A stretch of DNA of 64,000 nucleotides from Kiritimatiellia bacterium. Its GTDB lineage: Bacteria > Verrucomicrobiota > Kiritimatiellia > RFP12 > UBA1067. Positions 1 through 64,000 of this stretch are shown piece after piece (position 1 is the first letter of the stretch; each line of letters begins with the position of its first letter). Under the pieces are notes generated by a model. That model worked only from the letters and a program-made list of their open reading frames with translations. It made no database searches and was not told the origin of the DNA. The stretch spans positions 30,721-94,720 of the forward strand of contig JAZSOG010000027.1 of NCBI GenBank assembly GCA_045536845.1, read 5' to 3'. A program made the position numbers and the translations under genes.

Positions 1-1
1 C

Positions 2-736
2 CGCATCGGCATCGCGTGGTTTGCGGCGGCATTGCTCTACCTCGGCTTCAGGACGAAGGCGCGCATCGGCATCGCCGTGGCGATACTTGCTGGGACGGTT
101 CTCTTTACGCGCTTCATGCTGGCGCCCGATGCGCCTGCCGGTGCGAGCCCGTTCTCTCCCGAGGGCAACTTCGGCTGCTGGCTCGACCGCACGCTTACGG
201 GCGGACACACCTACAAAAAGCTCTTCGACCCCGAGGGTTTTGCCGGCATCCTTCCTGCCATAGTCACGGCCATGCTCGGCATGTTCACCGGCGAGCTCGT
301 GCGCCGCGCTGATGTTTCGCCGCGCCGCAAGTGCCTTGAGCTTGCGGGGCTTGGCATCGGGCTTCTCGTGCTCGGGCTTGCGATCTCGCCTGTTTCGCCT
401 ATCAACAAGGCACTTTGGTCGCCGAGCTTTGTGCTTGTCGTAGGCGCGTATTCCGCGCTTCTTTTCCTCGCGTTCTACGCGGTGATTGACGTCTGGGGAT
501 ACACGAAGTGGTCGTTCCCCCTCAAGGTAATCGGCATGAACTCGATAGCGATCTACATGGCCCAGTCGGTGATTGGCGCAGGTCATGCGAACGACTTCCT
601 CTTCAGCTGGGCCTGGCGTCACCTTCCTGAGAGCTGCGCTAACCTCAGGGTCGTCATGATGAACCTTGGCTACGTCACGGTCTGCTGGCTCTTCCTCTAC
701 TTCCTCTACCGGAAGAACACGTTCCTCAAGGTGTGA
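2..736 (+). CDS. Polytopic membrane acyltransferase-like protein (DUF1624/DUF5009, heparan-alpha-glucosaminide N-acetyltransferase-like), C-terminal part; 5' end outside window
   Basis: The frame of ORF 32..736 stays open to the window edge (the listed start is a TTG). Several hydrophobic helices. INKALWSPSFVLVVGAY...GMNSIAIYMAQ resembles the C-terminal half of this family (motif memory only). Confidence 0.6.
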   Translation, partial: RIGIAWFAAALLYLGFRTKARIGIAVAILAGTVLFTRFMLAPDAPAGASPFSPEGNFGCWLDRTLTGGHTYKKLFDPEGFAGILPAIVTAMLGMFTGELVRRADVSPRRKCLELAGLGIGLLVLGLAISPVSPINKALWSPSFVLVVGAYSALLFLAFYAVIDVWGYTKWSFPLKVIGMNSIAIYMAQSVIGAGHANDFLFSWAWRHLPESCANLRVVMMNLGYVTVCWLFLYFLYRKNTFLKV

Positions 737-764
737 CGCGGCGAATCTGCCGCGGCGTCACACC
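730..764. terminator. Hairpin between convergent genes (acyltransferase-like versus response regulator), covering both stop codons
   Basis: GGTGTGACGC (730-739) pairs with GCGTCACACC (755-764), a 10-bp stem. No clear U-tract on either strand. Confidence 0.4.
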
Positions 765-1390
765 TTGACCATGCTGCGGTTGACTGCAAGTGCCGCTGCT
801 TCGGAACGCGAGGCGACGCCGAGCTTTGCGAAGATGGTCTTGAGGTGCGCCTTGATGCAGTCGCGTCCGACGTGCATCACTTCGGCGATTTCGCGGTTGT
901 TCAGTCCCTTAGCGACATAGGAGAGAATCTCGAACTGCCGTTCGGAGAGGTCGACGGAATCTGCGTCTGCCTCAAGCGTGTTGCTGATCTCCGAGCAGAT
1001 GATCGACTCCCCTGCGGCCGTCTTGCGGATCGCCGCGATTAGGTCGCGCTGAGACGTCGCCTTGACGAGCGCGCTGCTCGCGCCGGCGTCGAGAGCTCTT
1101 TTCACGTCGATGGAACCGCCGAAAGTCGTGAGGATGATTACCTTCGTGGCGGGATTCGCCGCCATGATCTCGGCCGTCGCCTTGGCACCGTCGAGCTTTG
1201 GCATCATGAGGTCCATGACGACGACGTCCGGCTTCTTCTCGGCGGCGAGTCGTACGGCGTCGAGTCCGTTCTCCGCCTCGGCGACGACTGTCATGTCCTT
1301 CTCGAGCGAGATGATTGCGGAGATCCCCATTCGCACGACGAGATGGTCGTCTGCGAGGAGTACCTTGATCTTCTTGTCCTGTTTTTTCAT
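758..1390 (-). CDS. NarL/FixJ (LuxR-type HTH) response regulator
   Basis: Receiver domain (KVLLADDH...VVVMDLMMPKLDG...) plus C-terminal LuxR HTH (LSERQFEILSYVAKGLNNREIAEVMHVGRDCIKAHLKTIFAKLGV). The start overlaps the kinase stop by 4 nt (ATGA). Confidence 0.9.
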   Translation of the reverse strand: MKKQDKKIKVLLADDHLVVRMGISAIISLEKDMTVVAEAENGLDAVRLAAEKKPDVVVMDLMMPKLDGAKATAEIMAANPATKVIILTTFGGSIDVKRALDAGASSALVKATSQRDLIAAIRKTAAGESIICSEISNTLEADADSVDLSERQFEILSYVAKGLNNREIAEVMHVGRDCIKAHLKTIFAKLGVASRSEAAALAVNRSMVKV

Positions 1391-3159
1391 TTTGTCTCCG
1401 AAGTCGATGTGTGCAAGACGACTGTGAACTTGGCGCCGCAGCCTGGCTCGCTGTCGCAGCGTATCGTGCCATTGAAGGCGTTGAGGCGCTCGCGGACACC
1501 CTGAAGCCCGAAGTGCCCCTGGGCGGGACCTGGCGCAGCCGAAGTGTTGAACCCGCAGCCGTCGTCAAGCACCGAAAAGGAAATGGTGTCGTCGTGGAAC
1601 TCTCCTGCGACCTTGATGTTTTTCGCATGGCCGTGCTTGACGGCGTTGGTGCCAAGCTCGCGCACGATCCGCAGGACGGCATGCGCGGTTCCTTCCGAAA
1701 GCTTTTCGCGCGGCACGTTGAAGCGGACGGCAAGTTTCGCAGACCCAATGTGCGGCGTAAGCGTCCGCTGCACCGCCTCTGTCATGTCCTTTTCCTCGAA
1801 GGTACGGCTCCGAAGGTCCCAAAGACAGCCGTTTAGTTCCTGTCGGCAGGAAGCGAGCATGTTGCGCGCCGTTGAAAGGAAGGTCTTCGCGCCGTCGCCG
1901 TCAGCTCCCGAGGCGGCGTCGATCTGGAGCGCGACTCCAGTCAGCGTCTGGGATATTGAATCGTGCAGCTCTACCGCGAGGCGTGTCCGCTCCTCGACTT
2001 TGAGCTCTGCGCGCGCGCTGTGGATCTGTTCCCGCGCAAGTTCGCGCCCGCGCCGCGTCGAGACGACCTTCAGCGCGGCGGACCATATTGCGAAGCCGAT
2101 GGCGATTGCAATTGCAAGCGCAAGCATGAGGGCGAGGCGCGCGATTGTCCAGAAGGGCGCGTGGTGGATTATCTGCAGGTCGTCTGCGGTGCGGGGGATG
2201 ATCGAGAAGCCAAGGAAGCGAGGGAAGAGCGTGTTGCGGCTCGTGTCAAAGTCGGCGAGGCAGAGCCCGGCCGCCGAAATTACCGCCCCGGGTTTCGGAA
2301 TGTTGATCGCGTCTGGCGCAAACCCCGATATGTCTACGAATATCGATTCGCCGTCGCAGTTGAGGCGGAATCCCTCTGGCCCGCGAGTCTCTCGTCTGTC
2401 AGATTCGACGCGCCCGACGAGGCGTATTGTCTTGCCGCATATCGATGTGTCGACGTAACGATGGGAGCTGCTGCTCGCGCGACCATGGGCGTCGGACTTG
2501 AAGAGGTTGCGCGCCGCGATGTCGGTCGCAGGTTCCGGTGGCGTCGTCTTTGCCGGCTCGGAACGCCATAACGCCTCGATCATCAGAGGGATGAACTGGT
2601 TTTCCTCGGCGAAGCCACTGACGGTCACAAGCCCGCCGAGGGGCGGCATGTCGTCGGAGACAACTGGCCGGACGCGAATAAGCCCGTCCGCATGGCGAAT
2701 GAAAAAACTGTCGCCTGTAATGGCGATAACCGTGCCAGTCGCCGTCTGGCGATGTGGGTACGATGCATCCGTCAGGGGTTGAGCGGAGAAGGGGTCTTCG
2801 GGCGCGGGCGTTATGACTTTTATGCTGTCGCCCTCCGCAACGCTGTCGAAGAGCATCTGGTAGCCGAGGAACTTGCGCCATAGGGAGAAGCGCTGCACGG
2901 TGCCGGTGAGCTCGACTTCCGCGTCAAGAAGCGGTCTAAGTTCGTTCAGTGTGTGTATCTTGTTGTCGGTCGATGCACAGACCGAGCCGTCGGGCGTCTT
3001 GAGTAGAATCCAGTTGAAGCCGTCGTCGAGGTCGTCGCGCACGGCCGCTGCGACGACGCCGCGGATTGACACCCTTTGCCCGACATAGTCGCCCGACGCG
3101 ACATCTTTCGCGTTGACGAGCGTTGCGGCCAAAAGGGCCATTGGTATGCCGAATGTCAT
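1387..3159 (-). CDS. Sensor histidine kinase, HisKA_3/NarX-DegS class, with ~340-aa N-terminal extracytoplasmic region
   Basis: TM helix (WTIARLALMLALAIAIAIGFAIW), then H-box RLAVELHDSISQTL and an HATPase_c region (RELGTNAVKHGHA...DDGCGF...GHFGLQGVRERL). Translationally coupled to the response regulator. Confidence 0.85.
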   Translation of the reverse strand: MTFGIPMALLAATLVNAKDVASGDYVGQRVSIRGVVAAAVRDDLDDGFNWILLKTPDGSVCASTDNKIHTLNELRPLLDAEVELTGTVQRFSLWRKFLGYQMLFDSVAEGDSIKVITPAPEDPFSAQPLTDASYPHRQTATGTVIAITGDSFFIRHADGLIRVRPVVSDDMPPLGGLVTVSGFAEENQFIPLMIEALWRSEPAKTTPPEPATDIAARNLFKSDAHGRASSSSHRYVDTSICGKTIRLVGRVESDRRETRGPEGFRLNCDGESIFVDISGFAPDAINIPKPGAVISAAGLCLADFDTSRNTLFPRFLGFSIIPRTADDLQIIHHAPFWTIARLALMLALAIAIAIGFAIWSAALKVVSTRRGRELAREQIHSARAELKVEERTRLAVELHDSISQTLTGVALQIDAASGADGDGAKTFLSTARNMLASCRQELNGCLWDLRSRTFEEKDMTEAVQRTLTPHIGSAKLAVRFNVPREKLSEGTAHAVLRIVRELGTNAVKHGHAKNIKVAGEFHDDTISFSVLDDGCGFNTSAAPGPAQGHFGLQGVRERLNAFNGTIRCDSEPGCGAKFTVVLHTSTSETK

Positions 3160-3165
3160 GCAAAT

Positions 3166-3194
3166 ATTATGCAGAATCCGCCGGAATTTGTCAA
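3166..3194 (-). promoter_or_regulatory. HK/RR operon promoter: TTGACA-17 nt-CATAAT, with the -10 6 nt from the ATG (leaderless-type)
   Basis: Minus strand reads TTGACAaattccggcggattctgCATAATatttgcATG (3194 down to 3157). Confidence 0.6.
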
Positions 3195-3203
3195 TACTGC
3201 GAA

Positions 3204-3245
3204 TACCCAGTCGGGTAATGGACTATCATTCATTTATGTTATAAA
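3204..3245 (+). promoter_or_regulatory. Palindrome TACCCAGTCGGGTA (3204-3217) + -35-like ATGGAC + -10 TATAAA; promoter of the 3281 operon, shared with the divergent HK/RR promoter region
   Basis: The palindrome is read directly from the sequence. The hexamers lie 16 nt apart, and the site is 36 nt upstream of the ATG at 3281. Confidence 0.55.
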
Positions 3246-3280
3246 ATTGCATCATCAAAAATTCACCAAGGATTGTACTC

Positions 3281-4408
3281 ATGAACGCCAAGAACTTTTT
3301 GATGGTTTCCACGGCCCTGCTGGGCGCTTCATTGCTCGCGGCAGACGACGCAAAATCGCGCGTGGATGCTTTCCTCTCGAAGGAGTTCGCCGAAGGTGCG
3401 TTAAAGGCCATGAGCTGCGCGTATGAGCAGCACGGTGAGACGCGCTACCAGTTCGTGGCGCAGAAGGGCTGGGAGGGGTTTGATGCAGATACGCCGCTCC
3501 ATGTCGCATCGATCACCAAGGTCTTCACGGCCACGCTTTTGATGCAGCTCTCCGAGGAAGGCAAGATATCCCTCAACGACTACGTGAAGAAATACATCCC
3601 CGAGTTCAAGGGCGAGTACGTGCCGATCATCAACCTGATGACACACACATCGGGTTGGCGCAACAAGACCGGCCATGTCGCGAAGTGCGTTGACGCGAGA
3701 CGCCATCAGGAGTTCTACGACACGATGTACCAGGACTTCGAGGTGAACGAGAAGTTCCGCTACATGTCGCAGGGCTACGACATCCTCGCTGAGATCTGCG
3801 AGAAGGTGACGGGTGTTGCGGATGTCGCTGACCTCGCGCGCGACCGCATCTTCCGCCCGCTTGGCATGGACCATTCCGCTTTCGCCGCACACCAGGGACA
3901 GTCGGGGCTTCACATCACGGCTCCAGACCTTGTGAAGTTCGGCCGCCATCTTCTCGACATCCGCCGCACGCGCAAGAACGGCATCCTCACCCCACAGGGC
4001 GTAGATACGCTCTTCCGCCGCTGCCTCAAGCAGGAGTTCAACCGCACGCCCGCTTTCTTCGCCAAGTCAGGCTACATAGGCTTCGGCCAGTATTTCGCCG
4101 ACGTCAATACCATGGATGCCGTCGGTCACGCAGGCGCGACAGGATGCTTCCTCCTCATAGACCCAGGGCTTGACGCGGTCGAGGTTGTCCTCACGAACCG
4201 CCTGAGCGAAAACGACACGCACTTCAGCTCCTGCGACGCAAACTTCTCGCGCATCTTCTCGATCATGGCGACCCACTTCGGCGACGAGCCGATCGGCAAC
4301 CGCGACGAGATGAAGGCCGGCTCCTTCGGGCTTCAGATCGACCGCGTGAAGGCTGCGGCCGAGTCTGAGCGCGTCGCCTCCAAGCAGGCCCGAGAGCTGG
4401 GGCTTTGA
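3281..4408 (+). CDS. Secreted serine hydrolase, beta-lactamase/transpeptidase-like family
   Basis: N-terminal signal peptide. SxxK active-site motif in HVASITKVFTATLLMQL. Length and layout are typical of class C beta-lactamase-related esterases. Confidence 0.8.
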   Translation: MNAKNFLMVSTALLGASLLAADDAKSRVDAFLSKEFAEGALKAMSCAYEQHGETRYQFVAQKGWEGFDADTPLHVASITKVFTATLLMQLSEEGKISLNDYVKKYIPEFKGEYVPIINLMTHTSGWRNKTGHVAKCVDARRHQEFYDTMYQDFEVNEKFRYMSQGYDILAEICEKVTGVADVADLARDRIFRPLGMDHSAFAAHQGQSGLHITAPDLVKFGRHLLDIRRTRKNGILTPQGVDTLFRRCLKQEFNRTPAFFAKSGYIGFGQYFADVNTMDAVGHAGATGCFLLIDPGLDAVEVVLTNRLSENDTHFSSCDANFSRIFSIMATHFGDEPIGNRDEMKAGSFGLQIDRVKAAAESERVASKQARELGL

Positions 4409-4460
4409 TGTGTTCGGGGAAGACCACTTGCACAGTAACAACAATAGAAGGAGAGCTTCC

Positions 4461-5966
4461 ATGAAATCATATGTCCTTTCGACCGTAACTGCGCTGTTAG
4501 TCGGCTCCGCTTGTGCCTCAGACACGACGGTGTCGACGTATTCGGCGCTCGCATCGGCTCTCGGTTCTGCAAGCGACGGCGATACCATCACGCTTAAGGG
4601 CGGCACTTACACTGCAAACGAGACTATCAATGTCTCCGCGGAAAATGTGACACTCGTTTCCGCAGGCGGAAAGGCCGACACGATAATCGACGGCGAATCA
4701 CAGTGGCGCATCCTCAATGTAAGCGGGAAGGGCTTCAAGGTCGAGGGGATCACGTTTAAGAATGCGTATTATGCGGGCAATGGCGGTGCCATCAGCTTCA
4801 GCTCCTCGAGCGTTTCGCAGACCGCGATGGTCAAGGACTGCGACTTCATCGACTGCGTCGCGAAGTACGGCGGCGCGATCTATGCCGGGCAGAACAGCTA
4901 TTCGTCATTCGAGCCGCGCGAAAACTACGGCATCATCAGCGGCTGCACCTTCCTCCGCTGCGGCATCGACTCGGGTACGTCCGACAACCAGGGCGGCGGC
5001 GGCGCGATATGCGGCGCGCTGTGGGTGGAGGACAGCGTCTTCGACGCCTGCTACTGCAAGACCCCGAATGTGCAGGAGTACCACCTGGCGATCGACGTCC
5101 CGAGCTACATGACCGTCACGAACTGCATCTTCCGCAACCACACAAACATCACGCGCGGGCTGGTCGGGTCCAAGGAACAACGGGAGCAGCTGGGCTGCGC
5201 GCGGCTTATCGACTGCCTCATCGCCAATAACACTTCGGTCGGAGCTGACGACGTCCTTTTCCACCGCAAGGTAATCCTCGACCGCTGCGTCATTTCGAAC
5301 AACTCGGCTACTGCCACTTCTACGCTCTCGTCGCTGTACAGGCTTGACTCAACAGGCGACCGGGAATTCAGCAAGGTCACGAGCTGCCTTTTCATCGACA
5401 ACAAGTACCCGTTCAACATGGCCAACCTGCCGCCGCTTTTGAACTGCACGTTTGTCCGCAATGTCGGAGGACTTGCATGTGACACTCTGCAGACTGGGCA
5501 GACGCTTAAGCTGTTTGTCACCAACTGCGTGTTCTGGGCTAACGTCGCGAAGACCGATTGGCCGCATAACGCCACATACAAGGGCGTGCCCGGTTTCTAC
5601 TGGCATCCAACCACTCAGCTTCAGGATTTTATCAAGATCGGCACCACGGTCATCGAAGGCGGCGCCGCCAACAGCGATGTCGCGTTGGTTCTCGCGACCG
5701 ACGCGTCCGGCGCGTCCACGCGCCTCACGGCGCTCGCGGCGCAGAAGGGCCCTGGATTCAAGGATGCGGCAAAAGGCGATTGGACGCTCAGGCGCTCGTC
5801 TGTCCTTGTCGATGTCGGCGTCAAGGCAGACTGGATGGATTCGGCTTGCGACATTGCAGGCAACAAGCGCTGCCTCAAGAAAGGCCTTGTAAAAGACGGC
5901 GCCATGCCAGATATTGGATGCTTCGAGTTTTGCTCCATTGCGGGGTTCAAGGTCAGTCTTCGCTGA
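4461..5966 (+). CDS. Secreted right-handed beta-helix (pectin-lyase-fold) repeat protein
   Basis: Start moved to the ATG at 4461 (SD GAAGGAGAG at 4447-4455, signal peptide MKSYVLSTVTALLVGSACA). Repeated GGAI-type turns (NGGAISF, YGGAIYA, GGGGAICGA) and a C-terminal PDIGCFEF motif, as in many beta-helix proteins. Confidence 0.6.
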   Translation: MKSYVLSTVTALLVGSACASDTTVSTYSALASALGSASDGDTITLKGGTYTANETINVSAENVTLVSAGGKADTIIDGESQWRILNVSGKGFKVEGITFKNAYYAGNGGAISFSSSSVSQTAMVKDCDFIDCVAKYGGAIYAGQNSYSSFEPRENYGIISGCTFLRCGIDSGTSDNQGGGGAICGALWVEDSVFDACYCKTPNVQEYHLAIDVPSYMTVTNCIFRNHTNITRGLVGSKEQREQLGCARLIDCLIANNTSVGADDVLFHRKVILDRCVISNNSATATSTLSSLYRLDSTGDREFSKVTSCLFIDNKYPFNMANLPPLLNCTFVRNVGGLACDTLQTGQTLKLFVTNCVFWANVAKTDWPHNATYKGVPGFYWHPTTQLQDFIKIGTTVIEGGAANSDVALVLATDASGASTRLTALAAQKGPGFKDAAKGDWTLRRSSVLVDVGVKADWMDSACDIAGNKRCLKKGLVKDGAMPDIGCFEFCSIAGFKVSLR

Positions 5967-5987
5967 TTTCGTCAAAGGAGCTTTGCC

Positions 5988-6646
5988 ATGAAAATGCCTT
6001 TCTCCATTGCCTTTGCTGCCATCGTGGCTTTCTTCGCCTCATCCGCGCCTGCCGCGACAGACGTCACCTGGACTGGCACGCCGCTTACCGCGAGCAGCAC
6101 GTCGATCCGCACCGACGGCACGCTCAAGTACGCCTACGCGCGTGGAGATTATACAGCCAACGGCGTTGCGTTTGTCGGCGTAGGAAACAAAATAATCAAT
6201 AATGCGGACTGCATCGCATGGGAAGCATCTTCTGGTGCAAGAGAAGGCCAGTCAAATCCGCCGGAAGACACTGAAGATGGCGGCTATAAGAATTTGCTAT
6301 TGTATGGCTGGTGGGCTAACACGAACCCGAACCCCAAGCCACGGAAGATTCAGCTGAACAATCTTGAGGATGGAAAGAGATATCTTGTCCAGATAATCCC
6401 TACCGCAATATAACGGAAACATTAAGCGCAGCTGTAACCGCACCGGACGGCGGAACAACTGTAAAATTTGTAGGCGATGGCTGGACGTATGGCAGTTCCT
6501 TGTCCGCCGAGTTCACGGCTGAGACTGCAACTGAGGAGTTCACACTTTCATATAGCAACCACTGTGCCATCAACGCCATCCAGGTGCGGGAGCTGCCGGC
6601 GGATGGGCCAGTGTCTTCGCGTGGGTTCTATTTTATCTGCAAGTAA
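5988..6646 (+). pseudogene. Single-module lectin-like secreted protein, interrupted by a frameshift near 6396-6400
   Basis: ORF 5988..6413 (signal peptide, IRTDGTLKYAYA, YLVQII) ends at a TAA. The rest of the same module (GDGWTYGSSLSAEF...INAIQVRELP...GFYFICK*) continues in the -1 frame to 6646. The join lies in the run atccc. Confidence 0.6.
6069..6595 (+). repeat. Lectin-like module copy P (in the frameshifted gene)
   Basis: W..SIRTDGTLKYAYA..NGVAF..RYLVQII / frameshift / GDGWTYGSS..INAIQVREL. Confidence 0.7.
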
Positions 6647-6706
6647 GCGGCCGTTGCTGACAAAGATTTCTCCTCGCATCGGCGCAAAATGTCGGTGAGT
6701 TGCTTT

Positions 6707-6749
6707 TACCCAGTAGGGTAGTTGTCGCACAAGGGAAAGAATTTATAAA
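6707..6749 (+). promoter_or_regulatory. Palindrome TACCCAGTAGGGTA + TTGTCG (-35) + TATAAA (-10), upstream of gene A
   Basis: Read directly. 16-nt spacer. Followed by the conserved SD context GAAAGGTGTATCC before the ATG at 6781. Confidence 0.55.
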
Positions 6750-6780
6750 ATAGAGGCACACTCAGAAAGGTGTATCCGTA

Positions 6781-9700
6781 ATGAAAACAAAAATCCTAAA
6801 ATCGTTTGCAGCTTCTATCATCGCGGCCATGTCGCTTTGCGCATTCGGCATTGAAATCGGCAGCCAGGTCCCTGGCTCTGACCATTCTTCGGCTCCCTGC
6901 ACGCCGAAGGAGCGCACGGACGACTACCACAGGAACCACTTCAGCGCCGACATCAGCGGCAGCCAGGGCAAGGAGTTCGACATCGTCCTGTTCGGCGACT
7001 CGATCACCGACTTCTGGAACAGCAACCCGAACCTGAGCCTCGACAACAATCCCACCGACACGAAGACGTTCAACATGGGCATCGGCAGCGACCGCGTCCA
7101 GAACCTCCTGTGGCGTCTTCGGAACGGTGCGCTTGACGGCTATACCACGAAGTACTTCACGTTGATGGTCGGCATCAACAACGGCCACCAGAAGTGCATC
7201 GACCACAACGAGCATGCCGATCGCGCAGAGGATGTCGCCGAGTCGATCCGTCTCATGCTGTGCGAGATGGCGACGAAGCATCCGGACGCGAAGATCCTCC
7301 TGATGCCTATTCTCCCCTACAGCTTCGACAGCAAGTACTTCGAAGCGGCCGAAGTGACGGCCATGAGCGAAGCGGTCAACGACTACATCCTCCAGTTCGT
7401 CGACAACAAGCGCGTGTTCTGGGTGGACCTCCGCAGCCAGTACCTCCAGCAGAATTCGATGCCCAACAAGGTCTGCTACCGCGAGGGCGGCCACGGCGGC
7501 TACGACGCCGTGGGACTCTGCCTCCATCCGGAATTCTTCACCTATTCGGATTTCTGGAAGCCTGCGCTGACCAACGCGATGCACAAGTATCTCTCGGTTC
7601 CCGTCGGCCAGGCGCACGTGGCGGATCCCTCGCTCGGCTACGCCAAGGCCGCTCCGAACGCGGACGGCGCGGGCTCCGCGACGATCACGGTCTTCGGCAT
7701 CAACCTCGGAACGGACGCGAACGCGAACGCCGTGACGTCCTACGCGATTGACTACGAGCTCGACGGCGGCGCGAAGACGCGTGCGATTTCCAACCAGACG
7801 GGCGTTAGCAAGTCGTTCGTGATCCCGAATGTCGCCCTCGGCGACCATACCTGCAAGGTGACCGTCACGACGGCGGACAACAAGGAGCTCGTCACGCTTC
7901 TCGACTTCACGATGACCGAGCCGTGGTACGCAAGCCCGCTGCCGACCGACGACAGCGCCATCCGCACGGACGGCACGCTCAAGTATGCGTATGCGCCCTC
8001 GGCCTGCACGGTCAATGGCGTTACGTTCGCGGCTGCCGGCAACAACAACGCCGCCATCTCGGGCGACATCTCCTGGCCGTACAGCCAGACCTCCGGCGCG
8101 TCGGCGCCGAGCAGCATCTCCGGCGCCTACTATGAACTCCTGAACCGCTGCTGGTGGGCGAACCAGGGCGACAAGGAGGTGACGCTCAAGAACCTCACGC
8201 CCGGACACAACTACCTCGTCCAGATATTCGGCTACCGCAACTACAACAGCGACAGCAAGGCGCATGTCTGGATCAAGGAGTCGTACTGGGATCCGAATTT
8301 CATCAAGGTCTATGGCGACGGCTGGTCCTGCGGCGGTGTTCTTACAGGCGCCCTCACGGCAACGGCGGAAACCAAGACATTCACCATCAAGTCCGACGGC
8401 AATTACGGAATCAACGCCATCCAGGTGCGCGACCTCGGCGAGAGCGGCGTGCCGATCGTCGTCCAGCCGAAGGTCGGCTCGGTCACCGCCACGACGAACG
8501 AAACGGCGGCGACGATTTTTCTCTCGGGCATCGTGCTGGGGACGGACGATGCCGGTGAGAGCGCAAATTCCTATTCCGTCTCCTACTCGCTCAACAACGC
8601 GGCGTCCGTGGCTGCGCTTTCGGGCCAGACCGGTGCGTCCGCGCAGTTCACGATCTCCGGTCTCGCGGACGGCGAATACACCTGCGCGGTGACGATCACG
8701 ACAGACAAGAACAAGACCTCCGCGGCGAAGTCCGTCTCCTTCCGGATCGGCACACCGCCGCCCGAGGTGGTCGCGGCATCGATCGGCTCTGTGTCCGCGG
8801 TGACAAGCGGCAGCACTGCGACGATTTCGCTTTCAAGCGTCGTCATGGGAACGGACGACGCGGGCGTTGCGGCGTCCTCGTATTCCGTCGCCTATTCGCT
8901 GAACAGCGGATCAGCCGTGACGGCGCTCTCGAACCAGACCGGCGCCTCGGCTTCGTTCCAGATTGCGGATCTTGCCGACGGCAGCTACACGTGCGCCGTC
9001 ACGATCACGACCGACAAAGGCAAGGTCGCGTCGAAGTCGGTCAGCTTCACGATCAACACTTCCCTGCCGCCGGTACCGGTCGGGAGCTGGACCTCCGGCC
9101 CGATGTCCGCGGACGGCAGCACGATCCGCACGGATGGAGACCTTCTCTATGCCTATGCGGCGCAGAACGGAACGGTGGGCGGCGTTTCTTTTGTGCGTGA
9201 CGCCCCCCTTGGCTCGGGGGGGATGGTTTCCGCCTCGCCCGTGCCAGCCATGGGTGGAGGATCCTGGGGTACTGAAGGAGTGTCGGGTGACTTCGGAACC
9301 ATGCTCCAAAATGGCTGGAACTGGACGGGCGACGGCAACGAGCTCTCGTACACGCTCACGCTCAATGGGCTAACTGCAGGCAAGACTTATCTCGTTCAGC
9401 TCATTGCGCACAGGCAGTCGAACAGCATGCTTGTCTCGGCAAACGGTTCGCCTACGGCGCATGTCCACGGTAGCGACGAGTCAAACTGCAAATACGGCGC
9501 ATCCATCGTCGGCGTTTTCGTGGCCTCGGGCGCCTCGGCGACCGTCACCGTCACCTATACGAACCAGACGGGAGACCGTCCCCTTAACGCCATCCAGGTG
9601 CGCGAGCTCGGCGAAGGTGGCGGCGGCGGTGGCGAAGATCCTATCGATCCTGTCGACCCGACGACGCCTGTCTGCATGCTGACGATTCCAGAGAAGACGG

Positions 9701-10713
9701 GGCTTCAGCTCCAGTCGGTGACGACGAACGGCGTCGCGGTCGCGGCTGTCAGCGGAAGCTACTCTATTGTCTCGAACACGCAGGTCGCGGTGACGTTCGC
9801 CGCGGCTTCGGGCTACGAGATCACGGGCGGCAATCCGGTCGTGTTCACGCTCTCGGGCAACAAGACGTTCGTCGACGCCGACTATCCGGCTGTGCAGGCG
9901 ACGAGCGGCGGCGGCGGCGGTTCCGTCGAGACCGGCTGGACCGGCGGGGCTGCGGATGCGGAAGGGACCGTTTTCCGTACGGACGGGACGCTTCTCTACG
10001 CCTACGCCGTCCAGTCGGTGACGGTCAACGGAATTGCCTTCGCCGCGGACGCCGACCTGAATACGACCTACACGGCGGTTTCGCCGGATTTGGCCCAGAC
10101 GGACGGCAACTCGGGCAGCGAAAGCGTGACAGGAGACTTCGGCACGATGCTGAAGAACTCGTGGGAGTGGGCCAATACGACAAGCACGCTGACGATCACG
10201 CTCAAGGGGCTGACGGCCGGAAAGCGCTATCTCGCTCAGGTCCTCGCGCACAACCAATGGAGCGATACGCTGATCAGCGCCGGTGATCTTGATCCGATGG
10301 CCATGCGCGACACCAACAAGTACGGCGCCTCGCTTGTCTGCGTCTTCGATGCGACGGGCGAGACGGAGGACATGGCGATCAAGTATTCCGGCCCCGCCGG
10401 ATGGCGCGTCCTCAACGCCATCCAGGTGCGTGAGCTTCCCGCGAGCGAGCCTGTTACGGTCGACGCGCCGGTTATTGGCGGGGAAGGGGTCGACGTTCCG
10501 TTCGCGGTGTCGTCCGACAAGGTCGCGATCACGATCAGCAACGCCGCGTCGGGACACACCTACGGCTACAAGAAGTCGACGACGATTGCCGACCTCACGA
10601 ATGCCACGGTGGTCTATTTCACCGACCCGGCCGCTGTTGACGGTGTCCTGACGCTTGAGATACCGAAAGAGGCGAACGAGCCGAGCTGCTTCTACCAGAT
10701 AGTAGTCGAATAA
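6781..10713 (+). CDS. Giant exoprotein A: SGNH/GDSL esterase + 3 Ig-like domains + 3 lectin-like modules + TIPEKTG beta-domain + conserved C-terminal domain
   Basis: Signal peptide MKTKILKSFAASIIAAMSLCAFG. GDS block DIVLFGDSITDFW. Repeats of SYSVxYSL...TCAVTITTDK. Three IRTDG...NAIQVRELG modules. Ends in CFYQIVVE. Confidence 0.85.
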   Translation: MKTKILKSFAASIIAAMSLCAFGIEIGSQVPGSDHSSAPCTPKERTDDYHRNHFSADISGSQGKEFDIVLFGDSITDFWNSNPNLSLDNNPTDTKTFNMGIGSDRVQNLLWRLRNGALDGYTTKYFTLMVGINNGHQKCIDHNEHADRAEDVAESIRLMLCEMATKHPDAKILLMPILPYSFDSKYFEAAEVTAMSEAVNDYILQFVDNKRVFWVDLRSQYLQQNSMPNKVCYREGGHGGYDAVGLCLHPEFFTYSDFWKPALTNAMHKYLSVPVGQAHVADPSLGYAKAAPNADGAGSATITVFGINLGTDANANAVTSYAIDYELDGGAKTRAISNQTGVSKSFVIPNVALGDHTCKVTVTTADNKELVTLLDFTMTEPWYASPLPTDDSAIRTDGTLKYAYAPSACTVNGVTFAAAGNNNAAISGDISWPYSQTSGASAPSSISGAYYELLNRCWWANQGDKEVTLKNLTPGHNYLVQIFGYRNYNSDSKAHVWIKESYWDPNFIKVYGDGWSCGGVLTGALTATAETKTFTIKSDGNYGINAIQVRDLGESGVPIVVQPKVGSVTATTNETAATIFLSGIVLGTDDAGESANSYSVSYSLNNAASVAALSGQTGASAQFTISGLADGEYTCAVTITTDKNKTSAAKSVSFRIGTPPPEVVAASIGSVSAVTSGSTATISLSSVVMGTDDAGVAASSYSVAYSLNSGSAVTALSNQTGASASFQIADLADGSYTCAVTITTDKGKVASKSVSFTINTSLPPVPVGSWTSGPMSADGSTIRTDGDLLYAYAAQNGTVGGVSFVRDAPLGSGGMVSASPVPAMGGGSWGTEGVSGDFGTMLQNGWNWTGDGNELSYTLTLNGLTAGKTYLVQLIAHRQSNSMLVSANGSPTAHVHGSDESNCKYGASIVGVFVASGASATVTVTYTNQTGDRPLNAIQVRELGEGGGGGGEDPIDPVDPTTPVCMLTIPEKTGLQLQSVTTNGVAVAAVSGSYSIVSNTQVAVTFAAASGYEITGGNPVVFTLSGNKTFVDADYPAVQATSGGGGGSVETGWTGGAADAEGTVFRTDGTLLYAYAVQSVTVNGIAFAADADLNTTYTAVSPDLAQTDGNSGSESVTGDFGTMLKNSWEWANTTSTLTITLKGLTAGKRYLAQVLAHNQWSDTLISAGDLDPMAMRDTNKYGASLVCVFDATGETEDMAIKYSGPAGWRVLNAIQVRELPASEPVTVDAPVIGGEGVDVPFAVSSDKVAITISNAASGHTYGYKKSTTIADLTNATVVYFTDPAAVDGVLTLEIPKEANEPSCFYQIVVE
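7924..8439 (+). repeat. Lectin-like module copy A1
   Basis: WYASPLPTDDSAIRTDGTLKYAYA..NGVTF..NYLVQIFGY..GINAIQVRDLG. Confidence 0.75.
9088..9612 (+). repeat. Lectin-like module copy A2
   Basis: WTSGPMSADGSTIRTDGDLLYAYA..GGVSF..GDFGTML..TYLVQLIAH..PLNAIQVRELG. Confidence 0.8.
9631..9740 (+). repeat. 110-nt tract identical to 21274..21383 (gene A versus gene B)
   Basis: Base-by-base reading: ggcgaagatcctatcgatcctgtcgacccgacgacgcctgtctgcatgctgacgattccagagaagacggggcttcagctccagtcggtgacgacgaacggcgtcgcggt is present in both genes. Flanking sequence is similar but diverged. Confidence 0.85.
9937..10437 (+). repeat. Lectin-like module copy A3
   Basis: WTGGAADAEGTVFRTDGTLLYAYA..NGIAF..GDFGTML..RYLAQVLAH..VLNAIQVREL. 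Confidence 0.8.
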
Positions 10714-10752
10714 GCTCGGTTGCTCTAATATAACTCCGCAGGCATTCAAGGC

Positions 10753-12633
10753 ATGGCAATGAAGATTATGAAGAAAACATTGCCATGCCTTGCTGTTGCA
10801 ATTGTCGCGTTTAAGTGCGTGGCGGCAAACCTTGACGGCATGACGGCCTGGAGCCGTTCTTCCGTGGAAAGTCTTTTCGCCATGTGGTGCGACGCGCTTC
10901 TTGCGCGGCAGATCTCGGGTACTGGCGACAAGATGATTGACGGCGGGATTGCGTGTCCCGCGTGCGGCGTCATGCATGGCCGCGTATGTGACCTCGTCTA
11001 TCCGCTTGTCTATCGTTGGGCCACCACTGGAAACGAGCGGTACCTTGTGGCTGCGGAGAAGGCCGTCGAATGGTCAGAAGCAACGATGCTCAGGGAGGAC
11101 GGCGGTGTCTACAACGACTACCAGACCTTGTGGTGGGGCACTACCGTGTTTGCTCAAATCGCCCTTGGCAAGACGCTCCTTTATTACGGAGATCGGCTGC
11201 CGCGAGACTTGCACAGCCGCTGGAGCACGATTTTCAAGCGCGAGACCGATTTTGTAGTTGAACGGTTCGACGACAAGTTCGTGAATACCACCAACGTGAA
11301 CTACCCTGCGGCGTTTTGCGAGGCAATGGCTCTTGCCGGGGTGGTGCTGAAAGACGACGACAAAACCGCGCGTGCAAGGGCGATGGCCGAGAAGCTGATG
11401 GCGCAATTCCTGCCGGACGGTCTTCTCACAGGCGAAGGAGCGCCGATGAGCAAGCGCTCTCCGCGCGGGTATGCGTATGTCGATCTTGGCTACAATCTCG
11501 AAGAGACGCTGCCGACGCTTTTCGCATACGCAGAGATTTGCGGTGACGCGAAGATGAAGGATGCCGTTCTCGCTTCGGCTATCGCGCACGCCGAGTTCAT
11601 TCTTCCTGATGGTGGCATGGATAACTCTTTCGGAAGCAGGAGCCCGAAGTGGACATACTACGGCAGCCGCACGTCAGACGGCATGCTGCCGATCCTTGGC
11701 GCTCTTGCAAAAGTAGGCGTGCCATGGGCTGCCAAGGCGATGGAGCTTCATCTTGATCTCTACAGGCGATGCACGAACTCGGCTGGCCTTTTGGCGGGCG
11801 GGGTGCAGTACGAGGCGGCCGACGAGCCGGCGTGCGTGCATCATTCGTTCGCACATATAAAATCCATTGTCGACATTCTTCGCAATGGCTCTATTCCCGA
11901 GAAGGTCGCTGACGCACGTCTGCCGCGCGAAAATTGCTATGGCCTAAAGTCCTTCCCTTCAATAGGCGTGGAACTCGCCGCGGTAGGTCCTTGGCGCGCC
12001 ACTTTTGCCGGTGGCGACTCCTTCGTGCAGGGCATGGTAGGGCATCGTGTTTCTGGTGGTGGGCCTTCCTTGCTGTGGCATGAGGCCGTCGGGCCATTGA
12101 TTGTCGGCACGATGGCGGACTACAGCATTATTGAAGCAAGGAATCTTCAGGACCTTCGCCACGAACGGACGGTTCTTTCGATGATGCCGCGCATAGAGGC
12201 GGGCGATATGTCCAGTTCTGCGCGCGACGTAGATGTCGAAATGAAGGCGACATGCGTCTCGAACGTAGTCGCGTGCAGCGCGCGCGGACAGCTTACGGGA
12301 AAGCGAGGGAACCGCGGTGCGGCTTACGAGCTTGTTTCGCGCGTTGATGAAAAAGAGTTTTCGCTTGGCGGCAAATGCGACGTAGACGCGCGTTTCATAC
12401 TCCCCGTCGTCGCCCTCAATACCGACCGCGTCGAAATTGGAAATGGGCGCGTCAGAATCGAGAAGGGCAGCTCTGTTGTCACGATTGAATCCGAATTGCC
12501 GTTTGAACTTGCAAGAACAGATCGCGGTAACCGCGCTTTTTCGCCGATAGGAGGTTTCCTCTATGCTTATTTGACGGCGCCTATATGCGCAGAAGATGCG
12601 TTTAACGTGCGTATTTCCGTCAGTTCCAAGTAA
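10753..12633 (+). CDS. Secreted hypothetical protein (possibly alpha/alpha-toroid-like); function unassigned
   Basis: 626-aa ORF with an N-terminal signal peptide (KKTLPCLAVAIVAFKCVAA), 40 nt after gene A. Amino-acid composition looks like a real protein, unlike its Arg-rich antisense ORFs. No family motif that I can name. Confidence 0.6.
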   Translation: MAMKIMKKTLPCLAVAIVAFKCVAANLDGMTAWSRSSVESLFAMWCDALLARQISGTGDKMIDGGIACPACGVMHGRVCDLVYPLVYRWATTGNERYLVAAEKAVEWSEATMLREDGGVYNDYQTLWWGTTVFAQIALGKTLLYYGDRLPRDLHSRWSTIFKRETDFVVERFDDKFVNTTNVNYPAAFCEAMALAGVVLKDDDKTARARAMAEKLMAQFLPDGLLTGEGAPMSKRSPRGYAYVDLGYNLEETLPTLFAYAEICGDAKMKDAVLASAIAHAEFILPDGGMDNSFGSRSPKWTYYGSRTSDGMLPILGALAKVGVPWAAKAMELHLDLYRRCTNSAGLLAGGVQYEAADEPACVHHSFAHIKSIVDILRNGSIPEKVADARLPRENCYGLKSFPSIGVELAAVGPWRATFAGGDSFVQGMVGHRVSGGGPSLLWHEAVGPLIVGTMADYSIIEARNLQDLRHERTVLSMMPRIEAGDMSSSARDVDVEMKATCVSNVVACSARGQLTGKRGNRGAAYELVSRVDEKEFSLGGKCDVDARFILPVVALNTDRVEIGNGRVRIEKGSSVVTIESELPFELARTDRGNRAFSPIGGFLYAYLTAPICAEDAFNVRISVSSK

Positions 12634-12639
12634 GGCGCT

Positions 12640-12683
12640 TACCCAGATGGGTAGTTGAGCCAAAGTCGGCGTACTGTTATAAT
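12640..12683 (+). promoter_or_regulatory. Palindrome TACCCAGATGGGTA + TTGAGC (-35) + TGTTATAAT (extended -10), upstream of 12719
   Basis: Read directly. 17-nt spacer. Followed by AAAAGGTGTATCC and then the ATG. Confidence 0.65.
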
Positions 12684-12718
12684 TCCATTGGAAAATTTAA
12701 GAAAGAAAAGGTGTATCC

Positions 12719-14752
12719 ATGGCTACAGGATGCAATGGACGGATTGTAGGGCTGGCGTCGCTTGGCGTGGCGGTCATGGTGGGTGTGTCGTTTCAGGCAC
12801 TCGCCGGTAGTGCTGGTGCGGAGGGCTCTGACTATGTCGTATCGGCCGATGCAAATGAAGAATACATGGTCAATGCGGCAATTGACGGCTACGCGCGGCT
12901 CGTGAAGCGCGGCGCCGGCAACGTGGTGCTGAGGACAACAACGACTGAGTTTGCGGGCAACGTTGTTGTCGAAGAAGGCGCTCTCTATATCGAAACCGCC
13001 GGTTCGGCCGTGTTGCATCTCAATGGGTCTTTGGTCGGAGGTTCGGCGGGGACGTCTGATATCTTGTTCCGCAAAAGGGGAACGGGCTTGCTTTGCCTGA
13101 ACGGCGATGTTGACCTCGCACGCAACGTGCAGGTCGACCAAGGACTCATGCAAATGACCAGTGCGGCTTCGCGCGTGTACAGTCAAGTGTTCATCTTGAA
13201 AGGCGCAGGCCGGTCGTTGTTGGGTGACGGACATGCGTTTATGAACTGGATTCGCGTTGGCCTCGATAGCTATGGCGTTTTCCATCAGACAGGCGGCATC
13301 CTCGACGTGAACAATGATACCGAAATCGGCACGAGCGCTTCGAGCGTCGGTCACTGGGCCATGTCGGGTGGCGAAGCGTACATGAGCAATTCGGTCTATG
13401 TCGCAAAGTCTGCTGGCAGCTTCGGCAGTTTCATTCAGTCTGGTGGTTTGTTCAAACTTGAGGGCGGGAGCCTGAGTGCTGGTCGCGCCGGTTCGGCTCT
13501 GTTCCATGTGAGCGGGGGAACGAACGATACGCGGGTTACGCAGGGAGGGCAGACCCAGCGCTTTTTTGTCAGTGACTGGGGCGGATGCTCCGATGTGACG
13601 GTGTCGGGCGAAGGGACGTTGCTCGCGACCGAGACGCTGCGCTTCGGAGGTGGCGGCGGAACCGTTTCCACGAATATTTTCAACGTGAAGGATGGCGCAA
13701 TGGTAAAGGCGGCACGCTTCTTCAAGCACAGATCCGCCGGCGCCGCCGCCCTGATCACCGTCAACGCCGACGGAGGAACGCTGATGCCGACGATGGGCTA
13801 CGACTGGACCAACGGTTCGCAGAACGATGCGAACTACTACACGGCTAATCCCAGTCATTTCGTGATCTGGAAGAAGGGCCTTGTCATTGACACGTCGGAA
13901 TCCACCGGAACCAAACCTGCGAGCCACATGCCGTTCTCGTTCGCGGCACCGACCGGAAAGGGCGTGGAGTCCGTCACGCTGCCGACCGAGGGAGACTACA
14001 CGACGGCCAACTACATCGGCCCCGCGCGCATCGTGTTCGAGGACGAGACCGGCTGGGGCGCGAGCGCGTACGCCGAATACGACTTCGAGACGAAGAGGCA
14101 CACGCGCGTCGTCCTCACTTCGCGCGGCTGCGACTACAGCGACAACGCGAAGGCGTACGTGGAGAGCCCCGACCGCACCACGCGCTGGGAATGCGCGCTT
14201 ACGCTCTCGGACAACGCTAGTCTTGGCGGCGAAGTCGTGAAACGCGGCGAGCACGATCTCCACCTCTATGCCACCAACTCGTTTTACGGCATAGCGGTCG
14301 AGTCGGGAACGCTATATGCCGAGACTGACGGCGTCGTGCCGAGCAACACGTCCGTCCGCGTCGAGCATGGCGCGACGTTGCGGTTCGCGAAGCCCGCGCC
14401 GCTCTTCCTCTCCTCCTTCGGTGGCGCCGGCAGCGTGCCGGGGTGCGACATCACGGTGACGAACTCGCTTCGCGCCTCGTGCGCAGACTTGTTCGCGGGC
14501 AAGCACGCGGATATTGACGGCGACCTCACGTTCGCGCCTGGCGCGACGTTCACGATCACTGACCCAGAGAACTTGGCGGCGTACAAGCGCTGCAAGGCGG
14601 CCGTGGCGTTTTCGGCCCTTCATGTGAACGGCGAACCCACGCTTGCTTTTGAGGGGAAGCCGACGGGTTCGGCAAGATGGACGCTGTCCAGGTTGGACGA
14701 TTCCTCGTTCAAGTTTGGCCCGAACATCGCAACGGTGATTGTACTGAGATAG
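12719..14752 (+). CDS. Secreted autotransporter-associated beta-strand-repeat (PATR-like) protein
   Basis: SD AAAGGTG 8 nt upstream. Signal peptide. Repeats of the type LVKRGAGNVVL..TTEFAGNVVVEEGALYI and VVKRGEHDLHLYATNSFYGIAVESGTLYA. Confidence 0.7.
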   Translation: MATGCNGRIVGLASLGVAVMVGVSFQALAGSAGAEGSDYVVSADANEEYMVNAAIDGYARLVKRGAGNVVLRTTTTEFAGNVVVEEGALYIETAGSAVLHLNGSLVGGSAGTSDILFRKRGTGLLCLNGDVDLARNVQVDQGLMQMTSAASRVYSQVFILKGAGRSLLGDGHAFMNWIRVGLDSYGVFHQTGGILDVNNDTEIGTSASSVGHWAMSGGEAYMSNSVYVAKSAGSFGSFIQSGGLFKLEGGSLSAGRAGSALFHVSGGTNDTRVTQGGQTQRFFVSDWGGCSDVTVSGEGTLLATETLRFGGGGGTVSTNIFNVKDGAMVKAARFFKHRSAGAAALITVNADGGTLMPTMGYDWTNGSQNDANYYTANPSHFVIWKKGLVIDTSESTGTKPASHMPFSFAAPTGKGVESVTLPTEGDYTTANYIGPARIVFEDETGWGASAYAEYDFETKRHTRVVLTSRGCDYSDNAKAYVESPDRTTRWECALTLSDNASLGGEVVKRGEHDLHLYATNSFYGIAVESGTLYAETDGVVPSNTSVRVEHGATLRFAKPAPLFLSSFGGAGSVPGCDITVTNSLRASCADLFAGKHADIDGDLTFAPGATFTITDPENLAAYKRCKAAVAFSALHVNGEPTLAFEGKPTGSARWTLSRLDDSSFKFGPNIATVIVLR

Positions 14753-14771
14753 AGGTCTGCCAGCTTTTGAT

Positions 14772-17700
14772 ATGAAGAGCTTGATTTCGTTACTCGTTGC
14801 GGCGATTGCGTTAACGGCGGCTGCATACCTGCCGCCGGTAGAGGAGCGCTGCGGCGTGAAGGTCGAGATAGGGTCTTTCCCGCAGAAGATAGACCGTTCC
14901 GGCAAGAACAAGTTCCTCTGGCCTTTGGGCGTCACCGAGGTTCATGCCGGCGCTCCTCGTTTGTTTCCCGTGACGCTTGAAAACAAAACAGGCAAGCCGG
15001 TCTCCGGAGAGCTGGAAGTGTGGATGAACGACGACTGGGATGTGACGGGGCCAAAGGGGACCATCTCGCTTGCGCCAGGAGAGAAGAAAGAGCTGTCGTT
15101 TACTGGCGCTGCGCGTCCGCGTGCGCTCGACGCCCTCTATCCTGTTCATGCGCGGTTTACGCCTGCCGGCGTGAACAAGGACGACGCGCCGCACCCGGTC
15201 GCGGTGTTCATGTTCAAGAATCCAGATGCCCCGCGCTGCGTACCGAAGATCGCTCCGTCCAGACTTAGCCCCGGAGTGTTCCGCCTCGACTACGGTTTCG
15301 CGCGTACGACTGCACTTGAGGTCGGCGGGGAGGTCGTCGAGGTGCCAGAGTCGGGATCGACTGACGAATGGGGCGCCTTGATGTCGAAGGGCCGTATGTC
15401 GGCAGACGGCATCGCGAAGGACGGTTTCAAAAGCCATCCGCCATACAAGAAGGGGGCAGGGTTCATCTGGAGTGACTTTGCCCTCGATCTGCCTGGCGTG
15501 ACGCCATTAGCGTTTTCCTGTTCGAATTTTCTGGACCCCTACCGCGGCAAGTCGTCGTCCGACGGCGTTGAGTACAAGGTTCTCGTTCTGGAAGAGGGCG
15601 AAGAACCGAAGCTCGTCTGCTCGCAGGTTGTGAGGGATGCAGATTTATGGCGCGGCATGTCCGGCGATCTTGCCCCGTGGGCCGGGAAGAAAGTCACGCT
15701 TCGCCTTTGGACGGGCCCTGGTCCTAAGATGAACACAAGCTACGACAGCGGCGGTTGGGGCGACGTGAAGCTGTTAATCGGTCCGCAGCCAAGGACTCCC
15801 GGTGAAGCCGACTGGGCTGCGCGCTGCGCGCTGGCGCTTGCGGCGGCAAAGACGGCGCGCACGTCTGGGACTGATCCTGCGGCCGGACGCTGGCGACTCG
15901 ATGCCGGTGGCATTGTGTACGGAGCGGGAATCGCTTATGGCGAGCGCGGGCTTGTGGATGGTGCGCTTGCGTTCACGGACGGCGATAAGTCTGTCGTGTT
16001 CCGCGGCTTTGCGACGCGTGTCGAGACGGACGACGGCTCCCCTGCGCCCGAGCCAATTGCGTCGATCCGCGAGGAGAAGGGCACGCTCAGGATTTCCTGG
16101 TCTATTCCCGGCGCGAAGCGCGACGCAGCCGGGTTTCCCCGCATTGTCGATCTTGCCGTGGGGCCTGCAAGCGACACTCCGCATCGCGTCTACTTTGGTT
16201 TCGGCAACGTAATCGAGGGGCCGAAGAGGTTTTCTGCCCGCGCCAGCGGATTTCTTCTCTCCACGCGCCATGTCGGCGCTGACTACCTAAGCGGGCTTTC
16301 CGTGGTGCATGCCGTGGACGTCGTGCCTGATTCTGTGGACTGCGACGGCGCTCGCAGCATCTTCTCGCTCCACGCACACCATGACGCGACGTTCACGTTC
16401 GTCCCCTCGTCGAAAGGTGTGTTCGAGGCGGCGCGCCGGTTCCGCGCCGTGTCAGGATACAAGGCAAGCCCGGGTCATGCCGCGCTCGGTTCGAGGATGT
16501 GCCTCGACCAGTGGGGTGGTGACTACGAAAAAGCGGCGGCGGACATTGCGCTTGCGGCGAAGTATGGCCTCAACGACGCGATTTTCGTAAAGCACGACTG
16601 GCAGCGCTGGGGGTACGACTATCGTTTCCCGGACATCTATCCGCCGCGCGGCGATGCCGCGGCTTTTGGCGCAATGCGCAAAGCTTGCCGCGATGCCGGA
16701 ATTCTCTTCTGCCCGCATGACAACTACGCAGACATCTATCCAGACTGTGATGGATTTTCCTATGACCTCGTGGCGTTCAAGCTCGATGGCACCCCTGAGC
16801 AGACTTGGTTCAATCCCGGCCGCCACGCGCGCGCCTACCGATTTGCGCCGCACGCGTTCTTTCCATGGTGCTTTAGGAACGCCAGGCTGCTGAAGCAGGG
16901 CTACGACCCAGAGGCGGTTTTCATCGATGTCTTTACGGCGCATGGCCCGTTCGACTACTTGGACCGCGAGGGCCGGTTCCATACGAAGAACGAGGTCTCG
17001 GCGAACTGGGGTCGTGGTTTCCAGACTTATCGCAGGGGCTTCGGACGCCCAGATACTGTATGCGTCAGCGAGGCCGGGCAGGATCATCTCGTGGGCGTCG
17101 CGGACGCCGGGCAGAGCGACCACTTCGGCGCTGCGAAGGTGATTGGGAGCGGGAACTTCGCCGACAGCGAGCGCACGCCGTGGCACGACATAGTGACGCA
17201 CGGCTACTACGTCCTGTTCGCGGGTGGGCTCGGGAATCGCTATCAGGAGGAGGACGGCTGGCACACTGGCGGCGACGCCGAACTCCACGGCTATGCTTCA
17301 GACGACTATCTTTCCAACGCCATTCTCGGCGGACGCAATCCGATGTGCGACGGGCCGTTTTCGCGGAATGCGGTAAAGACGTATTGGCTCCAGCACGATG
17401 CCTGCGCCGAACTCGGACGCGCCGAGTTCCTCGACTTGAAGTACGAAGGCAGCATCCACCGCCAGCATGCGTTTTTCTCGAACGGTGGCGAAGTTTGGGT
17501 GAACCGCCAGACGAACGAGACGTGGCGGCTTCCGAACGGCAAGGTGCTGCCGCCCTACGGCTACTACGCGCATACGCGTGGCACGGAGAGCGGCATCGTT
17601 GAGAAGGACGGTGTGCGCTATGCGTTCGCAAAGTCGGCGAAGGGGTTGTTCGTTGACGCGCGCAAACCGCCCGTAGGGCGTGCCGTGTCATTTGGCGGAG

Positions 17701-17942
17701 TTACGACCGACGGAGCGCTGCGCTTCGCGGACTGGACGATTGTTCCACTACCGGCTTCCGGCGCTTTTTCGGCCGAGATCGACCTTGCCGCTTTTGGCGC
17801 GGCGGGACGCGCTGTCGCCAGCATTGACGCGGTGGATTTGCAAGACGGCGCCAAAGCTCCCGTGTGGAGCCTGTCTGGGAACGTTCTTAAGGTCGAATGT
17901 GACGCGAAGTCCTTTGCCTACCGCATCCGCTTTGGCGAATGA
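14772..17942 (+). CDS. Large secreted hypothetical protein, possible glycoside-hydrolase-like TIM-barrel region
   Basis: 1056-aa ORF 20 nt after the previous stop. Signal peptide MKSLISLLVAAIALTAAA. The central FVKHDWQRWGYDY...FCPHDNYADIYPD segment looks like a catalytic barrel, but I cannot name the family. Confidence 0.6.
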   Translation: MKSLISLLVAAIALTAAAYLPPVEERCGVKVEIGSFPQKIDRSGKNKFLWPLGVTEVHAGAPRLFPVTLENKTGKPVSGELEVWMNDDWDVTGPKGTISLAPGEKKELSFTGAARPRALDALYPVHARFTPAGVNKDDAPHPVAVFMFKNPDAPRCVPKIAPSRLSPGVFRLDYGFARTTALEVGGEVVEVPESGSTDEWGALMSKGRMSADGIAKDGFKSHPPYKKGAGFIWSDFALDLPGVTPLAFSCSNFLDPYRGKSSSDGVEYKVLVLEEGEEPKLVCSQVVRDADLWRGMSGDLAPWAGKKVTLRLWTGPGPKMNTSYDSGGWGDVKLLIGPQPRTPGEADWAARCALALAAAKTARTSGTDPAAGRWRLDAGGIVYGAGIAYGERGLVDGALAFTDGDKSVVFRGFATRVETDDGSPAPEPIASIREEKGTLRISWSIPGAKRDAAGFPRIVDLAVGPASDTPHRVYFGFGNVIEGPKRFSARASGFLLSTRHVGADYLSGLSVVHAVDVVPDSVDCDGARSIFSLHAHHDATFTFVPSSKGVFEAARRFRAVSGYKASPGHAALGSRMCLDQWGGDYEKAAADIALAAKYGLNDAIFVKHDWQRWGYDYRFPDIYPPRGDAAAFGAMRKACRDAGILFCPHDNYADIYPDCDGFSYDLVAFKLDGTPEQTWFNPGRHARAYRFAPHAFFPWCFRNARLLKQGYDPEAVFIDVFTAHGPFDYLDREGRFHTKNEVSANWGRGFQTYRRGFGRPDTVCVSEAGQDHLVGVADAGQSDHFGAAKVIGSGNFADSERTPWHDIVTHGYYVLFAGGLGNRYQEEDGWHTGGDAELHGYASDDYLSNAILGGRNPMCDGPFSRNAVKTYWLQHDACAELGRAEFLDLKYEGSIHRQHAFFSNGGEVWVNRQTNETWRLPNGKVLPPYGYYAHTRGTESGIVEKDGVRYAFAKSAKGLFVDARKPPVGRAVSFGGVTTDGALRFADWTIVPLPASGAFSAEIDLAAFGAAGRAVASIDAVDLQDGAKAPVWSLSGNVLKVECDAKSFAYRIRFGE

Positions 17943-17958
17943 CGGACCCGCGTCGTTT

Positions 17959-18002
17959 TACCCAGCTGGGTAATTGAGCTCGACGAATAGAATAGGTACA
18001 AT
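17959..18002 (+). promoter_or_regulatory. Perfect palindrome TACCCAGCTGGGTA + TTGAGC (-35) + TACAAT (-10), upstream of gene B
   Basis: Read directly. 17-nt spacer. Confidence 0.65.
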
Positions 18003-18005
18003 ACA

Positions 18006-18033
18006 GGCAGAAAATCAAACAGAGATTTCTGCC
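18006..18033 (+). promoter_or_regulatory. Inverted repeat GGCAGAAA-N12-TTTCTGCC ending at the start codon of gene B
   Basis: 8-bp perfect arms at 18006-18013 and 18026-18033. The ATG is at 18034. Confidence 0.5.
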
Positions 18034-21000
18034 ATGATAAAAACATTTAAATTCCTTCTTGCCTCTTCCCTCGCTTTTGCCGTGTCGAATGTCTTCGCTG
18101 CAACGCCAGTTCGCGCGAACACTGCGGCCTCTCGTCTTGACACCTGGTGGACTGTGCGCCACGCCGAGAAGGTCGCTGCGGTGGCTGACAGTTCCGTCAA
18201 GAAGGATATCGTCTTCATAGGCGACGAGCTGACGCAGGGATGGGAGACGACGGGCGCTTCTTCGCTCGCGTCGCACTTCGCCGGCGACAAGGCGATGTTC
18301 AACCTCGGCTTCAACGGGGACTGCACGGAGAACGTCCTCTGGCGCATCCAGAACGGCGAGCTCGGCAGCCCCAAGGCGATCTTCCTCATGGTCGGCGGCA
18401 ACAACGCCGCGATCTACACCGAGAGGGAGGAGCCCGTCGGAAAGACGTATCTGGGTGTCCGCGCGATCATCGACGAGCTCGTCGAGAGCGTCGGCGCGTC
18501 CAGGGTCGTCGTGCAGGCGGTACTCCCCCGCGGGCTCGACGAGTCCGATCCGCTGCGTCCGCGCAACGACCGCCTCAACATCGACGTCCGCGCGTACGCT
18601 CAGAAGAAGGGCTGCAGCTGGGTCGACATGTCGGACCTCTTCCTCGAGTCCGACCACCACACGCTGAAGACCTCGCTCTTCAACGCCGACCGCGCCACGC
18701 TGAACGCGTCCGGCTACGAAGTCTGGGCCCAGGCGGTCTTGCCGTACGTAAACGCCGCGGCGAGCGGCTCCGCGATGCCCGCCGACCTCGTGGCGACGGC
18801 GCGTCCCGAGATCGACCGCATTACGACGTTCCCGACGGCGACCAACGCCGATCTGCAGGACGCCTTCTGGCGGAAGTTCGAGGACGACGTGAAGCTCATA
18901 GGCGAAAACGGCAGAAGCTGCGACATCGTCCTTCTCGGCGACTCCCTCACGCAGAAATGGATGGAGGGGAACAGCGCCTCGTCCATGAACGGACTTGGCA
19001 GCAACGTCCTGAACCTCGGCCGGACCGGCGACTTCGTGGAGAACCTGCTGTGGCGCCTCAAGAGCGGCTGCATCGACGGCTATGCGACGAAGTTCTTCAA
19101 CCTGCTGATCGGCACGAACAACACCATCGGGAAGAATCCGAGCGAGGCTCCCGCGGACATCGCCGCAGGCGTGAGGGAGGTGCTCGACCTCGTTCTTGAG
19201 AAGCATCCAGAGTCGAAGATCCTCCTGATGCCGATCATTCCATACGGCTACACGAACGCGCAGAACAGCGCGAAGGGCGCTGCGCACTACGCCAACAACG
19301 AGGCGGCGAACGAGATCATCCGCACCTTCGCCGACGGCCAGCGCGTCATCCTCGTCGACGTCCGCAGCCAGTTCATGAACGCCGACGGGACCTACAAGGG
19401 CGAAATGTATCTCCAGGGGAATGGCGACTACCCCGCCCAGTTCCTTCACCTGACCACCAAGGCATACGAGGAGATTCTCGCGCCCGCGATATCGTCCGCC
19501 ATGGCGACGGCCGGCGCATCGTCCGTCGCGCTGCCGGCGATCGGCTCCGCCGCCGCGCAGGTAAGCGGAACGTCCGCGACGGTCACGCTTTCGGACGTGT
19601 CAAAGGGGACGGACAAGGACGGCCATGCGGCGGCTTCCTACACGGTTTCATACAAGCTCGACGCGAATGCCGAAGCGGCGCTTCCCGCGGCGGAGACGGG
19701 CGCCTCGGCCTCGGTCCAGTTCGACGGACTCGCCGACGGATGGCACACGTGCGCGGTCTGGGTCTCATCCGACGGCGTCGTGAAGTCGTCCGTCAAGCGC
19801 GTCAAGTTCCTGATCGACTCCCAGGCCGACGCCGTCGGCTGGAAGGTCGCGCCGATGGACGCGACGGGCTCGGCGTTCCGCAGCGACGGCACGCAGGTCT
19901 TCGCGCGCGGCTTCACCGGCCATACCGTCAACGGGGTCTCGTTCTCCGCTGGTTTCCCGAGCTCCGACCAGGCGTCTGTTTCGCCTTCGTCGCATTCCGG
20001 CGACGGCTGGACGGAGAACAACCCCGTGTTCAACGGAGGCTGGGTGTGGACCAAGAGCGATGCTTCGCTGGACATCGCCTTCACTGTGAAGGGACTTACA
20101 TCCGGGAAGAAGTACCTCGTCCAGATTCTCGCCGCCAACCACTGGAACAATTCCTCGACCACGATCTCCGCCGGCGACCTCGTTCCGTTCGAGGCCACCA
20201 AGCAGAACGACTACAAGTGCGGCGCCGTGATCTCGCGCGTGTTCGAGGCGACGGGCGCGCAGGAGACCGTGACCGTCACGTTCGCCACCTCCGGCAGCAA
20301 ATGCCTCGTCAAGGCCATTCAGCTCCGCGAGCTCGGCGAAGGCAGCGGAGAAGGTGGCGGCGAGGCGACGGTCGTCGCGCCGTCGATTGGGTCTGTCTCT
20401 GCGACCACGAATAGCAATGCGGCGACGATTTCGCTTTCCAATGTCGTTATGGGAACTGATGACGAGGGCGCTGCGGCGTCCTCTTATTCTATTGCCTATT
20501 CGCTTAACGGTGCTTCCGCCGTAACGGCACTCTCGAATCAGACAGGCGCTTCTGCCTCGTTTCAGATCGCGGACCTTGCCGATGGCAGCTATACGTGTGC
20601 CGTTACGATCACGACCGACAAGAACAAGACGGCGACGAAGTCTGTTTCCTTCACAATCGCCACGTCAAGCCAGGGCGGTGGCGGCGACGAGCCGGGTCCC
20701 GTGCCCGAGGCTGGCTGGACCGCAGGTCCGATGGCCTCGGACGGCAGTACGATCCGCACAGACGGCGCGCTCTTATATGCGTATGCGGTACAAGGAGGAA
20801 CGGTGGGTGGTGTGACCTTTGCGCGTGCCACTGATTTCGCAAATGCCGTTATGGTTTCTGCTTCGCCTACCTCCGCGGGGTACGTGTTCGCAGACTTCAT
20901 GAACGAGGGAGTGTCTGGCGACTTCGGACACATGCTTGAGGGCGGTTGGTACTGGGGGGGCAACGATGCCGCGGCCGGGGAGCTCTCGTTTGTCCTTACG

Positions 21001-24000
21001 CTTAAGGGACTGACGACAGGCAGAACCTACCTCCTCCAGCTTGTTTCTCATCGGCATTCCAACAGCACGCTTGTCTCGGCAAACGGTTCGACGCCAGTGC
21101 ATATCTACGGAACACACGATGGCACGAACTATACCTACGGCGCATCCATCGTTGGCGTATTCACGGCCTCGGGCGCAACGGCGGACTTCACCGTCACGTA
21201 TTCCGCAGCGTCGTCTGGCATGAGGCCCCTCAACGCCATCCAGGTCCGCGAGCTCGGCGAAGGTGGCGGCGGTGGCGAAGATCCTATCGATCCTGTCGAC
21301 CCGACGACGCCTGTCTGCATGCTGACGATTCCAGAGAAGACGGGGCTTCAGCTCCAGTCGGTGACGACGAACGGCGTCGCGGTGACGGCGGTCGGCGGAA
21401 GCTACTCTATCGTCTCGAACACGCAGGTGACGGTGACGTTCGCCGCGGCCTCGGGCTACGAAATCACGGGCGGAAATCCGATCGTCTTCACGCTCTCTAG
21501 CGACAAGACGTTCGTCGACGCCGACTATCCGACCGTGCAGGCGACGAGCGGTGGCGGTGGCGGCGATCCTGTCGAGACCGGCTGGACTGGCGCGGCTGCG
21601 ACGGCCAACGGGAGCTTTTTCAGCACGGACGGGACACTCCTCTATGCCTACGCCGTCCAGCCGGTGACGGTCAACGGAATCGCCTTCGCCGCAGATGCAG
21701 ATCTCAACACTGACAACACGACCTTGCAGCCTAATCTGGCTCAGACGGACGGCAACTCGGGCGACGAGGGCGTCGCAGGCGATTTCGGCACGATGCTGAA
21801 GAACTCGTGGGAGTGGGCCAACTCGACGAGTACGCTGACGATAACGCTCAAGAATCTGACGATCGGGAAGCGCTATCTTGCCCAGTTCTTCGCGCACAAC
21901 CAGTGGAGCGATGCGCTGATAAGCGCCGGCGATCTCGAAGCGATGGCCATGCGCAATGACAACAAGTACGGCGCCTCGCTTGTATACGTTTTCGAGGCGA
22001 TTGCAAACTCCGAGAGCGTCGTCTTGAAATATTCGGGAGCAGGTGGATGGCGCGCGCTCAACGCCGTGCAGGTGCGCGAGCTTGAAGGGGAGTCGCCCTA
22101 TGTCGACCCCGAGGGCAACATGGCGGAGGGGTGCGTCCTCAGGATCAGCGAGATACTGCCCAAGCCCACGGACGCGCGGACTCTGAACGGCATGGAGGGA
22201 ATGGACGTCAATGGACTCGAATCCGGCTGGGTCGAAGTCGAGAACACGTCCGACAAGTGGGCCGATCTCGCAGACTATCGCTTCATCCGCGTGAACCGCG
22301 GAAAGAAGACCGATCCCGCGGGCTACGGCAACTTCCCGTCGCGCCTTGTCCCGCCTCACGGTCGCGCGATATTCTACACGTCCGAACGCTATTCCAACAG
22401 CAAGGACAAGACGGTGAGCGCGTTCGCGGACGGAACGTTCGACGGCAAGCCGATGATCTTCGAGAACTACGGCGACATCCTCGTGTGGGGCGACAAGGTG
22501 AACCCGAAGAAATCGCCCTACGTGCGCCTCTACTATGCGCCGGTCAGCAATGCCAGCAATATCGTGAGCGTAGTCGACACGGTCGTCATTCCGAGCGACT
22601 TGCCAGAAGGGTGGTCGATCATCGTTGGCGACGCGGCGGAAGGCGAGGGCACGCGCCGTTGGATGTGCCCGACGCCTACGCGCGGAGCGGCGAACACGGC
22701 GACGACGGGCCTTATCCGCATTGGACCTAACGTAGGGCCTCTCTACGAGAAGGCGGGGCAGAAGAAAACCGACCTCGTCAGCGAGTTTGCGGCTCCCGTG
22801 CCGCCCGCCGTTCCGGGCGAGGACTATTCGGTGACGCTCCCTATCAACGGCGTGATGAATCCCGACGGAACGTTTACGCCTCGCGCGGCTGACCAGATAC
22901 AGTCCATCAAGTTCGTCTATCGCAAGGACCTCAACGACGCGACGCTCGTCACGAATGAAGTGAACCTGGCGACGAAGACGACCGACGCCAACTGGGGCGA
23001 TCGGTATACGGCCACGATTCCGTCGAGCTACTTCCCCGCGGCAGGTCACCTGATGCAGTGGAAGGTCCTGATCACCGACGGCGAGGGCGTGGAGTGGACC
23101 TCCCCGAGCTTCAACAACAAAGACGACGGCTACGAGTGGTACGGCACGATTGTCGAGCCTGATTCTGACACGCAGATGAGCGCGACGCTTCCGACGTGGC
23201 ACATGTTTGCGAGCGGCAACCACCTGACGCAGATGGACGTCGACGCCGACAAGCAGAATCTTTCGCTCGTTCCCCACAACGCGCGCGTCGCCATCTACGA
23301 TTCGTCGACATCCAACTACTACGACTATGTGCGGATCGACCTTCGCGGCAACACGTCCGCTGGCTTCACGAAGAAGGGCCACGGCCTCAGGTTCGCCAAG
23401 TCGCATCCCATGACGATGACCGACGCCGTGACGGGCGAGGCGGTCGAGGAGATCCGCAAGACCTCTCTCATCAGCGAGTTTGCCGACCCGAGCTACATGC
23501 GCCAGATGATTGCCTTCTGGCTGTGGCGCAAGATGGGGAACCTCGTTCCATTCGACTTCCCCGTCCGCTGCAACCTGAACGGCGAGTTCTACCAGCTCGC
23601 GTTCAACTCCGAGCGCTTCACGGACGAACTCATCGAGGATGTCTACGGACTCGACAAGTTCGGCTACGGCTACAAGAACGTCGGCACGCTGAGGAGCGGG
23701 TCGGGAACGACGGCAGGCGGAATCGAAAAGAAGACGCCGGACGACGAAGACGAATCGAACATCACCGTCCTCCAGAACGAGCTTCGCTCCAAGATAACGG
23801 CGGCGCAGCAGGTGTCCAGTTCGCCGGACGGAGGGTCCACCGGCCTCGACAATGCCGCGCTCACGAAGTTCGTCGTCCAGAAGTTTGACCTCCCTGCGTG
23901 GCTTAACTACCTCGCCTCCGCGCGCATCACCCAGGAGATGGACGACGTGTGGGCGAATGTCTGCGCTTACTACGACAACCCTGCGATGCTCCAGGGCGCG

Positions 24001-25629
24001 CGCGGCACGGGCACGTGGATGCCGCTCGGCTACGACTTCAACCTGAGCTTCGGCCAGTACTACCGCGACAGCGGCGTAGGCGGCAACGGCCTTTTCGCTA
24101 CGAACGACTGGTTCAAGTCCCACCCGTTCTACGGCGGTAGCCGCGTCAGGTGCTACTCGACGTCTTCCATGTCCACGACGATCAACTACGGCAACGACGG
24201 GTTCGAGGCCGTGTGGCAGTCCGCGAAGTTCCGCCGCCTCTACCTGCGCCGCCTCAGGACGCTGATGGACCAGGAACTCAAGGCGCCGGGCACGGCCGAG
24301 AGCGAGGTCCCCTTCATGGCGAAGATGCGCGAGATGGCTGACCTTATGCGTGCTGACGCCGCAAGCGACACGGCCAAGTGGCCCAACAACGGCACCGACA
24401 GCAATATCGACGTATGGTCCAGCCGTCCCGCAAATATGGACGCCGGCATCGACGACATCTGGAACAACTACGTCGTTCCGCGCCGCCAGCACCTCTATGT
24501 GACGCACTCCGTCACGAACACCGCGAAGGCCATCGGCTACGGCTCGCGCCTCAACGCAGGAATCCCCGAGGCGCAAAGCCCGATTGAGACGCTTGCGCCG
24601 AACATCACGGTCGACCTCTCGGGGCTCGCCGACGGCGTGGTCGTGATTTCCAACGGGAACAACGAGGTTGTCGACATGAGCGGATGGGTGCTCAAGACGG
24701 CCGTCGAGTGGACGCTTCCCGCCGGCACGGTGTGCGATGCACAGGACGCGATCTACGTCGTCGCGGATCGCCGCGCCTACGTAGCCGCGCACTCGGATGC
24801 GCTTACGGACCAGGTGATCGTCGGCAACGCGACCTTCTCCGACACGGCGGTCCTGCAGATCTTCGCCGCAGACGGCACGACGCAGATCCTTACGACGGAG
24901 CCGGACATCGGCGATCCCGACCAGGCCAATCTCCGCTTCCACACCATTTACGGCTCGACGCTTACAGGCGGCGGTGACGCCGGCGAGTTCATCGTCCTCA
25001 CGAACGTCTCGGACAAGGTCGTCAACCTTGAAGGTTTGCAGGTCTCCTGCGCGAAGACGAAGAACGGCGTTACGGACGCGCCGAAGTGCGCAATTACGCT
25101 CGGCGACGTAAACGTGCCGGCAGGCGGAAGCGTCAGACTTGACCAGGCGGACTATTCCGCGGCGGGCTGGACGAAGATCACCAACGGCGGCATCGTCATC
25201 AAGATCGTCGACAGGACTGGCGCCGTCGTGCAGATGGGCGAGGCGCAGTTCGGCCTTTACCCCGTGACGGACGAAGGAGGTTATGCTCTACAGGCGACGC
25301 GCTTCGACAACGAGACGCCGCTTGCGGCTACGACGGACGACTGGACGGCTGTCTTTGTCGAAGCCGCCGCGCCAGATGCGCCGGTGATCGGCGGTGGCGA
25401 AGGCGGAGTTGCGCCGATCACGGTAGGTGCGTCGTCCGTTTCGATCAACATAACAAATGCAAAGTCGGGTTCTACATACGGCTACAAGAAGTCTACGACG
25501 CTTGCTGGGCTCAAGGATGCTCAGGTCATCTACATGAACGTTCCTGCCGATGCCGACGGAAATCTCATCATTGAAATTCCGCGTGCGAACGGCGAGGCAT
25601 CCTGTTTCTACCAGATTGTTGTCGAATAA
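18034..25629 (+). CDS. Giant exoprotein B: 2x SGNH esterase + Ig-like domains + 3 lectin-like modules + LTD-CotH-LTD + conserved C-terminal domain
   Basis: Start moved to the ATG at 18034 (signal peptide MIKTFKFLLASSLAFAVSNVFA). GDS-type blocks DIVFIGDELTQGW and DIVLLGDSLTQKW. Lamin-tail-like ISEILPKP...WVEVENTS. CotH-like YVRIDLRGNTSAGFTKKGHGLRF...EFADPSYMRQ. Ends in CFYQIVVE. Confidence 0.85.
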   Translation: MIKTFKFLLASSLAFAVSNVFAATPVRANTAASRLDTWWTVRHAEKVAAVADSSVKKDIVFIGDELTQGWETTGASSLASHFAGDKAMFNLGFNGDCTENVLWRIQNGELGSPKAIFLMVGGNNAAIYTEREEPVGKTYLGVRAIIDELVESVGASRVVVQAVLPRGLDESDPLRPRNDRLNIDVRAYAQKKGCSWVDMSDLFLESDHHTLKTSLFNADRATLNASGYEVWAQAVLPYVNAAASGSAMPADLVATARPEIDRITTFPTATNADLQDAFWRKFEDDVKLIGENGRSCDIVLLGDSLTQKWMEGNSASSMNGLGSNVLNLGRTGDFVENLLWRLKSGCIDGYATKFFNLLIGTNNTIGKNPSEAPADIAAGVREVLDLVLEKHPESKILLMPIIPYGYTNAQNSAKGAAHYANNEAANEIIRTFADGQRVILVDVRSQFMNADGTYKGEMYLQGNGDYPAQFLHLTTKAYEEILAPAISSAMATAGASSVALPAIGSAAAQVSGTSATVTLSDVSKGTDKDGHAAASYTVSYKLDANAEAALPAAETGASASVQFDGLADGWHTCAVWVSSDGVVKSSVKRVKFLIDSQADAVGWKVAPMDATGSAFRSDGTQVFARGFTGHTVNGVSFSAGFPSSDQASVSPSSHSGDGWTENNPVFNGGWVWTKSDASLDIAFTVKGLTSGKKYLVQILAANHWNNSSTTISAGDLVPFEATKQNDYKCGAVISRVFEATGAQETVTVTFATSGSKCLVKAIQLRELGEGSGEGGGEATVVAPSIGSVSATTNSNAATISLSNVVMGTDDEGAAASSYSIAYSLNGASAVTALSNQTGASASFQIADLADGSYTCAVTITTDKNKTATKSVSFTIATSSQGGGGDEPGPVPEAGWTAGPMASDGSTIRTDGALLYAYAVQGGTVGGVTFARATDFANAVMVSASPTSAGYVFADFMNEGVSGDFGHMLEGGWYWGGNDAAAGELSFVLTLKGLTTGRTYLLQLVSHRHSNSTLVSANGSTPVHIYGTHDGTNYTYGASIVGVFTASGATADFTVTYSAASSGMRPLNAIQVRELGEGGGGGEDPIDPVDPTTPVCMLTIPEKTGLQLQSVTTNGVAVTAVGGSYSIVSNTQVTVTFAAASGYEITGGNPIVFTLSSDKTFVDADYPTVQATSGGGGGDPVETGWTGAAATANGSFFSTDGTLLYAYAVQPVTVNGIAFAADADLNTDNTTLQPNLAQTDGNSGDEGVAGDFGTMLKNSWEWANSTSTLTITLKNLTIGKRYLAQFFAHNQWSDALISAGDLEAMAMRNDNKYGASLVYVFEAIANSESVVLKYSGAGGWRALNAVQVRELEGESPYVDPEGNMAEGCVLRISEILPKPTDARTLNGMEGMDVNGLESGWVEVENTSDKWADLADYRFIRVNRGKKTDPAGYGNFPSRLVPPHGRAIFYTSERYSNSKDKTVSAFADGTFDGKPMIFENYGDILVWGDKVNPKKSPYVRLYYAPVSNASNIVSVVDTVVIPSDLPEGWSIIVGDAAEGEGTRRWMCPTPTRGAANTATTGLIRIGPNVGPLYEKAGQKKTDLVSEFAAPVPPAVPGEDYSVTLPINGVMNPDGTFTPRAADQIQSIKFVYRKDLNDATLVTNEVNLATKTTDANWGDRYTATIPSSYFPAAGHLMQWKVLITDGEGVEWTSPSFNNKDDGYEWYGTIVEPDSDTQMSATLPTWHMFASGNHLTQMDVDADKQNLSLVPHNARVAIYDSSTSNYYDYVRIDLRGNTSAGFTKKGHGLRFAKSHPMTMTDAVTGEAVEEIRKTSLISEFADPSYMRQMIAFWLWRKMGNLVPFDFPVRCNLNGEFYQLAFNSERFTDELIEDVYGLDKFGYGYKNVGTLRSGSGTTAGGIEKKTPDDEDESNITVLQNELRSKITAAQQVSSSPDGGSTGLDNAALTKFVVQKFDLPAWLNYLASARITQEMDDVWANVCAYYDNPAMLQGARGTGTWMPLGYDFNLSFGQYYRDSGVGGNGLFATNDWFKSHPFYGGSRVRCYSTSSMSTTINYGNDGFEAVWQSAKFRRLYLRRLRTLMDQELKAPGTAESEVPFMAKMREMADLMRADAASDTAKWPNNGTDSNIDVWSSRPANMDAGIDDIWNNYVVPRRQHLYVTHSVTNTAKAIGYGSRLNAGIPEAQSPIETLAPNITVDLSGLADGVVVISNGNNEVVDMSGWVLKTAVEWTLPAGTVCDAQDAIYVVADRRAYVAAHSDALTDQVIVGNATFSDTAVLQIFAADGTTQILTTEPDIGDPDQANLRFHTIYGSTLTGGGDAGEFIVLTNVSDKVVNLEGLQVSCAKTKNGVTDAPKCAITLGDVNVPAGGSVRLDQADYSAAGWTKITNGGIVIKIVDRTGAVVQMGEAQFGLYPVTDEGGYALQATRFDNETPLAATTDDWTAVFVEAAAPDAPVIGGGEGGVAPITVGASSVSINITNAKSGSTYGYKKSTTLAGLKDAQVIYMNVPADADGNLIIEIPRANGEASCFYQIVVE
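19840..20337 (+). repeat. Lectin-like module copy B1 (most divergent)
   Basis: WKVAPMDATGSAFRSDGTQVFARG..NGVSF..KYLVQILAA..LVKAIQLRELG. Confidence 0.7.
20716..21258 (+). repeat. Lectin-like module copy B2
   Basis: WTAGPMASDGSTIRTDGALLYAYA..GGVTF..GDFGHML..TYLLQLVSH..PLNAIQVRELG. Confidence 0.8.
21274..21383 (+). repeat. 110-nt tract identical to 9631..9740
   Basis: See the partner copy at 9631..9740. Confidence 0.85.
21583..22083 (+). repeat. Lectin-like module copy B3
   Basis: WTGAAATANGSFFSTDGTLLYAYA..NGIAF..GDFGTML..RYLAQFFAH..ALNAVQVREL. Confidence 0.8.
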
Positions 25630-25638
25630 GAAGATTTC

Positions 25639-25682
25639 TACCCAGCTGGGTAATTGAGCTCGCTGAATGGAAGATGTACAAT
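25639..25682 (+). promoter_or_regulatory. Perfect palindrome TACCCAGCTGGGTA + TTGAGC (-35) + TGTACAAT (-10), upstream of gene C
   Basis: Read directly. 17-nt spacer. The block from the palindrome into the signal-peptide codons is near-identical to 17957-18100. Confidence 0.65.
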
Positions 25683-25685
25683 AGT

Positions 25686-25713
25686 GGCAGAAAATCAAAC
25701 AGAGATTTCTGCC
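25686..25713 (+). promoter_or_regulatory. Inverted repeat GGCAGAAA-N12-TTTCTGCC ending at the start codon of gene C
   Basis: Identical 28-nt element. The ATG is at 25714. Confidence 0.5.
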
Positions 25714-28700
25714 ATGACAAAAACATTTAAATTCCTTGTAGCCGTTTCCCTCGCATTTGCCGCGTCAAATCTTTTCGCGACGGTAGAGTTCGTGAAGAAG
25801 ACGTTTGTCGCGTCAAACAAGCTGCAGCTTCCCTACCGCGCCGCGGAGAAGGCCGACCCGAACGGTGGCAAGGTGCCTGTCGTCGTCTTTCTTCACGGAT
25901 ACGGTCAGTGTGGCGTCGACAACTCGTTTACAATCAACGAGATGACGAACATCAAGAGTTATCTCGACAGCACGGGCAGTGACGGCTACAAGCTTCTCGT
26001 TCCGCAGTGCCCTAACGATGTCAAGTGGGCGGAGTTCGCAATGAGCTCTACCACCTGCACGTTCCAGGAAAAGCCGTCTTCGGCGCTCGTTGCGGTTTTC
26101 GATCTTCTCGACTCCTACGCCGCGATGGCGGACGTTGACGCCAACCGCATCTACGTCACAGGGCTTTCGATGGGCGGACACGGCACGTGGGACGCGATCT
26201 GCCGCCGTCCCGACTTCTTCGCCGCGGCGATGCCGTGCTGCGGTGGCGGCGATCCTGTCCGCGCTGCCGATATCGCGCACGTCCCTGTTCTGGCTGTCCA
26301 CAACCGCGGCGATCCGACCATTCCCGTCGAGCAGACCGAGGGCATCGTCACTGCGCTCAGGGCGCTCGGGTCGGACGTGATCTTCGAGAAGCTCGAGAAC
26401 AACAGCCACGACGCCTGGACGACATGCTATTCCAGGACGGACGATGTCACGGCGGGCGCGCCGAACCACCGGTTCGTCTGGCTGTTCGCGCAGAACCGCG
26501 CGACGAACAACCGCCCGAGGTATCCGCGTATCACGGAGCTCACCGCGGCGCCGAGCGGTTCGAACGCGACGATCTCGCTCACGGGCGTGGTCTTGGGCAC
26601 GGACGCCGATTCGGTTCCCGCGACCAAGTATTCCGTCACCTACAAGCTCGATGGTGCGGCAAACGCCGTGACGGCGCTTTCTAACCAGACAGCGGATAGC
26701 TCCTTCACGCTTGAAGGCCTTGAGGACGGCAACCACACCTGCGAGGTGACGATTACCACGGACAAGGGGCGGACGAAGACGAAGTCGGTCGTCTTCTACG
26801 TCAACACGTCCGCCGTCTCTGACGTCTGGACCTCGGCCGCGATGGACGCGTCCGGCAGTTCCTTCCGTACCGATGGCACGCTTCTCTATGCCTATTCCAG
26901 CCACGGCGGAACGGTCAACGGAATCAAATTCGTGCGAGACGTAAATCTTCAGGGTAGTTCCTTGGAGATCGCCTTTGCGCCAAACATCGACAGCTTCACC
27001 AGCGAACTTATGAACGAAGAAGTCAGCGGCGACTTTGGAGTCATGCTTAGCAACGGCTGGTACTGGAACAAGGACGACTCAAGCATGCGCACGTTCAAGT
27101 TGACGCTTTCTGGCCTTACGGGCGGGAAAAGCTATCTCGTCCAGTTCCTCTCGCACAACTACTGGAACAACAATATGACCGTCTCGGCGAACGGATGCAG
27201 TCCTGTGCATATCCATGGGGAGAACGAGGCGAGCGGGAAGTACGGCGCGCTTATTACCGGGACCTTCACGGCCATGGGGGACACGAAGGAAGTTACGATT
27301 ACGTTCTCCAACGTCGACAGCAAAATCCCTCTCAACGCCCTCCAGGTTCGCAAACTTCCCGACGGCGGTTCGGGCGGCGGAGATGGGCCTGGTCCTGTAG
27401 ACCCTGAACCCACGCCCGTGTGCGCGCTCACGATTCCCGCTAAGACAGGGCTTGCGCTTCAGTCGGTGACGACGAACGGCGTCGCGGTGTCAGCCGTCGG
27501 CGGGAGCTACACGATCGTCTCGAACACGCAGGTCACCGTCAATTTCGCCGCGGCCGATGGCTATGAAATCGTGAGCGGCAACCCGGTCGTGTTCACTATT
27601 ACGGGCAACAAGACGTTCGCCGCCGCCGACTACCCCGTCGTGCAGGCGACGAGCGGCGGTGGCGGCGACGAGCCAGGCCCTGTGCTCGATGCGGGCTGGA
27701 CTGCAACGGCGCTTGGCTCGACGAGCGCTTCAATTAGGACAGACGGCACGCTAGTCTACGCTTATGCTTACGGTGCCTACACTGTCAACGGCGTCACGTT
27801 CATTAGCGGGGGGACAGCCGGCATCGACAACGCCAATTGCACCGTGAACATCACGCACAACGCAAGTACGACGCCACCCGCTGACACCGAATCGGGTGAC
27901 TACAAAAATCTGCTGGGTGCAGGTTGGTACGGGTACGAAGGCGTCCGAACGGTCACTTTGAGAAATCTCACGGTCGGCAAGAAGTATCTCGTCCAGATCA
28001 TCGCGTCTCGGAGCGATTTCGCGACGCAGTTTGCGAAGGCTCCAGACAGCGTGACGACAATCAAGTTCGGCGGTACAGGCTGGGAATACGGCGGTTCGCT
28101 TACCGGGGTGTTCACAGCCGAAGGAGCGACTCAGGAGTTCACGATTACCTACACGGGAAACTCCTGGATCAACGGGATACAGGTTCGCGAGATCGGCGAG
28201 AGTGGCGGCGAACCAGGCCCAGTCGATCCCGAGCCCACGCCAACTTGCTCTCTGACAATCCCCGCGAAGACGGGGATTGTTCTTCAGTCGGTGACGACGA
28301 ACGGAGTCGCAGTCGCGGCGGTCGCGGGCAGCTACACGATTGTCTCGAATACGCAGGTAACTGTTAATTTTGCCGCAGCCGATGGCTACGAGATCGTGAG
28401 CGGCAACCCGGTCGTCTTCACACTCTCGGGCGACAAGACGTTCTCCGCCGCCGACTATCCGATCGTGCAGCAGACAAGCGGCGGTGGTGGTGGCGACGAG
28501 CCAGGCCCAGTGCCGCAAGTCGGTTGGACCGTCGGCCCAATGAGCTCAGATGGCAGCACGATCCGCACGGACGGAACGCTCCTTTATGCGTATAGTTCTC
28601 CCGGCGGAACCGTGGGCGGCGTTCCGTTCGCCCGTGCTGTCAGCCTCGGCGCCGCAAGCATGGTCTCCGCCTCGCCCGCCTCCGCGGGGAACAGCGGGGG

Positions 28701-30564
28701 AGGTTTCGGCGACGGCGGGGCGACGGGCGACTTCGGCAACATGCTTCGGGACGGCTGGTATTGGACGGGAGAGGAAGTGCCGCTTTCGTTCACGCTCACG
28801 CTCTCGGGGCTGACGGCCGGCCACTCCTATCTCGTCCAGCTCGTTTCGCATCGGACGTCCAACAGCACGACCGTTTCGGCGAATGGCTCGACGCCCGTGT
28901 ACGTCCACGGAACCCACGACGGCGTGGACTACACCTATGGCGCCACCCTCGTCGGCATCTTCACGGCCACGGGCGCGACGGCGGACATCACCGTCACCTA
29001 TCCGACCGGTACGGGCAACCGGCCCCTCAACGCCATCCAGGTGCGCGACCTCGGCGAGAGTTCGGGTGGCGGAGGGTCGGGTGGTGGCGAGACGGTCGAG
29101 CCGATTGTCCCCGGACCGGACACCACCAACACGCTGCATCTCGCAAAGATTGCAGAATATGCTTTTGCTTCGAATGGATGCGGTGCGATCACGTATTCGG
29201 GACAAGGCGGGGTCTTCTACGTCCTTCAGGACCACGACGACGACAACTACGCGAGGATTCATCCCCTCGCGCTCGGAATCGATCCTTCCACAGGCGCGAT
29301 TCTGTCGCAAACTCTTGGTACGGCATTTACGCCTGCAGGTCTTCGCGACGCCGAGGGGCTTGCGCTCGATCCGCTCTCTGGCACATTGTGGGCGAGCTCC
29401 GAATGGACGCCGCCGACTATTTCCGAGTTCAGTCTCGATGGCGCCGCGACAGGCTGCACGGCGCCGGTTCCGTCGATTCAGCGCGACAAGCTCCGTTCCA
29501 ACCTCTCGCTCGAGTCGCTGACGATCTCCCCCGATGGACTCACGATGTGGACCGCGAACGAACAGGCGCTCACGTGCGACGGCGAGTCCTCGAGCGGCAA
29601 CACGAATGTTGCCACCGTTGTTCGCCTCACGCGCTTTACGCGCGAGACGGCGCAGGACAACTGGCAGGCCGCCGGAGAGTGGGCGTATGCATGCGATCCG
29701 TGTGCTAATGCTACATTCGCAGAGTGCGGACTATCGGGGCTCTGTGCGTTGCCGGATGGTTCGCTTTTGGCACTCGAGCGCGAAGTCAGTATTACCACCT
29801 GGGGGCGGTGCCGCATTTATCGCATAACGACCGGTGCACTTGCGGCGGCAACAGAGGTTTCCAATCTTTCCTCGGTGACCAACGCCACGGTTTCCCTGGT
29901 CGCGAAGGGTAGTCCTCTCGTGTCTTTCACTGGCACGGACTTGAACAACATCATAGTGTACGAGGGTATAGCGCTTGGTCCGAAGCTGGGCGATGGCTCG
30001 CGTTCCCTCGTCCTTGTTTCGGACGGCGGTGCCACGATGACGAAGACCTACGGGCTCCTCTCTGTTACTGCAAAGACCGTCAGCCGCATCTGCGCGTTGA
30101 AGCTTACGGGGCTTGCGGACGACGGAGAGCCGGCATTGATTCAGGACTGGCCCGCGAATCCCGACGTTGCGATCACGGATGAAACGCGTCCTTCTGATCT
30201 AGGCATAGTTGCCGGGGCCTTTGCGTCGTCCGGCACCACGACTGCGGAGCTTCGCAAGCTTTCTCGCTGGGCGAGCGCGCACAATGTGCCCTACGCGGGA
30301 GTGGATGTGAACTCCATGACTTTTCACGCTAATGGAAACCCCGGCACTCTGCATGCAACGGCGTACTTGCTCAACTGCGCCGTCGCAGAAGTCGAGGAGA
30401 GTTCGGCTGCGTTCAAGTTCACCGCTATTACGCCTGGAATGGTTCCGACCATCGAAGGCAATTTCAACGGACGCGTGACGGTGTACGGCGCAGATGAACT
30501 TGCCGGACCTTGGCAGATCGCCACCGAGCAGCATCACTTCTTCAAGGCGACGCTGACGCGCTGA
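25714..30564 (+). CDS. Giant exoprotein C: alpha/beta-hydrolase esterase + Ig-like domain + 3 lectin-like modules + 2 TIPAKTG beta-domains + phytase-like (esterase-like) beta-propeller
   Basis: Start moved to the ATG at 25714 (signal peptide MTKTFKFLVAVSLAFAASNLFA). Nucleophile elbow GLSMGGHG. Modules as in A and B. C-terminal region with AEGLALDP...LSLESLTISPDGLTMWTANEQAL, typical of the phytase-like family. Confidence 0.85.
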   Translation: MTKTFKFLVAVSLAFAASNLFATVEFVKKTFVASNKLQLPYRAAEKADPNGGKVPVVVFLHGYGQCGVDNSFTINEMTNIKSYLDSTGSDGYKLLVPQCPNDVKWAEFAMSSTTCTFQEKPSSALVAVFDLLDSYAAMADVDANRIYVTGLSMGGHGTWDAICRRPDFFAAAMPCCGGGDPVRAADIAHVPVLAVHNRGDPTIPVEQTEGIVTALRALGSDVIFEKLENNSHDAWTTCYSRTDDVTAGAPNHRFVWLFAQNRATNNRPRYPRITELTAAPSGSNATISLTGVVLGTDADSVPATKYSVTYKLDGAANAVTALSNQTADSSFTLEGLEDGNHTCEVTITTDKGRTKTKSVVFYVNTSAVSDVWTSAAMDASGSSFRTDGTLLYAYSSHGGTVNGIKFVRDVNLQGSSLEIAFAPNIDSFTSELMNEEVSGDFGVMLSNGWYWNKDDSSMRTFKLTLSGLTGGKSYLVQFLSHNYWNNNMTVSANGCSPVHIHGENEASGKYGALITGTFTAMGDTKEVTITFSNVDSKIPLNALQVRKLPDGGSGGGDGPGPVDPEPTPVCALTIPAKTGLALQSVTTNGVAVSAVGGSYTIVSNTQVTVNFAAADGYEIVSGNPVVFTITGNKTFAAADYPVVQATSGGGGDEPGPVLDAGWTATALGSTSASIRTDGTLVYAYAYGAYTVNGVTFISGGTAGIDNANCTVNITHNASTTPPADTESGDYKNLLGAGWYGYEGVRTVTLRNLTVGKKYLVQIIASRSDFATQFAKAPDSVTTIKFGGTGWEYGGSLTGVFTAEGATQEFTITYTGNSWINGIQVREIGESGGEPGPVDPEPTPTCSLTIPAKTGIVLQSVTTNGVAVAAVAGSYTIVSNTQVTVNFAAADGYEIVSGNPVVFTLSGDKTFSAADYPIVQQTSGGGGGDEPGPVPQVGWTVGPMSSDGSTIRTDGTLLYAYSSPGGTVGGVPFARAVSLGAASMVSASPASAGNSGGGFGDGGATGDFGNMLRDGWYWTGEEVPLSFTLTLSGLTAGHSYLVQLVSHRTSNSTTVSANGSTPVYVHGTHDGVDYTYGATLVGIFTATGATADITVTYPTGTGNRPLNAIQVRDLGESSGGGGSGGGETVEPIVPGPDTTNTLHLAKIAEYAFASNGCGAITYSGQGGVFYVLQDHDDDNYARIHPLALGIDPSTGAILSQTLGTAFTPAGLRDAEGLALDPLSGTLWASSEWTPPTISEFSLDGAATGCTAPVPSIQRDKLRSNLSLESLTISPDGLTMWTANEQALTCDGESSSGNTNVATVVRLTRFTRETAQDNWQAAGEWAYACDPCANATFAECGLSGLCALPDGSLLALEREVSITTWGRCRIYRITTGALAAATEVSNLSSVTNATVSLVAKGSPLVSFTGTDLNNIIVYEGIALGPKLGDGSRSLVLVSDGGATMTKTYGLLSVTAKTVSRICALKLTGLADDGEPALIQDWPANPDVAITDETRPSDLGIVAGAFASSGTTTAELRKLSRWASAHNVPYAGVDVNSMTFHANGNPGTLHATAYLLNCAVAEVEESSAAFKFTAITPGMVPTIEGNFNGRVTVYGADELAGPWQIATEQHHFFKATLTR
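26827..27357 (+). repeat. Lectin-like module copy C1
   Basis: WTSAAMDASGSSFRTDGTLLYAYS..NGIKF..GDFGVML..SYLVQFLSH..PLNALQVRKL. Confidence 0.8.
27697..28197 (+). repeat. Lectin-like module copy C2
   Basis: WTATALGSTSASIRTDGTLVYAYA..NGVTF..KYLVQIIAS..GTGWEYGGSL..WINGIQVREIG (closest to copy P). Confidence 0.8.
28525..29055 (+). repeat. Lectin-like module copy C3
   Basis: WTVGPMSSDGSTIRTDGTLLYAYS..GGVPF..GDFGNML..SYLVQLVSH..PLNAIQVRDLG. Confidence 0.8.
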
Positions 30565-30585
30565 ATTCGCGTCGACGTCGTTTTT
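30548..30585 (+). terminator. Rho-independent terminator after gene C
   Basis: Stem 30548-30560 pairs with 30568-80 (13 positions: 1 mismatch, 1 G-U). 7-nt loop, followed immediately by TTTTT (30581-30585). Includes the TGA stop. Confidence 0.7.
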
Positions 30586-30613
30586 ACGCGCCAATGATCC
30601 CTTGACGAATTTC

Positions 30614-30659
30614 TACTCATATGGGTAGTTGTTGGAATAAGGGTGGATTGTGCTATAAT
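30614..30659 (+). promoter_or_regulatory. Palindrome variant TACTCATATGGGTA + TTGGAA (-35) + TGCTATAAT (extended -10); the -10 is 6 nt from the ATG at 30666
   Basis: Read directly. 16-nt spacer. Confidence 0.55.
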
Positions 30660-30665
30660 AGGGCC

Positions 30666-33600
30666 ATGAAAACTCTAATAGCCATTGCAGTGTCGTTGAC
30701 CTCCGTTCTCGCCGCTAACGCCGCGGGCTATGACTACGAGGTCGAGTACGTCAAATCCACGCACGGCAGCTGCGTGAAGACGGATCTCATCCCCGAGCCG
30801 GGACTTACGTTCAAGATGGACCTCATGTTCGAAGGTCCTTTCAACCAGATTTTCGGCGGCAAGTTCGACATGGCGAGAAACACAACCGCCTTTTTCGGCC
30901 AGGAAGACGAAAAGGATGCCGATGGCTTCCGCGACCTCTTCAGTCTCGAGCTCGGCGGTCACGAGGCCCAGGCCTACCAGGCGTTTGCAAACCTCGGGCG
31001 CAAGAGCCGGGACAAGTGGATACACTGCGGCATCCAGGAGGTCAACGACTCGGTGATCGGCACGCACATTCCAATTACCTATGACGGGAAGAGCCTCGCC
31101 ATGGGCAGCTTCCGCAGGAAACTCAATGACGCGCGTACTGCAACCGGCAAGGTCCCTGTGTCCTTCTTCGGCATGACGTGCGCCGATGGCTCGGTCAAGT
31201 CATATGCGTGTTACGACATGACCTTCTATGGTGCGACATTCTACAAGGACGGAAAGCCCGTCGCCGAATACATCCCTACAGTGAAGGGCGGCGTTGCCGG
31301 AATCTACGACAACGTCGGCAAGAAGTTCTATGCAAGCGCGACGTCCGTTCCGCTCGCGGCCGGCCCGAAGGCGGCGAAGAAGTCCGCGAAGAAGACGACG
31401 GACGGAAAGCCCGCAAAAATTGACTTCTCGGTGCCGGTATTCGAGGACGACTTCACCAACCCTAAGGTCTTCGCTGAGCGCTGGGACTTCCGCGGTCACG
31501 CGCAGAAAGACATCGAGGTGAAGGACGGCGCGGTGCGTGTCCCGAGCGGCAACACGGGCGACGGCATTCAGTGGAAGGGCGAGCTTCCCGAAGAGTGCGC
31601 GGTCGAGGCGGACTTAGTGTGCTATCCCGCCTGGAGCAAGATCAAGGATCCCAAGGACGGCGACTATCACTGGGCCTGCATGGGCTGCGAGTATGCCAAC
31701 TACGGCGTCCGCAGCGACGGCTACGGCGTCAGTCTCTATGCGCCTGTGGAAGGCCAGGCGACACGCAGCTGCTATCCATGGATCGCCAATTTCAAGGAGC
31801 AGGAGCCGGTCACGGTTCGCTTCGAGCGCCGCAAGATAGGCGATAAGATGATGGGCTACACCTTCCTCATAAACGGCGTCCAGGCGAACTACTTCACTGC
31901 CCCCACGCCCAAGAAGACCGTCGGTTTCGACGGCGTCGCTCGGTCGAATCCGCTTGTCATCGACAACTTCCAGTGCCCGTTCGAGGTGCGCCGCGTGACG
32001 ATATACGCGCTCAAGGGCGACGACAGCGCGAACCTTATCGCCAACTCCGGCTTCGAATACGACAACGATGGCGTGCCGCTCCACTACTGCAACCGCAACA
32101 GCTGCGCTATGGACAAGGTTACGGTCGAGGACTACAAGGAGAAGTACCTCAAGTGCTTCATGGTGGACAAGAAGGAGAAGCACTCCGGGAAGCAGTCTCT
32201 CCGCCTCAACATCGGGCCGTTTGTCCGCAGCTTCGACTTCTTCACCTGGAATACCCCCACCCAGAAGGGCAGGAGCGCGGTCTTCTCCATCTGGGCCAAG
32301 GCGTCCGAACCTGGCGTAAAGTTCAAGCTGAAGCTCTCCAAGGACGTAAAGCTTGTCGATCTTACGACAGACTGGAAGCGATATGAAATCACGACGACCA
32401 ACATGCCTTCGCCCGGGTTGTTCAGCCCCGTGTGGCTCGAGGTACCGGAGACTTGGAAGCGGACGGCCGAGGCCTCGATTTGGCTCGATGACCTCCAGCT
32501 CGAGATGGTCGACATGCCGAACGGCGGCTTCGACCCGAATAAGAGCTACGCGACGGAATACAAGCCGAAGTCCGGTGACGAGGCGAATTTCGCGCTCGGC
32601 AAGCCCACGCCCCACGCGAAGCCCGAGCGCAAGACGCCCCTCACTGCGGCGGAGAACGCGCTGTGCGGCTACAAGGTTCCGGCAGAGGGTCTAATTCTCG
32701 GGCACTACGACTACTACATGAACGAGAAGACGGCGGGTTTCCGCGTGTGGGACGCGAATGGCGGCTTCGAGGAAGTGTCGCTCGACATCTCGGCGATGCC
32801 CTGTGGCAACAACACCGTTACGGTCAAGGCGCTCGGAAAGAAGTGGAAGGCCGAAGTCCGCAAGCTTCCGTTCAAGAAGGGCGCGGTGCAGGTCAACCAG
32901 TGGTCGCGTACGCTAGTCCACGATGGCGAGAAGGTGTTCATGAGCTCGCCTTGCCTCATCGGACGCGAAAACGCCCCGCTTGACGACGGAACTTCTAAGC
33001 AGGTCGACATACTCGTCGATGCAGGCTTCAAGTACCTGAACCTCCAGAACAACCTGTGCGTCCGCGACATCGAGATGAACCAGAAGACGCTCGCGTATGC
33101 TGCCAAGAAGGGCATGAAGTTCACGATCTGGACCGGCGAAGGGAATACGCTCAACGACGTCGGCGAAATCAGGCGCTGGGAGGACAACTCGGTGACGGAC
33201 TGGTCCAGGGAAAAGATGTACAAGATGCTCGACAGCGAGAATGTCATCAACTGGCTGGTATTGGACGAGCCGGAGTATCGCAAGGCCGACGATTGCAAGG
33301 CGTTCATGCAGCGCACCAAGAAACTCTTCCCCTACAACCCCGTGCAGATGAACAACTGCTGGATGGGCATCTCCGGGCGCTTCGCCGGTCTCCCAACCGA
33401 CATCCTGATGGTCGACTACTACCTCACCTGCGACGGTACGACGCTCGAAATGGTCGTCTCGAAGGTTGACGTGCTTCGCTCCATCGCGCCCGGCAAGCCG
33501 TGCTGGTACTTCATGGAGAGCGAGAACTCCCTCCATCCGAGGATTCCCTCGTACAAGGAGCAGATCGCCCAGTGCTGGGGCTCGATCGCTGCGGGTTCGT

Positions 33601-34001
33601 CCGGGCTTTCATGGTTCGTCAACATGCCGACTTCGCGCTGCTGCTACGACGCGCTTGTCGACGTCAACCGCGAGATACTCGACAACGTCGACTTCCTCTG
33701 CTCCGACGAGCTTTGCGGCGGCGCGATTGCGAGCGAGACGGAGAACTACATCCGCTGCCTCACCCGCAAACACGGCGACGAATGGCGCATCTACACCGCG
33801 AACGTCAACCCTCACCCGAACGAGAAGGTTTGCTTCGTCCTTCCGCCCGAGATACCTGCAAATGCCAAGGTCGAGGTCATGTACGAGAACCGCATGCTCC
33901 AGGGCAAGGTCGGAACGCTCGGCCCCGACAAGGCGAAGGTCAACTACTTCCTCGATTCCTACGAGGGTTTCGCGCGTCATATCTACCGCATTGTAAAGTA
34001 A
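30666..34001 (+). CDS. Large secreted multidomain protein with LamG/CBM4_9-like sugar-binding regions and a probable hydrolase barrel
   Basis: Start moved to the ATG at 30666 (signal peptide MKTLIAIAVSLTSVLAANA). ANLIANSGFEYD...GKQSLRLN...IWLDDLQLE resembles CBM4/9-type modules. Family of the C-terminal half not assigned. Confidence 0.65.
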   Translation: MKTLIAIAVSLTSVLAANAAGYDYEVEYVKSTHGSCVKTDLIPEPGLTFKMDLMFEGPFNQIFGGKFDMARNTTAFFGQEDEKDADGFRDLFSLELGGHEAQAYQAFANLGRKSRDKWIHCGIQEVNDSVIGTHIPITYDGKSLAMGSFRRKLNDARTATGKVPVSFFGMTCADGSVKSYACYDMTFYGATFYKDGKPVAEYIPTVKGGVAGIYDNVGKKFYASATSVPLAAGPKAAKKSAKKTTDGKPAKIDFSVPVFEDDFTNPKVFAERWDFRGHAQKDIEVKDGAVRVPSGNTGDGIQWKGELPEECAVEADLVCYPAWSKIKDPKDGDYHWACMGCEYANYGVRSDGYGVSLYAPVEGQATRSCYPWIANFKEQEPVTVRFERRKIGDKMMGYTFLINGVQANYFTAPTPKKTVGFDGVARSNPLVIDNFQCPFEVRRVTIYALKGDDSANLIANSGFEYDNDGVPLHYCNRNSCAMDKVTVEDYKEKYLKCFMVDKKEKHSGKQSLRLNIGPFVRSFDFFTWNTPTQKGRSAVFSIWAKASEPGVKFKLKLSKDVKLVDLTTDWKRYEITTTNMPSPGLFSPVWLEVPETWKRTAEASIWLDDLQLEMVDMPNGGFDPNKSYATEYKPKSGDEANFALGKPTPHAKPERKTPLTAAENALCGYKVPAEGLILGHYDYYMNEKTAGFRVWDANGGFEEVSLDISAMPCGNNTVTVKALGKKWKAEVRKLPFKKGAVQVNQWSRTLVHDGEKVFMSSPCLIGRENAPLDDGTSKQVDILVDAGFKYLNLQNNLCVRDIEMNQKTLAYAAKKGMKFTIWTGEGNTLNDVGEIRRWEDNSVTDWSREKMYKMLDSENVINWLVLDEPEYRKADDCKAFMQRTKKLFPYNPVQMNNCWMGISGRFAGLPTDILMVDYYLTCDGTTLEMVVSKVDVLRSIAPGKPCWYFMESENSLHPRIPSYKEQIAQCWGSIAAGSSGLSWFVNMPTSRCCYDALVDVNREILDNVDFLCSDELCGGAIASETENYIRCLTRKHGDEWRIYTANVNPHPNEKVCFVLPPEIPANAKVEVMYENRMLQGKVGTLGPDKAKVNYFLDSYEGFARHIYRIVK

Positions 34002-34047
34002 CCCAGAAAGGATGGGTATTGCGGAACTAAGGCAAAAATAGTATGCT
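34001..34047 (+). promoter_or_regulatory. Degenerate variant ACCCAG-N6-TGGGTA + TTGCGG (-35) + TATGCT (-10), upstream of the DUF1080 operon
   Basis: Half-sites are conserved but the spacer is 6 nt rather than 2. 17-nt spacer between -35 and -10. Confidence 0.4.
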
Positions 34048-34095
34048 ATGTGAATAACAGCTGTATGGACAACTAAAAACACGAGAGGAAAATCT

Positions 34096-35253
34096 ATGCA
34101 CAACAATGCAATGGTTGGTTATTCACTTCTTTTTGCCGCAAGCGCGCTTGTCCCCGGGGCGCTTTTCGCCGGGCTTTACGGCGACATCCCCAACGCAACG
34201 CATGCGTGGGCGGTGCACGACACAAACCGTCCGAAGCCGTCGCGTGTGACGATAAACGAGAAGGGTGTGCCTTCCGACGCGATTGTCCTCTTCGACGGCA
34301 CGAAGGAAAGCTTCGAGAAGAACTGGTGCGATGGAAATGGCGGTCCCGCGAAGTGGATCGTCAACGACGACGGCACTTTCTCCTGCGGCACTGGCTTTAA
34401 GTTCGGCGAGTGCCGTACTCGCGAGGAGTTCGGCGACTGCCAGCTCCATATCGAGTACAAGCACCCCGCAGACATCACGTCCATCGGCGGTGGCGCGCAG
34501 ATGCGCGGCAACTCGGGTGTCTTCCTCATGGGCCCGAAGTACGGCTATGAAGTCCAGGTCCTCGAGAGCTACTTTACTTGCAAGGAGCTCGATGGAAAGC
34601 CTGGGTTCGTCCAGAACTACGCCGACGGCCAGGCGGGATCTGTGTATGCCGAGAATCCGCCTCTCGTCAATCCGCAGCGCAAGCCGGGAGAGTGGCAGGT
34701 CTATGACATTGTGTTCCACCAGCCCGTTTGGAAGGGCTCTCAGCTCGCCCACCCCGGCTCCATCACTGTCTTTTTCAACGGCGTGCTTGTGCAGGACCAC
34801 TGGGAGATGGAAGGTCAGACGACTCACTGCCGCCGCCGTCCGCTCGCGCCCCATCCGGCGAAAGGGCCGCTCTCCCTCCAGGACCACGGCTGCCCCGTCT
34901 CCTTCCGCAACATCTGGCTGCGTCCGCTCGCCTCGCGTTGGGACAACCTCACGCACTCTGACATGAGCGCCGACCCCGAGAAGGTAATGGCTGAACGTCG
35001 CGCGACGGCCGCCAAGCTCTACGCCAAGATTGCAGACCCCAAGGCCGCCACGGCCGACAATGTCAAGGCACTTGCCGAAGTCATTTCGTATGCAGACGAG
35101 GGTGCTTATGCGTCCGACTTCCGCAATGCCCTCGAGGCGTACCGCGCGAAGCCCGGCGACGAGAGGGAAATCAAGTCCGTCAACGACGCGCTGAATGTCC
35201 TCATCCGCGGCAAGGTAATCCCTGAATCCGCGAAAATTGCAAATCCAAAATAG
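34096..35253 (+). CDS. DUF1080 (3-keto-disaccharide hydrolase-like, concanavalin fold) secreted protein
   Basis: Signal peptide. NSGVFLMGP...YEVQVLES, GEWQVYDIVF, and the diagnostic C-terminal block GPLSLQDHGCPVSFRNIWLRPL. Confidence 0.85.
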   Translation: MHNNAMVGYSLLFAASALVPGALFAGLYGDIPNATHAWAVHDTNRPKPSRVTINEKGVPSDAIVLFDGTKESFEKNWCDGNGGPAKWIVNDDGTFSCGTGFKFGECRTREEFGDCQLHIEYKHPADITSIGGGAQMRGNSGVFLMGPKYGYEVQVLESYFTCKELDGKPGFVQNYADGQAGSVYAENPPLVNPQRKPGEWQVYDIVFHQPVWKGSQLAHPGSITVFFNGVLVQDHWEMEGQTTHCRRRPLAPHPAKGPLSLQDHGCPVSFRNIWLRPLASRWDNLTHSDMSADPEKVMAERRATAAKLYAKIADPKAATADNVKALAEVISYADEGAYASDFRNALEAYRAKPGDEREIKSVNDALNVLIRGKVIPESAKIANPK

Positions 35254-35265
35254 GTTAATTGACAC

Positions 35266-37323
35266 ATGAGACTTACGCTCCCTGCAGCTCTTCTAGTCAT
35301 CGCGCTTCCTGGAGCGTTTGTCCTAGCCGACTATCCCGTGCCGTGCGAACAGTTCGACGTGTCGAAGGTTGTGCGCGGCAGGGGGGAAGTCGAAATAGCC
35401 TGCGCGGCGATCGAGAAGAGGTTTTCGACCGCCGCGCGCAAGCATTTTTTCGGGATGAGGATGCCGGCCGCGTTTGCGGTCGAAATCCCTATTGGCGGCG
35501 ACGCGACGACTTTCGAGGCCTCGTGCGGCGTCGACAAGTTCGGCGAGAAGGGCAAGGTCGTCGTGAAGGTCATTGGCGACGGGCGGGAACTTTGGTCTTC
35601 TGGCGTCACGGCATGGGGCGATACAAACGAAGTTCCAGTGAAGGTTGACGTCCGCGGCGTCAAGGCTCTCACGCTGTCGGCCGATCCTGTCGAGGGGAGT
35701 GGCGAGGGCGTTGGAGTCGTCTGGGGCGAGGCGAGGCTCGACTACGCCGACGGCAAGGTTCTTCCGAGCGACGTCCGCCGCCAGTCTCGTCAGCTCGGCA
35801 TCTTGACGCCTGCGGCGCGCCCTGAACCGCGCATCAACGGACCACGCGTCTACGGAGTGAGGCCAGGCCGCCCGATTCTGTACCGAGTGCCTGTCACCGG
35901 CGATAAGCCGCTGAAGGTTTCCCTGGCGGGATTAACAGGCTTTCCAGAATTGGAGAATCTGGTTTTTGACGCCAAGACGCAAATACTTTCTGGCTCCATT
36001 AAAAAGCCCGGCGATTATCCGCTGACCATTGTCGCGGAAAACGCGCGGGGCAAGGACGAGAAGACGCTGGTCATCAAGGTCGGCGAGACGATCTCGCTTA
36101 CGCCGGCGATGGGCTGGAGCAGCTGGAACGCGTTCGGCGGCAAGGTTTCAGACGAGAAGGTTCGTGCAGCTGCCGACGCGCTCGTCTCAAGCGGGCTTGC
36201 CGACCGCGGATACTCCTACATAAACATCGACGACTTCTGGCAGAACATCCCCGAGCGCGCGAAGGAGGACCCTTCGCTCGACGGGCCCCTGCGCGACGCG
36301 GAAGGGCGCATCGCGGCAAATTCGCGCTTCCCCGACATGAAGGCGCTCGTCGACTACATCCACGCGAAGGGGCTCAAGGCCGGCATCTATTCGAGTCCAG
36401 GTCCCTTTACCTGCGGGCGCGCCGCGGGCAGCTGGCAGCACGAGGAGTTCGACGCGAAGACATTTGCCGACTGGGGATTCGACTACCTCAAGCACGACTG
36501 GTGCTACTACGACGATGTCGCCTTCGGGAAGGGCGTCCATCGCGCTATGTACCCCTATCTCGTCATGGGCGCTGCGCTTCGCCACCAGAAGCGCGACATA
36601 GTCCTTTCTCTCTGCCAGTACGGGATGGAAAACGTGAGCGCGTGGGGGCGCTATGTCGGCGCGCAGAGCTGGCGGACCACTGGAGACGTCTTCGACACCT
36701 GGGCGTCGGTCTCCGCTGCTATCGAGAAGCAGAAGAAGCTCTTCATGTACACCGGTCCTGGCGCGTGGAACGACCCGGACATGCTGTGCGTCGGCGCCGT
36801 TTGCTGGAACGACTTCAAGCCGACGCGTCTCGCCCCCAACGAGCAGTATACACACATCTCTATGTGGGCGCTCGTCGCAGCGCCGCTTTTGATAGGGTGC
36901 GACCTTACGCGCCTCGACGATTTCACGTTGTCGCTTTTGACGAACGACGAGGTAATCGAGATCGACCAGGACACGCTTGGAAAGGGCGCCGGCTGCATCG
37001 CGGAAGGCGACGACTGGGAGATATGGGCGCGTCCGCTTGCTGACGGATCGATTGCGGCGGGGCTCTACAACAAGTCGTCGCGCGAGCAGACGATTGCGTT
37101 CGACATGGAGAAGGCGGGGCTGCTCTGCAAGTGGCGCGTCAGGGACGTGTGGCGACAGGAGGACGTCGGAATTTTCGCAGGCGTCTACGAGGCGTCTGTT
37201 CCTGGCCACGCGACGCATCTTGTGCGCATTTCGCCATGCATGTGCGGCGAGCTGCGTGACGATGTCGTAGACATTCGCGACGCCGCTTGGCGTCTCATTC
37301 GCGAAAAGGACCTTCATCGATAA
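35266..37323 (+). CDS. GH27 alpha-galactosidase/alpha-N-acetylgalactosaminidase with N-terminal NPCBM-like domain
   Basis: TPAMGWSSWNAFGGKVSDEKV...GYSYINIDDFW, YLKHDWC and DPDML blocks of GH27. N-terminal VKVIGDGRELWSSG...LTLSADPV...WGEARLDY resembles NPCBM. Confidence 0.9.
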   Translation: MRLTLPAALLVIALPGAFVLADYPVPCEQFDVSKVVRGRGEVEIACAAIEKRFSTAARKHFFGMRMPAAFAVEIPIGGDATTFEASCGVDKFGEKGKVVVKVIGDGRELWSSGVTAWGDTNEVPVKVDVRGVKALTLSADPVEGSGEGVGVVWGEARLDYADGKVLPSDVRRQSRQLGILTPAARPEPRINGPRVYGVRPGRPILYRVPVTGDKPLKVSLAGLTGFPELENLVFDAKTQILSGSIKKPGDYPLTIVAENARGKDEKTLVIKVGETISLTPAMGWSSWNAFGGKVSDEKVRAAADALVSSGLADRGYSYINIDDFWQNIPERAKEDPSLDGPLRDAEGRIAANSRFPDMKALVDYIHAKGLKAGIYSSPGPFTCGRAAGSWQHEEFDAKTFADWGFDYLKHDWCYYDDVAFGKGVHRAMYPYLVMGAALRHQKRDIVLSLCQYGMENVSAWGRYVGAQSWRTTGDVFDTWASVSAAIEKQKKLFMYTGPGAWNDPDMLCVGAVCWNDFKPTRLAPNEQYTHISMWALVAAPLLIGCDLTRLDDFTLSLLTNDEVIEIDQDTLGKGAGCIAEGDDWEIWARPLADGSIAAGLYNKSSREQTIAFDMEKAGLLCKWRVRDVWRQEDVGIFAGVYEASVPGHATHLVRISPCMCGELRDDVVDIRDAAWRLIREKDLHR

Positions 37324-37333
37324 GGAGCGCATC

Positions 37334-38812
37334 ATGATTACGAGACGTTCGTTTGGAGGCATGGCTTTTGCCGGCGCATTTGCCGCGGCCCTGAAGCCGC
37401 TCAAGGGCGTCGCGGCGGAAGGCCCGTGCCGCCTCAGGCTCGGGGTCTTAAGCGACATACACGTACCCACGATGGACGAGGGCGAGCATTTCCGCAAGGC
37501 GCTAAAATGGTTCGACGCGCAGAAGGTTGACGGCGTAGTTGTCGCCGGCGATCTCGGATTCGCGGGGCTCATAAAGGAGATGAAGTGCGTCGCCGACATC
37601 TGGTACGAGGTGTTCCCTAACGACAAGCGCTCCGACGGCGGTCATGTCGAGAAGCTTTTCGTTACCGGCAACCACGATGTAGACGGATATTTCTACCATA
37701 GGCCCGAATTCCCGAAGGTTAAGTTTCCGATTGACGAGGAGCCCGCGAAAGAGTCGTTCGTATGCAATCGCGAGCGCGTGTGGGAAGAGCTCTTCCACGA
37801 GAAGTACGAGACCGTTAAGGTCAAGGAAGTGAACGGCTACAAGTTCGTTCTCTTCCAGTGGTTCGCGCATCTTGCGAGCGACATCTGCGCCGAGCGCTGG
37901 ACGGCCGAGCCGCCGGATACCCCGTTCTACAACGCGCTTAGGTACGAGCACAAGAAGCTCGACGAGTTCTTTGCGACGCGAGGCGCGGAGCTGAAGGGCG
38001 CGAAACCTTTCTTCTATGTCCAGCACCACCATCCAGCGGACACCGTATTCTCCCCGTTCCTCTACGCTTCGCCGCAGGGCTGGGGCGGCCACGACTTCGG
38101 GCGCTCGACCAAGTATTTGAAGGAGTTCCCGAACTGCATCGCGATTTCCGGCCACACGCATGTCACGATGAGCGACGAGCGTGCGATCTGGCAAGGCGAG
38201 TTTACGTCCATCGACGCATCTGCATGTCCGGGACTTCCGTTCGCCGGGGTGATCGGCGGACGCTCGAACGCGCATGTCGCGAGGCGCTATCCGGACGAGA
38301 CTCTTTTCGACTGCGAGACGCCGAAGGTCGGACAGCTCCTTTCCGTCTACGACGACCGCATCGTCGTTCAGAAGCGCGAGTTTTCGTACGACGAGGACCT
38401 TGGCGACAACTGGGAGTTCCCGTGGCCGATTTCGCGCGGCAAGCCGTATGCGTATGCCGAGCAGGCGAAGCGCGCTGTCGTGCCTGAATTTCCAGAGGGA
38501 ACCGTTCTTAAGAAGACAGTGACTGACGAGACGATAGTTCTTGAATTCCCGACCGTCCGCCGCGAGAACGCCGGTGTGCGTGCGCTCGACTACGAGGTGA
38601 TCGCAGAAGGGCGCATAGAGGACTTCCGTCGCCAGATCGAGTGTCGCCGCGTGTATTCCGCTGGTATCGGACTTGCCGAGATACGCGACCGCGCGCCGAT
38701 CAAGGTCGTCTTCGACAAGAAGAAGCTCGACACCGATGGCTACAAGGACGTAACCTTTTCCGTCCGCCCTTGCGACGCCTGGGGCCACAAGGGCAAGGCG
38801 ATATGCGTTTGA
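37334..38812 (+). CDS. Exported calcineurin-like metallophosphoesterase (Tat-type signal)
   Basis: The SD AAGGAG overlaps the GH27 stop. Twin-arginine-like MITRRSFGGMAFAGAFAAA. Metal motifs GVLSDIHVP, VAGDLGF, VTGNHD, GHTH. Confidence 0.8.
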   Translation: MITRRSFGGMAFAGAFAAALKPLKGVAAEGPCRLRLGVLSDIHVPTMDEGEHFRKALKWFDAQKVDGVVVAGDLGFAGLIKEMKCVADIWYEVFPNDKRSDGGHVEKLFVTGNHDVDGYFYHRPEFPKVKFPIDEEPAKESFVCNRERVWEELFHEKYETVKVKEVNGYKFVLFQWFAHLASDICAERWTAEPPDTPFYNALRYEHKKLDEFFATRGAELKGAKPFFYVQHHHPADTVFSPFLYASPQGWGGHDFGRSTKYLKEFPNCIAISGHTHVTMSDERAIWQGEFTSIDASACPGLPFAGVIGGRSNAHVARRYPDETLFDCETPKVGQLLSVYDDRIVVQKREFSYDEDLGDNWEFPWPISRGKPYAYAEQAKRAVVPEFPEGTVLKKTVTDETIVLEFPTVRRENAGVRALDYEVIAEGRIEDFRRQIECRRVYSAGIGLAEIRDRAPIKVVFDKKKLDTDGYKDVTFSVRPCDAWGHKGKAICV

Positions 38813-41800
38813 CGGCGTTCCTATTTGCTGGCCTTTTTGCGTCCACGCTTGTTGCGGAACCGACGCGCATTGTCTTTGACACCGACATGTGCGGCGACTA
38901 TGACGATGTTGGTGCACTTGCTGTCTTGAATGCCCTTGCCGACGATGGCGAGTGCGAGATAATCGCCGTTTTCTCATCTTCGCGGTCTTCGCCGGCGCTC
39001 GGGATGTGCGAGACAATCAACAAAAGCTACGGACGAGTGGACATCCCGATGGGCGTATGCAAGGGAATCGGCTACGTCTCGCCAGAGGAGAAGGGCGTAA
39101 ACGAGGTTTTTCGATCGATGGTGGACGCAAGGCGCAAGTTGCTGCGCTATCCGAATTCCGACGACGCGCCGGACGCGAACAAGGTCTACCGCCGCGTGCT
39201 CGCAGGCTCCCCCGACAAGTCCGTGACTCTCTGCGTCGTCGGATTTACGACAAACATCCGTCGGCTTCTCGAGACGAAGGGCGACGACATTTCACCTCTC
39301 GCAGGGCGCGAACTTGTCGCGAAGAAGGTAAAGGCGTGGTACCAAATGGGCGGCGCTCTTCCGCAGGGGCGGGAGTGCAATCTTATGCTCGATCCTGAGT
39401 CCTCCGCAATCGCCATCCGTGACTGCCCGGTGCCGATTTATTTCGTCGACTTCAACATTGGTCGCGATGTCCTTACGGGACTTCCTGTGGCGCGACAGGG
39501 AATCACCGCGGGGCCGGTTGCGGAAGCATTCGTCCGCTGCATGAAGGCCTGGAACGAGGAACGCCGCGGACGTCCCTCGTGGGACGAACTGACCGTCCTT
39601 GCAGCTGTGCGCGGATGGGAACGTGATTTCACGCTCGAGCGCGGAACGATGTTTGTAGACCCATCAACAGGATCTAACACGTGGACAAAAGCCGAGAACG
39701 GTCCCCACGGAGTTCTCGTCGAGAAAACGCCTAAGGCGAAGCTCCGCGATACCATCGACGAATTGATTGCGCGACAGCCGGCTTGCCGGAAGGACAACAC
39801 TAAGCCGTTCGTCTGGTGGCACTGGTGCGGCACAGCCGTGACAAAGGAGGGAATCGTCCGTGACCTCGACGCGATGAAAGACGCTGGCATAGGCGGCGCC
39901 ACTATCTTCCAGGTTGCGCGTGGCCCTTGTTCGGAAGTCCCCGCGTTCGGGTATGATGACGACACAATGAAGGACTTCGACTTTGCGAGCGACAAGTGGT
40001 GGGATTATGTCGAGTTCGCGGCGAGCGAAGCGAAGAAGCGCGGGCTTAAGATCGGTATGCACAACTGCCCTGGCTACACCGTTTCCGGCGGGCCGTGGAT
40101 TACGCCCGAGCTTGCGATGAAGAAACTCGTCTGGACTTCCGCACCCAAAGGGAGCAAGCCAGCACAACCGGAAATGAATCTCGGCTTCTACCGCGAAATT
40201 GGAACGGTCGAGAAGGGCGGCAAGGTCTACCGCTTCGGCTATACTTGCACTGGCTCCCAATGCATGCCTGTTGCAATGTCAATGTACGGCAAGTGTCTTG
40301 AGGCAGACAAGATGAGCGACAAGGCAGTCAATCTCCACCTTGATCATGTCCTCGCAAAGAACGTCGGGCTCGACTTTATTTTGATGGACAGCTATGAGGC
40401 GGGGCCGTATGATTGGACAGACGACTTTCGCGCCGAGTTCGAGAAACGCCGTGGCTACGATCCGTTGCCGCTTCTGCCCGCCTATATCGGCGCGACGCAA
40501 GAAGGGGCCGAGAAAATCAAGGCGGACATGGCGCGTACCGTCGGAGAACTTTCTACCGAGCGTCACTACTGGATCTTCCGCGATCGTATCAACGAGAAGG
40601 GGATGCAGTTTGTCGTTGAGCCATACGGCGGGCCGTTCGACCACTGCGAGGCTGCTTATGCGAGCGATTTGCCAACGACTGAGTTCTGGGGGGCGCGTCC
40701 GTTCTGGGTGGCGCCTGGCGTCATAGGTGGAAGCCCGCAGTTGGGCGGTGCAGTTGGACGCGCTGCAGGCAAGACGATTCTTGCTGCAGAAGCGTACACC
40801 GCCATGCCATTTCAGGATCCGTATGTTCTCGCGCCACGCGACTTTAAGGCTTGTTCGGACGCTTCGTTCGCGCGCGGTATCAACTGCATGTTCCTGCATC
40901 ACTGGGTGCATCAGCCGTTCCCCGCGTGCCGCAAGCCGGGGATGAATATGGGCTACTGGGGGGCGCACTTTGGAGAGAACGCGACGTGGTTCGAACCAGG
41001 CAAGGAGTTCATCTCGTATCTCGCCCGCTGCCAGTCGCGGCTTCAGCAGGGCAGTGAAGTTATTGACGTGCTTGCCGTCGAGGATTTCCGCGGCATTACG
41101 GACGGCGTTGACATCTTTCCTCGCCGCGTGTTCCTGAAAGATGTGGAGTTCGCGTCAGGTTCCGTCATTGTCAGGAACAAGAGCAACAGCCGCTCGTATC
41201 AATATCTTGCCGTGCCTCACAAGTTGCTTTCCGATGCAGCCGTTGCAGCCAAACTAGAAGAGGCGAGAAGGGCAGGGGTCAAGTTACTTGGCGAAGACGC
41301 AGAACTTCCCAAGCGTCCGTTCAGCGTCGTCGACGGCGTTAAGGTCGATGCCAATGGGCCGATCCTTGGATCAGCACGATATGACACGTTGCCGTTTTTC
41401 TTCGTAGCAAATGTTTCCATGGAACAAGTTTACTTTACGGCGGACTTCCGTGCGGAAGGGCAGGCTGAGCTATGGTATCCAGGAACTGGCGAGACTGAGT
41501 TTCTCAACCCCGTCTGTTCTGTTGACGGCTATGTGCGTCTTCCGATGAAACTCGGACCACAGGAGTCTGTATTCGTGACCTTCCGCGCTGGCGCCGCCTG
41601 GCCGGAGAGCCGGCGCCGCGAGCCGACGCGAATAAAGCAGATAGAAGGGGGCTGGTCTGTTTCTTTTGAGAAGGGGCGAGGCGCGCCAGATTCTGAACTC
41701 GCCATTGACAGACTCTCCTCGTGGTCTGAATCCCCTATTCCCGGCGTGCAATATTTCTCTGGTACAGCTACCTATCGTACTCGGTTTACGCTGACGAAGG

Positions 41801-42237
41801 ACGAGGCGAAGGCGGCGCGCAGAATCGCCCTTGGCGACGTTCGCGACATTGCGCGCGTCCGACTCAACGGACGCGACCTCGGTGTTGCATGGTACGAGCC
41901 GTTTGAGTTGCCAATGGTAGATGCCGCCCAGGCGGGCGAGAACGTGCTTGAGGTCGAAGTGACGAACGGTTGGCACAATCGGCTTCTTGGCGACCATCTG
42001 CTGCCGGGCGACGATTGCGTCTGGGGACCTGAGCGGTTCCACCAATGTCATCTTGATGGATCTAAGGGCGCATGCGGCCGCGGCTTGAAGCGAATACCAG
42101 ACTGGGCATGGAATGCTGACGGCTCTCGTCCAGCGACGAACCGTGTGACATTTACGAGCTGGGATTATTTCACCGGTAACGAGAAACTGCGTCCATCAGG
42201 GTTGATTGGTCCTATATGCCTAAAACTAGCCGAATAG
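38803..42237 (+). CDS. Fusion protein: nucleoside-hydrolase-like (IUNH) domain + GH106-like glycoside hydrolase with C-terminal jelly-roll
   Basis: Start moved to the ATG at 38803 (signal peptide MRLTAFLFAGLFAST; 10-nt overlap with the upstream gene). IVFDTDMCGDYDDVGAL is the DxDxxxDD of IUNH. PFVWWHWCGTAVTKEGIVRDLDAMKDAGIGGATIF and YFSGTATYRTRF...VRLNGRDLG...NVLEVEVTNGWHNRLLGD are typical of GH106-type rhamnosidase-like proteins. Confidence 0.7.
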   Translation: MRLTAFLFAGLFASTLVAEPTRIVFDTDMCGDYDDVGALAVLNALADDGECEIIAVFSSSRSSPALGMCETINKSYGRVDIPMGVCKGIGYVSPEEKGVNEVFRSMVDARRKLLRYPNSDDAPDANKVYRRVLAGSPDKSVTLCVVGFTTNIRRLLETKGDDISPLAGRELVAKKVKAWYQMGGALPQGRECNLMLDPESSAIAIRDCPVPIYFVDFNIGRDVLTGLPVARQGITAGPVAEAFVRCMKAWNEERRGRPSWDELTVLAAVRGWERDFTLERGTMFVDPSTGSNTWTKAENGPHGVLVEKTPKAKLRDTIDELIARQPACRKDNTKPFVWWHWCGTAVTKEGIVRDLDAMKDAGIGGATIFQVARGPCSEVPAFGYDDDTMKDFDFASDKWWDYVEFAASEAKKRGLKIGMHNCPGYTVSGGPWITPELAMKKLVWTSAPKGSKPAQPEMNLGFYREIGTVEKGGKVYRFGYTCTGSQCMPVAMSMYGKCLEADKMSDKAVNLHLDHVLAKNVGLDFILMDSYEAGPYDWTDDFRAEFEKRRGYDPLPLLPAYIGATQEGAEKIKADMARTVGELSTERHYWIFRDRINEKGMQFVVEPYGGPFDHCEAAYASDLPTTEFWGARPFWVAPGVIGGSPQLGGAVGRAAGKTILAAEAYTAMPFQDPYVLAPRDFKACSDASFARGINCMFLHHWVHQPFPACRKPGMNMGYWGAHFGENATWFEPGKEFISYLARCQSRLQQGSEVIDVLAVEDFRGITDGVDIFPRRVFLKDVEFASGSVIVRNKSNSRSYQYLAVPHKLLSDAAVAAKLEEARRAGVKLLGEDAELPKRPFSVVDGVKVDANGPILGSARYDTLPFFFVANVSMEQVYFTADFRAEGQAELWYPGTGETEFLNPVCSVDGYVRLPMKLGPQESVFVTFRAGAAWPESRRREPTRIKQIEGGWSVSFEKGRGAPDSELAIDRLSSWSESPIPGVQYFSGTATYRTRFTLTKDEAKAARRIALGDVRDIARVRLNGRDLGVAWYEPFELPMVDAAQAGENVLEVEVTNGWHNRLLGDHLLPGDDCVWGPERFHQCHLDGSKGACGRGLKRIPDWAWNADGSRPATNRVTFTSWDYFTGNEKLRPSGLIGPICLKLAE

Positions 42238-42328
42238 AGATACCAACCGAAAAGGGTTTAATCGGGTCTTGGGCGTAGTTTACATAACACACATTATGCG
42301 ACGTATACTATAAATACGTCAGAAAAAA

Positions 42329-42337
42329 TGGTATAAT
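42329..42337 (+). promoter_or_regulatory. Extended -10 TGGTATAAT, 6 nt from the ATG at 42344 (leaderless-type)
   Basis: Read directly. Palindrome GACGTAT-N7-ATACGTC (42300-42320) lies just upstream. Confidence 0.55.
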
Positions 42338-42343
42338 CTACAC

Positions 42344-43402
42344 ATGAACGAAAATCAAGCCGCCAACAACCCCATTAGCATCTACGGACAGGAAGGTCTT
42401 GACGACTTCCCAGTCCTGAAGGCTTTTCAGCAGTATATTGACGCCGAGCAGAGCAAATCGCGCAAGCGCATGGTTATGCTTTGCGTGTTTTTCGGCTTTC
42501 TAATGACGATCATGATCGTCGTATTCTTGTTCATGCTGCGTGACGCCACCGCTAGGAACCAGGCGCTCAACGACAAGTTCGTCAATTTGCTTATGGAGAG
42601 AGATCGTCAGCCGGTTGTCGTGCAACCGCCCGCGCCGATACAGAATGCCGCCAACGACGCCGCCATCAAAGCGATGACGGATACCATGGCAGCACTTCAG
42701 AAGCAGATTGCCGACCAGCAGGCAAAGATGATCGAGCAGCAGGCAAAACTCGAAGAGAATCGAGCAAAGATGGCCGAAGAGCAGCTCAAGGCAGTCACTG
42801 CGGCGGCTGCAAAGGCCCAGGAGGCCGCCGCGGCGCAGAAGGCCACTGGCCCCTCAAAGGAACAGCTCGCGCTCCAGAAGCAGATTGACGAGGATACTGC
42901 AAAGCTTGTAAAGGCCAGAGCCCTTCTCAAGGCCGAAAAGGAGAAAATTGCCGCCGAGAAAGAGCGGCTTCGCCGCGAGGAAGTCGAGCGCCAGCGTCGC
43001 CGTCTGTATCCCGAATATTACGAGAAGAAAGACGCCGAGGAAAAGGCTGCAGCAGAAAAGAAGCAACAGGCTCCGGCAGCGGAAATGGACGGGCCTGTAA
43101 GCTACTTTGACGCCTATGAGGACGATGTCGACCTTGACGACGATGGCCTTTCCGCCGACGAGCTCGATGATCTTGTCCCTTCCGCCAAGCCGAAGCCCAA
43201 GGCCAAGCCGGCAGCAGCTCCGGCAAAGCGGCCGGCCGCAAGCCCAGCGAAGAAACCTGTGACCCCTTCTACGGCGGCTGCGAAGACCAAGCCGGTGCAG
43301 AAGACGGCTCCCGCCAAGGCGAAGGCGGCGACAAGCGACCGTTACGTTGTTCCAGTCGAGATCAACGGAGCTGATTCCGACTGGCTTATTCCAACGACGT
43401 GA
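42344..43402 (+). CDS. Single-pass membrane protein with long coiled coil and A/K/P-rich low-complexity tail
   Basis: TM segment MVMLCVFFGFLMTIMIVVFLFML, then a heptad-like Q/A/K/E region and a PKPKAKPAAAPAKRPAASPAKKP tail. TGGTATAAT lies 6 nt upstream of the ATG. Confidence 0.6.
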   Translation: MNENQAANNPISIYGQEGLDDFPVLKAFQQYIDAEQSKSRKRMVMLCVFFGFLMTIMIVVFLFMLRDATARNQALNDKFVNLLMERDRQPVVVQPPAPIQNAANDAAIKAMTDTMAALQKQIADQQAKMIEQQAKLEENRAKMAEEQLKAVTAAAAKAQEAAAAQKATGPSKEQLALQKQIDEDTAKLVKARALLKAEKEKIAAEKERLRREEVERQRRRLYPEYYEKKDAEEKAAAEKKQQAPAAEMDGPVSYFDAYEDDVDLDDDGLSADELDDLVPSAKPKPKAKPAAAPAKRPAASPAKKPVTPSTAAAKTKPVQKTAPAKAKAATSDRYVVPVEINGADSDWLIPTT

Positions 43403-43570
43403 CCGCCGCTTAGCGGTTCGTTGCAATTCGCCACGGAAGCCATCATTCTGACGAGCTTGCGATTCATGGAATAGGTCCGGCCCCTATCATCTCAACATAG
43501 TTTGTGTACGCCATTCCAGACAGCTAGTAATCCCATCCTGCCGAATCGCCATCCGCTATTTTAAGTTTGT

Positions 43571-43744
43571 TCAGCAAGTAGATGTCTGGTCATTTAGCTT
43601 CGCTCGTACAGTTGAGAACATTACATTCGTCTCAACCTCGGCACTCGTCCGCACCGTCTCTGGCAACGACGGCACAACATCCCTCGCCCCTGCGAGAGCG
43701 GAGAAGGAGAAAAATGCAAAGAGAACTACCGCCGCAAACCTCAT
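43571..43744 (-). CDS. 57-aa signal-peptide ORF (below the ORF-track cutoff), last gene of the minus-strand operon
   Basis: Hand translation gives MRFAAVVLFAFFSFSALAGARDVVPSLPETVRTSAEVETNVMFSTVRAKLNDQTSTC*. Clear h-region and ALA-GA cleavage-type site. The ATG is 27 nt after the DUF262-HNH stop. No obvious SD. Confidence 0.35.
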   Translation of the reverse strand: MRFAAVVLFAFFSFSALAGARDVVPSLPETVRTSAEVETNVMFSTVRAKLNDQTSTC

Positions 43745-43771
43745 GCGGGTATTTCACCATAATTCAGCGAG

Positions 43772-44860
43772 CTACTTGCCACCCTTCTTGAGGTTGCATG
43801 TGCGGCAGAGCATCTGGAGGTTCTCGATCTTTGTGCGCCCGCCCTTCCACCAGGGCATGACATGGTCGCCATCCATGTCCTCGTAGGCAAACTCCTCTCC
43901 ACAGATCGCGCACCTATGGTTCTGGCGTTCGTAGACAGTCCGCTTGTCCGCATCGTCGAACTTGCGAAGGTTCAGTAGACTGAAGTCGCGCTCGCCGCCA
44001 AGGACGAATTCGTACACACCGCTCTTCCGTCCGACCTCCGCGTCCGCCATCAGCGCCTTGATCCGCTCTTCCATCGCCGACGGGTCGTAGCGCTTCCCTC
44101 CGTATCTGGAGAAGAGAGGGCCCCACTCCAGCCCCTTCATCTCCTTTCTGTACTTCGGGAACAGCGTCTCGATCCAGTCGACGATGCCCTTGAAGTACAG
44201 CCACTCCTCCATTGAAGACGCCTCGTGCTGTCGAACGGCCATGTAGTCCTTCACGGCCCCTTCGCTTTTCCACTTCAACACAGTCGCGAGATAGTCCTGT
44301 CGGATTGGCTCGCCGCGAAGGTAGCGGCTGCCAAGCCCGTAGGCGGGCCCGGACGGCCTCGAGAAGTAGCGCTTCAAGTCCGCTGTCCACGGCCCCGCGT
44401 AGACGGCGTTCAGAAGCTCCTGGTCCGTCAGCTCCTCGCCGGCGATGTTGATTGTCTTGAACCACTCCAGCTTCTCCGCGTCCGTCCCCTCGCAGAAGTA
44501 GACCATCAGCGGATAGTCGAGGATGGCGTCCTGCTCCCCTTTCGTGAGGTTGCCGAAATATCGGAAGTTGTAGGCGAACTTTCCAGCGACGTACTCGCAC
44601 ACTGACAGCGTCCGCTGCTGGCCGTCGATGACCTCGTAAGTCCCGTCGCCGCGCACGGCCCAGTACATGACGTTCAGCGGATATCCCTTCGTCACGGTGT
44701 CGATGACAACGACCTGCTGCTCCGGCTTGTAGATGAACTCGCGCTGGTACTTTGGCCGGACGTCGAGCTTGCCGCCGTATGCGACAACGCCCTCGTCCTC
44801 GCTGTTGACGTATCCTGCGACAAGCTCGCGGACAGCTATCTTGTGAAGCTCAATATTCAC
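43772..44860 (-). CDS. DUF262 (ParB/Srx-like NTPase) - HNH nuclease, GmrSD/BrxU-like type IV restriction candidate
   Basis: N-terminal DUF262 with EVIDGQQRTLS. C-terminal HNH/zinc ribbon HRCAICGEEF...DGDHVMPWWKGGRTKIENLQMLCRTCNLKK. GTG start with GGAGGA SD 8 nt upstream. Confidence 0.85.
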   Translation of the reverse strand: MNIELHKIAVRELVAGYVNSEDEGVVAYGGKLDVRPKYQREFIYKPEQQVVVIDTVTKGYPLNVMYWAVRGDGTYEVIDGQQRTLSVCEYVAGKFAYNFRYFGNLTKGEQDAILDYPLMVYFCEGTDAEKLEWFKTINIAGEELTDQELLNAVYAGPWTADLKRYFSRPSGPAYGLGSRYLRGEPIRQDYLATVLKWKSEGAVKDYMAVRQHEASSMEEWLYFKGIVDWIETLFPKYRKEMKGLEWGPLFSRYGGKRYDPSAMEERIKALMADAEVGRKSGVYEFVLGGERDFSLLNLRKFDDADKRTVYERQNHRCAICGEEFAYEDMDGDHVMPWWKGGRTKIENLQMLCRTCNLKKGGK

Positions 44861-44873
44861 AGTGCCATTCCTC

Positions 44874-45416
44874 CTATCGTATGCGTATCGTCATTGGCAT
44901 GTTCTGGACGGAACACTCTATCTGAGGACTTGGAGCGTCAAGCCCACGGCAGACAATCTTGACCGTGTTCCATCCGGCATCGAAGAGGAAGCGCGGCTGA
45001 TTTGCCGCGAGCGCGACAAACGCCGGTGCGCCGCCGACGGACACCGCGAGCGAGCGGGGCGCGGCACTAGGAACGGCAACAAGCCGCCATTCCATCACGG
45101 TCGAGCCAGACGCACGTTGCTCTACAGTCTCTTCTCCTGTGGCGCAGTCCACCACCTTCCACACGCCGCAGTCCCAGCCAATCATCAGCGACTCTTCCGC
45201 CCGCGAGAGAACGCCGTCCATGTCCGCGTCTCGTCCGAACACAAGCGAGACGTTGTTAGATGGCGTAGCAGCCAGTTCCAGACTAAACGAGAACACCCGC
45301 GAGTCGGCGCGAACCGCAGGGAGAGCGACGTTTGTCACAACCTCCGTATCGTCGTGCTCCGCTGGTGGAAGCGCGGGGAGCGCAAGCGTAGCGGCAAGCA
45401 GAGACAAAGCAATCAT
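44874..45416 (-). CDS. Small secreted hypothetical protein
   Basis: Signal peptide MIALSLLAATLALPALPPA. 4-nt overlap (ATGA) with the upstream gene. Its stop overlaps the SD of the nuclease gene. Confidence 0.55.
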   Translation of the reverse strand: MIALSLLAATLALPALPPAEHDDTEVVTNVALPAVRADSRVFSFSLELAATPSNNVSLVFGRDADMDGVLSRAEESLMIGWDCGVWKVVDCATGEETVEQRASGSTVMEWRLVAVPSAAPRSLAVSVGGAPAFVALAANQPRFLFDAGWNTVKIVCRGLDAPSPQIECSVQNMPMTIRIR

Positions 45417-46141
45417 CTGCCCTCCTTCGCGGCTTCTGCCGTCACCTTGGCGTCGATTCGCTTCAGCGCATTTGTCGCATAGTCAACCTGATAGTCGTTG
45501 ACGCGCCGCTCGGCAACCTCTCGCAGCAACGCCTTTCTGTCCTCGCTCGTCTCGTAGTCGGGATCAAGCGAAAGCAGGAACTTGTCAGCCCAAAGCGCCG
45601 TCGCGGGAATTGTCCTTGAATATCGCTTGAGCGATGAAATCGACAGTTGCTTGTCGGCAACAGAAACTTCATCCCGCTTCGCGGCATAAGCAAGCGCAGA
45701 ACAAATATCATATCTGTCATGTTGCTGCTTAAGATTCCTATACATGATATCATTCGCAAGTTCAACAGCATTACTCGTTATGCCGTCTATAAGGATAACA
45801 GCAGATACTGCCTGCGCTGCGATGTTTAAATCATTAGTGTAGCCAAGAAGGAATGGCACGTCTTCACTTGTCCCATGGTTTATCAACGCGGAAATGGCCC
45901 ACGGAACACGGTTGGTGTGTTCAACTGCAATTTCTTTTGCGATGCGCGCTATCCGCCGATCATCTCCTTTGCATAATTCTATCGCATGTTTATAAGCTCC
46001 AATCGCTCTATTGCCGCAAAACGCTGGTGCAGTTGCCGAAAGAAAGGCCGCCTTGATCTCTTTGTCAGTCATCGGTTGCTGCTCAGCGAATGAACTTGCG
46101 CAAGCCGACACAAACACCGCCGTTATCGCTATTCCCCTCAT
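45413..46141 (-). CDS. Putative lipoprotein, alpha-helical (HEAT/ARM-like) repeat protein
   Basis: Signal peptide with a lipobox-like FVSAC. Helical-repeat composition. The gene lies in the lowest-GC stretch of the window. Confidence 0.55.
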   Translation of the reverse strand: MRGIAITAVFVSACASSFAEQQPMTDKEIKAAFLSATAPAFCGNRAIGAYKHAIELCKGDDRRIARIAKEIAVEHTNRVPWAISALINHGTSEDVPFLLGYTNDLNIAAQAVSAVILIDGITSNAVELANDIMYRNLKQQHDRYDICSALAYAAKRDEVSVADKQLSISSLKRYSRTIPATALWADKFLLSLDPDYETSEDRKALLREVAERRVNDYQVDYATNALKRIDAKVTAEAAKEGR

Positions 46142-46150
46142 AATATCCTC

Positions 46151-49105
46151 CTATTGGTGAACAGGACTTGTGCCCCTGTCCACATTGGTGAAAAACCCGA
46201 CTGGAGCAAGACCGATTTTCCAGTCGCTGTCAAAAACGCCATCTCCCGTGTAACTAACCCCATGTATATCCCCCATGGTGATGTCGCGTCCGCCAGAGGA
46301 AGTATGCCGCTCTCCATTCATCAACATCCTGTCAAAAATGTCGTGAAGGAAGACATGCTTACCATAGAATCGACAACCACCATCGCCATGTCCATCACAG
46401 CCAAGATTCCAGTCTGACTCCATAAATACATACTTCGGACGTTCTGCCGCTGGAATTGACTTCAATGACACCGTCTCATTTGTCGCGCCGGCATTTGACG
46501 CATAAATGTCTTCCATTCCAAGTGCGTGTCCAATCTCATGCGCCAAGGTTCTGCCATCCGCTCCAGCGGTCATTACCATTCCTGAAGCGCAGTTCATGCC
46601 CAGTATCTGAGGGGCATCAACAAAACCATTAACGAAATAGCACTCCAACGCACCAGTGTCAACATTCAAACCCACAAGATGCTCTTTTGTCAGCTTTCCA
46701 GGTCTGGACTCGTTGTATGTAACGTTATACGCAGCCCCAATATTGGTAAACACAATTGGCTCTATCAATTCCACGTTGACACCTGTTTGCTCATAAATGT
46801 CATCAGCTTCAGCAACCAAGTCTCGAACTTCACTTTGCGTTCGTGCCCAGGCCATTTCATCGCCGACAACCCACGCACGAAGTCTGACTGTCATTGGCTG
46901 GACAACCTTGGCGAAAAACGCCGGGCGGGGCGACTCTGCGTCGCCAAACTGCACCATGAGGAACACATCCCCTGCCGAAACGCCCTCGACCGTCACGACT
47001 CTGCCGGTGTTGACATTCGAGCCGACAAATCTGACTGCCCCTTCGCACATGTTGGTCGTCCAGACGATCTTGCTGTCGGGATAGTCCTCGGGCAGAACAT
47101 CTACTTTGAACGTCGCCGTCTTCCCCACTACGACGGCACAGGGGTTATAGAGGTAGGAATGCAGCCGTCCGTCGCCCGCAAAGTCGGCGAGCGACCACGA
47201 CTCGTCAGTGATCGGCTCTGCTGTCGGCTCGACGATTGTAAAGCGCTTGCTTACGGCGGAGCGCCCCCCGGAGTTCGGCTTCCAGAGGACGCGGACGCGT
47301 CCGTCTTGGTAATGCGAACTTGCCACGGCGGGGTTGACGAAGAAATCCCGATACAGCGAAGACGAACCCGATACGGCGTACTCGTGCCCTTCGCTAATTG
47401 GCGAGAGGCCGGATCTGTCGGCATAAACACGACGCGTTCCGTTCGTGTCCTGTTCAAGCCCGGTCAATCTCTGGAGCTTGACGGCTCCGCTGGTCGGCAA
47501 GATCGAAGAGAACGACACGTGCCCCTCCGCGATTTCGTCGTCCTTGTCCGCGAACGGCGGCTCGGCATCTACCGAACCATTGTCGTCGTCGTCGTTCGCA
47601 ATGAACGTGGACGGCATTTCTATCGACAAGCTGATCCCATCACCAGTGAAAGTGCTCGGCTCAGGCTCGTACATTGTGCAACTGCAGGGGCCATACCAAC
47701 TGAATGCGCGGTAATAGCCTTCCCACGATGCCACGGCAGACAGACAATGCTCACCGTTGCACAGGCAATTCTCGGAGCAGAGCCACGCGAAGCCGAATGC
47801 GTTTGTCTCACACGAGCAGCACCCGCCGGAGAGCGACGCAAGCGACGCGCCAACGTCTATCGGCGAGGAATGAAGCCCATAGTTAGCCGTGAGTGCATCG
47901 CCACCGCCCGACCTCATGAGAATCTGCTCAAACGAAAACTCCAGCGGCAAGGAAACTGTCAGGTTGTTGTCGGCGTTCGTGGCGATCTCTGCATATTCAC
48001 TCGACACGGCGGAATAGTCAATCGGCAAGTCGCTTTCGACGACATAGGTCGCGCCAGCGAGAAGCGGAATGTGGCAGACCTGGTTCGTGCGGGCAATCAC
48101 AAGATGGTCGCCAAGGTCGCTCGCGCCGTCGCACGTGACGCGGATCGTAGCGACGCCGAGAAGCCCAGTGACCGAAAGATCAAGCCAGTAGTAGGCATCG
48201 GGATTCGCGTTTGCGGGCAATGCGTTCCCAACGCCAAAGAAATCGCCGTCGCAGCTTGTCGGGTTCAAGTCTCGCTCGTTGTGGATTCCGTCGTCATCCC
48301 AATCGTCGGGGTTGATTCGTCTGTAGACGGTCTCGACATCGTTGCTTCTCGTCGTGAAGTCGCCGTCGGCAGAAAGGCGGATATCCGCGTCGTACCCTTC
48401 TGTGCAGTCACGCTCCGCGAAGACGCTCGTCCACCGCAAAACCTTCGCGCCGTCCTCCGCGTCCGCGCTCCAGAAGCCGCTTACTCCAGGCACGAGCGAC
48501 GCATGCTCACGCGCCGCGCAGATGAAGCCGGGGCCGTTCAGCGCAGGGAACGTCTCGACCATTCCGCCGGAAAGGACGCGAAGCCGGTTGATGCGGTTGG
48601 TGCCGAGCGGGAAGACGAAATCGCCAAGGTCAAGCGGAAACCACGTCTCGCGTCCGCCACGCTGCGACCACCGCGCATACTCCACGGCGTTGGACGGCAG
48701 GGGGGCAAACGGCGCGGCGTTCGTAGCCACGCTTTCTGCGCGGTAGCCGCGCATGATGTCCTCTGGCGTAACTGCGGCAGTTCCGCAGCGAAGACCGCCG
48801 TCGTCACGACGGCCGACCTGTTGCCCATAGCCCAAACCGAGTTCTCTTTCCTCAATCGGCGCACCCGCCGAACGCGGCGGATCGTTCGTCTTGCTGCCGC
48901 CGTAGATCACGCCTATCAGAAGCATCGCGCAGACGACAGCCCTTCCGACAGCCGTCAGCTTCCGCCAAAACTTGGAAATCGGCGCACTGGCAACCTTACC
49001 TGTCCACCACAGGACAAGCGCGGCAAAACATGCAATGGCCCCGCGCAGACATATCCACGCAAGTGCATTCCGAAACGCCTCTCCCGCTGCAATCAGGACA
49101 CTCAT
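46151..49105 (-). CDS. Membrane-anchored large extracytoplasmic protein with Cys-rich segment and C-terminal metzincin-like Zn-protease motif
   Basis: Two N-terminal hydrophobic helices. Cys cluster GGCCSCETNAFGFAWLCSENCLCNGEHCL (~47650-47850). TLAHEIGHALGMED fits HExxHxxGxxD, with HEIGH encoded at 46526-46540. Confidence 0.75.
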   Translation of the reverse strand: MSVLIAAGEAFRNALAWICLRGAIACFAALVLWWTGKVASAPISKFWRKLTAVGRAVVCAMLLIGVIYGGSKTNDPPRSAGAPIEERELGLGYGQQVGRRDDGGLRCGTAAVTPEDIMRGYRAESVATNAAPFAPLPSNAVEYARWSQRGGRETWFPLDLGDFVFPLGTNRINRLRVLSGGMVETFPALNGPGFICAAREHASLVPGVSGFWSADAEDGAKVLRWTSVFAERDCTEGYDADIRLSADGDFTTRSNDVETVYRRINPDDWDDDGIHNERDLNPTSCDGDFFGVGNALPANANPDAYYWLDLSVTGLLGVATIRVTCDGASDLGDHLVIARTNQVCHIPLLAGATYVVESDLPIDYSAVSSEYAEIATNADNNLTVSLPLEFSFEQILMRSGGGDALTANYGLHSSPIDVGASLASLSGGCCSCETNAFGFAWLCSENCLCNGEHCLSAVASWEGYYRAFSWYGPCSCTMYEPEPSTFTGDGISLSIEMPSTFIANDDDDNGSVDAEPPFADKDDEIAEGHVSFSSILPTSGAVKLQRLTGLEQDTNGTRRVYADRSGLSPISEGHEYAVSGSSSLYRDFFVNPAVASSHYQDGRVRVLWKPNSGGRSAVSKRFTIVEPTAEPITDESWSLADFAGDGRLHSYLYNPCAVVVGKTATFKVDVLPEDYPDSKIVWTTNMCEGAVRFVGSNVNTGRVVTVEGVSAGDVFLMVQFGDAESPRPAFFAKVVQPMTVRLRAWVVGDEMAWARTQSEVRDLVAEADDIYEQTGVNVELIEPIVFTNIGAAYNVTYNESRPGKLTKEHLVGLNVDTGALECYFVNGFVDAPQILGMNCASGMVMTAGADGRTLAHEIGHALGMEDIYASNAGATNETVSLKSIPAAERPKYVFMESDWNLGCDGHGDGGCRFYGKHVFLHDIFDRMLMNGERHTSSGGRDITMGDIHGVSYTGDGVFDSDWKIGLAPVGFFTNVDRGTSPVHQ

Positions 49106-49119
49106 TGTCTTCTCCGCAT

Positions 49120-49128
49120 ATTATACCA
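49120..49128 (-). promoter_or_regulatory. Extended -10 TGGTATAAT for the five-gene minus-strand operon
   Basis: Minus strand reads TTTGGTATAATatgcGGAGAAGacaATG. The -10 is 14 nt from the ATG at 49105. Confidence 0.5.
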
Positions 49129-49355
49129 AACTCAGCCAAGTGCTGCTCGTCTCCATGCGCGATTCAGAGTGGCGGCGAAGTGAGCAAAGATGAATTAGCG
49201 ACAGTTAGAGACGATTAGGGTCGGATAGCGTTATGGCGCGGACGCGGTGGGGGTGTTTCGGCGGCATGCGTCATTAGCCGCAAGTTATCACCAATCCGAG
49301 CCGATGATTTAGGCGAAGCGCAGAGGCCGGAGAGCCGACTGGCGCACGAGAGCAA

Positions 49356-49493
49356 GTTTGCGGGCCCGGCGTGATTTTGACCGCCAGCGCAAAGAGCGCG
49401 CGTGAAATATCCGCCGGGCGAAGCCCGCTTGCGAAGCAAGTCGCTAGAGCGGTGCGCGCGCGTCAAAATCATGCCGGTGGGGTGCCCGCAAAC
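49356..49493. repeat. ~138-nt imperfect inverted-repeat element (MITE-like or structured RNA)
   Basis: Left arm GTTTGCGGGCCCGGCGTGATTTTGAC (49356-49381). Reverse complement of the right arm (49462-49493) is GTTTGCGGGCaccccaCCGGCaTGATTTTGAC. That gives 25 matches, 1 mismatch and one 6-nt bulge. The interior holds two GCGAAGC mini-hairpins. Confidence 0.6.
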
Positions 49494-49537
49494 TGCGGGT
49501 CGGGCGAGCAGGTCGGGCGCAGGCCTCACCATCGGGC

Positions 49538-49570
49538 GGCGCGGCGTTTAAACATCGCCAAACGCCGCCC
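49538..49570 (-). terminator. GC-rich hairpin 25 nt downstream of the fucI stop (possible terminator or 3'-end stabiliser)
   Basis: GCGGCGTTT (49541-49549) pairs with AAACGCCGC (49560-49568). 10-nt loop. No U-tract on the minus strand. Confidence 0.35.
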
Positions 49571-49594
49571 TTGTGTGACACAACTAAGGATACC

Positions 49595-51397
49595 TTAGCG
49601 GTTCGTGGCGTAGAGCGGGCCGAAGTTCGCGCAAGCGCGGTAGTCCGCGCCGGTCGGGTCGTCCGATGCGCCGAAGAGTCCCCAGCAATGCGGCTGGAAC
49701 ACCTTCTCCTCCGGCACGTTGTGCATGGCGACCGGAATGCGGAGCATCGAGGCGAGCGTGATGAGATCGGCACCGATGTGACCGTACGCAATTGCGCCAT
49801 GGTTTGCGGCCCAGGCGTTCATCACCGAGTAGACGTCCTTGAAGAAGCCCTTCCCCGTGAGACGAGGCGTGAACCAGGTGCAAGGCCATTCGGGGTTCGT
49901 GCGCTCCATAAGCGTCTTCTGCTGCTTCGCATCGAGAGTGACGGAATAGCCCTCAGCAATCTGGAGAACAGGTCCCTGGCCCTTCACGATCGAAATACGG
50001 ATCATCGTGAGAGGCATCCCCTTGGGCGTCAGGAACGACGATGAGAAGCCGCCGCCGCGGAAGTATTCAACGCCCGCGGGAACCCATTTCGTCGCCTTCA
50101 AGGTGGCGTCGATGTCCTTCTGGGTGACTTCCCACCAGTTCTTGAAGACCGACTTCCCCTTATCCTTCATCTCGCCAGCCGCGTCAAGGCAGCAGGAGCC
50201 GGAATTGAGAAGATGGATGATGCCCGCCTTCGCGTCCTTAGGAAGCCCCTTCCCTGTCGCGCGCTTGACCGCCGCGTCGCTCCAGTAGGTGCGAACGTCG
50301 GCGAACATCGACGCCTTGTTGGTGAGGAGCCACATGAGGAGCATGCAGATGCCGTTGAGAGAGTCGTTCTCCGTCGCGAGGATCTGCGGCATCTTCTTGC
50401 CGTTCCAGTCGAACGAGGTATTGCACATGACCTCGGCGACGTCGCCGTTCGGCCAGTGGTCGGTCCACTGGCGTTGGCCCTGGAAGCCACCGGCAATCGC
50501 GTTGCGCCCGACGGCCTCTTCGCCAAAGCCCATCTCCTTGAGTTTGGGATTGCCGGCCATCATGTCGCGAACGATGATCGCCATCTTCGCGATGAACTCC
50601 CAGTCCTTGTCCTTCTCGGCGCGAGACTTCTGGATCTTTGCGGGATTGTAGTCCTTCCCTTCCTTGAGGTTCTTCTTCATCCACGCAAGGGCCTTCTTGT
50701 ACTCGTCCTTGTCGTAGATGCCTTCCTCGATGCGACGGAGAATCTCGCACTCGTCCATGTTCTCCGGCGCAAGGCCGAGATAGTCCTGCATGAAGTTGAC
50801 GTCGACGAAGGAGCCTGCGATGCCCATCGCGGAAGTTCCGATCGAGAGATAGCTCTTGCCCTTCATCATTGCGACGGCGAGACCCGCCTTTGCGAAGCGG
50901 AGGATCTTCTCTGCGACGTCTGCTGGAATCTTCGTCGTCTCGTCGCGGTTCTGCACCTCGTGGCCGTAGATGCCATAGGCTGGCATGCCGCGCTGCGCGT
51001 AGCCAGCGAGCATGCACGCGAGATAGACGGCGCCGGGACGCTCAGTCCCATTGAAGCCCCAGACTGCCTTCGGAATTGTCGGATCGATGTCCATAGTCTC
51101 GGTGCCGTAGCACCAGCAAGGCGTAACGGAAAGCGAGACGCCGACGTTGTTCGCGGCAAACTTGTTCGCGCACTGCGCGGCCTCGAATCTGCCGCCGATC
51201 GTCGTGTCTGCGATGACACATTCGACAGGCGTGCCGTCGGGATACTTGAGGTTATCGGAAATCAGCTTCGCGGCGGCTTTCGCCATCGCCATCGTCTGGT
51301 CTTCGAGCGACTCCCTGACGCCGCGTCTGCGGCCGTCGATGATTGGGCGGATGCCCACCTTGGGGAACGGATTGTTTGTGAATACTGTCTGTTTCAT
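49595..51397 (-). CDS. fucI: L-fucose isomerase
   Basis: 600 aa. The N-terminus [25 protein letters not shown], and collinearity along the full length, match FucI as I recall it. Confidence 0.93.
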
Positions 51398-51433
51398 AGG
51401 TGTTGGTATTTTGGGGTTGGTGGTTGTAGTGTT

Positions 51434-53665
51434 TTACTTTGATTCAAAGAAAGATACGATGCTGGACGTCTTGTCGGGATCCTCGCCGTGCGGATGGTGG
51501 CCGTAGAGAGCGCGATGGTGGATATCGATCTTGCCGCCTGCCGCCTTGAATCTTTCGGCGAACAGTTCGCAGTTCCTGGACGGAGGCACAGTTGCGTCCT
51601 GTCCACCATAGAGAAGCAAAATCGGAATTCCCGCCTTCGCGAGCCGATCAGCCATGTTTACTGGCATCCGGGAATCGGTGGACCAGTTGCCGTCCGCGGG
51701 CGGCATGTTCGCCCAGGGCCCGATTTGCGCGGCATTCTCGGTCGGCGTGCCGCCGACCTTGGCGAAGCCATCGAAGTTCATAAGCGGCGCGTCGAGGTAT
51801 ATCTTTCCGACGCACTCGGGGAAAGCGGCGGCGTAGCGCGTCGAGAAGAAACCGCCCCAGCTCATCCCCACGAGGCATGCCTTTGGCGCGAAGCCGAGTT
51901 CCTCTACGAGAAACTTCTGGAACGCGCGGCTTACGCGAAGTCCCTCTTCGTCCATTCTGTGTTGGAACGTTTCGATTGTTACATGGTGCCACCCCTTCGC
52001 GAGTAGATCGAGAACACCCGTATGGTCCACGTACGCCTCGGCCCACTGCATCGTCCAGGTCCAGGGCAGACCCGCGGCAGAATCGCATTTCGGCGACACA
52101 ATCCAGGCCTCGTGCCCCTCGAAGTCGAACACAGTCCGCTTGTAGCCATACCATGTATCGCTGCGAAGCACTTTCTTCGTCGCGGCGATCCTTTGGGCGA
52201 CACCTTCATCCCTTGCACCCTGCTTCCCGGCCATCATCCACTTCGCCGTGTCTGTCTCGCCGGACTCGGTCGTTGCGGACTTTACGATCTTGACCAGTTC
52301 GGGATCGGCGTAGTAGAAGCGCACGTGGGCGCTGTAGCCCTCACCCGGAGTGCCATCGACGTTCCCGCTATTCCACTCAAGGTCGTTGTTCGGCACCGCC
52401 TCGTCAAGAACGCGTATGCGCTTAATACCAAGTGTAGTGCCGGAAGCAACAACCTTGTCTTTGTATTTGACCGTCCAGTCCCTCGATATCTCCCCATTCG
52501 AGACATCTTCCCACGCGACGATCACGTTGCATTTCCCGCGGCAATCGCCGAAGAACGCATCCTTCAGCGTCTTGAAGCCCTTGAGTGCCTTCACATCCTC
52601 CTCGTCGAGGCGTCCATCCTTGTTCGGCGCTATGCCGATGTTCATCGTGCCGCCGTTGCCGACGGTGTTCAGATAGCGCTGCATCAGGTAGGCGGCGCTC
52701 TTCGTCCTGCCGCGCTCCCTTTCGTGGTAGAACCATCCCGGGCGCATCGGAAAGTCGCATTCGCACACGCGGAAGAACATCGGCTGTGCCGCGGTGTTCT
52801 CAAAGCGCCTCATGCCGCGGTTTATGCGGTTCTTGTATTCCGGGTTTCCGTACTTGCCGTCCACAAAGCCACCGACAGTGCAGATCGTCGCGCAGGAATT
52901 CGGGTCGAGCTCGCCCTTCTCGTTTCCGGGCCAGCGGAAGTCGGACTCGTCCGACTCGCCCGCGAAGATGCAGACCTTCGGCTGAAGCTCGCGCACGAAC
53001 TTGTACACCTCGGGGAATCGATAGTATCCGCCGCCAATCCTGCGGCGCTCCTTCGCGCCGCCGTACCATCCGTCGCCGCCGTTCGCGCCGTCGAACCACA
53101 TCTCGAATACTTCGCCGTAGTCGCCGCTTAGAAGCTCCTTGATCTGGGCGTGGTACTTCTCGACGTACTCCGGCTTCGCGTAGTCCGCATCGTGGCGGTC
53201 CCAAGGCGAGACGTACACGCCGAACTTGAGTCCATGGCGACGGCAGGCGTCGGACATTTCCTTCACGTAGTCGCCCTTTCCGCCGCGGAAATTGACAGCC
53301 TTCGAGATGTTGTGGTCCGTCGTCTTCGTCGGCCAGAGGCAGAAGCCGTCATGGTGCTTCGCGACGACTACGAGACCGGCGAGTCCGCCGTCCCGGCACG
53401 CGCCCACGATCTGGTCGGCGTCGAAGCGCGCCGGCGCGAGCATCTTCGGGTCTTCGTCGCCATAGCCCCACTCGCGGTCGGTATATGTATTGAGCCCCCA
53501 GTGGACGATGCCGTAGACCTCGCAGTCGCCGGCGGCAATGCGCGCGGCGAGAGCCGGACCTGGCTTCGGAACTGACTCAAAACTAGTGGGATTCGCCAAG
53601 GCGGGCTGTGCTGCCGTCAAAAGCGCCACCGCCGCAACAAGTCCAAGAGTCTTATGGATTGCCAT
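51434..53665 (-). CDS. GH29 alpha-L-fucosidase fused to a C-terminal alpha/beta-hydrolase (esterase-like) domain
   Basis: Start moved to the ATG at 53665 (SD GAGGTG; signal peptide MAIHKTLGLVAAVALLTAAQPALA). GH29 block VVVAKHHDGFCLWPTK. C-terminal GMSWGG nucleophile elbow and a ...GHHPHG tail. Confidence 0.85.
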   Translation of the reverse strand: MAIHKTLGLVAAVALLTAAQPALANPTSFESVPKPGPALAARIAAGDCEVYGIVHWGLNTYTDREWGYGDEDPKMLAPARFDADQIVGACRDGGLAGLVVVAKHHDGFCLWPTKTTDHNISKAVNFRGGKGDYVKEMSDACRRHGLKFGVYVSPWDRHDADYAKPEYVEKYHAQIKELLSGDYGEVFEMWFDGANGGDGWYGGAKERRRIGGGYYRFPEVYKFVRELQPKVCIFAGESDESDFRWPGNEKGELDPNSCATICTVGGFVDGKYGNPEYKNRINRGMRRFENTAAQPMFFRVCECDFPMRPGWFYHERERGRTKSAAYLMQRYLNTVGNGGTMNIGIAPNKDGRLDEEDVKALKGFKTLKDAFFGDCRGKCNVIVAWEDVSNGEISRDWTVKYKDKVVASGTTLGIKRIRVLDEAVPNNDLEWNSGNVDGTPGEGYSAHVRFYYADPELVKIVKSATTESGETDTAKWMMAGKQGARDEGVAQRIAATKKVLRSDTWYGYKRTVFDFEGHEAWIVSPKCDSAAGLPWTWTMQWAEAYVDHTGVLDLLAKGWHHVTIETFQHRMDEEGLRVSRAFQKFLVEELGFAPKACLVGMSWGGFFSTRYAAAFPECVGKIYLDAPLMNFDGFAKVGGTPTENAAQIGPWANMPPADGNWSTDSRMPVNMADRLAKAGIPILLLYGGQDATVPPSRNCELFAERFKAAGGKIDIHHRALYGHHPHGEDPDKTSSIVSFFESK

Positions 53666-53707
53666 TATGTTTTCACCTCGATAATTAATAGTTGGAGTTT
53701 TGAGTTG

Positions 53708-53745
53708 GAGTTGGAGAATGGTGTTATTCATCCTTTCTCCAACTC
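53708..53745. promoter_or_regulatory. 11-bp-stem hairpin GAGTTGGAGAA-N16-TTCTCCAACTC between the two GH29 genes
   Basis: Arms at 53708-53718 and 53735-53745. A T5 run (53750-53754) follows on the plus strand only. GTTGGAG/CTCCAAC heptamers are reiterated around it. Confidence 0.45.
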
Positions 53746-53776
53746 GAACTTTTTACTCCAACTCGTCCTAATCCTG

Positions 53777-54970
53777 TCAAAAAGAAGTCTTCACAGTCGG
53801 GAAGCCCGCGCAACCCTTAGGGATGGTGATCTCGTAGACGCGGTCGCCCTTCTTCGTCTTCGCAGTCTCGCTTCCGTCGGCGTTCTTGACGAGGCCGATG
53901 CCGCGTGTGCCGTAAATCGCGTCGCCGTTCTCGCGCATCCACTTTCCGACCTCGGCCATCACCTCGACCGCGCGCGCGGGAAGGCGTCCCGAGCCGTCTG
54001 GCCCGATGTTCATGAGGAGGTTGGTGTCCTTTCCGGCGCAGCGGCAGATCATCGCACATACGTCCTCGGGCGTGCGGAAGTTCCGCTCGTTGATCCTGTA
54101 GCCCCAAACGTTCTTCTGGATGACGTCGCACTGCTCAACCGGACGGTCGTGCGCGACGGGCTGGTTCTTCGAGAAGCCCGCGTCGGAATTGTCGCCGGGG
54201 AGATCGCGCTCGAAGAGCTGGATGTCCTCTTTTGGACGAATCGGCTGGTGGTTGTTGTTCGCGACAAGCGTCTTCTTCGAGTGGATGAAGTCGTAGATCG
54301 TGTCGAAATCCCAGTCGAGCGTCCGCTTCCATGTGCCGTCGTCCTGGTGGTGCGCGTGCTCCCACTCGCCGTCGAACCAGATGTTGCCGGGATGGTAGCT
54401 GTCGATGAGCTCGCCGATCTGCGCGAGCATGAACTTCTTGTACGAAGCGTAGTCGCCTTTCTGGTTGCCGAGGCACTTGACGGCAGCGGTCCCGGCGGGA
54501 TAGTCCTTCCTGTGCCAGTCCATGAGCGAGTAGTAGAAGTTGAGCTGGAGCCCCGCGTCGTCGCAGGCCTTCGAGAGCTCGCCGAGGATGTCGCGCTTGA
54601 ACGGCGTGTTCGCGACGTTGAAGCCGTCGTCCGCCTTCGTCGGCCAGAGCGAGAAGCCGTCGTGGTGGCGCGAGGTGATCGTCACGTACTTAGCACCCGC
54701 GTCCTTGAACACGCGCACCCACTCCTTCGCGTCGAACTTCGACGGATAGAAGCCGTCTTTGATGCGTCCGTACGTTTCGGTGTCGATGCCGATGTACTGC
54801 TGGTACCATTCGCCCTGCGCGTAGCACGCGTAAAGCCCCCAGTGGATGAAGATTCCGAAGCGCTGCGCGGCAAACTTGTCGCGGGCCTCGAGATTCCATT
54901 TTTCAGGTGTGTAGTCTGCGTAAAGCGCGGCAGCGGCGGCTATGGCGACGGCGGCTATGGTTTTCTTCAT
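53777..54970 (-). CDS. GH29 alpha-L-fucosidase
   Basis: Start moved to the ATG at 54970 (signal peptide MKKTIAAVAIAAAAALYA). FGIFIHWGLY and YVTITSRHHDGFSLWPTK are GH29 signatures. Confidence 0.9.
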   Translation of the reverse strand: MKKTIAAVAIAAAAALYADYTPEKWNLEARDKFAAQRFGIFIHWGLYACYAQGEWYQQYIGIDTETYGRIKDGFYPSKFDAKEWVRVFKDAGAKYVTITSRHHDGFSLWPTKADDGFNVANTPFKRDILGELSKACDDAGLQLNFYYSLMDWHRKDYPAGTAAVKCLGNQKGDYASYKKFMLAQIGELIDSYHPGNIWFDGEWEHAHHQDDGTWKRTLDWDFDTIYDFIHSKKTLVANNNHQPIRPKEDIQLFERDLPGDNSDAGFSKNQPVAHDRPVEQCDVIQKNVWGYRINERNFRTPEDVCAMICRCAGKDTNLLMNIGPDGSGRLPARAVEVMAEVGKWMRENGDAIYGTRGIGLVKNADGSETAKTKKGDRVYEITIPKGCAGFPTVKTSF

Positions 54971-55004
54971 GTTGTGTTTTCCTTGGAGTCTTAATTTTGA
55001 GTTG

Positions 55005-55013
55005 ATTGTACCA
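55005..55013 (-). promoter_or_regulatory. Extended -10 TGGTACAAT for the GH29 gene at 54970
   Basis: Minus strand reads tttTGGTACAATcaactcaaaattaagactccaaggaaaacacaacATG. Confidence 0.45.
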
Positions 55014-55085
55014 AAAACGAACCGCAAGAAACTATTTATTCGTACAGAAAATAACTGCGTTTTTCAACACAGCCGCCTCGCGTTA

Positions 55086-55094
55086 TGGTATAAT
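55086..55094 (+). promoter_or_regulatory. Extended -10 TGGTATAAT, 6 nt from the ATG at 55101 (leaderless-type) for the XylR-like regulator
   Basis: Read directly: tatggtataatcgcgccATG. Confidence 0.55.
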
Positions 55095-55100
55095 CGCGCC

Positions 55101-56279
55101 ATGAAGCGATCAACTGCCAGCAATAAAGTTCGCAAGGTTCTGCTGTCGCCGAAGCTGGAAGGCAAGGCCGGTCGCGAACACCTCGCCGGAATCCTCAGCT
55201 TTCTCGACGCCGGACATGTCTGGGATGTCCAGATCGTCCGCTCCGCCTCCGAGCTGAACGCCGAGACAGTAAGAAAGGCGCTCGCCGACGGCACAGAGGG
55301 CTTCCTCTTGAGTGTTGCGGCGGAAGGCCGCCAGAAAGCGGCGCTCGACCTGCTTGCCAAGTCGCATCGACCGGTGGTCGTGCTTGACGACCACGGCCCA
55401 GGGCGACGCGCGTCCAACTTCGCCTATGTCCGATTCGACACTCCTGCCATTGTCGCAGCGGCGCTCGATCATTTTGAGCACATCCTGCCGGGCGCGGGCG
55501 TAGCTTTTGTTCCCGACCCGTCGCACGAGCCTTGGTCGGTCTCGCGCGAAGACGCTTTTCTTTCGATCGTCGCAAAGCGTCGCCTTCAAGGTTCGGTCTT
55601 CGGCGGCCGAACGCGCAGGCAGCTTGCGTCGTGGCTTGCCGCACTTCCTTCGCCTACGGGCGTGCTCGCGGCGAACGACCTTACGGCGCTTCTCGTCGTC
55701 GAGACATGTGCGGAACGCGGCATTGTAGTTCCAGATCGGCTCTCGGTCCTCGGCATCGACAACGACGAACTCCTATGCGGGCACACGCGTCCGCCGATAG
55801 CGACTGTAGAGCCGAACTTCTCGGGTGCTGGTTTTCTCGCCGCCGCTACGCTTCAGCAGATGATGGACGGACGCAGGACACGTCGTGAAATCGTCGTTAC
55901 CGAAAGCGTAAGCCGCCTTGTCGTGCGCGACTCGGCGCGTCCATGCGCTGGCAAACCGCTTTTGTTCCGCCGAGCGACCGACCTCATACGGTCTGACGCT
56001 GTACGGCTAGACGTCGTCACTCTCGCGCACGAGCTTGGCGTATCGCATACGCGTCTCGCAGAGGCGTTCCGCCGGCAGGGGAAGACGGTTGCAGGTGAGA
56101 TAAAAGCCGCGCGCTACGCAAAGGTTCTTGAATTGTTGCGTGACCCGCATCAGGCGATAGGGCCGATCGCAAACCTCTGCGGGTGGCGTTCAGAGACGCA
56201 TCTCATGCACGACTTCAAGAGACGCATGGGTACGACCATGCGTGCGTGGCGCAGACGCCACCTGCACGGCGACGAATAG
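55101..56279 (+). CDS. XylR-like transcriptional regulator (periplasmic-binding-protein-like sensor + AraC HTH)
   Basis: Start moved to the ATG at 55101. LacI/PBP-like core (GVLAANDLTALLVVETCAERGIVVPDRLSVLGIDND). C-terminal AraC HTH (IANLCGWRSETHLMHDFKRRMGTTMRAWRR). Divergent from the GH29 genes. Confidence 0.85.
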   Translation: MKRSTASNKVRKVLLSPKLEGKAGREHLAGILSFLDAGHVWDVQIVRSASELNAETVRKALADGTEGFLLSVAAEGRQKAALDLLAKSHRPVVVLDDHGPGRRASNFAYVRFDTPAIVAAALDHFEHILPGAGVAFVPDPSHEPWSVSREDAFLSIVAKRRLQGSVFGGRTRRQLASWLAALPSPTGVLAANDLTALLVVETCAERGIVVPDRLSVLGIDNDELLCGHTRPPIATVEPNFSGAGFLAAATLQQMMDGRRTRREIVVTESVSRLVVRDSARPCAGKPLLFRRATDLIRSDAVRLDVVTLAHELGVSHTRLAEAFRRQGKTVAGEIKAARYAKVLELLRDPHQAIGPIANLCGWRSETHLMHDFKRRMGTTMRAWRRRHLHGDE

Positions 56280-56294
56280 TCCGCGTCCTTGCCG

Positions 56295-59072
56295 TTATTC
56301 CTCGGGCACCGCGTCGAACTGCATGTCCGGGAAGATTTCCTTGGCGCGGTTCAGGTAGTCGGGAAGTTCCTTCACTGCGTTCTTCGCAATCTGCTCGGCG
56401 CGGCGGGCCGCAGTGGGATCGTCTCCGCAGATGATCTGCATGGTGAGCGCAGCGCCCATCATCGCGTCGGCCCACGGCTGCAGGCTCAGACGCTTGCCGT
56501 CGGCGAGCTTGCAGACGTTCTTGCCCTTCTCTATGAACTTGACGACGAGTTCGTTGAGGTTGCCGTGGTACTGCTGGTAGAACTTTACCCACGTCATCTT
56601 CGTCGGGGTCTTGCCGTCGGGCTTTATCAAGCTGATCTCCTTTTCGGAGATGTTGGCGATCTTGTAGCGAGCGAGCTTGGACTTGCCGAACTTGTAGTCC
56701 TTGCAGTTGGCGATAAACACCTCCTGGACTGTTGCCATCATCTTCACCTTCTGTATGAAGATGTCGGCGTACACCTGGCTCTCGGAATACTTGAACTCGT
56801 CCTTCACCATCGTCAGCTGGCGTGTCGCGCCCTTCCAGTCAAGCTGTCTGAAGACGCCGGTTGTCACAAGGGATTCGAACTTCTCCTTGATCTTCTCGTT
56901 GTCCTTCGCGATGGTCTCCTGCTTCTCCTTCTCTATTCGTTTTTTGATCTCTTCTTCCTCTATGCGTTTACGTATCTTCTCAATCTGACGTTCCATTTCC
57001 TTCGTGGCCATGATCGTGCGGTTTGAGGTTTTCTGCACCGTGTCAGCGCCTTTGTTGCTGATAAACGAGGAGCCCTTCTGCAGGGTGGTGACATCTTCCG
57101 ATGCCTTGATCTGGTCAAATTCGTCCTTTGCCGCCTGGCTGAACTCGGCCGCCTTCTGCATCGTTATCTCGTCGTCGCCTTCGACCTTGAACTCGTCTAT
57201 CTTCGCGACAAGATCGTTGATCTTGCAGCGGACGCGTATTGCCGCGGCCTGGCAGCCGTATGCGCGTTCCCAGATTACTCCCATGTCGCGCTTGGCCAGG
57301 GTAAGTATCTCCCTCAACTGGACCTCGAAAGCCGCCTTTACGCCTTCAATGGTATTGAGGTCGGTGGACACCGGCGCAGCCGGAGTCGCCGCAGCTGCAG
57401 CTGGCGCGGCGGCGGCCTCGTCGGCTTTCTTCTGCGCTTCGGCCGCCTGTGCCATTTTCTCCTTCTGCTCTTTCTCCCATGCCTCCTTCGCCTTCATGTA
57501 GGCCTCGTGTTCTGGCGATGCTGGATCTGCCTCGTCGTCGTTCGGAGGACGGAACTTGGGGATTGTCGTGGCCGCCGCGGAGACAACGGCCACCGTATTG
57601 GACGCTCCAGCCATGGGCTGAGCCACTTGCGCGCCTGCTGCTGCAAGTGCGTTAGTGTCGCCTTCTGCAGCCTTCTCTACGATGTTCGTCATGGCGAACG
57701 CCGCAAGAAGCTCGGGCGTGGGACCGGGCTTGAGCCCCAGGAGAAGCGAGGCGTCGAACTTGCCGGAAAGCTGCTGCATCAGTTTGTCGGTCGGGTCCTG
57801 ACACGTCTTGAGCGCCTTCGCCGCAAGGTCGTCGCACTGGTCCGCAAACTGCAGAGCGTTCCTGCGAACGTCGGAAATTGCCTCTTTCGCCTTGAAGATG
57901 TTGCTGGAGATCTGCTCCTGCTTCGCCCTCTCTCTCGAATTCTTGTCGGCAATTACATACCATACGAGCAAGCCGGCTACAAGTCCGATGGCGGCGATTG
58001 TAATGCCGATTACGCCAAGCACCTTGCCTGCGACGCCACCCTCTTCGGGTTCCGGTGGAATGGTGGGACGACGGCGCTGTTCCTGCTGCTCGACCTGCTC
58101 CCCTTCCTCGCCCTCGGCGTGAGTCTTGACCTTGAAGCGCTTGCGACCCTTCAGCGTAATCTTGTGTCCGCTGGGAGACGTGCCGGATGGCTGCGAGCTG
58201 GTCCCAGTGGGTTTGGCTGTAAGTCCGGTCGCCATGACGCGGCTATACTCCTGCAGGAGAGCTTCGAACGACGGGAATCGGTCGGCAGGATTGAGGGCGA
58301 GCATCTTGAGGACAAGAGCGTCGATCTGGGGCGATATGTCGGCCCTGATTTTGCTTGGCGGAACAGGAGCGCCCTCGAAGCGCTTGCGAACTACCGCAGG
58401 CGCGTCGTCGCCTTCGAACGGGGCGACGCCAGTGAGCGCGTGGTAGATCGTGCCGCCGAGGGAGTACATGTCCGCCCTGTAGTCGACTGGCTCCTTCTTT
58501 ACCTTCTCGGGGGCGATGTAATAGGGAGTTCCCCAGATTTCGTTAGTGTCCTTCTGCATCGCCGCGAGGCCGAAGTCGACGAGCTTCGCGTTGCCGTTCG
58601 CGTCAAGAAGGACGTTCTCGGGCTTTACGTCGCCGTGCACGAGCCCCTGGTCGGCGGCGCACCTGAGGGCCTGAGCCACCTGCTCGCAGATCTTCATTAC
58701 GCGAGGGATGTCGATCGACGCGCCCGCGTTCTTCATCAGCTGGTCCAAGGAGCCGCCGGCGACGAGCTCCATCGCGATGTACGGCATGCCGTCGGCGATG
58801 CCGTAGCTGTAGATCTGCGCGATGTTCGGGTGGATGAGCTTTGCCGCGGCCTGGGCCTCGCGCTTGAACTTCTCGACGAACTCGGCGTCTGCGCCGTATT
58901 CCTTGAGCATCACCTTGACGGCGACGGGGCGGTCGAGCATCTTGTCGCGCCCCATGTAGACGCCGCCCATTCCGCCGCGCCCAAGCTCGCGCTCAAGCAG
59001 GAAGTTGCCGGTCTCCCCGAATACGCCGGGTGTCTGAATCAGCTGTTCTTCGCTCATCGTATGATCCTCCAT
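56295..59072 (-). CDS. Hanks-type Ser/Thr protein kinase with TM segment and ~550-aa coiled-coil/low-complexity extracytoplasmic region
   Basis: GRGGMGGVYMG...VAVKVM, HGDVKPENVLL, DFGLA, GTPYYIAPE. TM helix VLGVIGITIAAIGLVAGLLVWYVI. The start may instead be the ATG at 59057, which overlaps the lepB stop (ATGA). Confidence 0.85.
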   Translation of the reverse strand: MEDHTMSEEQLIQTPGVFGETGNFLLERELGRGGMGGVYMGRDKMLDRPVAVKVMLKEYGADAEFVEKFKREAQAAAKLIHPNIAQIYSYGIADGMPYIAMELVAGGSLDQLMKNAGASIDIPRVMKICEQVAQALRCAADQGLVHGDVKPENVLLDANGNAKLVDFGLAAMQKDTNEIWGTPYYIAPEKVKKEPVDYRADMYSLGGTIYHALTGVAPFEGDDAPAVVRKRFEGAPVPPSKIRADISPQIDALVLKMLALNPADRFPSFEALLQEYSRVMATGLTAKPTGTSSQPSGTSPSGHKITLKGRKRFKVKTHAEGEEGEQVEQQEQRRRPTIPPEPEEGGVAGKVLGVIGITIAAIGLVAGLLVWYVIADKNSRERAKQEQISSNIFKAKEAISDVRRNALQFADQCDDLAAKALKTCQDPTDKLMQQLSGKFDASLLLGLKPGPTPELLAAFAMTNIVEKAAEGDTNALAAAGAQVAQPMAGASNTVAVVSAAATTIPKFRPPNDDEADPASPEHEAYMKAKEAWEKEQKEKMAQAAEAQKKADEAAAAPAAAAATPAAPVSTDLNTIEGVKAAFEVQLREILTLAKRDMGVIWERAYGCQAAAIRVRCKINDLVAKIDEFKVEGDDEITMQKAAEFSQAAKDEFDQIKASEDVTTLQKGSSFISNKGADTVQKTSNRTIMATKEMERQIEKIRKRIEEEEIKKRIEKEKQETIAKDNEKIKEKFESLVTTGVFRQLDWKGATRQLTMVKDEFKYSESQVYADIFIQKVKMMATVQEVFIANCKDYKFGKSKLARYKIANISEKEISLIKPDGKTPTKMTWVKFYQQYHGNLNELVVKFIEKGKNVCKLADGKRLSLQPWADAMMGAALTMQIICGDDPTAARRAEQIAKNAVKELPDYLNRAKEIFPDMQFDAVPEE

Positions 59073-59881
59073 CCGTTGAAAGGCCAGAAGACAACGCTGC
59101 CGACGCCCCGCAGCTTTGAACCGGGAACAGGTCCCCAGTAGCGGCTGTCGTAGCTGTTGTTGAAATTGTCACCGCAGGCGAAGTATTCGTCTTCGCCCAT
59201 GGTCACTGTCTTGGGAAGGTCTTCGCGCACATGTCCCAACCCGTCGGTCGGCAGATGCTCGAGCTCGTACGTCTCGCCCGGCGTCGCCTTCATGCGCTTG
59301 ATGTAGTGGGTGCCCTGCGGAAGACCCTCGATCCCGGTCGTCGAGAAGATCATCACGTCACCGGCGCGGGGCTTCCGGAAATTCCATATCCAGCGGTTGA
59401 CGAAGATAAAGTCTCCTGTAACTATCGCACCCTTCCAGAACGTCTCGCCGGCGCGGAAGTGCTGGTTCCTTAGGCCGTTGCATGCATCTGTAGGCAGCTT
59501 GAACGTCTTTTCGCTCGCGCCGATGCGTATGTTGGCGAAGCCGTCGTTGCGCGGCTGCACGCGCGCCATGCCCGAGGCCGGAGCCTTGTAGTCTACGACG
59601 CGTTCGCCGGTCCACAGCCATTTGAGTATCGACAGCGGAAAGGCGTCCCATGTTCCCTTCTCGACGTTCGCGACCGTGTGGTAGCCCCAGAGCGTCTCCT
59701 GCATCGAGCCCGTCGGAATGTTGAACGGCTCGTAGAAGTAGGCGCGGAAGCACATCGCGACGGAGATCGCGACGACGAGCGTGTCGAGCCACTCGCGGCC
59801 GTAGTCCTGCCAGGTCTTGGCCGGTTTTTCGCCCGCGGACGGCCCGTCCGGGACCCGAAACCCCTCTGTAATTTCGCTCAT
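59054..59881 (-). CDS. lepB: Signal peptidase I
   Basis: S26 motifs PTGSMQETL and GDNFNNSYDSRYWGPV. The start overlaps the guaB stop (ATGA). Confidence 0.9.
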   Translation of the reverse strand: MSEITEGFRVPDGPSAGEKPAKTWQDYGREWLDTLVVAISVAMCFRAYFYEPFNIPTGSMQETLWGYHTVANVEKGTWDAFPLSILKWLWTGERVVDYKAPASGMARVQPRNDGFANIRIGASEKTFKLPTDACNGLRNQHFRAGETFWKGAIVTGDFIFVNRWIWNFRKPRAGDVMIFSTTGIEGLPQGTHYIKRMKATPGETYELEHLPTDGLGHVREDLPKTVTMGEDEYFACGDNFNNSYDSRYWGPVPGSKLRGVGSVVFWPFNGWRIIR

Positions 59882-61374
59882 GTCCTGTAGTTAGGAGCTT
59901 CCTTCGTGATCGTGATGTCGTGAGGACGCGCCTCGCGCTGGCCCGCCGCTGTCACGCGATAGAACTTGCCGCGCTCCTGGAGTTCCGCAATCGTCTTGGT
60001 GCCGCAGTAGCCGAGCGACGCCTTTAGCCCGCCGCAGAACTGCGTCATGATCGACTTCACGTGACCAGAGTAGGGAACCATTCCCTCGATGCCCTGCGGA
60101 ACGAGATCGTCCTCGGACTCGTTGTCCTGGAAGTAGCGTGCGCGCGAGCCCTTGCCGTTCTTGAGAGCGGCCATCGAGCCCATGCCGCGGTAAACGACAT
60201 ACTGGCGGCCGTTCGAGTAGATCTTCTCGCCCGGGCTTTCCTCGGTGCCTGCGAGGACGGAGCCAAGCATCACGGAGTCTGCGCCGGCAGCAAGCGCCTT
60301 CGGAACGTCACCCGAGAGCTTGATGCCGCCGTCCGCGATGACCGCCACTCCGCTTCCCCTAAGCGCCTTCGCAGCGCTGTACACGGCGGTGAGCTGCGGG
60401 ATGCCGACGCCGCAGACGACGCGAGTCGTGCAGATCGAGCCGGGACCGATGCCGACCTTGACAGCGTGTGCGCCGCACTTCGCGAGCGCCTTTGCCGCCT
60501 CGCCAGTCGCAATGTTGCCGGCAATGACGTCGATCTTCGGGAAGTGCTTGACGATGTACTTCGTCATCTCCATGATGCCCTTGGAGTGGCCGTGCGCCGA
60601 GTCAACAACGACACAGTCGACGCCTGCTTCCGCGAGCTTCTCCATGCGTGAAAGGTCGCCCTTCCCGCCGGAGACCGACGCGGAGACCCTGAGGCGGAAC
60701 TTCTCGTCGCAATTGTATGCCGCGTTCGGGTTTTCGATGATTCGCTCGACGTCGGTGAAGCTGTAGAGACCCACGACACGGCCGTCCTTGTCGATGAGAG
60801 GAAGCTTGCCGACCTTCGCCGCGCGCATGAGGTCGTAGGCCTTCTTGAGCGAGGTGCCGGGCTTCGCGGTGATAGGCGCAGGCTGCATGACGTCCTTGAG
60901 CTTCTTCGCTTCCATCGGCGCGAAGCGCATGTCGGACGAAGTGATCATTCCGACAAGGCGGTCGTCGGAGTCGAGCACGGGGAAACCGTTGAACTTGAGC
61001 CCCATGCGCTTCTTCTCAGAGCGGAGAAAGGAGATGTCGTCGTTCGCGTGGAAGCAGATGGGCTTGGCGATCATGCCGTTAAGGTAGTTCTTTACCTTTG
61101 CGACTTCCTTCGCCTGGTCGTCCTCCTCGAGGTTCTTGTGAATCACGCCAATGCCGCCCGCTATCGCCATCGCTATCGCCATCGGAGCCTCGGTCACAGT
61201 GTCCATCGCAGCCGAAATGAACGGAATCTTCATCGTCGTGCGGCTCGTGAGCTTCGTCTCGAGCGAAGCGTCGTCAGGGAGAAAATCGGCATATTGCGTG
61301 ACAAGCGTCACGTCATCGTAAGTTAGCCCCTCATAGGGGAAAGTCTTCATGAAATCGTCAAGATACTTGTTCAT
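59878..61374 (-). CDS. guaB: IMP dehydrogenase
   Basis: LTYDDVTLV, IPFISAAMDTVTE, CBS pair, GIGPGSICTTRVV catalytic loop, GGIKLSGD. Confidence 0.95.
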   Translation of the reverse strand: MNKYLDDFMKTFPYEGLTYDDVTLVTQYADFLPDDASLETKLTSRTTMKIPFISAAMDTVTEAPMAIAMAIAGGIGVIHKNLEEDDQAKEVAKVKNYLNGMIAKPICFHANDDISFLRSEKKRMGLKFNGFPVLDSDDRLVGMITSSDMRFAPMEAKKLKDVMQPAPITAKPGTSLKKAYDLMRAAKVGKLPLIDKDGRVVGLYSFTDVERIIENPNAAYNCDEKFRLRVSASVSGGKGDLSRMEKLAEAGVDCVVVDSAHGHSKGIMEMTKYIVKHFPKIDVIAGNIATGEAAKALAKCGAHAVKVGIGPGSICTTRVVCGVGIPQLTAVYSAAKALRGSGVAVIADGGIKLSGDVPKALAAGADSVMLGSVLAGTEESPGEKIYSNGRQYVVYRGMGSMAALKNGKGSRARYFQDNESEDDLVPQGIEGMVPYSGHVKSIMTQFCGGLKASLGYCGTKTIAELQERGKFYRVTAAGQREARPHDITITKEAPNYRT

Positions 61375-61424
61375 ATTCCATATTCACCTCGTGCAGGCGC
61401 ACGTGTCCTTTTTAGGTACATTAT

Positions 61425-61472
61425 ACTATTTTCCGCGTGGCTTCGCAATGGCGAAGTCAGGCGGAAAATAGT
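61425..61472. promoter_or_regulatory. Nested perfect palindrome ACTATTTTCCGC..CTTCGC-aatg-GCGAAG..GCGGAAAATAGT abutting the guaB -10
   Basis: Outer 12-bp arms at 61425-61436 and 61461-61472. Inner 6-bp arms at 61441-61446 and 61451-61456. The guaB TATAAT is the reverse complement of 61420-61425. Confidence 0.5.
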
Positions 61473-61581
61473 GTGGCGTCCGATACTTCCGGACAAGGTT
61501 TCGTGTATCCTTTCGGCACCTGGACGGATTCGGCGGCGGGTGCCGCCGGTCGATGCCGGAAAACAGAAAGGAAACGAAACA

Positions 61582-61790
61582 ATGAAACACATGGGACAAG
61601 ACGAACGCAACCGCATCGAGTTCATGCTCGGACTTCCGCGAGACCATGTGCACGAGGCTCAACCGCGCCCCGTACGTCTGCAACGGATGCGGACGCGAGC
61701 ACCGGAGTCGGAGCGGTGACCGAGGCGTGCTTCCGCACACAGCGACAAAGGGATTTGCTAGAAGTTATCGGATAAACTTGCGCTTACTTC
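61582..61790 (+). mobile_element. Possible relic of an IS30-family transposase N-terminus (frameshifted, truncated)
   Basis: Frame a reads MKHMGQDERNRIEFML, like the ..L..eER..Ie.. start of IS30 transposases. Frame b reads CTRLNRAPYVCNGCGREH, like the PYVCNGC box found downstream of the HTH in one IS30 subgroup. The two pieces are too close together and out of frame, and there is no DDE domain. Confidence 0.25.
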
Positions 61791-63909
61791 CAGAACTTGC
61801 GTTTAGTTCCGAACACGACGGATTTACGGGCTCGAATATGGCGACGGCGCCGCCCTCGTCGCAGAGGGCGAAGCTCTCCCGGCCGCTTTTGCGGACGCTG
61901 CGCGTGGAAACGGAAAGCGCCTTGGCGTCCGATGGCGTCCGCGCAGGATCGTCCGCGTAGACGCTCATTTTCCATTCGCCGTCGCCGAGAAAACCGAAGT
62001 CAAGGTCGATGGTCCTCGCGCGGACGGTCGTCGCGGCGAAATAGAACCTTCCGTCGTGCGCCTCGCGGACAACTGCATAGAACTCCCCGCACCTGCCGGC
62101 TACGGGACGCGTATCCTTCCACGCGGCAGGAAGGCCGCGCAGCGCCTCGATGCCGGCCGCGCCGCGATAGCGCTCCGGCCAGTCGCAGAGCGTCATGAGC
62201 GGCGAGTCGAACTGGATGCACTGCGCGATTGAGTGGGCGCGCGTCCCCATCTCCTCCGCCCAGTGTGGACAGCGATCCGTCTCGTCGCCGTAGCGATGGC
62301 CTTTCGCGACCTGCGGCGCGAAGTCCCTTGAATAGATGTTGCAGAACCCGCCTGGCGTGAAGTCGGCAGGTCCGAGCAGAAATCTTGTGAACGGCAGCGT
62401 CGCACAGTGTTCGGGCGTATTCTTGCGGTTGAAGATGTTCGCCTCGTTCCCAAGAACGGCCTCGCGCGTGATCATGTTGGGCCATGTGCGCTCCGCGCCG
62501 GTCGACTTGAACGACCCGTGGAAGTTGACCATGATCCTGTGGCGCGCGGCCACGCGGCAGACGCGTTCGCACCAGTTCACGATCTCCTGGTCCTGACGTT
62601 CGAGGAAGTCCGTCTTCACGCCGGAGACGCCCCACTTCTCAAGGCGCGAAAACGTCTCTTCAATGCCGACATCCTCGATCTCCATCCAGTGTATCCAGAC
62701 CCATATTCCCACGCCCTTCTCCTTCGCGAGCGAGACGATCCGCTCAAGGTCGAAACCCTTTCGCGGCTCAAGCCGGACGTTGGGTCCGTGGTTGGGACGC
62801 CGCGCGAAGCCGTACCATCCGCCGTCGATCGTGTGGTACGGCCAGCCCATCTCGGCGGCGAAATCAACGAGCTTCAGCGTGAGCTCCGTCGAGAGCGAGT
62901 TGTTCGACTCGACCCACCAGTCCCATGTGCTCGCGCCGGGCTTGACGAACGAGAAGTCGATCGACGGATCCGGCGGAGGATTCAAATTGACGATGATGTC
63001 GTTCTTGCGGATAAGGTCCAGAGCGTCGTCTCCGACGATCGCGACCCGCCATGGGCTCGCGGCCGGAGCGGTAGCGATTACCGCCACGTCCGCCGTCGCC
63101 GCGTGGCTCGGAGGTATCTTCGATAGCGACGCGACGAGGCGCGTGTCACCGTCGCGGTTCGCAGCGCGGTAGAAAAGCCCAGCCCAGTTGGATAGCGCCG
63201 CCTCGCACAGCGCGATCGTGGCACCTCGCGTTTCCACAAGGACCGGCATGCCGACGCAGCGCGAACCGTCGATCTCCGCGAGCGGACCGCGCACAAACGG
63301 CGCCTCATGCGAATTCTGTTCGCTCGCATAGGTCGTGGTCCACGCCAGGGTGTCCGGCTCGAATCGCCATTCTGTAAGCTCATCCTTTATCTGGAAACCG
63401 TCGAAGGCGGTCTGACGCGGAAACGCATAGCGGAAAGCAATGCCCTCGTCATACGCCCTGAACACGATGTCCATCCTCCGCGGATGTTTCGTGACAGCCG
63501 TTCCCCCGATTTCGATGCGCGCGGCGCGCGCTTCCACCTCCTCGAGTTCGACGACAAGTTCGTTGTAGCTGTCGCGCACTTTGCCGCGCCGGTAAAGAGA
63601 GGTCTCCCATGTTGTGTCGGCTTTTGAGCGACGCACGCCGAGAACGCGCATCGCGGCAAGTTCCGCGGCGTCTTTGTCGTAATCGTTAGCGATCGCGAAT
63701 CTGAACCCCATCGCGGAGGGCTTCACCAGTGTCTTCCCGTCGCGATGGAGCGACCAGCGCATTCCTCCGTCGTCCGTGCTGAAGACGGCCTGAAGCCGTC
63801 CATCGGGCGAAGAAACCGTCAACGGACTGTTTGTCCCATAGCCAGCCGCGAGCGCTGCGCTGAACGTCGCCAATATGGCCAGCGTTGTCCATTTTAATTT
63901 CCACTGCAT
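61765..63909 (-). CDS. GH97 family glycoside hydrolase (alpha-glucosidase/alpha-galactosidase type)
   Basis: Signal peptide MQWKLKWTTLAILATFSAALAAG (ATG at 63909; the track start at 63915 is a GTG). EKWGVSGVKTDFLERQDQEIVNW and the overall length are typical of GH97. Confidence 0.8.
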   Translation of the reverse strand: MQWKLKWTTLAILATFSAALAAGYGTNSPLTVSSPDGRLQAVFSTDDGGMRWSLHRDGKTLVKPSAMGFRFAIANDYDKDAAELAAMRVLGVRRSKADTTWETSLYRRGKVRDSYNELVVELEEVEARAARIEIGGTAVTKHPRRMDIVFRAYDEGIAFRYAFPRQTAFDGFQIKDELTEWRFEPDTLAWTTTYASEQNSHEAPFVRGPLAEIDGSRCVGMPVLVETRGATIALCEAALSNWAGLFYRAANRDGDTRLVASLSKIPPSHAATADVAVIATAPAASPWRVAIVGDDALDLIRKNDIIVNLNPPPDPSIDFSFVKPGASTWDWWVESNNSLSTELTLKLVDFAAEMGWPYHTIDGGWYGFARRPNHGPNVRLEPRKGFDLERIVSLAKEKGVGIWVWIHWMEIEDVGIEETFSRLEKWGVSGVKTDFLERQDQEIVNWCERVCRVAARHRIMVNFHGSFKSTGAERTWPNMITREAVLGNEANIFNRKNTPEHCATLPFTRFLLGPADFTPGGFCNIYSRDFAPQVAKGHRYGDETDRCPHWAEEMGTRAHSIAQCIQFDSPLMTLCDWPERYRGAAGIEALRGLPAAWKDTRPVAGRCGEFYAVVREAHDGRFYFAATTVRARTIDLDFGFLGDGEWKMSVYADDPARTPSDAKALSVSTRSVRKSGRESFALCDEGGAVAIFEPVNPSCSELNASSGSKRKFIR

Positions 63910-63911
63910 AA

Positions 63912-64000
63912 TCACGTGGCGCGGCGGGCGCTTTCGAGAGTGTTCCAGAGGAGCATCGTTATCGTCATCGGCCCGACGCCTCCCGGAACGGGAGTAATTG
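63912..64000 (-). CDS. folD: Methylenetetrahydrofolate dehydrogenase/cyclohydrolase, C-terminal 28 codons (5' part outside window)
   Basis: Hand translation of the minus strand from the window edge gives ITPVPGGVGPMTITMLLWNTLESARRAT*. ITPVPGGVGPMT is the conserved FolD C-terminal motif. The stop lies 2 nt before the GH97 ATG. Confidence 0.7.
   Translation of the reverse strand, partial: ITPVPGGVGPMTITMLLWNTLESARRAT

Follow-up and report, generated by a model that had tools for sequence, protein, structure and literature searches.

The heptamer recognized by NarL has the consensus TACYYMT. Activators of the LuxR/TraR type have a GerE/LuxR helix-turn-helix (HTH) domain, use a palindromic box that abuts the -35 element and activate transcription in a class II-type manner. 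The RcsB box and the operators of other NarL/FixJ regulators consist of a 14-bp inverted repeat to which a dimer of GerE-type HTH domains binds, and the VraS/LiaS kinases are intramembrane-sensing enzymes that lack a large extracytoplasmic domain. NarL activates from -43.5 at yeaR, where its site is the 16-bp TAACCAATAAATGGTA, and from -44.5 at ogt; its base contacts are made by K188, V189 and K192 (PMC10853779). TraR has been cited as a structural relative, and RcsB bound to DNA as structurally conserved (PMC10853779).

The Kiritimatiellae are glycan degraders that abound in rumen, gut and marine sediments and most of which have not been cultured. HisKA_3 kinases and response regulators have been noted near glycoside-hydrolase and sulfatase clusters (PMC10880615), and the literature that we searched holds no description of how the enzyme arsenals of Kiritimatiellae are regulated. 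The DNA analyzed here is a 64-kb stretch (the window) from an uncultured rumen/gut member of the Kiritimatiellae. We infer, with a probability of roughly 70%, that a 14-bp palindrome repeated in this window serves the adjacent two-component system as its operator, and that a dimer of the phosphorylated regulator activates from it in the non-canonical class II manner of NarL.

The proposed binder of the palindrome is a 210-aa response regulator (758..1390, minus strand) with a receiver (PF00072, 5e-27, residues 10-122) and a GerE/LuxR-type HTH domain (PF00196, 9e-15). It aligns over its full length with the structures of VraR, NarL, DesR and DevR; the closest solved structures are VraR/LiaR (1e-42, full length) and NarL (6e-28). 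In the receiver, the DD pair (LLADDH) and the D of VVVMDLMMP align with NarL. The identity to NarL is 32%, and K180, A181, H182 and K184 are the equivalents of NarL K188, V189, H190 and K192. The regulator gene overlaps by 4 nt the gene for a 590-aa sensor histidine kinase (1387..3159, minus strand), which has an N-terminal signal/TM segment, an extracytoplasmic domain of ~320 aa, one TM helix and HisKA_3 (PF07730) and HATPase_c (PF02518) domains. Judged by its two domains and by the HisKA_3 kinase in the same operon, the regulator is a NarL/FixJ-type response regulator. Residues 1-380 of the kinase have no Pfam match. Foldseek with a model of the full-length kinase returned kinase cores only (DesK, VraS), and so, the sensor was modeled separately (AF2, residues 1-338; pLDDT 85, pTM 0.81). 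This model matched RPA70, HIN, Teb1 and the OB domains of AspRS/AsnRS. Three tandem OB-folds are thus predicted for the extracytoplasmic domain, and no OB-fold sensor architecture of this kind was found among solved structures or in the literature searched.

Six matches to TACCCANNTGGGTA with at most one mismatch occur in the whole 64-kb window, at 3204, 6707, 12640, 17959, 25639 and 30614. The chance expectation for the six is 0.02, and none of 100 shuffles reached six or more. Allowing two mismatches (TACYCANNTGRGTA, same window) added a single poor match, at 59615 and intragenic. The consensus of the palindrome is TAC(C/T)CA-N2-TGGGTA, with the core TACYC-N4-GRGTA. All six copies are intergenic, and they fill six of the seven plus-strand gaps of at least 80 nt between 3.2 and 35 kb and none of the five large gaps of 42-64 kb. 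The first-pass annotation had located these six palindromes and had seen none upstream of a set of internal genes; our pattern search found the same six, as they had been written, and the gap scan had the same outcome for the internal genes in the window.

An independent sigma-70 consensus scan placed a promoter-like site 1-5 nt past each of the six palindromes, where a promoter had already been suspected. The distance from the edge of the palindrome to the -10 hexamer is 22-26 nt, mostly 24, the center of the palindrome lies at about -43.5/-44.5 from the predicted transcription start site (TSS), and the target promoters have 9-10 of 12 consensus matches. Operator 1 (3204..3217, TACCCAGTCGGGTA) separates unit 1 from the kinase operon, which is divergent to it; its opposite-strand reading, TACCCGACTGGGTA, is also present in strains and sister species (L001-L010). 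The predicted promoter of unit 1 (3219..3247, plus strand) reads TGGACT-17-TAAAAT, or ATGGAC/TATAAA in an overlapping register. The unit itself (3281..6413, plus strand) encodes a beta-lactamase-family serine hydrolase, a beta-helix protein and a 141-aa secreted protein (from Pfam and signal peptides), with intergenic gaps of only 1 and 21 nt. Operator 2 (6707..6720, TACCCAGTAGGGTA) is kept in L001-L006, with different genes downstream there. In the window, it is followed by TTGTCG-18-TAAAAT, or GTTGTC-17-TATAAA in another register (6722..6751, plus strand), and by unit 2 (6781..12633, plus strand), which encodes a 1310-aa GDSL esterase with Ig/Fn3 repeats and a 626-aa ulvan-lyase-like protein; ulvan-lyase families are on record for the orthologue of the unit 2 protein in L005. 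Operator 3 (12640..12653, TACCCAGATGGGTA) begins 6 nt past the stop codon of the upstream gene. Its putative promoter, TTGAGC-17-TATAAT with TG before the -10 (12655..12683, plus strand; 10/12 matches), precedes unit 3 (12719..17942, plus strand), with a 677-aa protein that has a weak, sub-threshold match to PATR repeats and a 1056-aa secreted protein.

Operators 4 (17959..17972) and 5 (25639..25652) are both the perfect palindrome TACCCAGCTGGGTA, and the consensus scan called TTGAGC-17-TACAAT on the plus strand at both (17974..18002 and 25654..25682). Their promoters, 5'UTR hairpins and signal peptides are nearly identical. The two operators are recent duplicates, operator 5 being a copy of operator 4, and therefore, they count as a single independent event. 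Unit 4 (18034..25629, plus strand) encodes a giant secreted GDSL-CotH-LTD protein, and unit 5 (25714..30564, plus strand) a secreted protein with dienelactone-hydrolase-like and phytase-like domains. Operator 6 (30614..30627, TACTCATATGGGTA) is kept in L087 and L160, with a center that varies between TA and TG. It is followed by TTGGAA-16-TATAAT (30632..30659, plus strand; consensus scan) and unit 6 (30666..34001, plus strand), a 1111-aa secreted protein with no Pfam match. The ATG of unit 6 is 6 nt past the -10, and so, its transcript is probably leaderless. Leaderless-looking starts (ATG 5-9 nt past the -10) support the -10 assignments.

The first-pass annotation had counted a seventh site at 34001-34018, and this part of its claim is doubtful. 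What is present is the half-site TGGGTA followed by TTGCGG-17-TATGCT (34013..34047, plus strand), a promoter that the sigma-70 consensus scan did not call. In three other strains, ACATGG, ACCTAG or ACATAG stands in place of the left arm ACCCAG, and GGATGGGTATTGCGG is kept. A metagenome scan with the 3-keto-disaccharide hydrolase returned 75 loci, mostly in unrelated contexts, and only L087, L091 and L160 among them were informative on this site; exact-sequence look-ups of the proteins encoded at 34096-35253, 35266-37323 and 30666-34001 gave no match. Unit 7 (34096..42237, plus strand) encodes a 3-keto-disaccharide hydrolase, an NPCBM/GH27 alpha-galactosidase, a metallophosphoesterase and a nucleoside-hydrolase-like/GH106 rhamnosidase protein, and it is uncertain whether the unit belongs to the regulon.

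The proposed seven-unit regulon thus has to be modified: six units have a full operator, the seventh is in doubt, and the regulon is larger than had been thought by at least three promoters. Other strains of the species have three to four further sites beyond the two-component operon, outside the window, and these precede a 935-aa gene, a Pel9A-like gene and a sugar-transporter/PfkB operon. The arms do not change from strain to strain, and variation is confined to the central 2 nt. With the 64 kb and its flanks covered, the predicted regulon has at least nine separate sigma-70-type promoters over an island of ~60 kb, which encodes secreted esterases, lyase-like beta-helix proteins and glycosidases together with the sugar transporter/PfkB kinase operon.

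Comparison with other genomes links the palindrome to the two-component system. The first-pass annotation had suggested looking for the motif in orthologous loci, and TACCC-N4-GGGTA is indeed present, without variation, 40-110 nt upstream of the orthologous kinase start in 15 GTDB species representatives, among which kinase identity ranges from 38 to 98%. In an anchored alignment of 10 of the 15 loci, the arms score 2.0 bits per column, against 0.41 bits in the flanks. All of the sites in the window and the 15 species are 14 bp long and fit TACYCA-N2-TGRGTA. A point against the model is that the more distant orthologues have only one or two sites within 10 kb. As a negative control, we used 642 kb of unrelated rumen loci from the 3-keto-disaccharide hydrolase scan; the core pattern matched only twice, both times at orthologues of the 30614 promoter.

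These observations also bear on the idea that the palindrome is a REP/MITE-like repeat, an RNA hairpin or terminator, or a recombination site for the shuffling of cassettes. A 6-bp RNA hairpin of about -7 kcal/mol could form, one copy scored as terminator-like on the minus strand, and the gene content between copies differs among strains. However, the z-score of the hairpin is only -2.2, no U-run follows it on the plus strand, and AT-rich palindromes of paralogous systems, e.g., TATAC-N4-GTATA, would make negligible hairpins. Furthermore, no full copy lies within a gene or away from a promoter in the window, the distance to the -10 is fixed, the flanks are unconserved, contrary to what a mobile element would have, and the scarcity in the 642-kb control also speaks against it. 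A search of the window against Rfam gave no RNA family. We rejected the hairpin/terminator and REP-like readings on promoter placement, the weak hairpin, the missing U-run and the unconserved flanks, and a structural or mobile element of any of these kinds is very improbable.

The paralogous kinase-regulator pairs are also informative. Each has, at the same position, a 6-2-6 palindrome of its own, such as CCCTCAyATGAGGG, TAACCAnnyGGTTA, TATACnnnnGTATA, CCCACTTTAGTGGG, CCCCCATGyGGGGG and TGTCCTnnAGGACA, and several of these palindromes recur within their own locus only. A palindrome was shared in 27 of the 83 locus pairs with the same recognition helix and in 69 of the 2193 pairs with different helices (odds ratio 14.8; as locus pairs are not independent, its P value is only nominal). 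The automated choice of the best palindrome was noisy, with GC-rich chance palindromes or none at many paralogue loci, and therefore, statements about the family rest on the clearer classes and on this pairwise test. The L016 and L019 orthologues keep the TACCC motif, yet they have S for K at the position of NarL K192, which indicates that the residue-to-base logic is not simple.

Could a different, unlinked transcription factor bind the palindrome, with the two-component system nearby by coincidence? Palindromes of 14 bp are common to many regulator families, and L064 has two TACCC-type promoters at 6-7 kb from a paralogous kinase, the regulator of which differs in its recognition helix. However, such a factor would not explain why the motif stays beside the orthologous operon in 15 species though the flanks have fully diverged, or why the palindromes of the paralogues differ and follow the recognition helix. 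It would also leave aside the match to the NarL heptamer and the conserved base-contacting residues, and the island encodes no recognizable DNA-binding protein besides the regulator. We consider an unlinked factor quite unlikely. The first-pass proposal that the 758..1390 regulator binds the palindrome and controls the cluster is, by contrast, supported by motif conservation, by the paralogue palindromes and their tracking of the helix, and by the presumed NarL-type contact residues.

We propose that the extracytoplasmic domain of the kinase, with its predicted OB-folds, would sense a signal, probably a fragment of the island's glycan substrate, and that the kinase would then phosphorylate the regulator. 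The regulator would dimerize on the 14-bp palindrome, with one HTH per TACCC half-site. The edge of the palindrome falls 1-3 nt before a weak TTGnnn -35, with a good -10 22-26 nt on, and a dimer at about -43.5/-44.5 would recruit RNA polymerase there, as NarL does at yeaR and ogt, and so switch on the nine or more promoters of the island. The class II-like geometry pointed out in the first-pass annotation holds: the site is ~43-45 bp upstream of the predicted TSS and abuts the -35, as at NarL-type non-canonical class II promoters, and NarL itself provides the precedent at both distances.

The same regulator could also bind as a repressor, covering -50 to -37 and keeping the -35 region or the alpha-CTD contacts blocked until it is removed by the signal. 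The palindrome does abut the -35 element, and core promoters with 9-10 of 12 consensus matches might fire unaided; being moderately good alone, they need not depend on an activator. NarL-family proteins, NarL included, repress some promoters (PMC10853779). The spacing in the wider family argues for activation. Of 33 target-side cases, 25 have the palindrome 24-25 nt from the -10; the kinase-side distances are 24-27, 35-36 or 43-46 nt, and these spacings are steps of one helical turn. The -10 spacing is fixed to 1-2 nt at more than 25 family promoters, and the alternatives are shifted by ~10 and ~20 nt. An activator is expected to depend on the face of the helix in this way; a repressor that acts sterically would have no effect from -54 or -64. 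In addition, many kinase-side promoters in the family are without any -35 and appear to depend instead on the palindrome together with an extended -10, and the position is identical to that of the activating NarL sites. Repression is therefore unlikely, although less so than an unlinked factor.

Returning to activation, the first-pass annotation had also inferred that the regulator controls its own operon. This does not carry over readily to the window species, where the kinase-regulator operon has its own near-consensus promoter (3166..3194, minus strand; TTGACA-17-CATAAT, 11/12 consensus matches in the scan). The -10 is 6 nt from the ATG at 3159, so that the transcript is probably leaderless, and the palindrome is centered at about -51.5. 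As this is neither -43.5 nor a full helical turn away, autoregulation in this species is uncertain, but the kinase promoters of many relatives do have the palindrome at an activating distance.

The mechanism proposed for the window, a two-component regulator that activates from -43.5, is conventional, and the wider family is the more interesting lead. A profile of the sensor collected 3224 clusters at 50% identity, with several paralogues per metagenome-assembled genome (MAG). Among ten target genes beside paralogous systems, Pfam matches were GH106-like, ConA-like and PATR, and the rest had none. We put at about even odds the broader proposal that the window system belongs to a very large Kiritimatiellae family of OB-fold-sensor HisKA_3 kinases, in which each paralogue has its own 14-bp palindrome, recognized through a few residues of the recognition helix, and that these insulated pairs with a readable code are the counterpart of the regulators of polysaccharide utilization loci (PULs) in Bacteroides. 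The sensors of the family may have three or four tandem OB-folds. The residue at the NarL V189 position may go with the palindrome: A with TACCC, E with CCCAC, K with TATAC, F with TAACC, and D or S with CCCTCA. One site bound by a dimer would serve two promoters, back to back and often leaderless, one for the kinase operon and one for an exoprotein gene.

If this is true, the family would provide a natural set of at least 10 regulator-operator pairs that are insulated from each other and follow a recognition code that can be read. The system described here offers a testable regulon, with a defined operator, predicted TSSs, a named regulator and at least nine target promoters over ~60 kb. Sets of co-regulated enzymes, and hence their substrates, would be predictable from MAG sequences. 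The paralogue palindromes and the variation in the recognition helix form a natural data set on the DNA specificity of LuxR/NarL-type HTH domains, and the paralogue pairs are a possible source of orthogonal regulator-promoter pairs.

How does this system compare with those described? Like NarX/NarL, it combines a NarL/FixJ-type regulator with a HisKA_3 kinase, and the regulator, as a presumed dimer, would bind an inverted repeat just upstream of the -35, with half-sites that begin with TACYYM. Inspection confirms the earlier reading of the half-site and of the 6-2-6 rather than 7-2-7 spacing: TACCCA and TACTCA fit TACYYM, and the seventh base is unconserved here. The NarL operator is 16 bp (7-2-7), whereas this one is 14 bp (6-2-6, core 5-4-5), with half-sites 2 bp closer. 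The contact residues K188/V189/K192 of NarL are K/A/K in the window regulator; the alpha-CTD contacts K174 and R178 of NarL have R and E as their aligned residues. No HAMP domain or nitrate P-box like those of NarX was detected in the kinase, which has the three predicted OB-folds instead, and NarL targets respiratory genes, whereas the targets here are secreted hydrolases. The LuxR/TraR activators share the HTH type and the box abutting the -35, but they are controlled through an N-terminal autoinducer-binding domain and not by phosphorylation, and they use boxes of 18-20 bp. By sequence, no solved structures are closer than VraR/LiaR (E = 1e-42, as noted above), but this kinase has a ~320-aa sensor and the regulon consists of exoenzymes. 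RcsB has a different half-site and often acts with auxiliary partners. The functional analogues are the hybrid two-component (HTCS) regulators of Bacteroides PULs. In these, a single polypeptide carries the kinase, the receiver and the AraC-type HTH, whereas here there are separate genes and a LuxR-type HTH. Their periplasmic sensor is also a different one, OB-folds being predicted here; Pfam found no Reg_prop or Y_Y_Y domain in the window system. What the two have in common is a much-expanded set of sensor-regulators, each located beside, and presumably controlling, one glycan-degradation locus.

We predict, with a probability of roughly 0.7, that the palindrome TACYCA-N2-TGGGTA is the operator of the NarL/FixJ-type response regulator of the window and that the regulator activates transcription from it; the phosphorylated protein would bind as a dimer, in a NarL-like, non-canonical class II arrangement. 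When up to one mismatch to TACCCANNTGGGTA is allowed, the whole 64-kb window has exactly six matches, at 3204, 6707, 12640, 17959, 25639 and 30614, and they agree in sequence and position with six palindromes of the first-pass annotation. Shuffled sequence has a mean of 0.02 matches and never reaches six, and at two mismatches the sole addition is a poor intragenic match at 59615. The hexamers TACCCA and TGGGTA are rare, with seven copies apiece in the window, the majority within the palindromes. In the curated ORF set, a full site is present in six of the seven plus-strand intergenic gaps of at least 80 nt between 3.2 and 35 kb, and the short gaps (1-39 nt) preceding internal genes in this region contain none, just as had been claimed for these genes; from 42 to 64 kb, none of five large gaps has the palindrome. 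The first-pass annotation listed a seventh site at 34 kb, which did not survive the comparison of strains: its supposed left arm is ACATGG, ACCTAG or ACATAG in three other strains, where GGATGGGTATTGCGG is conserved. Judged from these sequences it is not usefully palindromic and is at best a promoter-proximal half-site.

The sites at 17959 and 25639 result from a recent duplication that also took in the promoter, the signal peptide and a hairpin in the 5'UTR. This hairpin, GGCAGAAAATCAAACAGAGATTTCTGCC (18003-18033 and 25683-25713; -12.2 kcal/mol, z = -4.7), ends right before the AUG and has no match in Rfam; it may act on translation or on the stability of the mRNA. Terminator-like hairpins with T-runs (6677-6706 and 30554-30584) end just before the palindromes at 6707 and 30614. 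Transcriptional read-through from unit to unit would be likely elsewhere, because in the remaining units the palindrome follows the upstream stop codon after only 6-60 nt, and no terminator intervenes.

The regulator gene (758-1390, minus strand) encodes Pfam receiver and GerE/LuxR-HTH domains, and the adjoining gene (1387-3159, minus strand) encodes a HisKA_3/HATPase_c kinase with about 380 unannotated N-terminal residues. The plus-strand run encodes secreted proteins, including a beta-lactamase-family hydrolase, beta-helix proteins, giant GDSL esterases, a CotH/LTD protein, dienelactone-hydrolase-like and phytase-like domains, a 3-keto-disaccharide hydrolase, an NPCBM/GH27 alpha-galactosidase and a GH106 rhamnosidase. 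The gene content shifts from 42 kb on (GmrSD/HNH nuclease, fucose isomerase, fucosidase, AraC-type regulator and Ser/Thr kinase). Directly after the island (43772-49105, minus strand), the GmrSD-N/HNH nuclease gene is followed by genes for proteins of 180, 242 and 984 aa, which have no Pfam match; this stretch may be a defence island. In large secreted target proteins, the C-terminus is a short hydrophobic motif followed by R, for example GLMIIIR, GLQFILR, GLAIVIR and GAVIFVR in homologous loci (L012, L024, L035, L050, L062 and L078) and ATVIVLR and FKVSLR in the window (12719-14752 and 4410-5966), which looks like a sorting or anchoring tag from its sequence.

In a GTDB scan, the locus falls within uncultured rumen Kiritimatiellae (RUG12612 at 98%); the source names of kinase homologues include 'Kiritimatiellia bacterium', and many metagenome contigs from rumen and gut encode an identical regulator protein. 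Assembly CAVJWR01, labelled 'Limosilactobacillus gorillae' in GTDB, has at least seven Kiritimatiellae-type kinase loci (L027, L043, L044, L046, L053, L056 and L071); the bin is evidently contaminated or carries a wrong label. Strains of the window species (contigs L001-L006) do not share the same set of genes in the interval bounded by the beta-lactamase-like and giant GDSL-CotH genes (window 4410-25629). For example, in L001 and L003 a beta-helix or small gene directly precedes the gene for a protein of about 2500 aa, where the window holds four extra genes, and the 6707-type promoter precedes different GDSL genes from strain to strain.

The palindrome is conserved together with the kinase-regulator operon. 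Homologous loci (80) were taken from GTDB species representatives, with an alignment of diverse kinase homologues. In 15 of the representatives, with kinases sharing 38-98% identity with that of the window, the kinase start is preceded at 40-110 nt by TACCC-N4-GGGTA. A site-anchored alignment of ten of the 15 loci shows no variation in the five-base arms (2.0 bits per column), against background conservation (0.41 bits) in the flanking 50-60 nt on each side, so that the motif stands out cleanly as a phylogenetic footprint linked with the operon. More generally, perfect 6-2-6 palindromes are 3.2-fold enriched from -150 to +60 around predicted kinase starts (20 observed, 6.3 expected). That the palindrome might be a REP-like element, a terminator or a recombination site is contradicted by these unconserved flanks, by the location of the sites exclusively at promoters, by the weak RNA hairpin (-7 kcal/mol, z = -2.2, with no U-run) and by the lack of the core pattern in 642 kb of unrelated loci except at two orthologous promoters.

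In the six strain-level contigs, the motif is also present on the far side of the two-component operon, ahead of a 935-aa gene, a Pel9A-like beta-helix gene and a sugar-transporter/PfkB-kinase operon, with unchanged geometry (palindrome, rTTGnnn, 17 nt, -10). The arms are constant between strains and variation is confined to the two central bases (TA/CA, CT/CA), which fits a 6-2-6 protein-binding site. Thus, the window species has at least nine independent motif-bearing promoters across about 60 kb, and the response regulator is the sole recognisable DNA-binding protein in this stretch. Locus L064 has two perfect TACCCACTTGGGTA sites (2621-2634 and 3915-3928), one of them with promoter geometry, at a distance of 6-7 kb from a paralogous kinase. 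The regulator paired with this kinase has another recognition helix, and these sequences suggest that TACCC-type targets can be located at a distance from the two-component system they belong to.

An independent scan for the sigma-70 consensus finds a promoter-like element beginning 1-5 nt past each of the six palindromes. The palindrome edge is 22-26 nt from the -10 hexamer, and exactly 24 nt in seven of 12 promoters of the window species. If the -10 hexamer is set at -12 to -7 relative to predicted start sites, a gap of 24-25 nt means that the palindrome spans -50/-51 to -37/-38 and has its centre at -43.5/-44.5. The class II-like placement proposed earlier (about -43) is borne out, and it is that of NarL at yeaR (a 7-2-7 site centred at -43.5) and at ogt (-44.5, plus a site at -77.5), where NarL activates by a mechanism described as non-canonical class II and contacts alpha-CTD and not sigma region 4 (PMC10853779). 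Family-wide, the distance is 24-25 nt in 25 of 33 cases on the target-gene side and 24-27, 35-36 or 43-46 nt on the kinase side, that is, steps of one helical turn. In many loci, a single palindrome lies midway between two back-to-back promoters, and the kinase-side promoter usually has an extended -10 (TGnTAnAAT) and no -35 element. Tandem palindromes of the TATAC class, 22 nt start to start, lie between divergent promoters in L050 (9547-9582) and L055 (9533-9568), one 24 nt from the -10 on the exoprotein side and the other 46 nt from the kinase -10.

The -10 assignments have independent support from the ATG, which in many family promoters lies 5-9 nt past the -10; this spacing suggests leaderless transcripts. 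Examples are TATAAT-agggcc-ATG in the window (30654-30668, ATG at 30666), the window kinase gene (3159-3171, minus strand) and the kinase genes of L016 (8894-8911), L019, L026, L030, L043, L051, L062, L078 and L080.

These distances bear on whether the bound regulator activates or represses. A repressor would suit the fairly good core promoters; however, helical phasing is needed by an activator and not by a steric repressor, and the kinase promoters with no -35 and the NarL precedent also argue against repression, which we consider unlikely. Activation is, on this evidence, quite probable. The earlier proposal that the regulator controls the exoprotein cluster is supported by the conserved operon footprint; its autoregulation in the window species is the least secure part, because the kinase promoter there is TTGACA-17-CATAAT (3194-3166, minus strand, ATG 6 nt past the -10) and differs from the family in having the palindrome centred at about -51.5.

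The kinase family is highly paralogous, with at least three to seven members per MAG in the retained set of 80 loci, and the paralogues have different 14-bp palindromes at an unchanged position: CCCTCAyATGAGGG, TAACCAnnyGGTTA, TATACnnnnGTATA, CCCACTTTAGTGGG, CCCACCCAGGTGGG, CCCCCATGyGGGGG, TGTCCTnnAGGACA, TAGTCAGATGACTA and CCCCAAAATTGGGG. Several repeat only inside their own locus (three copies in L062 and L032, four in L050). The recognition helix of the regulator tracks the palindrome class: DC[VI]KAH occurs with half-site TACCC, LE[TS][IV]K[DS]H with CCCTCA, KAGVKFH with TAACCA, DMVKEH with CCCAC, EI[ST]IKK[QH] with (T/C)ATAC, PESVKTQ with CCCCCA and KTRIKQH with TGTCCT. Among locus pairs with non-alignable upstream regions, the palindrome is common to 27 of 83 same-helix pairs versus 69 of 2193 different-helix pairs (odds ratio 14.8; P = 1e-18, nominal because the pairs are not independent). 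Binding by an unlinked transcription factor is unlikely, given this variation among paralogues and the co-conservation of the motif with the operon. The palindrome is very probably the operator of the window regulator, with TACCCAGCTGGGTA as a candidate operator sequence.

The NarL heptamer consensus given in the first-pass annotation is TACYYMT, and the window half-site TACCCA matches it. This agreement fits a BLASTP alignment of K180, A181 and K184 of the window regulator with NarL Lys188, Val189 and Lys192. In the cryo-EM structure, these three residues of helix alpha-9 make the base contacts of NarL (PMC10853779).

The extracytoplasmic sensor of the kinase (residues about 12-335), for which there is no Pfam model, is predicted to consist of three tandem OB-folds. 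The AlphaFold2 model of residues 1-338 (pLDDT 85, pTM 0.81) has three small beta-barrel domains, and its Foldseek matches are tandem OB-fold proteins (RPA70, HIN domains, Teb1 and the N-terminal domains of aspartyl-/asparaginyl-tRNA synthetases). With a sensor-domain profile, 3224 clusters at 50% identity are recovered (1658 of them at E <= 1e-10), nearly all of 580-710 aa with the same kinase architecture; many members have about 100 additional N-terminal residues. We found no such histidine-kinase sensor in the literature searched or among solved structures. From the regulon content, we would guess that the ligand is a glycan fragment.

In Pontiella, PF07730/PF02518 kinases and PF00072 regulators are found near GH and sulfatase clusters (PMC10880615). 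The literature searched has no description of a Kiritimatiellae operator or regulon, and as far as it shows, this is the first explicit prediction of both for the group. The paralogue-specific palindromes across the family are of interest independently of the window regulon.

Compared with known systems, the window system would operate as NarL does at yeaR and ogt; with NarL it shares the NarL/FixJ family and a HisKA_3 partner. However, it is not an orthologue of NarX/NarL: the operator is 14 bp and not 16 bp, the kinase sensor is unrelated to that of NarX, and the targets are exoenzymes. In function, it resembles the hybrid two-component regulators of Bacteroides PULs, but it is built differently.

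Follow-up and report, generated by a model that had tools for sequence, protein, structure and literature searches.

What is the module that recurs along the giant exported esterase proteins of this rumen Kiritimatiellia locus, and what might it do? An earlier note had described ten copies of about 170 aa, one in a frameshifted gene and three each in exoproteins A, B and C. When all six frames of the 64-kb window (the whole stretch of DNA that was analysed) were searched by hmmsearch with a family profile, the count was the same: these ten copies and none further were returned, each about 170–185 aa long, with domain E-values from 1e-42 to 3e-65. Because the window's copies are among the sequences of the profile, independent support comes from matches in other genomes, which reach E=2e-67. 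Nine copies, those in A, B and C, are intact; the tenth lies in the broken gene P.

Ten copies in four genes

All features described here are on the + strand. Gene P (5988..6646) encodes a signal peptide, one module (~6060–6601) and a short hydrophobic tail. Compared with an intact orthologue of 92% DNA identity, it has lost one nucleotide after window position 6397, which breaks the gene, and its module is read in two frames (6060–6398 and 6422–6601). Its orthologues P0006 and P0011, both intact, have 219 aa.

Exoprotein A (1310 aa; 6781..10713) consists of a signal peptide, a GDSL domain, an Ig-like domain, module A1 (7915–8442; i-E 2e-55), two Ig-like domains, A2 (9079–9615; 4e-58), an X85 domain, A3 (9928–10443; 3e-56) and a C-terminal domain. 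Exoprotein B (18034..25629; the ORF opens at 17974, with the likely ATG start at 18034) has a signal peptide, two GDSL domains, an Ig-like domain, B1 (19831–20340; 1e-41), a second Ig-like domain, B2 (20707–21261; 8e-57), X85, B3 (21574–22089; 1e-51), an LTD/CotH/LTD segment and a C-terminal domain. In exoprotein C (25714..30564; the ORF opens at 25654, with the likely ATG start at 25714), a signal peptide and an alpha/beta esterase of the DLH/PHB-depolymerase type are followed by an Ig-like domain, C1 (26818–27363; 1e-56), X85, C2 (27688–28200; 3e-65), X85, C3 (28516–29058; 5e-59), a phytase-like domain and a C-terminal region. The catalytic partners named in the earlier note (GDSL in A; two GDSL, CotH and LTD in B; esterase and phytase-like domain in C) are all present.

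The Gly-rich linkers described in the earlier note are not all that separates the modules: small domains intervene, and the Gly-rich stretches flank those. Each module is preceded either by an Ig-like domain of ~96 aa or by an ~83-aa 'PVCMLTIPEKTGL...' domain (X85). The Ig-like domain at 8773..9060 in A gives weak Big_13/fn3 matches, and further copies are found at 7678–7914 and 8467–8754, in B at 19534–19821 and 20377–20664, and in C at 26524–26808. X85, found in A at 9664..9912, in B at 21307–21555 and in C at 27412–27660 and 28237–28479, is 79–92% identical among its paralogues and has no Pfam match. The C-terminal domain of A (~86 aa; 10453..10710) ends in CFYQIVVE, has a paralogue in B (25375–25626), and may serve in sorting or anchoring. 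This architecture is the one proposed earlier, of binding units that fold on their own and are joined to esterase or kinase domains; the binding itself is plausible but putative.

Conservation and subtypes

In an alignment of the ten copies, column identity averages 51% and 17 columns are invariant; the alignment reproduces the consensus reported previously (W..G..RTDG.L.YAYA, TV.GV.F, GDFG.ML, L.GLT.G..YLVQ, YGAS and NAIQVR). The subtypes that had been proposed are borne out, in that three groups appear in the identity matrix. A2, B2 and C3, of the VSANGS subtype, are 62–68% identical to one another, with the VSANG-like C1 at ~47% to these; A3 and B3, of the ISAGDL subtype, are 76% identical; and A1 (GDGW), C2 (GTGWEYGG) and P (of the same GDGW/GTGW-type group) are 41–52% identical. 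B1 stands apart as a divergent copy with at most 39% identity to all others, and it has only the ISAGDL segment in common with A3 and B3. The subtype differences fall between the conserved strands, in alignment columns ~40–70 and ~120–150.

Is the module an enzyme? Across 141 family representatives, chosen by greedy clustering with a 40% identity cut-off, the invariant residues (A2 numbering) are W4, G20, A25, F38, L98, Y104, Q107, G140, F147, A149, Q173 and R175. None of these positions holds an acidic residue, His, Ser, Cys or Lys, which makes a non-catalytic module probable; a catalytic role was rejected on this ground. The copies of the window conserve D19 and N170, but in the wider family D19 is not among the invariant positions.

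Relation to known sequence families

Pfam-A (2025 copy) and NCBIfam r20 were compared with the proteins of the window, with each of the ten modules by itself, with 32 diverse domains of the family and with 55 relatives at full length. No model in either library covers the module, in the window or in the 55 relatives, and the modules have no NCBIfam match of any kind. The claim that the module belongs to no assignable named family thus held against Pfam-A and NCBIfam, and it held against PDB sequences as well, where three profiles of rising diversity recovered only an fn3 motif and noise. The sole lectin signal at the sequence level was EclA (6yf6, E=0.41, PDB sequence search). The PDB searches, by sequence and by fold, rule out a close relation only to CBMs whose structure is solved. 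Malectin (PF11721) and Malectin_like (PF12819) gave no match at E<=10 in the ten modules or the 32 diverse relatives, and these models were also absent from the full-length proteins searched. Neither CBM_6 (PF03422) nor CBM35 (PF16990) matched any of the ten window and 32 diverse modules, and no CBM model of Pfam matched the ten window modules at even E=10. One of the 32 diverse members matched CBM_4_9 (PF02018; E=5.6e-4), a model with no match among the window modules, and one matched CBM64 (E=0.05); the CBM_4_9 match counts in favour of the fold described below but does not make the module a member of that family. Nor is the domain described in the literature consulted on Kiritimatiellae CBMs, new CBM families and PEP-CTERM proteins near fucosidases.

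The fn3 matches (PF00041) are sub-threshold. They cover a stretch of ~29 of the ~175 residues, TLxxLTxGxxYLVQ, corresponding to fn3 profile positions ~46–75, and no single stretch passes the threshold alone. The local motif common to fn3 and the module, TLxxLTxGxxYxVxV, looks like a tyrosine-corner motif.

Predicted fold

The malectin/CBM-type beta-sandwich suggested in the earlier note agrees with two confident AlphaFold2 models and with their structural matches, which are weak. The model of A2 (pLDDT 92.9, pTM 0.90) is all-beta, with ~15 strands and one short helix, and a distant PEP-CTERM relative is predicted to have the same core (pLDDT 86). When these two models were compared with the PDB by Foldseek, the matches were almost exclusively sugar-binding jelly rolls, with TM scores below 0.5 except for MiXBM, a part of a xanthan lyase (target-normalised 0.52–0.59). 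The top E-value for A2 was that of the CBM35 of Pc1,3Gal43A (7byx; E=6e-5, TMq 0.34). The CBM35 structure 4qb2 (TMt 0.46) and, in the comparison with CBM6 and CBM35, 2w46 (TMt 0.44), both with weak scores, were also matched, as were CBM6 (2y8k), CBM61 (2xom), CBM16 (2zez) and a GH101 domain. The highest TMq for A2 (0.48) belonged to BuGUS-2, a GH2 glucuronidase carrying CBM57, and the part aligned may be either the CBM57 or the GH2 N-terminal jelly roll. For the PEP-CTERM relative, the matches included human malectin (9ikp_A; E=1.4e-3, TMq 0.33, TMt 0.40, again weak) and the malectin-like ectodomains of ANXUR1/2 (TMq 0.36–0.46).

The galactose-binding-domain-like fold class includes malectin/CBM57, CBM6, CBM35 and CBM16. 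Malectin/CBM57 and the plant malectin-like domains are, as is predicted for the module, galactose-binding-like beta-sandwiches of ~170–190 aa, and like it they are found joined to enzymes or exposed on surfaces. CBM6, CBM35, CBM16 and CBM61, which gave the best Foldseek E-values for A2, are non-catalytic, as the module probably is, and likewise fused to carbohydrate-active enzymes or esterases, and often present in several copies. Ca2+ sites are typical of CBM6 and CBM35. However, the module is 30–50 residues longer than the CBM6/35/16/61 domains, with a TMq of 0.3–0.4, an identity of 10–18% and no HMM match. The predicted fold class is clear, but homology to any one CBM, or membership of the malectin families, is not established.

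The receptor-binding domains of the Ib, CDTb and Cry toxins also recurred among the matches (probability ~1.0, TMq ~0.4), the Cry domain being domain III, as did the C-domain of the lectin EclA (23% identity). The scores are weak, the biological context differs, and no sequence family is common to these proteins and the module.

Family distribution, partners and neighbourhoods

The family comprises ~4,000 clusters at 50% identity, with up to 19 copies per protein, and is spread over Kiritimatiellae, other Verrucomicrobiota and Chitinivibrionales. Some members are joined to GDSL esterases, to GH29 or GH16, or to beta-helix enzymes; others stand alone behind a signal peptide, often with a PEP-CTERM anchor. 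Among 45 multidomain relatives, GDSL was found in seven, beta-helix domains in four, GH29 in three, GH16 in two, and CBM_6 and Laminin_G_3 in one each; the CBM_6, found in this one relative only, is a separate domain. Many family proteins consist simply of 3–4 modules in tandem and an unannotated tail. In distant single-module relatives from soil Verrucomicrobiota, a PEP-CTERM anchor (PF07589) directly follows the module; this feature is absent from A, B, C and P.

The window also contains genes for a beta-helix protein, GH27 with NPCBM, GH106, a 3-keto-disaccharide hydrolase, two GH29, L-fucose isomerase and GH97. Its fucose genes are weak evidence for a connection with the module, since they lie 20 kb away and Kiritimatiellae genomes are generally rich in fucosidases. 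Of six single-module PEP-CTERM relatives examined, four adjoin a gene cluster for L-fucose catabolism that includes a fucosidase of GH29 or GH95, and the neighbourhoods of the other two contain no fucose genes. The four fucose-linked relatives are 49–66% identical to one another and may represent one orthologous locus.

What does the module do?

Taken together, the module is probably a non-catalytic beta-jelly-roll of the galactose-binding-domain-like fold class, in a family that has no curated Pfam or NCBIfam model, and most likely a glycan binder. Glycan binding is made plausible by the fusion partners, the gene neighbourhoods and the absence of invariant residues of catalytic type. In each of the exoproteins, three modules of differing subtype, set on Ig-like or X85 spacers, would tether the esterase domains to a polysaccharide substrate in a multivalent and possibly multi-specific manner; the subtypes may carry a functional meaning. 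The stand-alone secreted form encoded by gene P would act as a free lectin, and the PEP-CTERM-anchored form of soil Verrucomicrobiota as a lectin displayed on the surface. The leading guess for the ligand would be a fucose- or galactose-bearing glycan. The CotH kinase and LTD partners, which are not carbohydrate-active enzymes, count against a glycan-binding role.

Could the module instead keep the exoenzymes on the cell that makes them? As a retention or adhesion domain it would bind a partner protein or else the envelope or exopolymer of the bacterium itself. In relatives, the module is combined with one or another anchor (a PEP-CTERM tail or a C-terminal domain of ~60–86 aa), the proteins with nothing but tandem modules and a tail would suit such a role, toxin receptor-binding domains are among the structural neighbours, and cultured Kiritimatiellae are reported to make sulfated exopolymers (PMC7356697). 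On the other hand, a second retention device would be superfluous in proteins that already have a PEP-CTERM anchor or C-terminal domain, and the glycoside hydrolase fusions and nearby sugar-catabolic loci point to substrate recognition, so we consider retention unlikely.

Somewhat less likely again is that the module is a divergent member of a defined CAZy CBM family, such as CBM57/malectin or a recently defined family, that lies beyond the reach of HMMER or has neither a Pfam or NCBIfam model nor a solved structure; the module would then not be undescribed. Malectin, ANXUR and a CBM57-bearing GH2 are among the Foldseek matches, and the terminal N[AG]IQV strand may resemble the N[AG][IL]E[IV] end of domains of the malectin type. 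The searches speak against it: models of Malectin, Malectin_like, CBM_6, CBM35 and other CBMs fail to match the ten modules at any threshold up to E=10, the 32 diverse members yield just the two isolated matches to CBM_4_9 and CBM64, PDB sequences are reached only through the fn3 motif, and the best structural TM scores are 0.3–0.5.

A more far-reaching scheme, in which the module is not a substrate-targeting CBM but the binding half of a surface display system specific to the PVC superphylum (Planctomycetes-Verrucomicrobia-Chlamydiae), is improbable. Exoenzymes and free lectin-like proteins would then be docked on an envelope glycan or exopolymer of the cell itself, and the module would act alongside C-terminal sorting signals that can replace one another, such as PEP-CTERM, short hydrophobic tails and the CFYQIVVE-type domain. 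If true, this would be a new organisation of extracellular enzymes, in the role that cohesin-dockerin or SLH plays elsewhere.

It is equally improbable that the module is a ligand-free spacer or scaffold with an fn3/Ig-like role, extending the catalytic domains from the cell: fn3 is indeed the sole sequence-database signal (through LTxGxxYxV) and other spacer-like domains are plentiful in these proteins, but the match spans just ~25–30 residues without a stretch above threshold, a single spacer makes no sense in the single-module secreted or anchored proteins, and the polar residues Q107, Q173 and R175 are kept across representatives at the 40% identity cut-off. The identification as fn3 itself was rejected because the motif is local only and the strand count is wrong, the model having ~15 strands, about twice the seven of fn3, and matching CBMs, with no fn3 structure among the Foldseek matches listed.

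An annotation gap

The glycan-binding reading is the best one, that of an uncurated family of putative carbohydrate-binding modules with a known fold and a presumed glycan ligand. A large unnamed family with a known fold and probable sugar binding represents an annotation gap, not a new kind of biology; new CBM-like families turn up regularly, and no new class of mechanism is opened by this one. All of the ~4,000 clusters, many of which are giant exoproteins with multiple domains from Verrucomicrobiota of gut and soil, are annotated as 'hypothetical' or by their anchor alone, and a curated model (in Pfam, or in CAZy once binding had been demonstrated) would account for much of the unexplained mass of these proteins. 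If the module binds a glycan that is fucosylated or decorated in some other way, the family would also help to explain how Kiritimatiellae and related bacteria take hold of complex acetylated, fucosylated polysaccharides in rumen and soil, and would yield new glycan-binding reagents.

As to the origin of the locus, a 6-kb segment of the region, compared with plasmids by megablast, found no match. In a scan of GTDB species representatives, the best match, at 86% identity, was to a rumen Kiritimatiellae MAG.

Module copies and exoprotein architecture

From ~6.0 to 30.6 kb, the plus strand contains a small gene, P, followed by the very large genes of exoproteins A (6781..10713), B (18034..25629) and C (25714..30564); three genes unrelated to these separate A from B. 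When all six frames of the 64 kb were searched with hmmsearch, exactly ten copies of the lectin-like module turned up and none elsewhere, which is the number given in the earlier note. Three lie in A (A1–A3; 7915-8442, 9079-9615, 9928-10443), three in B (B1–B3; 19831-20340, 20707-21261, 21574-22089), three in C (C1–C3; 26818-27363, 27688-28200, 28516-29058) and one, in two reading frames, in P (6060-6398 and 6422-6601), all on the plus strand. Their alignment, with 17 invariant columns and 51% mean column identity, reproduced the proposed consensus, and the identity matrix recovered the proposed subtypes: A2, B2 and C3 (62–68% identical), joined by C1 (~47% to these); A3 and B3 (76%); and A1, C2 and P (41–52%), with B1 as the outlier. 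The repeat is far beyond chance, since the ten-copy profile matches independent proteins of other genomes at E-values down to 2e-67. The Ig-module-X85-module cassettes of A and B share 77% DNA identity across 1.7 kb and are thus paralogous.

A signal peptide opens each exoprotein, and Pfam-A and NCBIfam searches bore out the catalytic domains claimed for them: GDSL in A; two GDSL domains, along with CotH and lamin-tail domains, in B; and a DLH/PHB-depolymerase-type alpha/beta esterase with a phytase-like domain in C. The start codons of B and C are most likely the internal ATGs at 18034 and 25714, and a public protein collection contains products starting at both. The first 125 nt of the two open reading frames (17974-18098 and 25654-25778), which take in the sequence before the likely ATG as well as the signal peptide, are 86% identical, which suggests duplication of the 5' leader and signal region. 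The modules had been described as separated by Gly-rich linkers. Such stretches are present, but they flank, on both sides, a small domain that precedes every module: either an Ig-like unit of ~96 aa (six copies) or, between modules, a unit of ~83 aa, X85 ('PVCMLTIPEKTGL...'; 'PVCMLTIPEKTGLQLQSVTTNGVAV...'), with four copies of 79–92% mutual identity (9664-9912, 21307-21555, 27412-27660 and 28237-28479, plus strand). With no match in Pfam, X85 joins the module as a second domain that lacks annotation.

A and B end in a domain of ~86 aa (10453-10710 and 25375-25626, plus strand; 60% identical) that terminates in CFYQIVVE and has no match in Pfam or NCBIfam. The tail comparison also took in P0001, P0016, P0272, P0277, P0299 and P0311. 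In distant single-module relatives, a similar tail, ...FYILRTQ, stands at the PEP-CTERM position of sister proteins, and this "choice of anchor" pattern suggests that the CFYQIVVE-type tail is an unrecognised sorting or attachment domain. That the module is itself a self-anchoring or adhesion domain is unlikely; proteins of the distant branch (~236 aa) consist of a single module between a signal peptide and a PEP-CTERM anchor. The last ~140 residues of C, within its C-terminal part (29176-30564, plus strand), are likewise unannotated and recur after a single module in another relative, P0080 (...HHFFKATLTR in C, ...HHFYRAILTR in P0080).

Gene P (5988-6646, plus strand) is orthologous to P0006 and P0011, intact 219-aa proteins in which a single module sits between a signal peptide and a short hydrophobic tail. 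The window's copy lacks one base after 6397 compared with an orthologous locus (92% DNA identity). The order HisKA_3 kinase, beta-helix protein, stand-alone module and GDSL giant protein is kept in relatives, which marks P as a real, conserved gene; its broken state in the window is due to recent pseudogene formation or else to an error of assembly. In the stand-alone Kiritimatiellae relatives P0002, P0006, P0011, P0032 and P0070, a Pro-rich stretch precedes a short hydrophobic C-terminal tail (endings include ...KPAVITVR, ...GGVIIVN and ...RGLFFICK), possibly a sorting signal specific to this lineage.

Family, fold and distribution

Does the module belong to a named family? Within Pfam-A, NCBIfam and PDB sequence searches it does not, as had been proposed. 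No Pfam-A match spans it in A, B or C, none covers any of the ten isolated modules at E<=10, and it is likewise uncovered in 55 full-length relatives and 32 diverse family domains; NCBIfam also has no match covering it. The sole recurrent signal comes from fn3-type models over ~25–30 residues around LTxGxxYLVQ, a motif that also pulls in fibronectin and titin in the PDB sequence searches and that we take to be tyrosine-corner-like. Homology to fn3 was rejected, since the match is confined to this segment and no single stretch passes threshold alone. One of the 32 diverse domains touches CBM_4_9 (E=5.6e-4).

The AlphaFold2 model of A2 (pLDDT 92.9, pTM 0.90; alignment of 69 sequences) is all-beta, with ~15 strands and one short helix, and the distant PEP-CTERM relative P0261 has the same core (pLDDT 86), to which its anchor is added as a C-terminal helix. 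Foldseek against the PDB found no close structure, only weak neighbours of consistent class (for A2, best E-value 6e-5; TMq 0.34–0.48): CBM35, CBM6, CBM61, CBM16 and MiXBM, a xanthan-lyase binding module; human malectin, plant ANXUR malectin-like ectodomains and the CBM57-bearing BuGUS-2; and a GH101 domain, the EclA lectin C-domain and the receptor-binding domains of Ib/CDTb and Cry toxins. The predicted fold is a galactose-binding-domain-like jelly roll. The "malectin/CBM-type beta-sandwich" of the earlier note is right as to fold class; the weak matches do not single out any one family. It is rather improbable that an existing CAZy family includes the module as a divergent member that the methods used do not see.

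Searching 1.84 billion cluster representatives with a family profile gave 3,997 proteins with the module at E<=1e-3, a number that falls to 2,387 at E<=1e-10 and to 286 at E<=1e-30; one protein has 18–19 modules, depending on the profile. The 446 full-length domain instances among the best 150 proteins and the first matches fall into 141 groups (greedy clustering, 40% identity cut-off). Among species-representative genomes, close relatives sit in rumen and gut Kiritimatiellae MAGs and one Chitinivibrionales MAG; MAGs of the distant branch carry the labels Verrucomicrobiae, Ca. Binatia and Ca. Acidoferrales, and the first homologue search found an Opitutaceae relative. None of these relatives has a name beyond "hypothetical" or "PEP-CTERM sorting domain-containing protein". 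The family is uncurated in Pfam-A and NCBIfam but large, with a known fold and probably a known functional kind, and it deserves a Pfam/CAZy entry.

Function and gene neighbourhoods

Across the 141 representatives, W4, G20, A25, F38, L98, Y104, Q107, G140, F147, A149, Q173 and R175 (A2 numbering) are invariant. They include no acid, His, Ser, Cys or Lys, which makes a catalytic role unlikely. Fusion partners are mainly carbohydrate-active (GDSL esterases, GH29, GH16, beta-helix, CBM_6, Laminin_G_3), and the window encodes GH27 with NPCBM, GH106, a 3-keto-disaccharide hydrolase, two GH29, L-fucose isomerase and GH97. From the residue pattern, the partners and these glycan-degrading neighbourhoods, we infer that the module probably binds carbohydrate and has no catalytic role; the leading guess for its ligand is a glycan bearing fucose or galactose. 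The three subtypes in each exoprotein would add avidity and might cover several specificities. That the module serves merely as a spacer is very improbable.

The L-fucose isomerase and both GH29 alpha-L-fucosidases (49595-55027, minus strand) lie ~20 kb downstream of the module genes. An L-fucose catabolic cluster directly adjoins four of the six PEP-CTERM single-module genes examined and is absent from the other two contexts. It comprises an SSF transporter, two short-chain dehydrogenases, an MR/MLE dehydratase and an Amidohydro_2 lactonase-like gene, with an FAA-hydrolase in two loci, and is accompanied by GH29 or GH95 fucosidases and often by GH27 with NPCBM. One orthologous locus, together with the high fucosidase background of these genomes, may be behind the fucose link.

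One of the window's two GH29 genes encodes a fucosidase with an alpha/beta hydrolase domain fused to it. Five open reading frames of the locus, of 352–1126 aa (10753-12633, 14772-17942, 30621-34001, 42344-43402 and 46151-49105), match nothing in Pfam at E<=1e-3 or 1e-5. A type IV restriction-like gene with GmrSD_N and HNH endonuclease domains (43772-44860, minus strand) lies in a lower-GC stretch (0.55–0.57) and splits the glycan-utilisation genes.

Follow-up and report, generated by a model that had tools for sequence, protein, structure and literature searches.

A candidate composite mobile cassette combining envelope-protein genes with a restriction-modification system in Kiritimatiellae

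Restriction-modification systems and the genes that accompany them

Restriction-modification (RM) systems are usually regarded as compact two-gene units. PrrC is nested within the EcoprrI RM operon. Mobile RM units have been described that were inserted with duplication of their target (Furuta, Abe and Kobayashi 2010, PMC2853133), and in the PluTI unit extra genes encoding cytoplasmic NTPase- and nuclease-like proteins lie beside the RM pair (PMC2875022). The Type IV nucleases GmrSD, BrxU and SspE join a ParB/Srx-like DUF262 domain bearing a DGQQR motif to a C-terminal His-Me finger nuclease (PMC4619093, PMC12707154). A search of the literature retrieved no description of an RM pair composed of an EcoRI-family methylase and a DUF262-HNH endonuclease, nor of RM in Kiritimatiellae. 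We analyzed a 64,000-nucleotide stretch of DNA from a member of this class (hereafter, the window), for which the original prediction had proposed a low-GC, five-gene operon coupling three extracytoplasmic proteins to a GmrSD-like nuclease. The genes are referred to here as big, g2, g3 and R, and the methylase gene that accompanies R homologues elsewhere as M; loci of relatives carry the prefix L.

In several respects R resembles the endonuclease of a Type II RM pair made up of a PF13651 methylase and a DUF262/HNH protein: the match is full-length, the DGQQR and HNH/CxxC motifs are present, and M and R co-vary in relatives. The locus departs from this pair in that canonical M and R genes abut, whereas 4.7 kb of envelope genes lie between them in the clade with the nested arrangement, and in that the window is without a methylase. 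With GmrSD, BrxU and SspE, R shares the N-terminal DUF262 DGQQR domain and a C-terminal His-Me finger nuclease. It differs from them in carrying a classical zinc-finger HNH domain (PF01844) in place of DUF1524, and in belonging to a methylase-paired family, whereas GmrSD-type enzymes are modification-dependent. Like mobile RM units, PluTI included, the cassette combines RM with extra genes in a unit bounded by direct repeats (~135 bp in L007; 13 bp in the window, where they are suggestive), and its presence or absence is allelic at one chromosomal site. Unlike those of PluTI, the extra genes sit between M and R and encode exported proteins. PrrC, Fic, Bro-N and ORF6N likewise represent insertions inside an RM operon, but they are cytoplasmic toxins or regulators able to touch RM proteins, whereas the nested products of the cassette are predicted to be extracytoplasmic. 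We consider it on balance probable that the window contains a ~6.2-kb composite mobile cassette at the 3' end of fucI, in which envelope cargo is nested in a selfish or defensive RM system.

Anatomy of the locus and its borders

As originally predicted, five open reading frames (ORFs) lie on the minus strand: big (46151-49105, 984 aa), g2 (45413-46141, 242 aa), g3 (44874-45416, 180 aa), R (43772-44860, 362 aa) and a 57-aa ORF (43571-43744). Their spacings (9 nt, a 4-nt overlap, 13 nt and 27 nt, in that order), the GGAGGA sequence 5' of R that overlaps the stop codon of g3, and the position of an extended -10-like motif, TGGTATAAT (49120-49128, minus strand), also agreed with the prediction. 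This motif lies 14 nt before the ATG of big and has an identical copy in L003; it was not called by a sigma-70 promoter scan because no -35 element is present. Terminator-like matches in the region occurred at chance level. Since the gene spacing is tight, co-transcription is possible, and a single transcript over the genes is plausible. The 57-aa ORF had been counted as the fifth gene of the operon, but it is what remains, at the 5' end, of a truncated g3-like gene from a neighboring envelope module: it is 74-84% identical at the nucleotide level to g3 gene starts in L105, L114, L112, L103 and L131, and its counterpart in L005 matches the N-terminus of the g3 HMM.

Upstream of big lies a non-coding leader (49129-49593, minus strand) with a hairpin at 49355-49494 (fold z-score -4.25) and a conserved core at 49235-49262, in keeping with the structured inverted repeat noted originally; the flank on the other side is non-coding too, as had also been noted. 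The leader is 81% identical at the nucleotide level to the sequence upstream of L091, a second methylase-less cassette, and its core is common to the regions upstream of M in L169, L181 and L182. In relatives, the methylase gene is placed between leader-type sequence and big. An Rfam search of the region, leader included, returned no match.

Two copies of a 13-bp direct repeat, CTTAGCGGTTCGT, bracket the locus. The right copy (49594-49606) covers the 3' end of the fucI coding sequence, stop codon included, and the left copy (43409-43421) lies 7 nt from the stop of a convergent 352-aa gene; the two are putative borders. Such a repeat arose by chance in 42 of 20000 shuffles, but in 54 of 1514 overlapping real segment pairs, and we regard it as suggestive only of the border of an inserted unit. 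Together with the ~135-bp repeats of L007, this insertion-like organization agrees with the horizontal acquisition that had been put forward as one possibility. The neighbors of the cassette are glycan-catabolic genes, as anticipated, and include fucI, fucosidases and alpha-galactosidase.

The description of the operon as low in GC held only in part. The dip is real but is confined to ~1.4 kb (~45500-46900), where GC content falls to 0.46-0.50, the lowest in the window; the mean over the window is 0.598 (sd 0.030, 900-nt windows). Codons 1-726 of big, the g3 gene and the R gene are host-like (0.60-0.61). At the core of the low-GC patch is a mosaic tract (45996-46926, minus strand; GC 0.49-0.50) that has no nucleotide similarity to cassette L001, which elsewhere is 95-98% identical to the window cassette. 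The tract is continuous with L181/L182-type cassettes.

The nuclease and the exported proteins

The R gene is intact and encodes a DUF262 domain (ParB/Srx-like, DGQQR) joined to an HNH endonuclease domain (CxxC...CxxC). This architecture, already recognized in the original prediction, was confirmed by Pfam: GmrSD_N/DUF262 (PF03235) matched at E=6e-19 and the C-terminus matched HNH (PF01844/PF14279), while the same search found no DUF1524 (GmrD-type) domain. Application of PADLOC to the region, which had been proposed as a check, identified R as REase_II (PDLC03418; E=3e-125, residues 1-361 against model positions 1-371 of 372) and assigned none of the envelope proteins to a catalogued defense family: the 984-aa and 242-aa proteins had no match, and the 180-aa protein had only a spurious one to SspC (E=0.005). 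Residues D79-R83, C317, C320, D332, H333, N347, C352 and N356 are all invariant in the R alignment, the gene is under purifying selection (dN/dS 0.03-0.05), and the protein is 51-60% identical to 80 genome homologues. An exact-sequence look-up returned no identical record for either the window nuclease or protein P0063.

An EcoRI-family methylase gene lies directly upstream of the R homologue in 77 of these 80 genome loci, in all phyla and with a median gap of 4 nt; the remaining 3 loci end at a contig edge. The methylase and DUF262-HNH pairing is present on plasmids as well. All 80 sampled loci of the pair are without the envelope genes. A nested gene, encoding for example Fic, Bro-N or ORF6N, lies between M and R in 9 of the 77 canonical pairs; the M-R junction is a general landing pad. 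Judged by its sequence family, R is the endonuclease of a two-gene RM pair with an EcoRI-family methylase, which in relatives is encoded at the other end of the cassette, and not the GmrSD-like, stand-alone nuclease first envisaged. R would be expected to restrict DNA in a sequence-specific manner; since the family is almost always methylase-paired, cleavage that is blocked by modification is favored over cleavage that depends on it. Independent acquisition of the cassette nucleases from other phyla was considered and rejected, as a neighbor-joining tree placed them on basal long branches, not nested in other phyla.

Neither tblastn nor HMM searches detected a PF13651-like methylase anywhere in the 64-kb window, and a methylase remnant upstream of big was ruled out by the same searches. 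The methylase is present in L001-L008, L089 and L181, and M is frameshifted in L178 and L179. Loss of M, as in the window and L091, and its frameshifting in these two relatives are awkward for a lethal Type II nuclease, and in this respect sit uneasily with a composite cassette.

The product of big is an envelope protein by predicted topology. Its structure model (pLDDT 77) starts at the N-terminus with a helical hairpin as anchor, continues through a disordered linker and a series of beta-sandwich domains, and ends in a metzincin at the C-terminus; the cytoplasmic part would be limited to the vicinity of the anchor and to a few dozen residues at most. Family alignments revealed Asp-rich, calcium-binding-like repeats (NPDDWDDDG) and invariant cysteines in the beta-sandwich domains. 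The N-terminal half has no Pfam match, and a Foldseek search of the whole-chain model against the PDB and viral structures returned only generic multi-Ig arrays (TM ~0.1) that were uninformative on function. The family contains 1113 clusters (E<=1e-10, clustered at 50% identity); its named members come only from Kiritimatiellae, and most members are RM-free. Family members have a constant N-terminal half combined with C-terminal halves that are mutually unrelated.

Residues 727-984 of big (46151-46926, minus strand) form an adamalysin/reprolysin-like zinc protease domain, with HEIGHALGMED at aa 856-866 (46508-46540). The HExxHxxGxxD motif is kept in the window protein and in 45 of the 52 relatives aligned through the domain, the other seven having HExGH. 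A profile of the domain matched the snake-venom metalloproteinase BmooMPalpha-I in the PDB (E=2.6e-4), followed by BaP1, atragin, ADAM8, serralysins and fragilysin. Pfam Reprolysin_3/5 was matched by 9 of 26 family members, the window protein falling below Pfam thresholds. As a candidate for the Met-turn beneath the zinc site, FMES aligns with serralysin SLMSY, a weak match (E=0.06), and M203 is invariant further downstream. Motif and profile thus agree with the metzincin-like domain claimed originally, and identification of the C-terminal domain as an adamalysin-like metzincin, and so as a putative protease, holds on these grounds. The HExxHxxGxxD zinc site and the catalytic-domain profile match are shared with the M12B (adamalysin/reprolysin), serralysin and fragilysin enzymes, but the third zinc ligand position is Asp instead of His, and the domain ends a predicted membrane-anchored multi-Ig stalk.

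The second gene, g2, encodes a predicted lipoprotein with a VSAC lipobox. Its length tracks the C-terminal allele of big, at 240-242 aa alongside HEIGHALGMED and 424-429 aa, with a duplicated domain, alongside HEIGHAFGLRD. Replacement of g2 by an unrelated gene was ruled out, the L001 protein being a duplicated version of the same domain. The product of g3 is predicted to be secreted and to adopt a beta-sandwich fold of the ConA/LamG/SPRY-like kind. It contains two invariant cysteines and the motif DDTEVVTN, which is conserved, and its model (pLDDT 79) bore a weak jelly-roll resemblance to known structures (Foldseek TM ~0.4). In the RM-linked clade g3 is always directly before R, and its dN/dS is 0.39 versus 0.03 for R. 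Searches of Pfam, NCBIfam, PADLOC, PHROGs and PDB sequences with g2, g2 variants, g3, the alternative C-terminal halves of big and a 111-aa gene yielded nothing usable. The envelope proteins had no match in PHROGs. Carriage by phages was considered and rejected, as a search of 2.9 million viral contigs gave a single doubtful match with big and no match with g3.

The cassette in relatives and the basis of the linkage

The gene order M-big-g2-g3-R was found in L001-L007, L089, L178 and L181, and M-R-big-g2 in L008. The nuclease and the three envelope genes, whose co-occurrence elsewhere had been in question, therefore recur in the same order in other genomic surroundings, the number of distinct cassettes being at least 10 and that of flanking contexts at least 7. 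In a tree built from the N-terminal half of big, RM genes are present at 11 of 11 loci of one clade, and the sole RM-linked outlier is L096. Ten loci of the big family were fully evaluable as RM-free, and the g3-big order carries RM in 1 of 21 cases. M and R fall into three co-varying types (A, B and C) around similar envelope modules; the types are at most 56% identical to one another and occupy equivalent positions, and the N-terminal halves of the modules are 59-78% identical. The association outlasts replacement of the RM type and, in L008, also decay and re-acquisition of a new pair. Because it does so, it looks like selection for RM beside the module and not mere hitch-hiking, which counts against a composite cassette carrying passive cargo.

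Several features point to mobility and recombination. Direct repeats of ~135 bp flank M...R in L007, which, like the 13-bp repeat in the window, agrees with modes of RM insertion reported in PMC2853133. Between L173 and L169, identity is 99.8% starting at R codon 1, and the sequences upstream differ; the two ends of the R gene coincide exactly with recombination breakpoints. Decayed copies include a g3::nuc fusion in L177 and a nuc fragment in L008; tandem envelope-gene arrays with stubs are present in L096 and L120-L122, the 57-aa stub being the example in the window, and big-g2-big-g2 arrays contain partial copies. One R protein, P0121, has an identical copy encoded at the same chromosomal site by a plain M-R locus. 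An R allele shared in this way with a plain pair is not one adapted to the envelope proteins, and since cassettes occupy many unrelated contexts, they move as a unit. Both modules are autonomous. The fortuitous fusion of two modules raised in the original prediction comes closest to these findings in that respect, but the fusion is clade-stable and not fortuitous.

The linkage might instead reflect a two-layer defense operon, in which the envelope module would act against phage at the cell surface or in the periplasm, for example by degrading or masking receptors or the injection apparatus (cf. superinfection exclusion), the RM pair would destroy DNA that enters, and the two would be kept together because joint protection is better. 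We consider this unlikely. It would account for an association that spans the clade (11/11 loci) and survives RM type swaps and re-acquisition, for the rapid diversification of the envelope proteins (swapped C-terminal halves, the mosaic tract, and the dN/dS of g3 relative to R) and for the conflict-type character of other genes nested in the same RM family (Fic, Bro-N), and the gene spacing is compatible with co-transcription. However, the envelope proteins match no PADLOC or PHROGs family, most of the envelope family is not RM-linked and its location in defense islands is not established, the neighbors in the window are catabolic, and the protease is without any tie to phage. We are equally doubtful that, in one Kiritimatiellae lineage, RM and a periplasmic or surface protease module form a single selectable, two-compartment defense or conflict cassette, with envelope proteins acting on the invader outside the cytoplasm, the nuclease acting on its DNA inside, and the nuclease kept even after loss of its own methylase. 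Somewhat less likely again is that selection plays no part in the adjacency, an abundant mobile RM pair having landed once in a hyper-variable surface-gene array and then been inherited and reshuffled by recombination. Tandem arrays with stubs, breakpoints exactly at the ends of R and decayed copies would be expected from such a history, but the three divergent RM types in equivalent positions around modules with similar N-terminal halves, the direct repeats proper to the M...R unit of L007 and the many unrelated contexts of the cassettes all argue against it.

A polymorphic toxin-immunity-like module, with RM as a mere neighbor, appears improbable. Here the constant N-terminal half of big would deliver a variable C-terminal effector (in the window, a zinc protease), and g2 would be the cognate periplasmic lipoprotein immunity protein or inhibitor. 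The constant N-terminal and mutually unrelated C-terminal halves, the co-variation of g2 type, as a small downstream gene, with the C-terminal allele, and the big-g2-big-g2 arrays with partial copies all recall CDI/Rhs toxins, and the C-terminal end of big together with g2 is a low-GC mosaic. Unlike CDI/Rhs loci, the cassette is without a secretion system (no T5, T6 or T7 genes lie beside any locus in Pfam-annotated contexts) and without known toxin domains. The N-terminus of big is a predicted membrane anchor, which sets it apart from known trafficking domains; with ~490 aa made up of Ig-like domains and the enzyme, the variable region is far larger than the short toxin tip that would be expected; and g2 differs from that of L001 by a domain duplication, not by being an unrelated protein. 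Very improbable is the envelope sensing wired to a nuclease that the original prediction had listed, in which surface proteins would detect attack and switch on the cytoplasmic nuclease. Only gene adjacency and the conserved g3-R junction speak for it. R has the length and domains found in plain pairs, with no extra domain, and an identical protein occurs in a plain M-R locus; by the model, big reaches the cytoplasm with a few dozen residues at most; g2 and g3 are predicted to be exported; and domain searches found no signaling domain in any cassette protein.

On the composite-cassette reading, which we prefer, the link between the envelope and RM genes is best read as genetic, not biochemical. 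The nuclease, judging from its family, would cut DNA that is without the methylation introduced by its partner, an EcoRI-family N6-adenine methylase, the DGQQR domain binding NTP or DNA and the zinc-finger HNH domain performing cleavage. The envelope module would form an inner-membrane-anchored, Ig-like, calcium-binding and disulfide-rich stalk bearing the adamalysin-like protease, together with the lipoprotein and the secreted beta-sandwich protein. In one rumen-type Kiritimatiellae clade this module is nested between M and R in a unit probably bounded by target duplications, where the RM pair may serve as vehicle, addiction module and DNA-level defense, and the envelope genes as nested cargo under diversifying pressure. 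The window would contain a methylase-less derivative, and R must then either be silent or rely on a protective methylase from another part of the genome.

These findings bear on a very common RM family that repeatedly houses genes between M and R and that, in one bacterial class, brackets a whole exported-protein module that moves with RM. They also draw attention to multi-Ig proteins with a membrane anchor in gut and rumen Kiritimatiellae, a family that is large, fast-evolving and uncharacterized and comprises >1000 clusters at 50% identity, and they document a restriction gene that appears healthy although its methylase is missing. A purely genetic linkage would provide a clean natural example of RM as vehicle and addiction device for unrelated cargo. 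A functional linkage would make this the first RM operon known to incorporate an envelope-level function; and were the two-compartment cassette to prove true, second-line functions would have a general docking site in the M-R junction of this RM family.

Anatomy of the window cassette

The five minus-strand ORFs of the original prediction were all found where it had placed them: big (984 aa, 46151-49105), g2 (242 aa), g3 (180 aa), the nuclease gene R (43772-44860) and a 57-aa ORF (43571-43744). Their spacings (in order: 9 nt, a 4-nt overlap, 13 nt with GGAGGA spanning the stop codon of g3, and 27 nt) held as well, and TGGTATAAT was present at 49120-49128, the position assigned to the promoter motif. 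Consensus scans of the region did not call a promoter at 49120-49128, and called terminators at no more than chance level. The cassette genes are probably co-transcribed. Rather than a fifth gene of the operon, the 57-aa ORF proved to be a stub from the 5' end of a g3-like gene. Antisense to big, an 834-aa ORF (46679-49183, plus strand) was rejected as the shadow ORF of a GC-rich gene. The claim of low GC content stood only for ~45500-46900, which comprises the protease domain of big plus g2 and is the lowest-GC 900-nt stretch of the 64 kb (0.46-0.50, where the window averages 0.598); values of 0.60-0.61 were obtained for g3, for the nuclease gene and for codons 1-726 of big. Equivalent segments were also low in GC in relatives, as were the relatives' methylase genes. 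The predicted catabolic neighbours were recovered as glycan-catabolic genes, together with a Ser/Thr kinase, a signal peptidase and IMPDH; given these neighbours, the surroundings are not a defence island. Except for the extent of the GC dip and the standing of the fifth ORF, the observation is real, and its interpretation is in part supported.

The non-coding region upstream of big (49129-49593) contains an imperfect long hairpin at 49355-49494 (arms 49355-49381 and 49462-49494; RNA fold -93.8 kcal/mol over 191 nt, z=-4.25) that had no Rfam match and is kept at 81% upstream of L091, a related cassette that likewise lacks a methylase. Positions 49192-49503 as a whole are 81% identical to the region upstream of the L091 cassette. 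Positions 49235-49262 and four related loci (L169:123-140, L181:8213-8230, L182:847-864 and L091:260-277) have in common a conserved core, GCCGAAACACCCCCACCGCGTCCGCGCC, with CTAA-rich repeats after it; 45 nt of core are common to the window upstream region and the regions upstream of the methylase gene in L169, L181 and L182. The core precedes the methylase gene, or big where the methylase is absent, and may be a promoter/regulatory element or a cassette-end element.

Big, g2 and g3 make up the envelope module. In the structural model of big (pLDDT 77), a helical hairpin at the N-terminus is followed by a disordered linker, a long row of beta-sandwich domains and an alpha/beta C-terminal domain. 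Its Asp-rich NPDDWDDDG-type repeats and many invariant cysteines would fit an extracytoplasmic protein. The description of big as metzincin-like was borne out: HEIGHALGMED lies within its C-terminal 258 residues, HExxHxxGxxD was present in 45 of 52 relatives whose alignment covers the protease domain (HExGH in the other 7), a domain profile search returned snake-venom metalloproteinases (E=2.6e-4) followed by ADAM8, serralysins and fragilysin, and Pfam Reprolysin_3/5 matched 9 of 26 family members scanned. The family is large (1113 clusters at E<=1e-10) and modular, its N-terminal half (~aa 112-495) being also joined to unrelated C-terminal halves without HExxH. All homologues with a named source came from Kiritimatiellae MAGs, and the family was essentially absent from the viral contigs searched. 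G2 carries a lipobox, and searches detected no relatives of it outside the cassette system; g3 is predicted to be a secreted beta-sandwich with weak ConA/LamG/SPRY likeness. In the envelope proteins, an E-x-V-x-T-N motif recurs directly behind the hydrophobic N-terminal segments (g3 aa 22-29, the 57-aa stub, and big aa 72-74 and 122-129; DDTEVVTN, SAEVETN, RAESVATN), along with an invariant KTN; it may serve as a signal for sorting, processing or strand pairing.

The nuclease and its restriction-modification family

The 362-aa R combines DUF262 and HNH domains and was matched along its whole length by a PADLOC Type II restriction-enzyme model (E=3e-125). Its homologues are very abundant (>8000 word-sharing matches; 51-60% identity to the window R), with at least 324 loci in species-representative genomes of bacteria, CPR and archaea. 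Among 80 loci fetched for context, 77 had an EcoRI-family methylase gene (M) directly upstream of R (median gap 4 nt); the other three all end at a contig border. The pair also occurs on plasmids. Judged by sequence, the window nuclease is the R member of a classical, mobile M-R pair, given the full-length restriction-enzyme match, the methylase adjacency and the plasmid occurrence. Its earlier description as GmrSD-like does not hold in the sense of a stand-alone GmrSD-type enzyme, since its C-terminal domain is a zinc-finger HNH, not DUF1524. Our literature search found no paper describing this M-R pair. Intact R is under strong purifying selection, with 29 synonymous vs 3 non-synonymous differences (dN/dS 0.03, compared with 0.39 for g3 and 0.18 for the first 726 codons of big). 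A 111-aa gene that matches phrog_625, to which no function is assigned, always follows type-A nucleases (L001:14920-15255; L169:3035-3370); the window lacks it.

In other phyla, 9 of the 77 canonical pairs (L012, L016, L059, L026, L033, L056, L063, L043 and L061) hold a gene nested between M and R, encoding Fic/DOC with HTH (3), Bro-N (2), or ORF6N/Rha, DUF6261 and unknowns, indicating that the M/R junction is a recurrent landing pad.

Association and exchange of the two modules

In close and distant relatives the nuclease and the three envelope genes were found together at several other loci, every arrangement in a different chromosomal neighbourhood, as the original prediction required. The order M-big-g2-g3-R was seen in L001-L004, L005/L006, L007, L089, L178/L179 and L181; L008 reads M-R-big-g2 plus a g3 stub, and L177 reads big-g2 followed by a g3::nuclease fusion remnant. 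Scanning metagenomes without bias with the big-protein alignment yielded 80 loci; M or R was present in only 4 of these, and 10 with sufficient flank on both sides had neither. In a tree built from the N-terminal half of big, one clade took in every restriction-modification (RM)-linked locus except L096, and 11/11 clade members have RM genes or remnants. Gene order followed RM linkage, with 10/13 big...g3 loci linked vs 1/21 g3->big loci. Tandem arrays of the envelope module (big-g2-big-g2-g3) with partial copies occur in L096 (1-9454), L120-L122 and L125; L096 reads M-R-g3-big-g2-big-g2-g3 plus a nuclease fragment.

Every sampled genome outside the RM-linked clade carries the RM pair without envelope genes. 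The nuclease P0121, 99% identical to the window R, belongs to a plain M-R-111aa locus; its chromosomal site (RNase III-DXS-MurJ) is the one that M-big-g2-g3-R-111aa occupies in L001. Likewise, L173 (g3-R...) and L169/L170 (M-R...) are 99.8-99.9% identical across 3069 nt from R codon 1 and unrelated upstream. These two comparisons indicate that R is a recombination unit, the same protein serving with or without envelope genes. Between L169 and L001, the housekeeping flank is 90% and the methylases 78% identical. M and R co-vary as three types: A (window, L001, L169), B (L005, L007, L089, L178, L181) and C (L008). Types A and B share 56% identity in M and 54% in R, against 78% in the N-terminal half of big, indicating that the RM bracket was swapped around a similar envelope module. 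At the 3' end of L008 a g3 stub of 60 aa persists together with a piece of a nuclease gene, and a new type-C pair lies upstream.

The window copy is a mosaic, 97.9% identical to L001 over 49158-46927 and 95.2% over 45995-43773. The intervening tract (46926-45996) has no nucleotide similarity to L001 and is continuous with cassettes of the L181/L182 type, in which HEIGHALGMED and a g2 of 240 aa are likewise present; L001 has a 424-aa g2 in which this g2 domain is duplicated. Homology with L001 sets in 18 nt past the stop of the L001 methylase gene and extends as far as the stop of R. Neither tblastn nor HMM searches over all 64 kb detected a methylase, which is cleanly absent. M is split by a frameshift upstream of an intact nuclease in two independent assemblies (L178:1561-2765; L179:191-1395).

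Borders, mobility and interpretation

A 13-bp direct repeat, CTTAGCGGTTCGT, flanks the cassette at 43409-43421 and 49594-49606. Of its two copies, the one on the right overlaps the stop codon of fucI and the one on the left lies 7 nt from the stop of a convergent gene (42344-43402, plus strand). The 352-aa product of that gene, which has no family assignment, consists of one transmembrane segment, a long Ala/Lys/Glu/Gln-rich coiled-coil and a Pro/Ala/Lys tail. Such a repeat arose in 0.2% of shuffles but in 3.6% of overlapping real segment pairs, which leaves it no more than suggestive. In L007, direct repeats of ~135 bp and ~90% identity (6274-6412 and 13277-13408), the left with an AT-rich 16-nt tandem motif, bracket M-big-g2-g3-R exactly, as in the insertion with long target duplication known for RM systems (PMC2853133). 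RM genes accompanied by additional genes within repeat borders have a precedent in the PluTI unit (PMC2875022).

The cassette genes demonstrably travel together. The best-supported reading, which we hold with moderate confidence, is a composite mobile cassette in which a selfish or defensive RM pair would be the host and the envelope genes its nested cargo, the nuclease acting as an ordinary restriction enzyme. A two-layer defence joining an envelope function to RM is favoured by the clade-wide fidelity of the association and by the fast diversification of the envelope proteins; we regard it as possible but doubtful. Somewhat less probable still is neutral inheritance within a hyper-variable array; the chief grounds for thinking that the association may be under selection, not accidental, are the type exchange and the L008 replacement. 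That the cargo is polymorphic toxin-immunity-like appears improbable. The proposal of an envelope-sensing module wired to a nuclease effector was unsupported and is the least probable of all: it has no structural basis, and the use of the same R with or without envelope genes speaks against protein-level coupling.

As a composite mobile cassette, the locus belongs to a known kind, the mobile RM unit with nested genes. What is unusual here is that the nested genes are uncharacterised and that their products are predicted to be extracytoplasmic.
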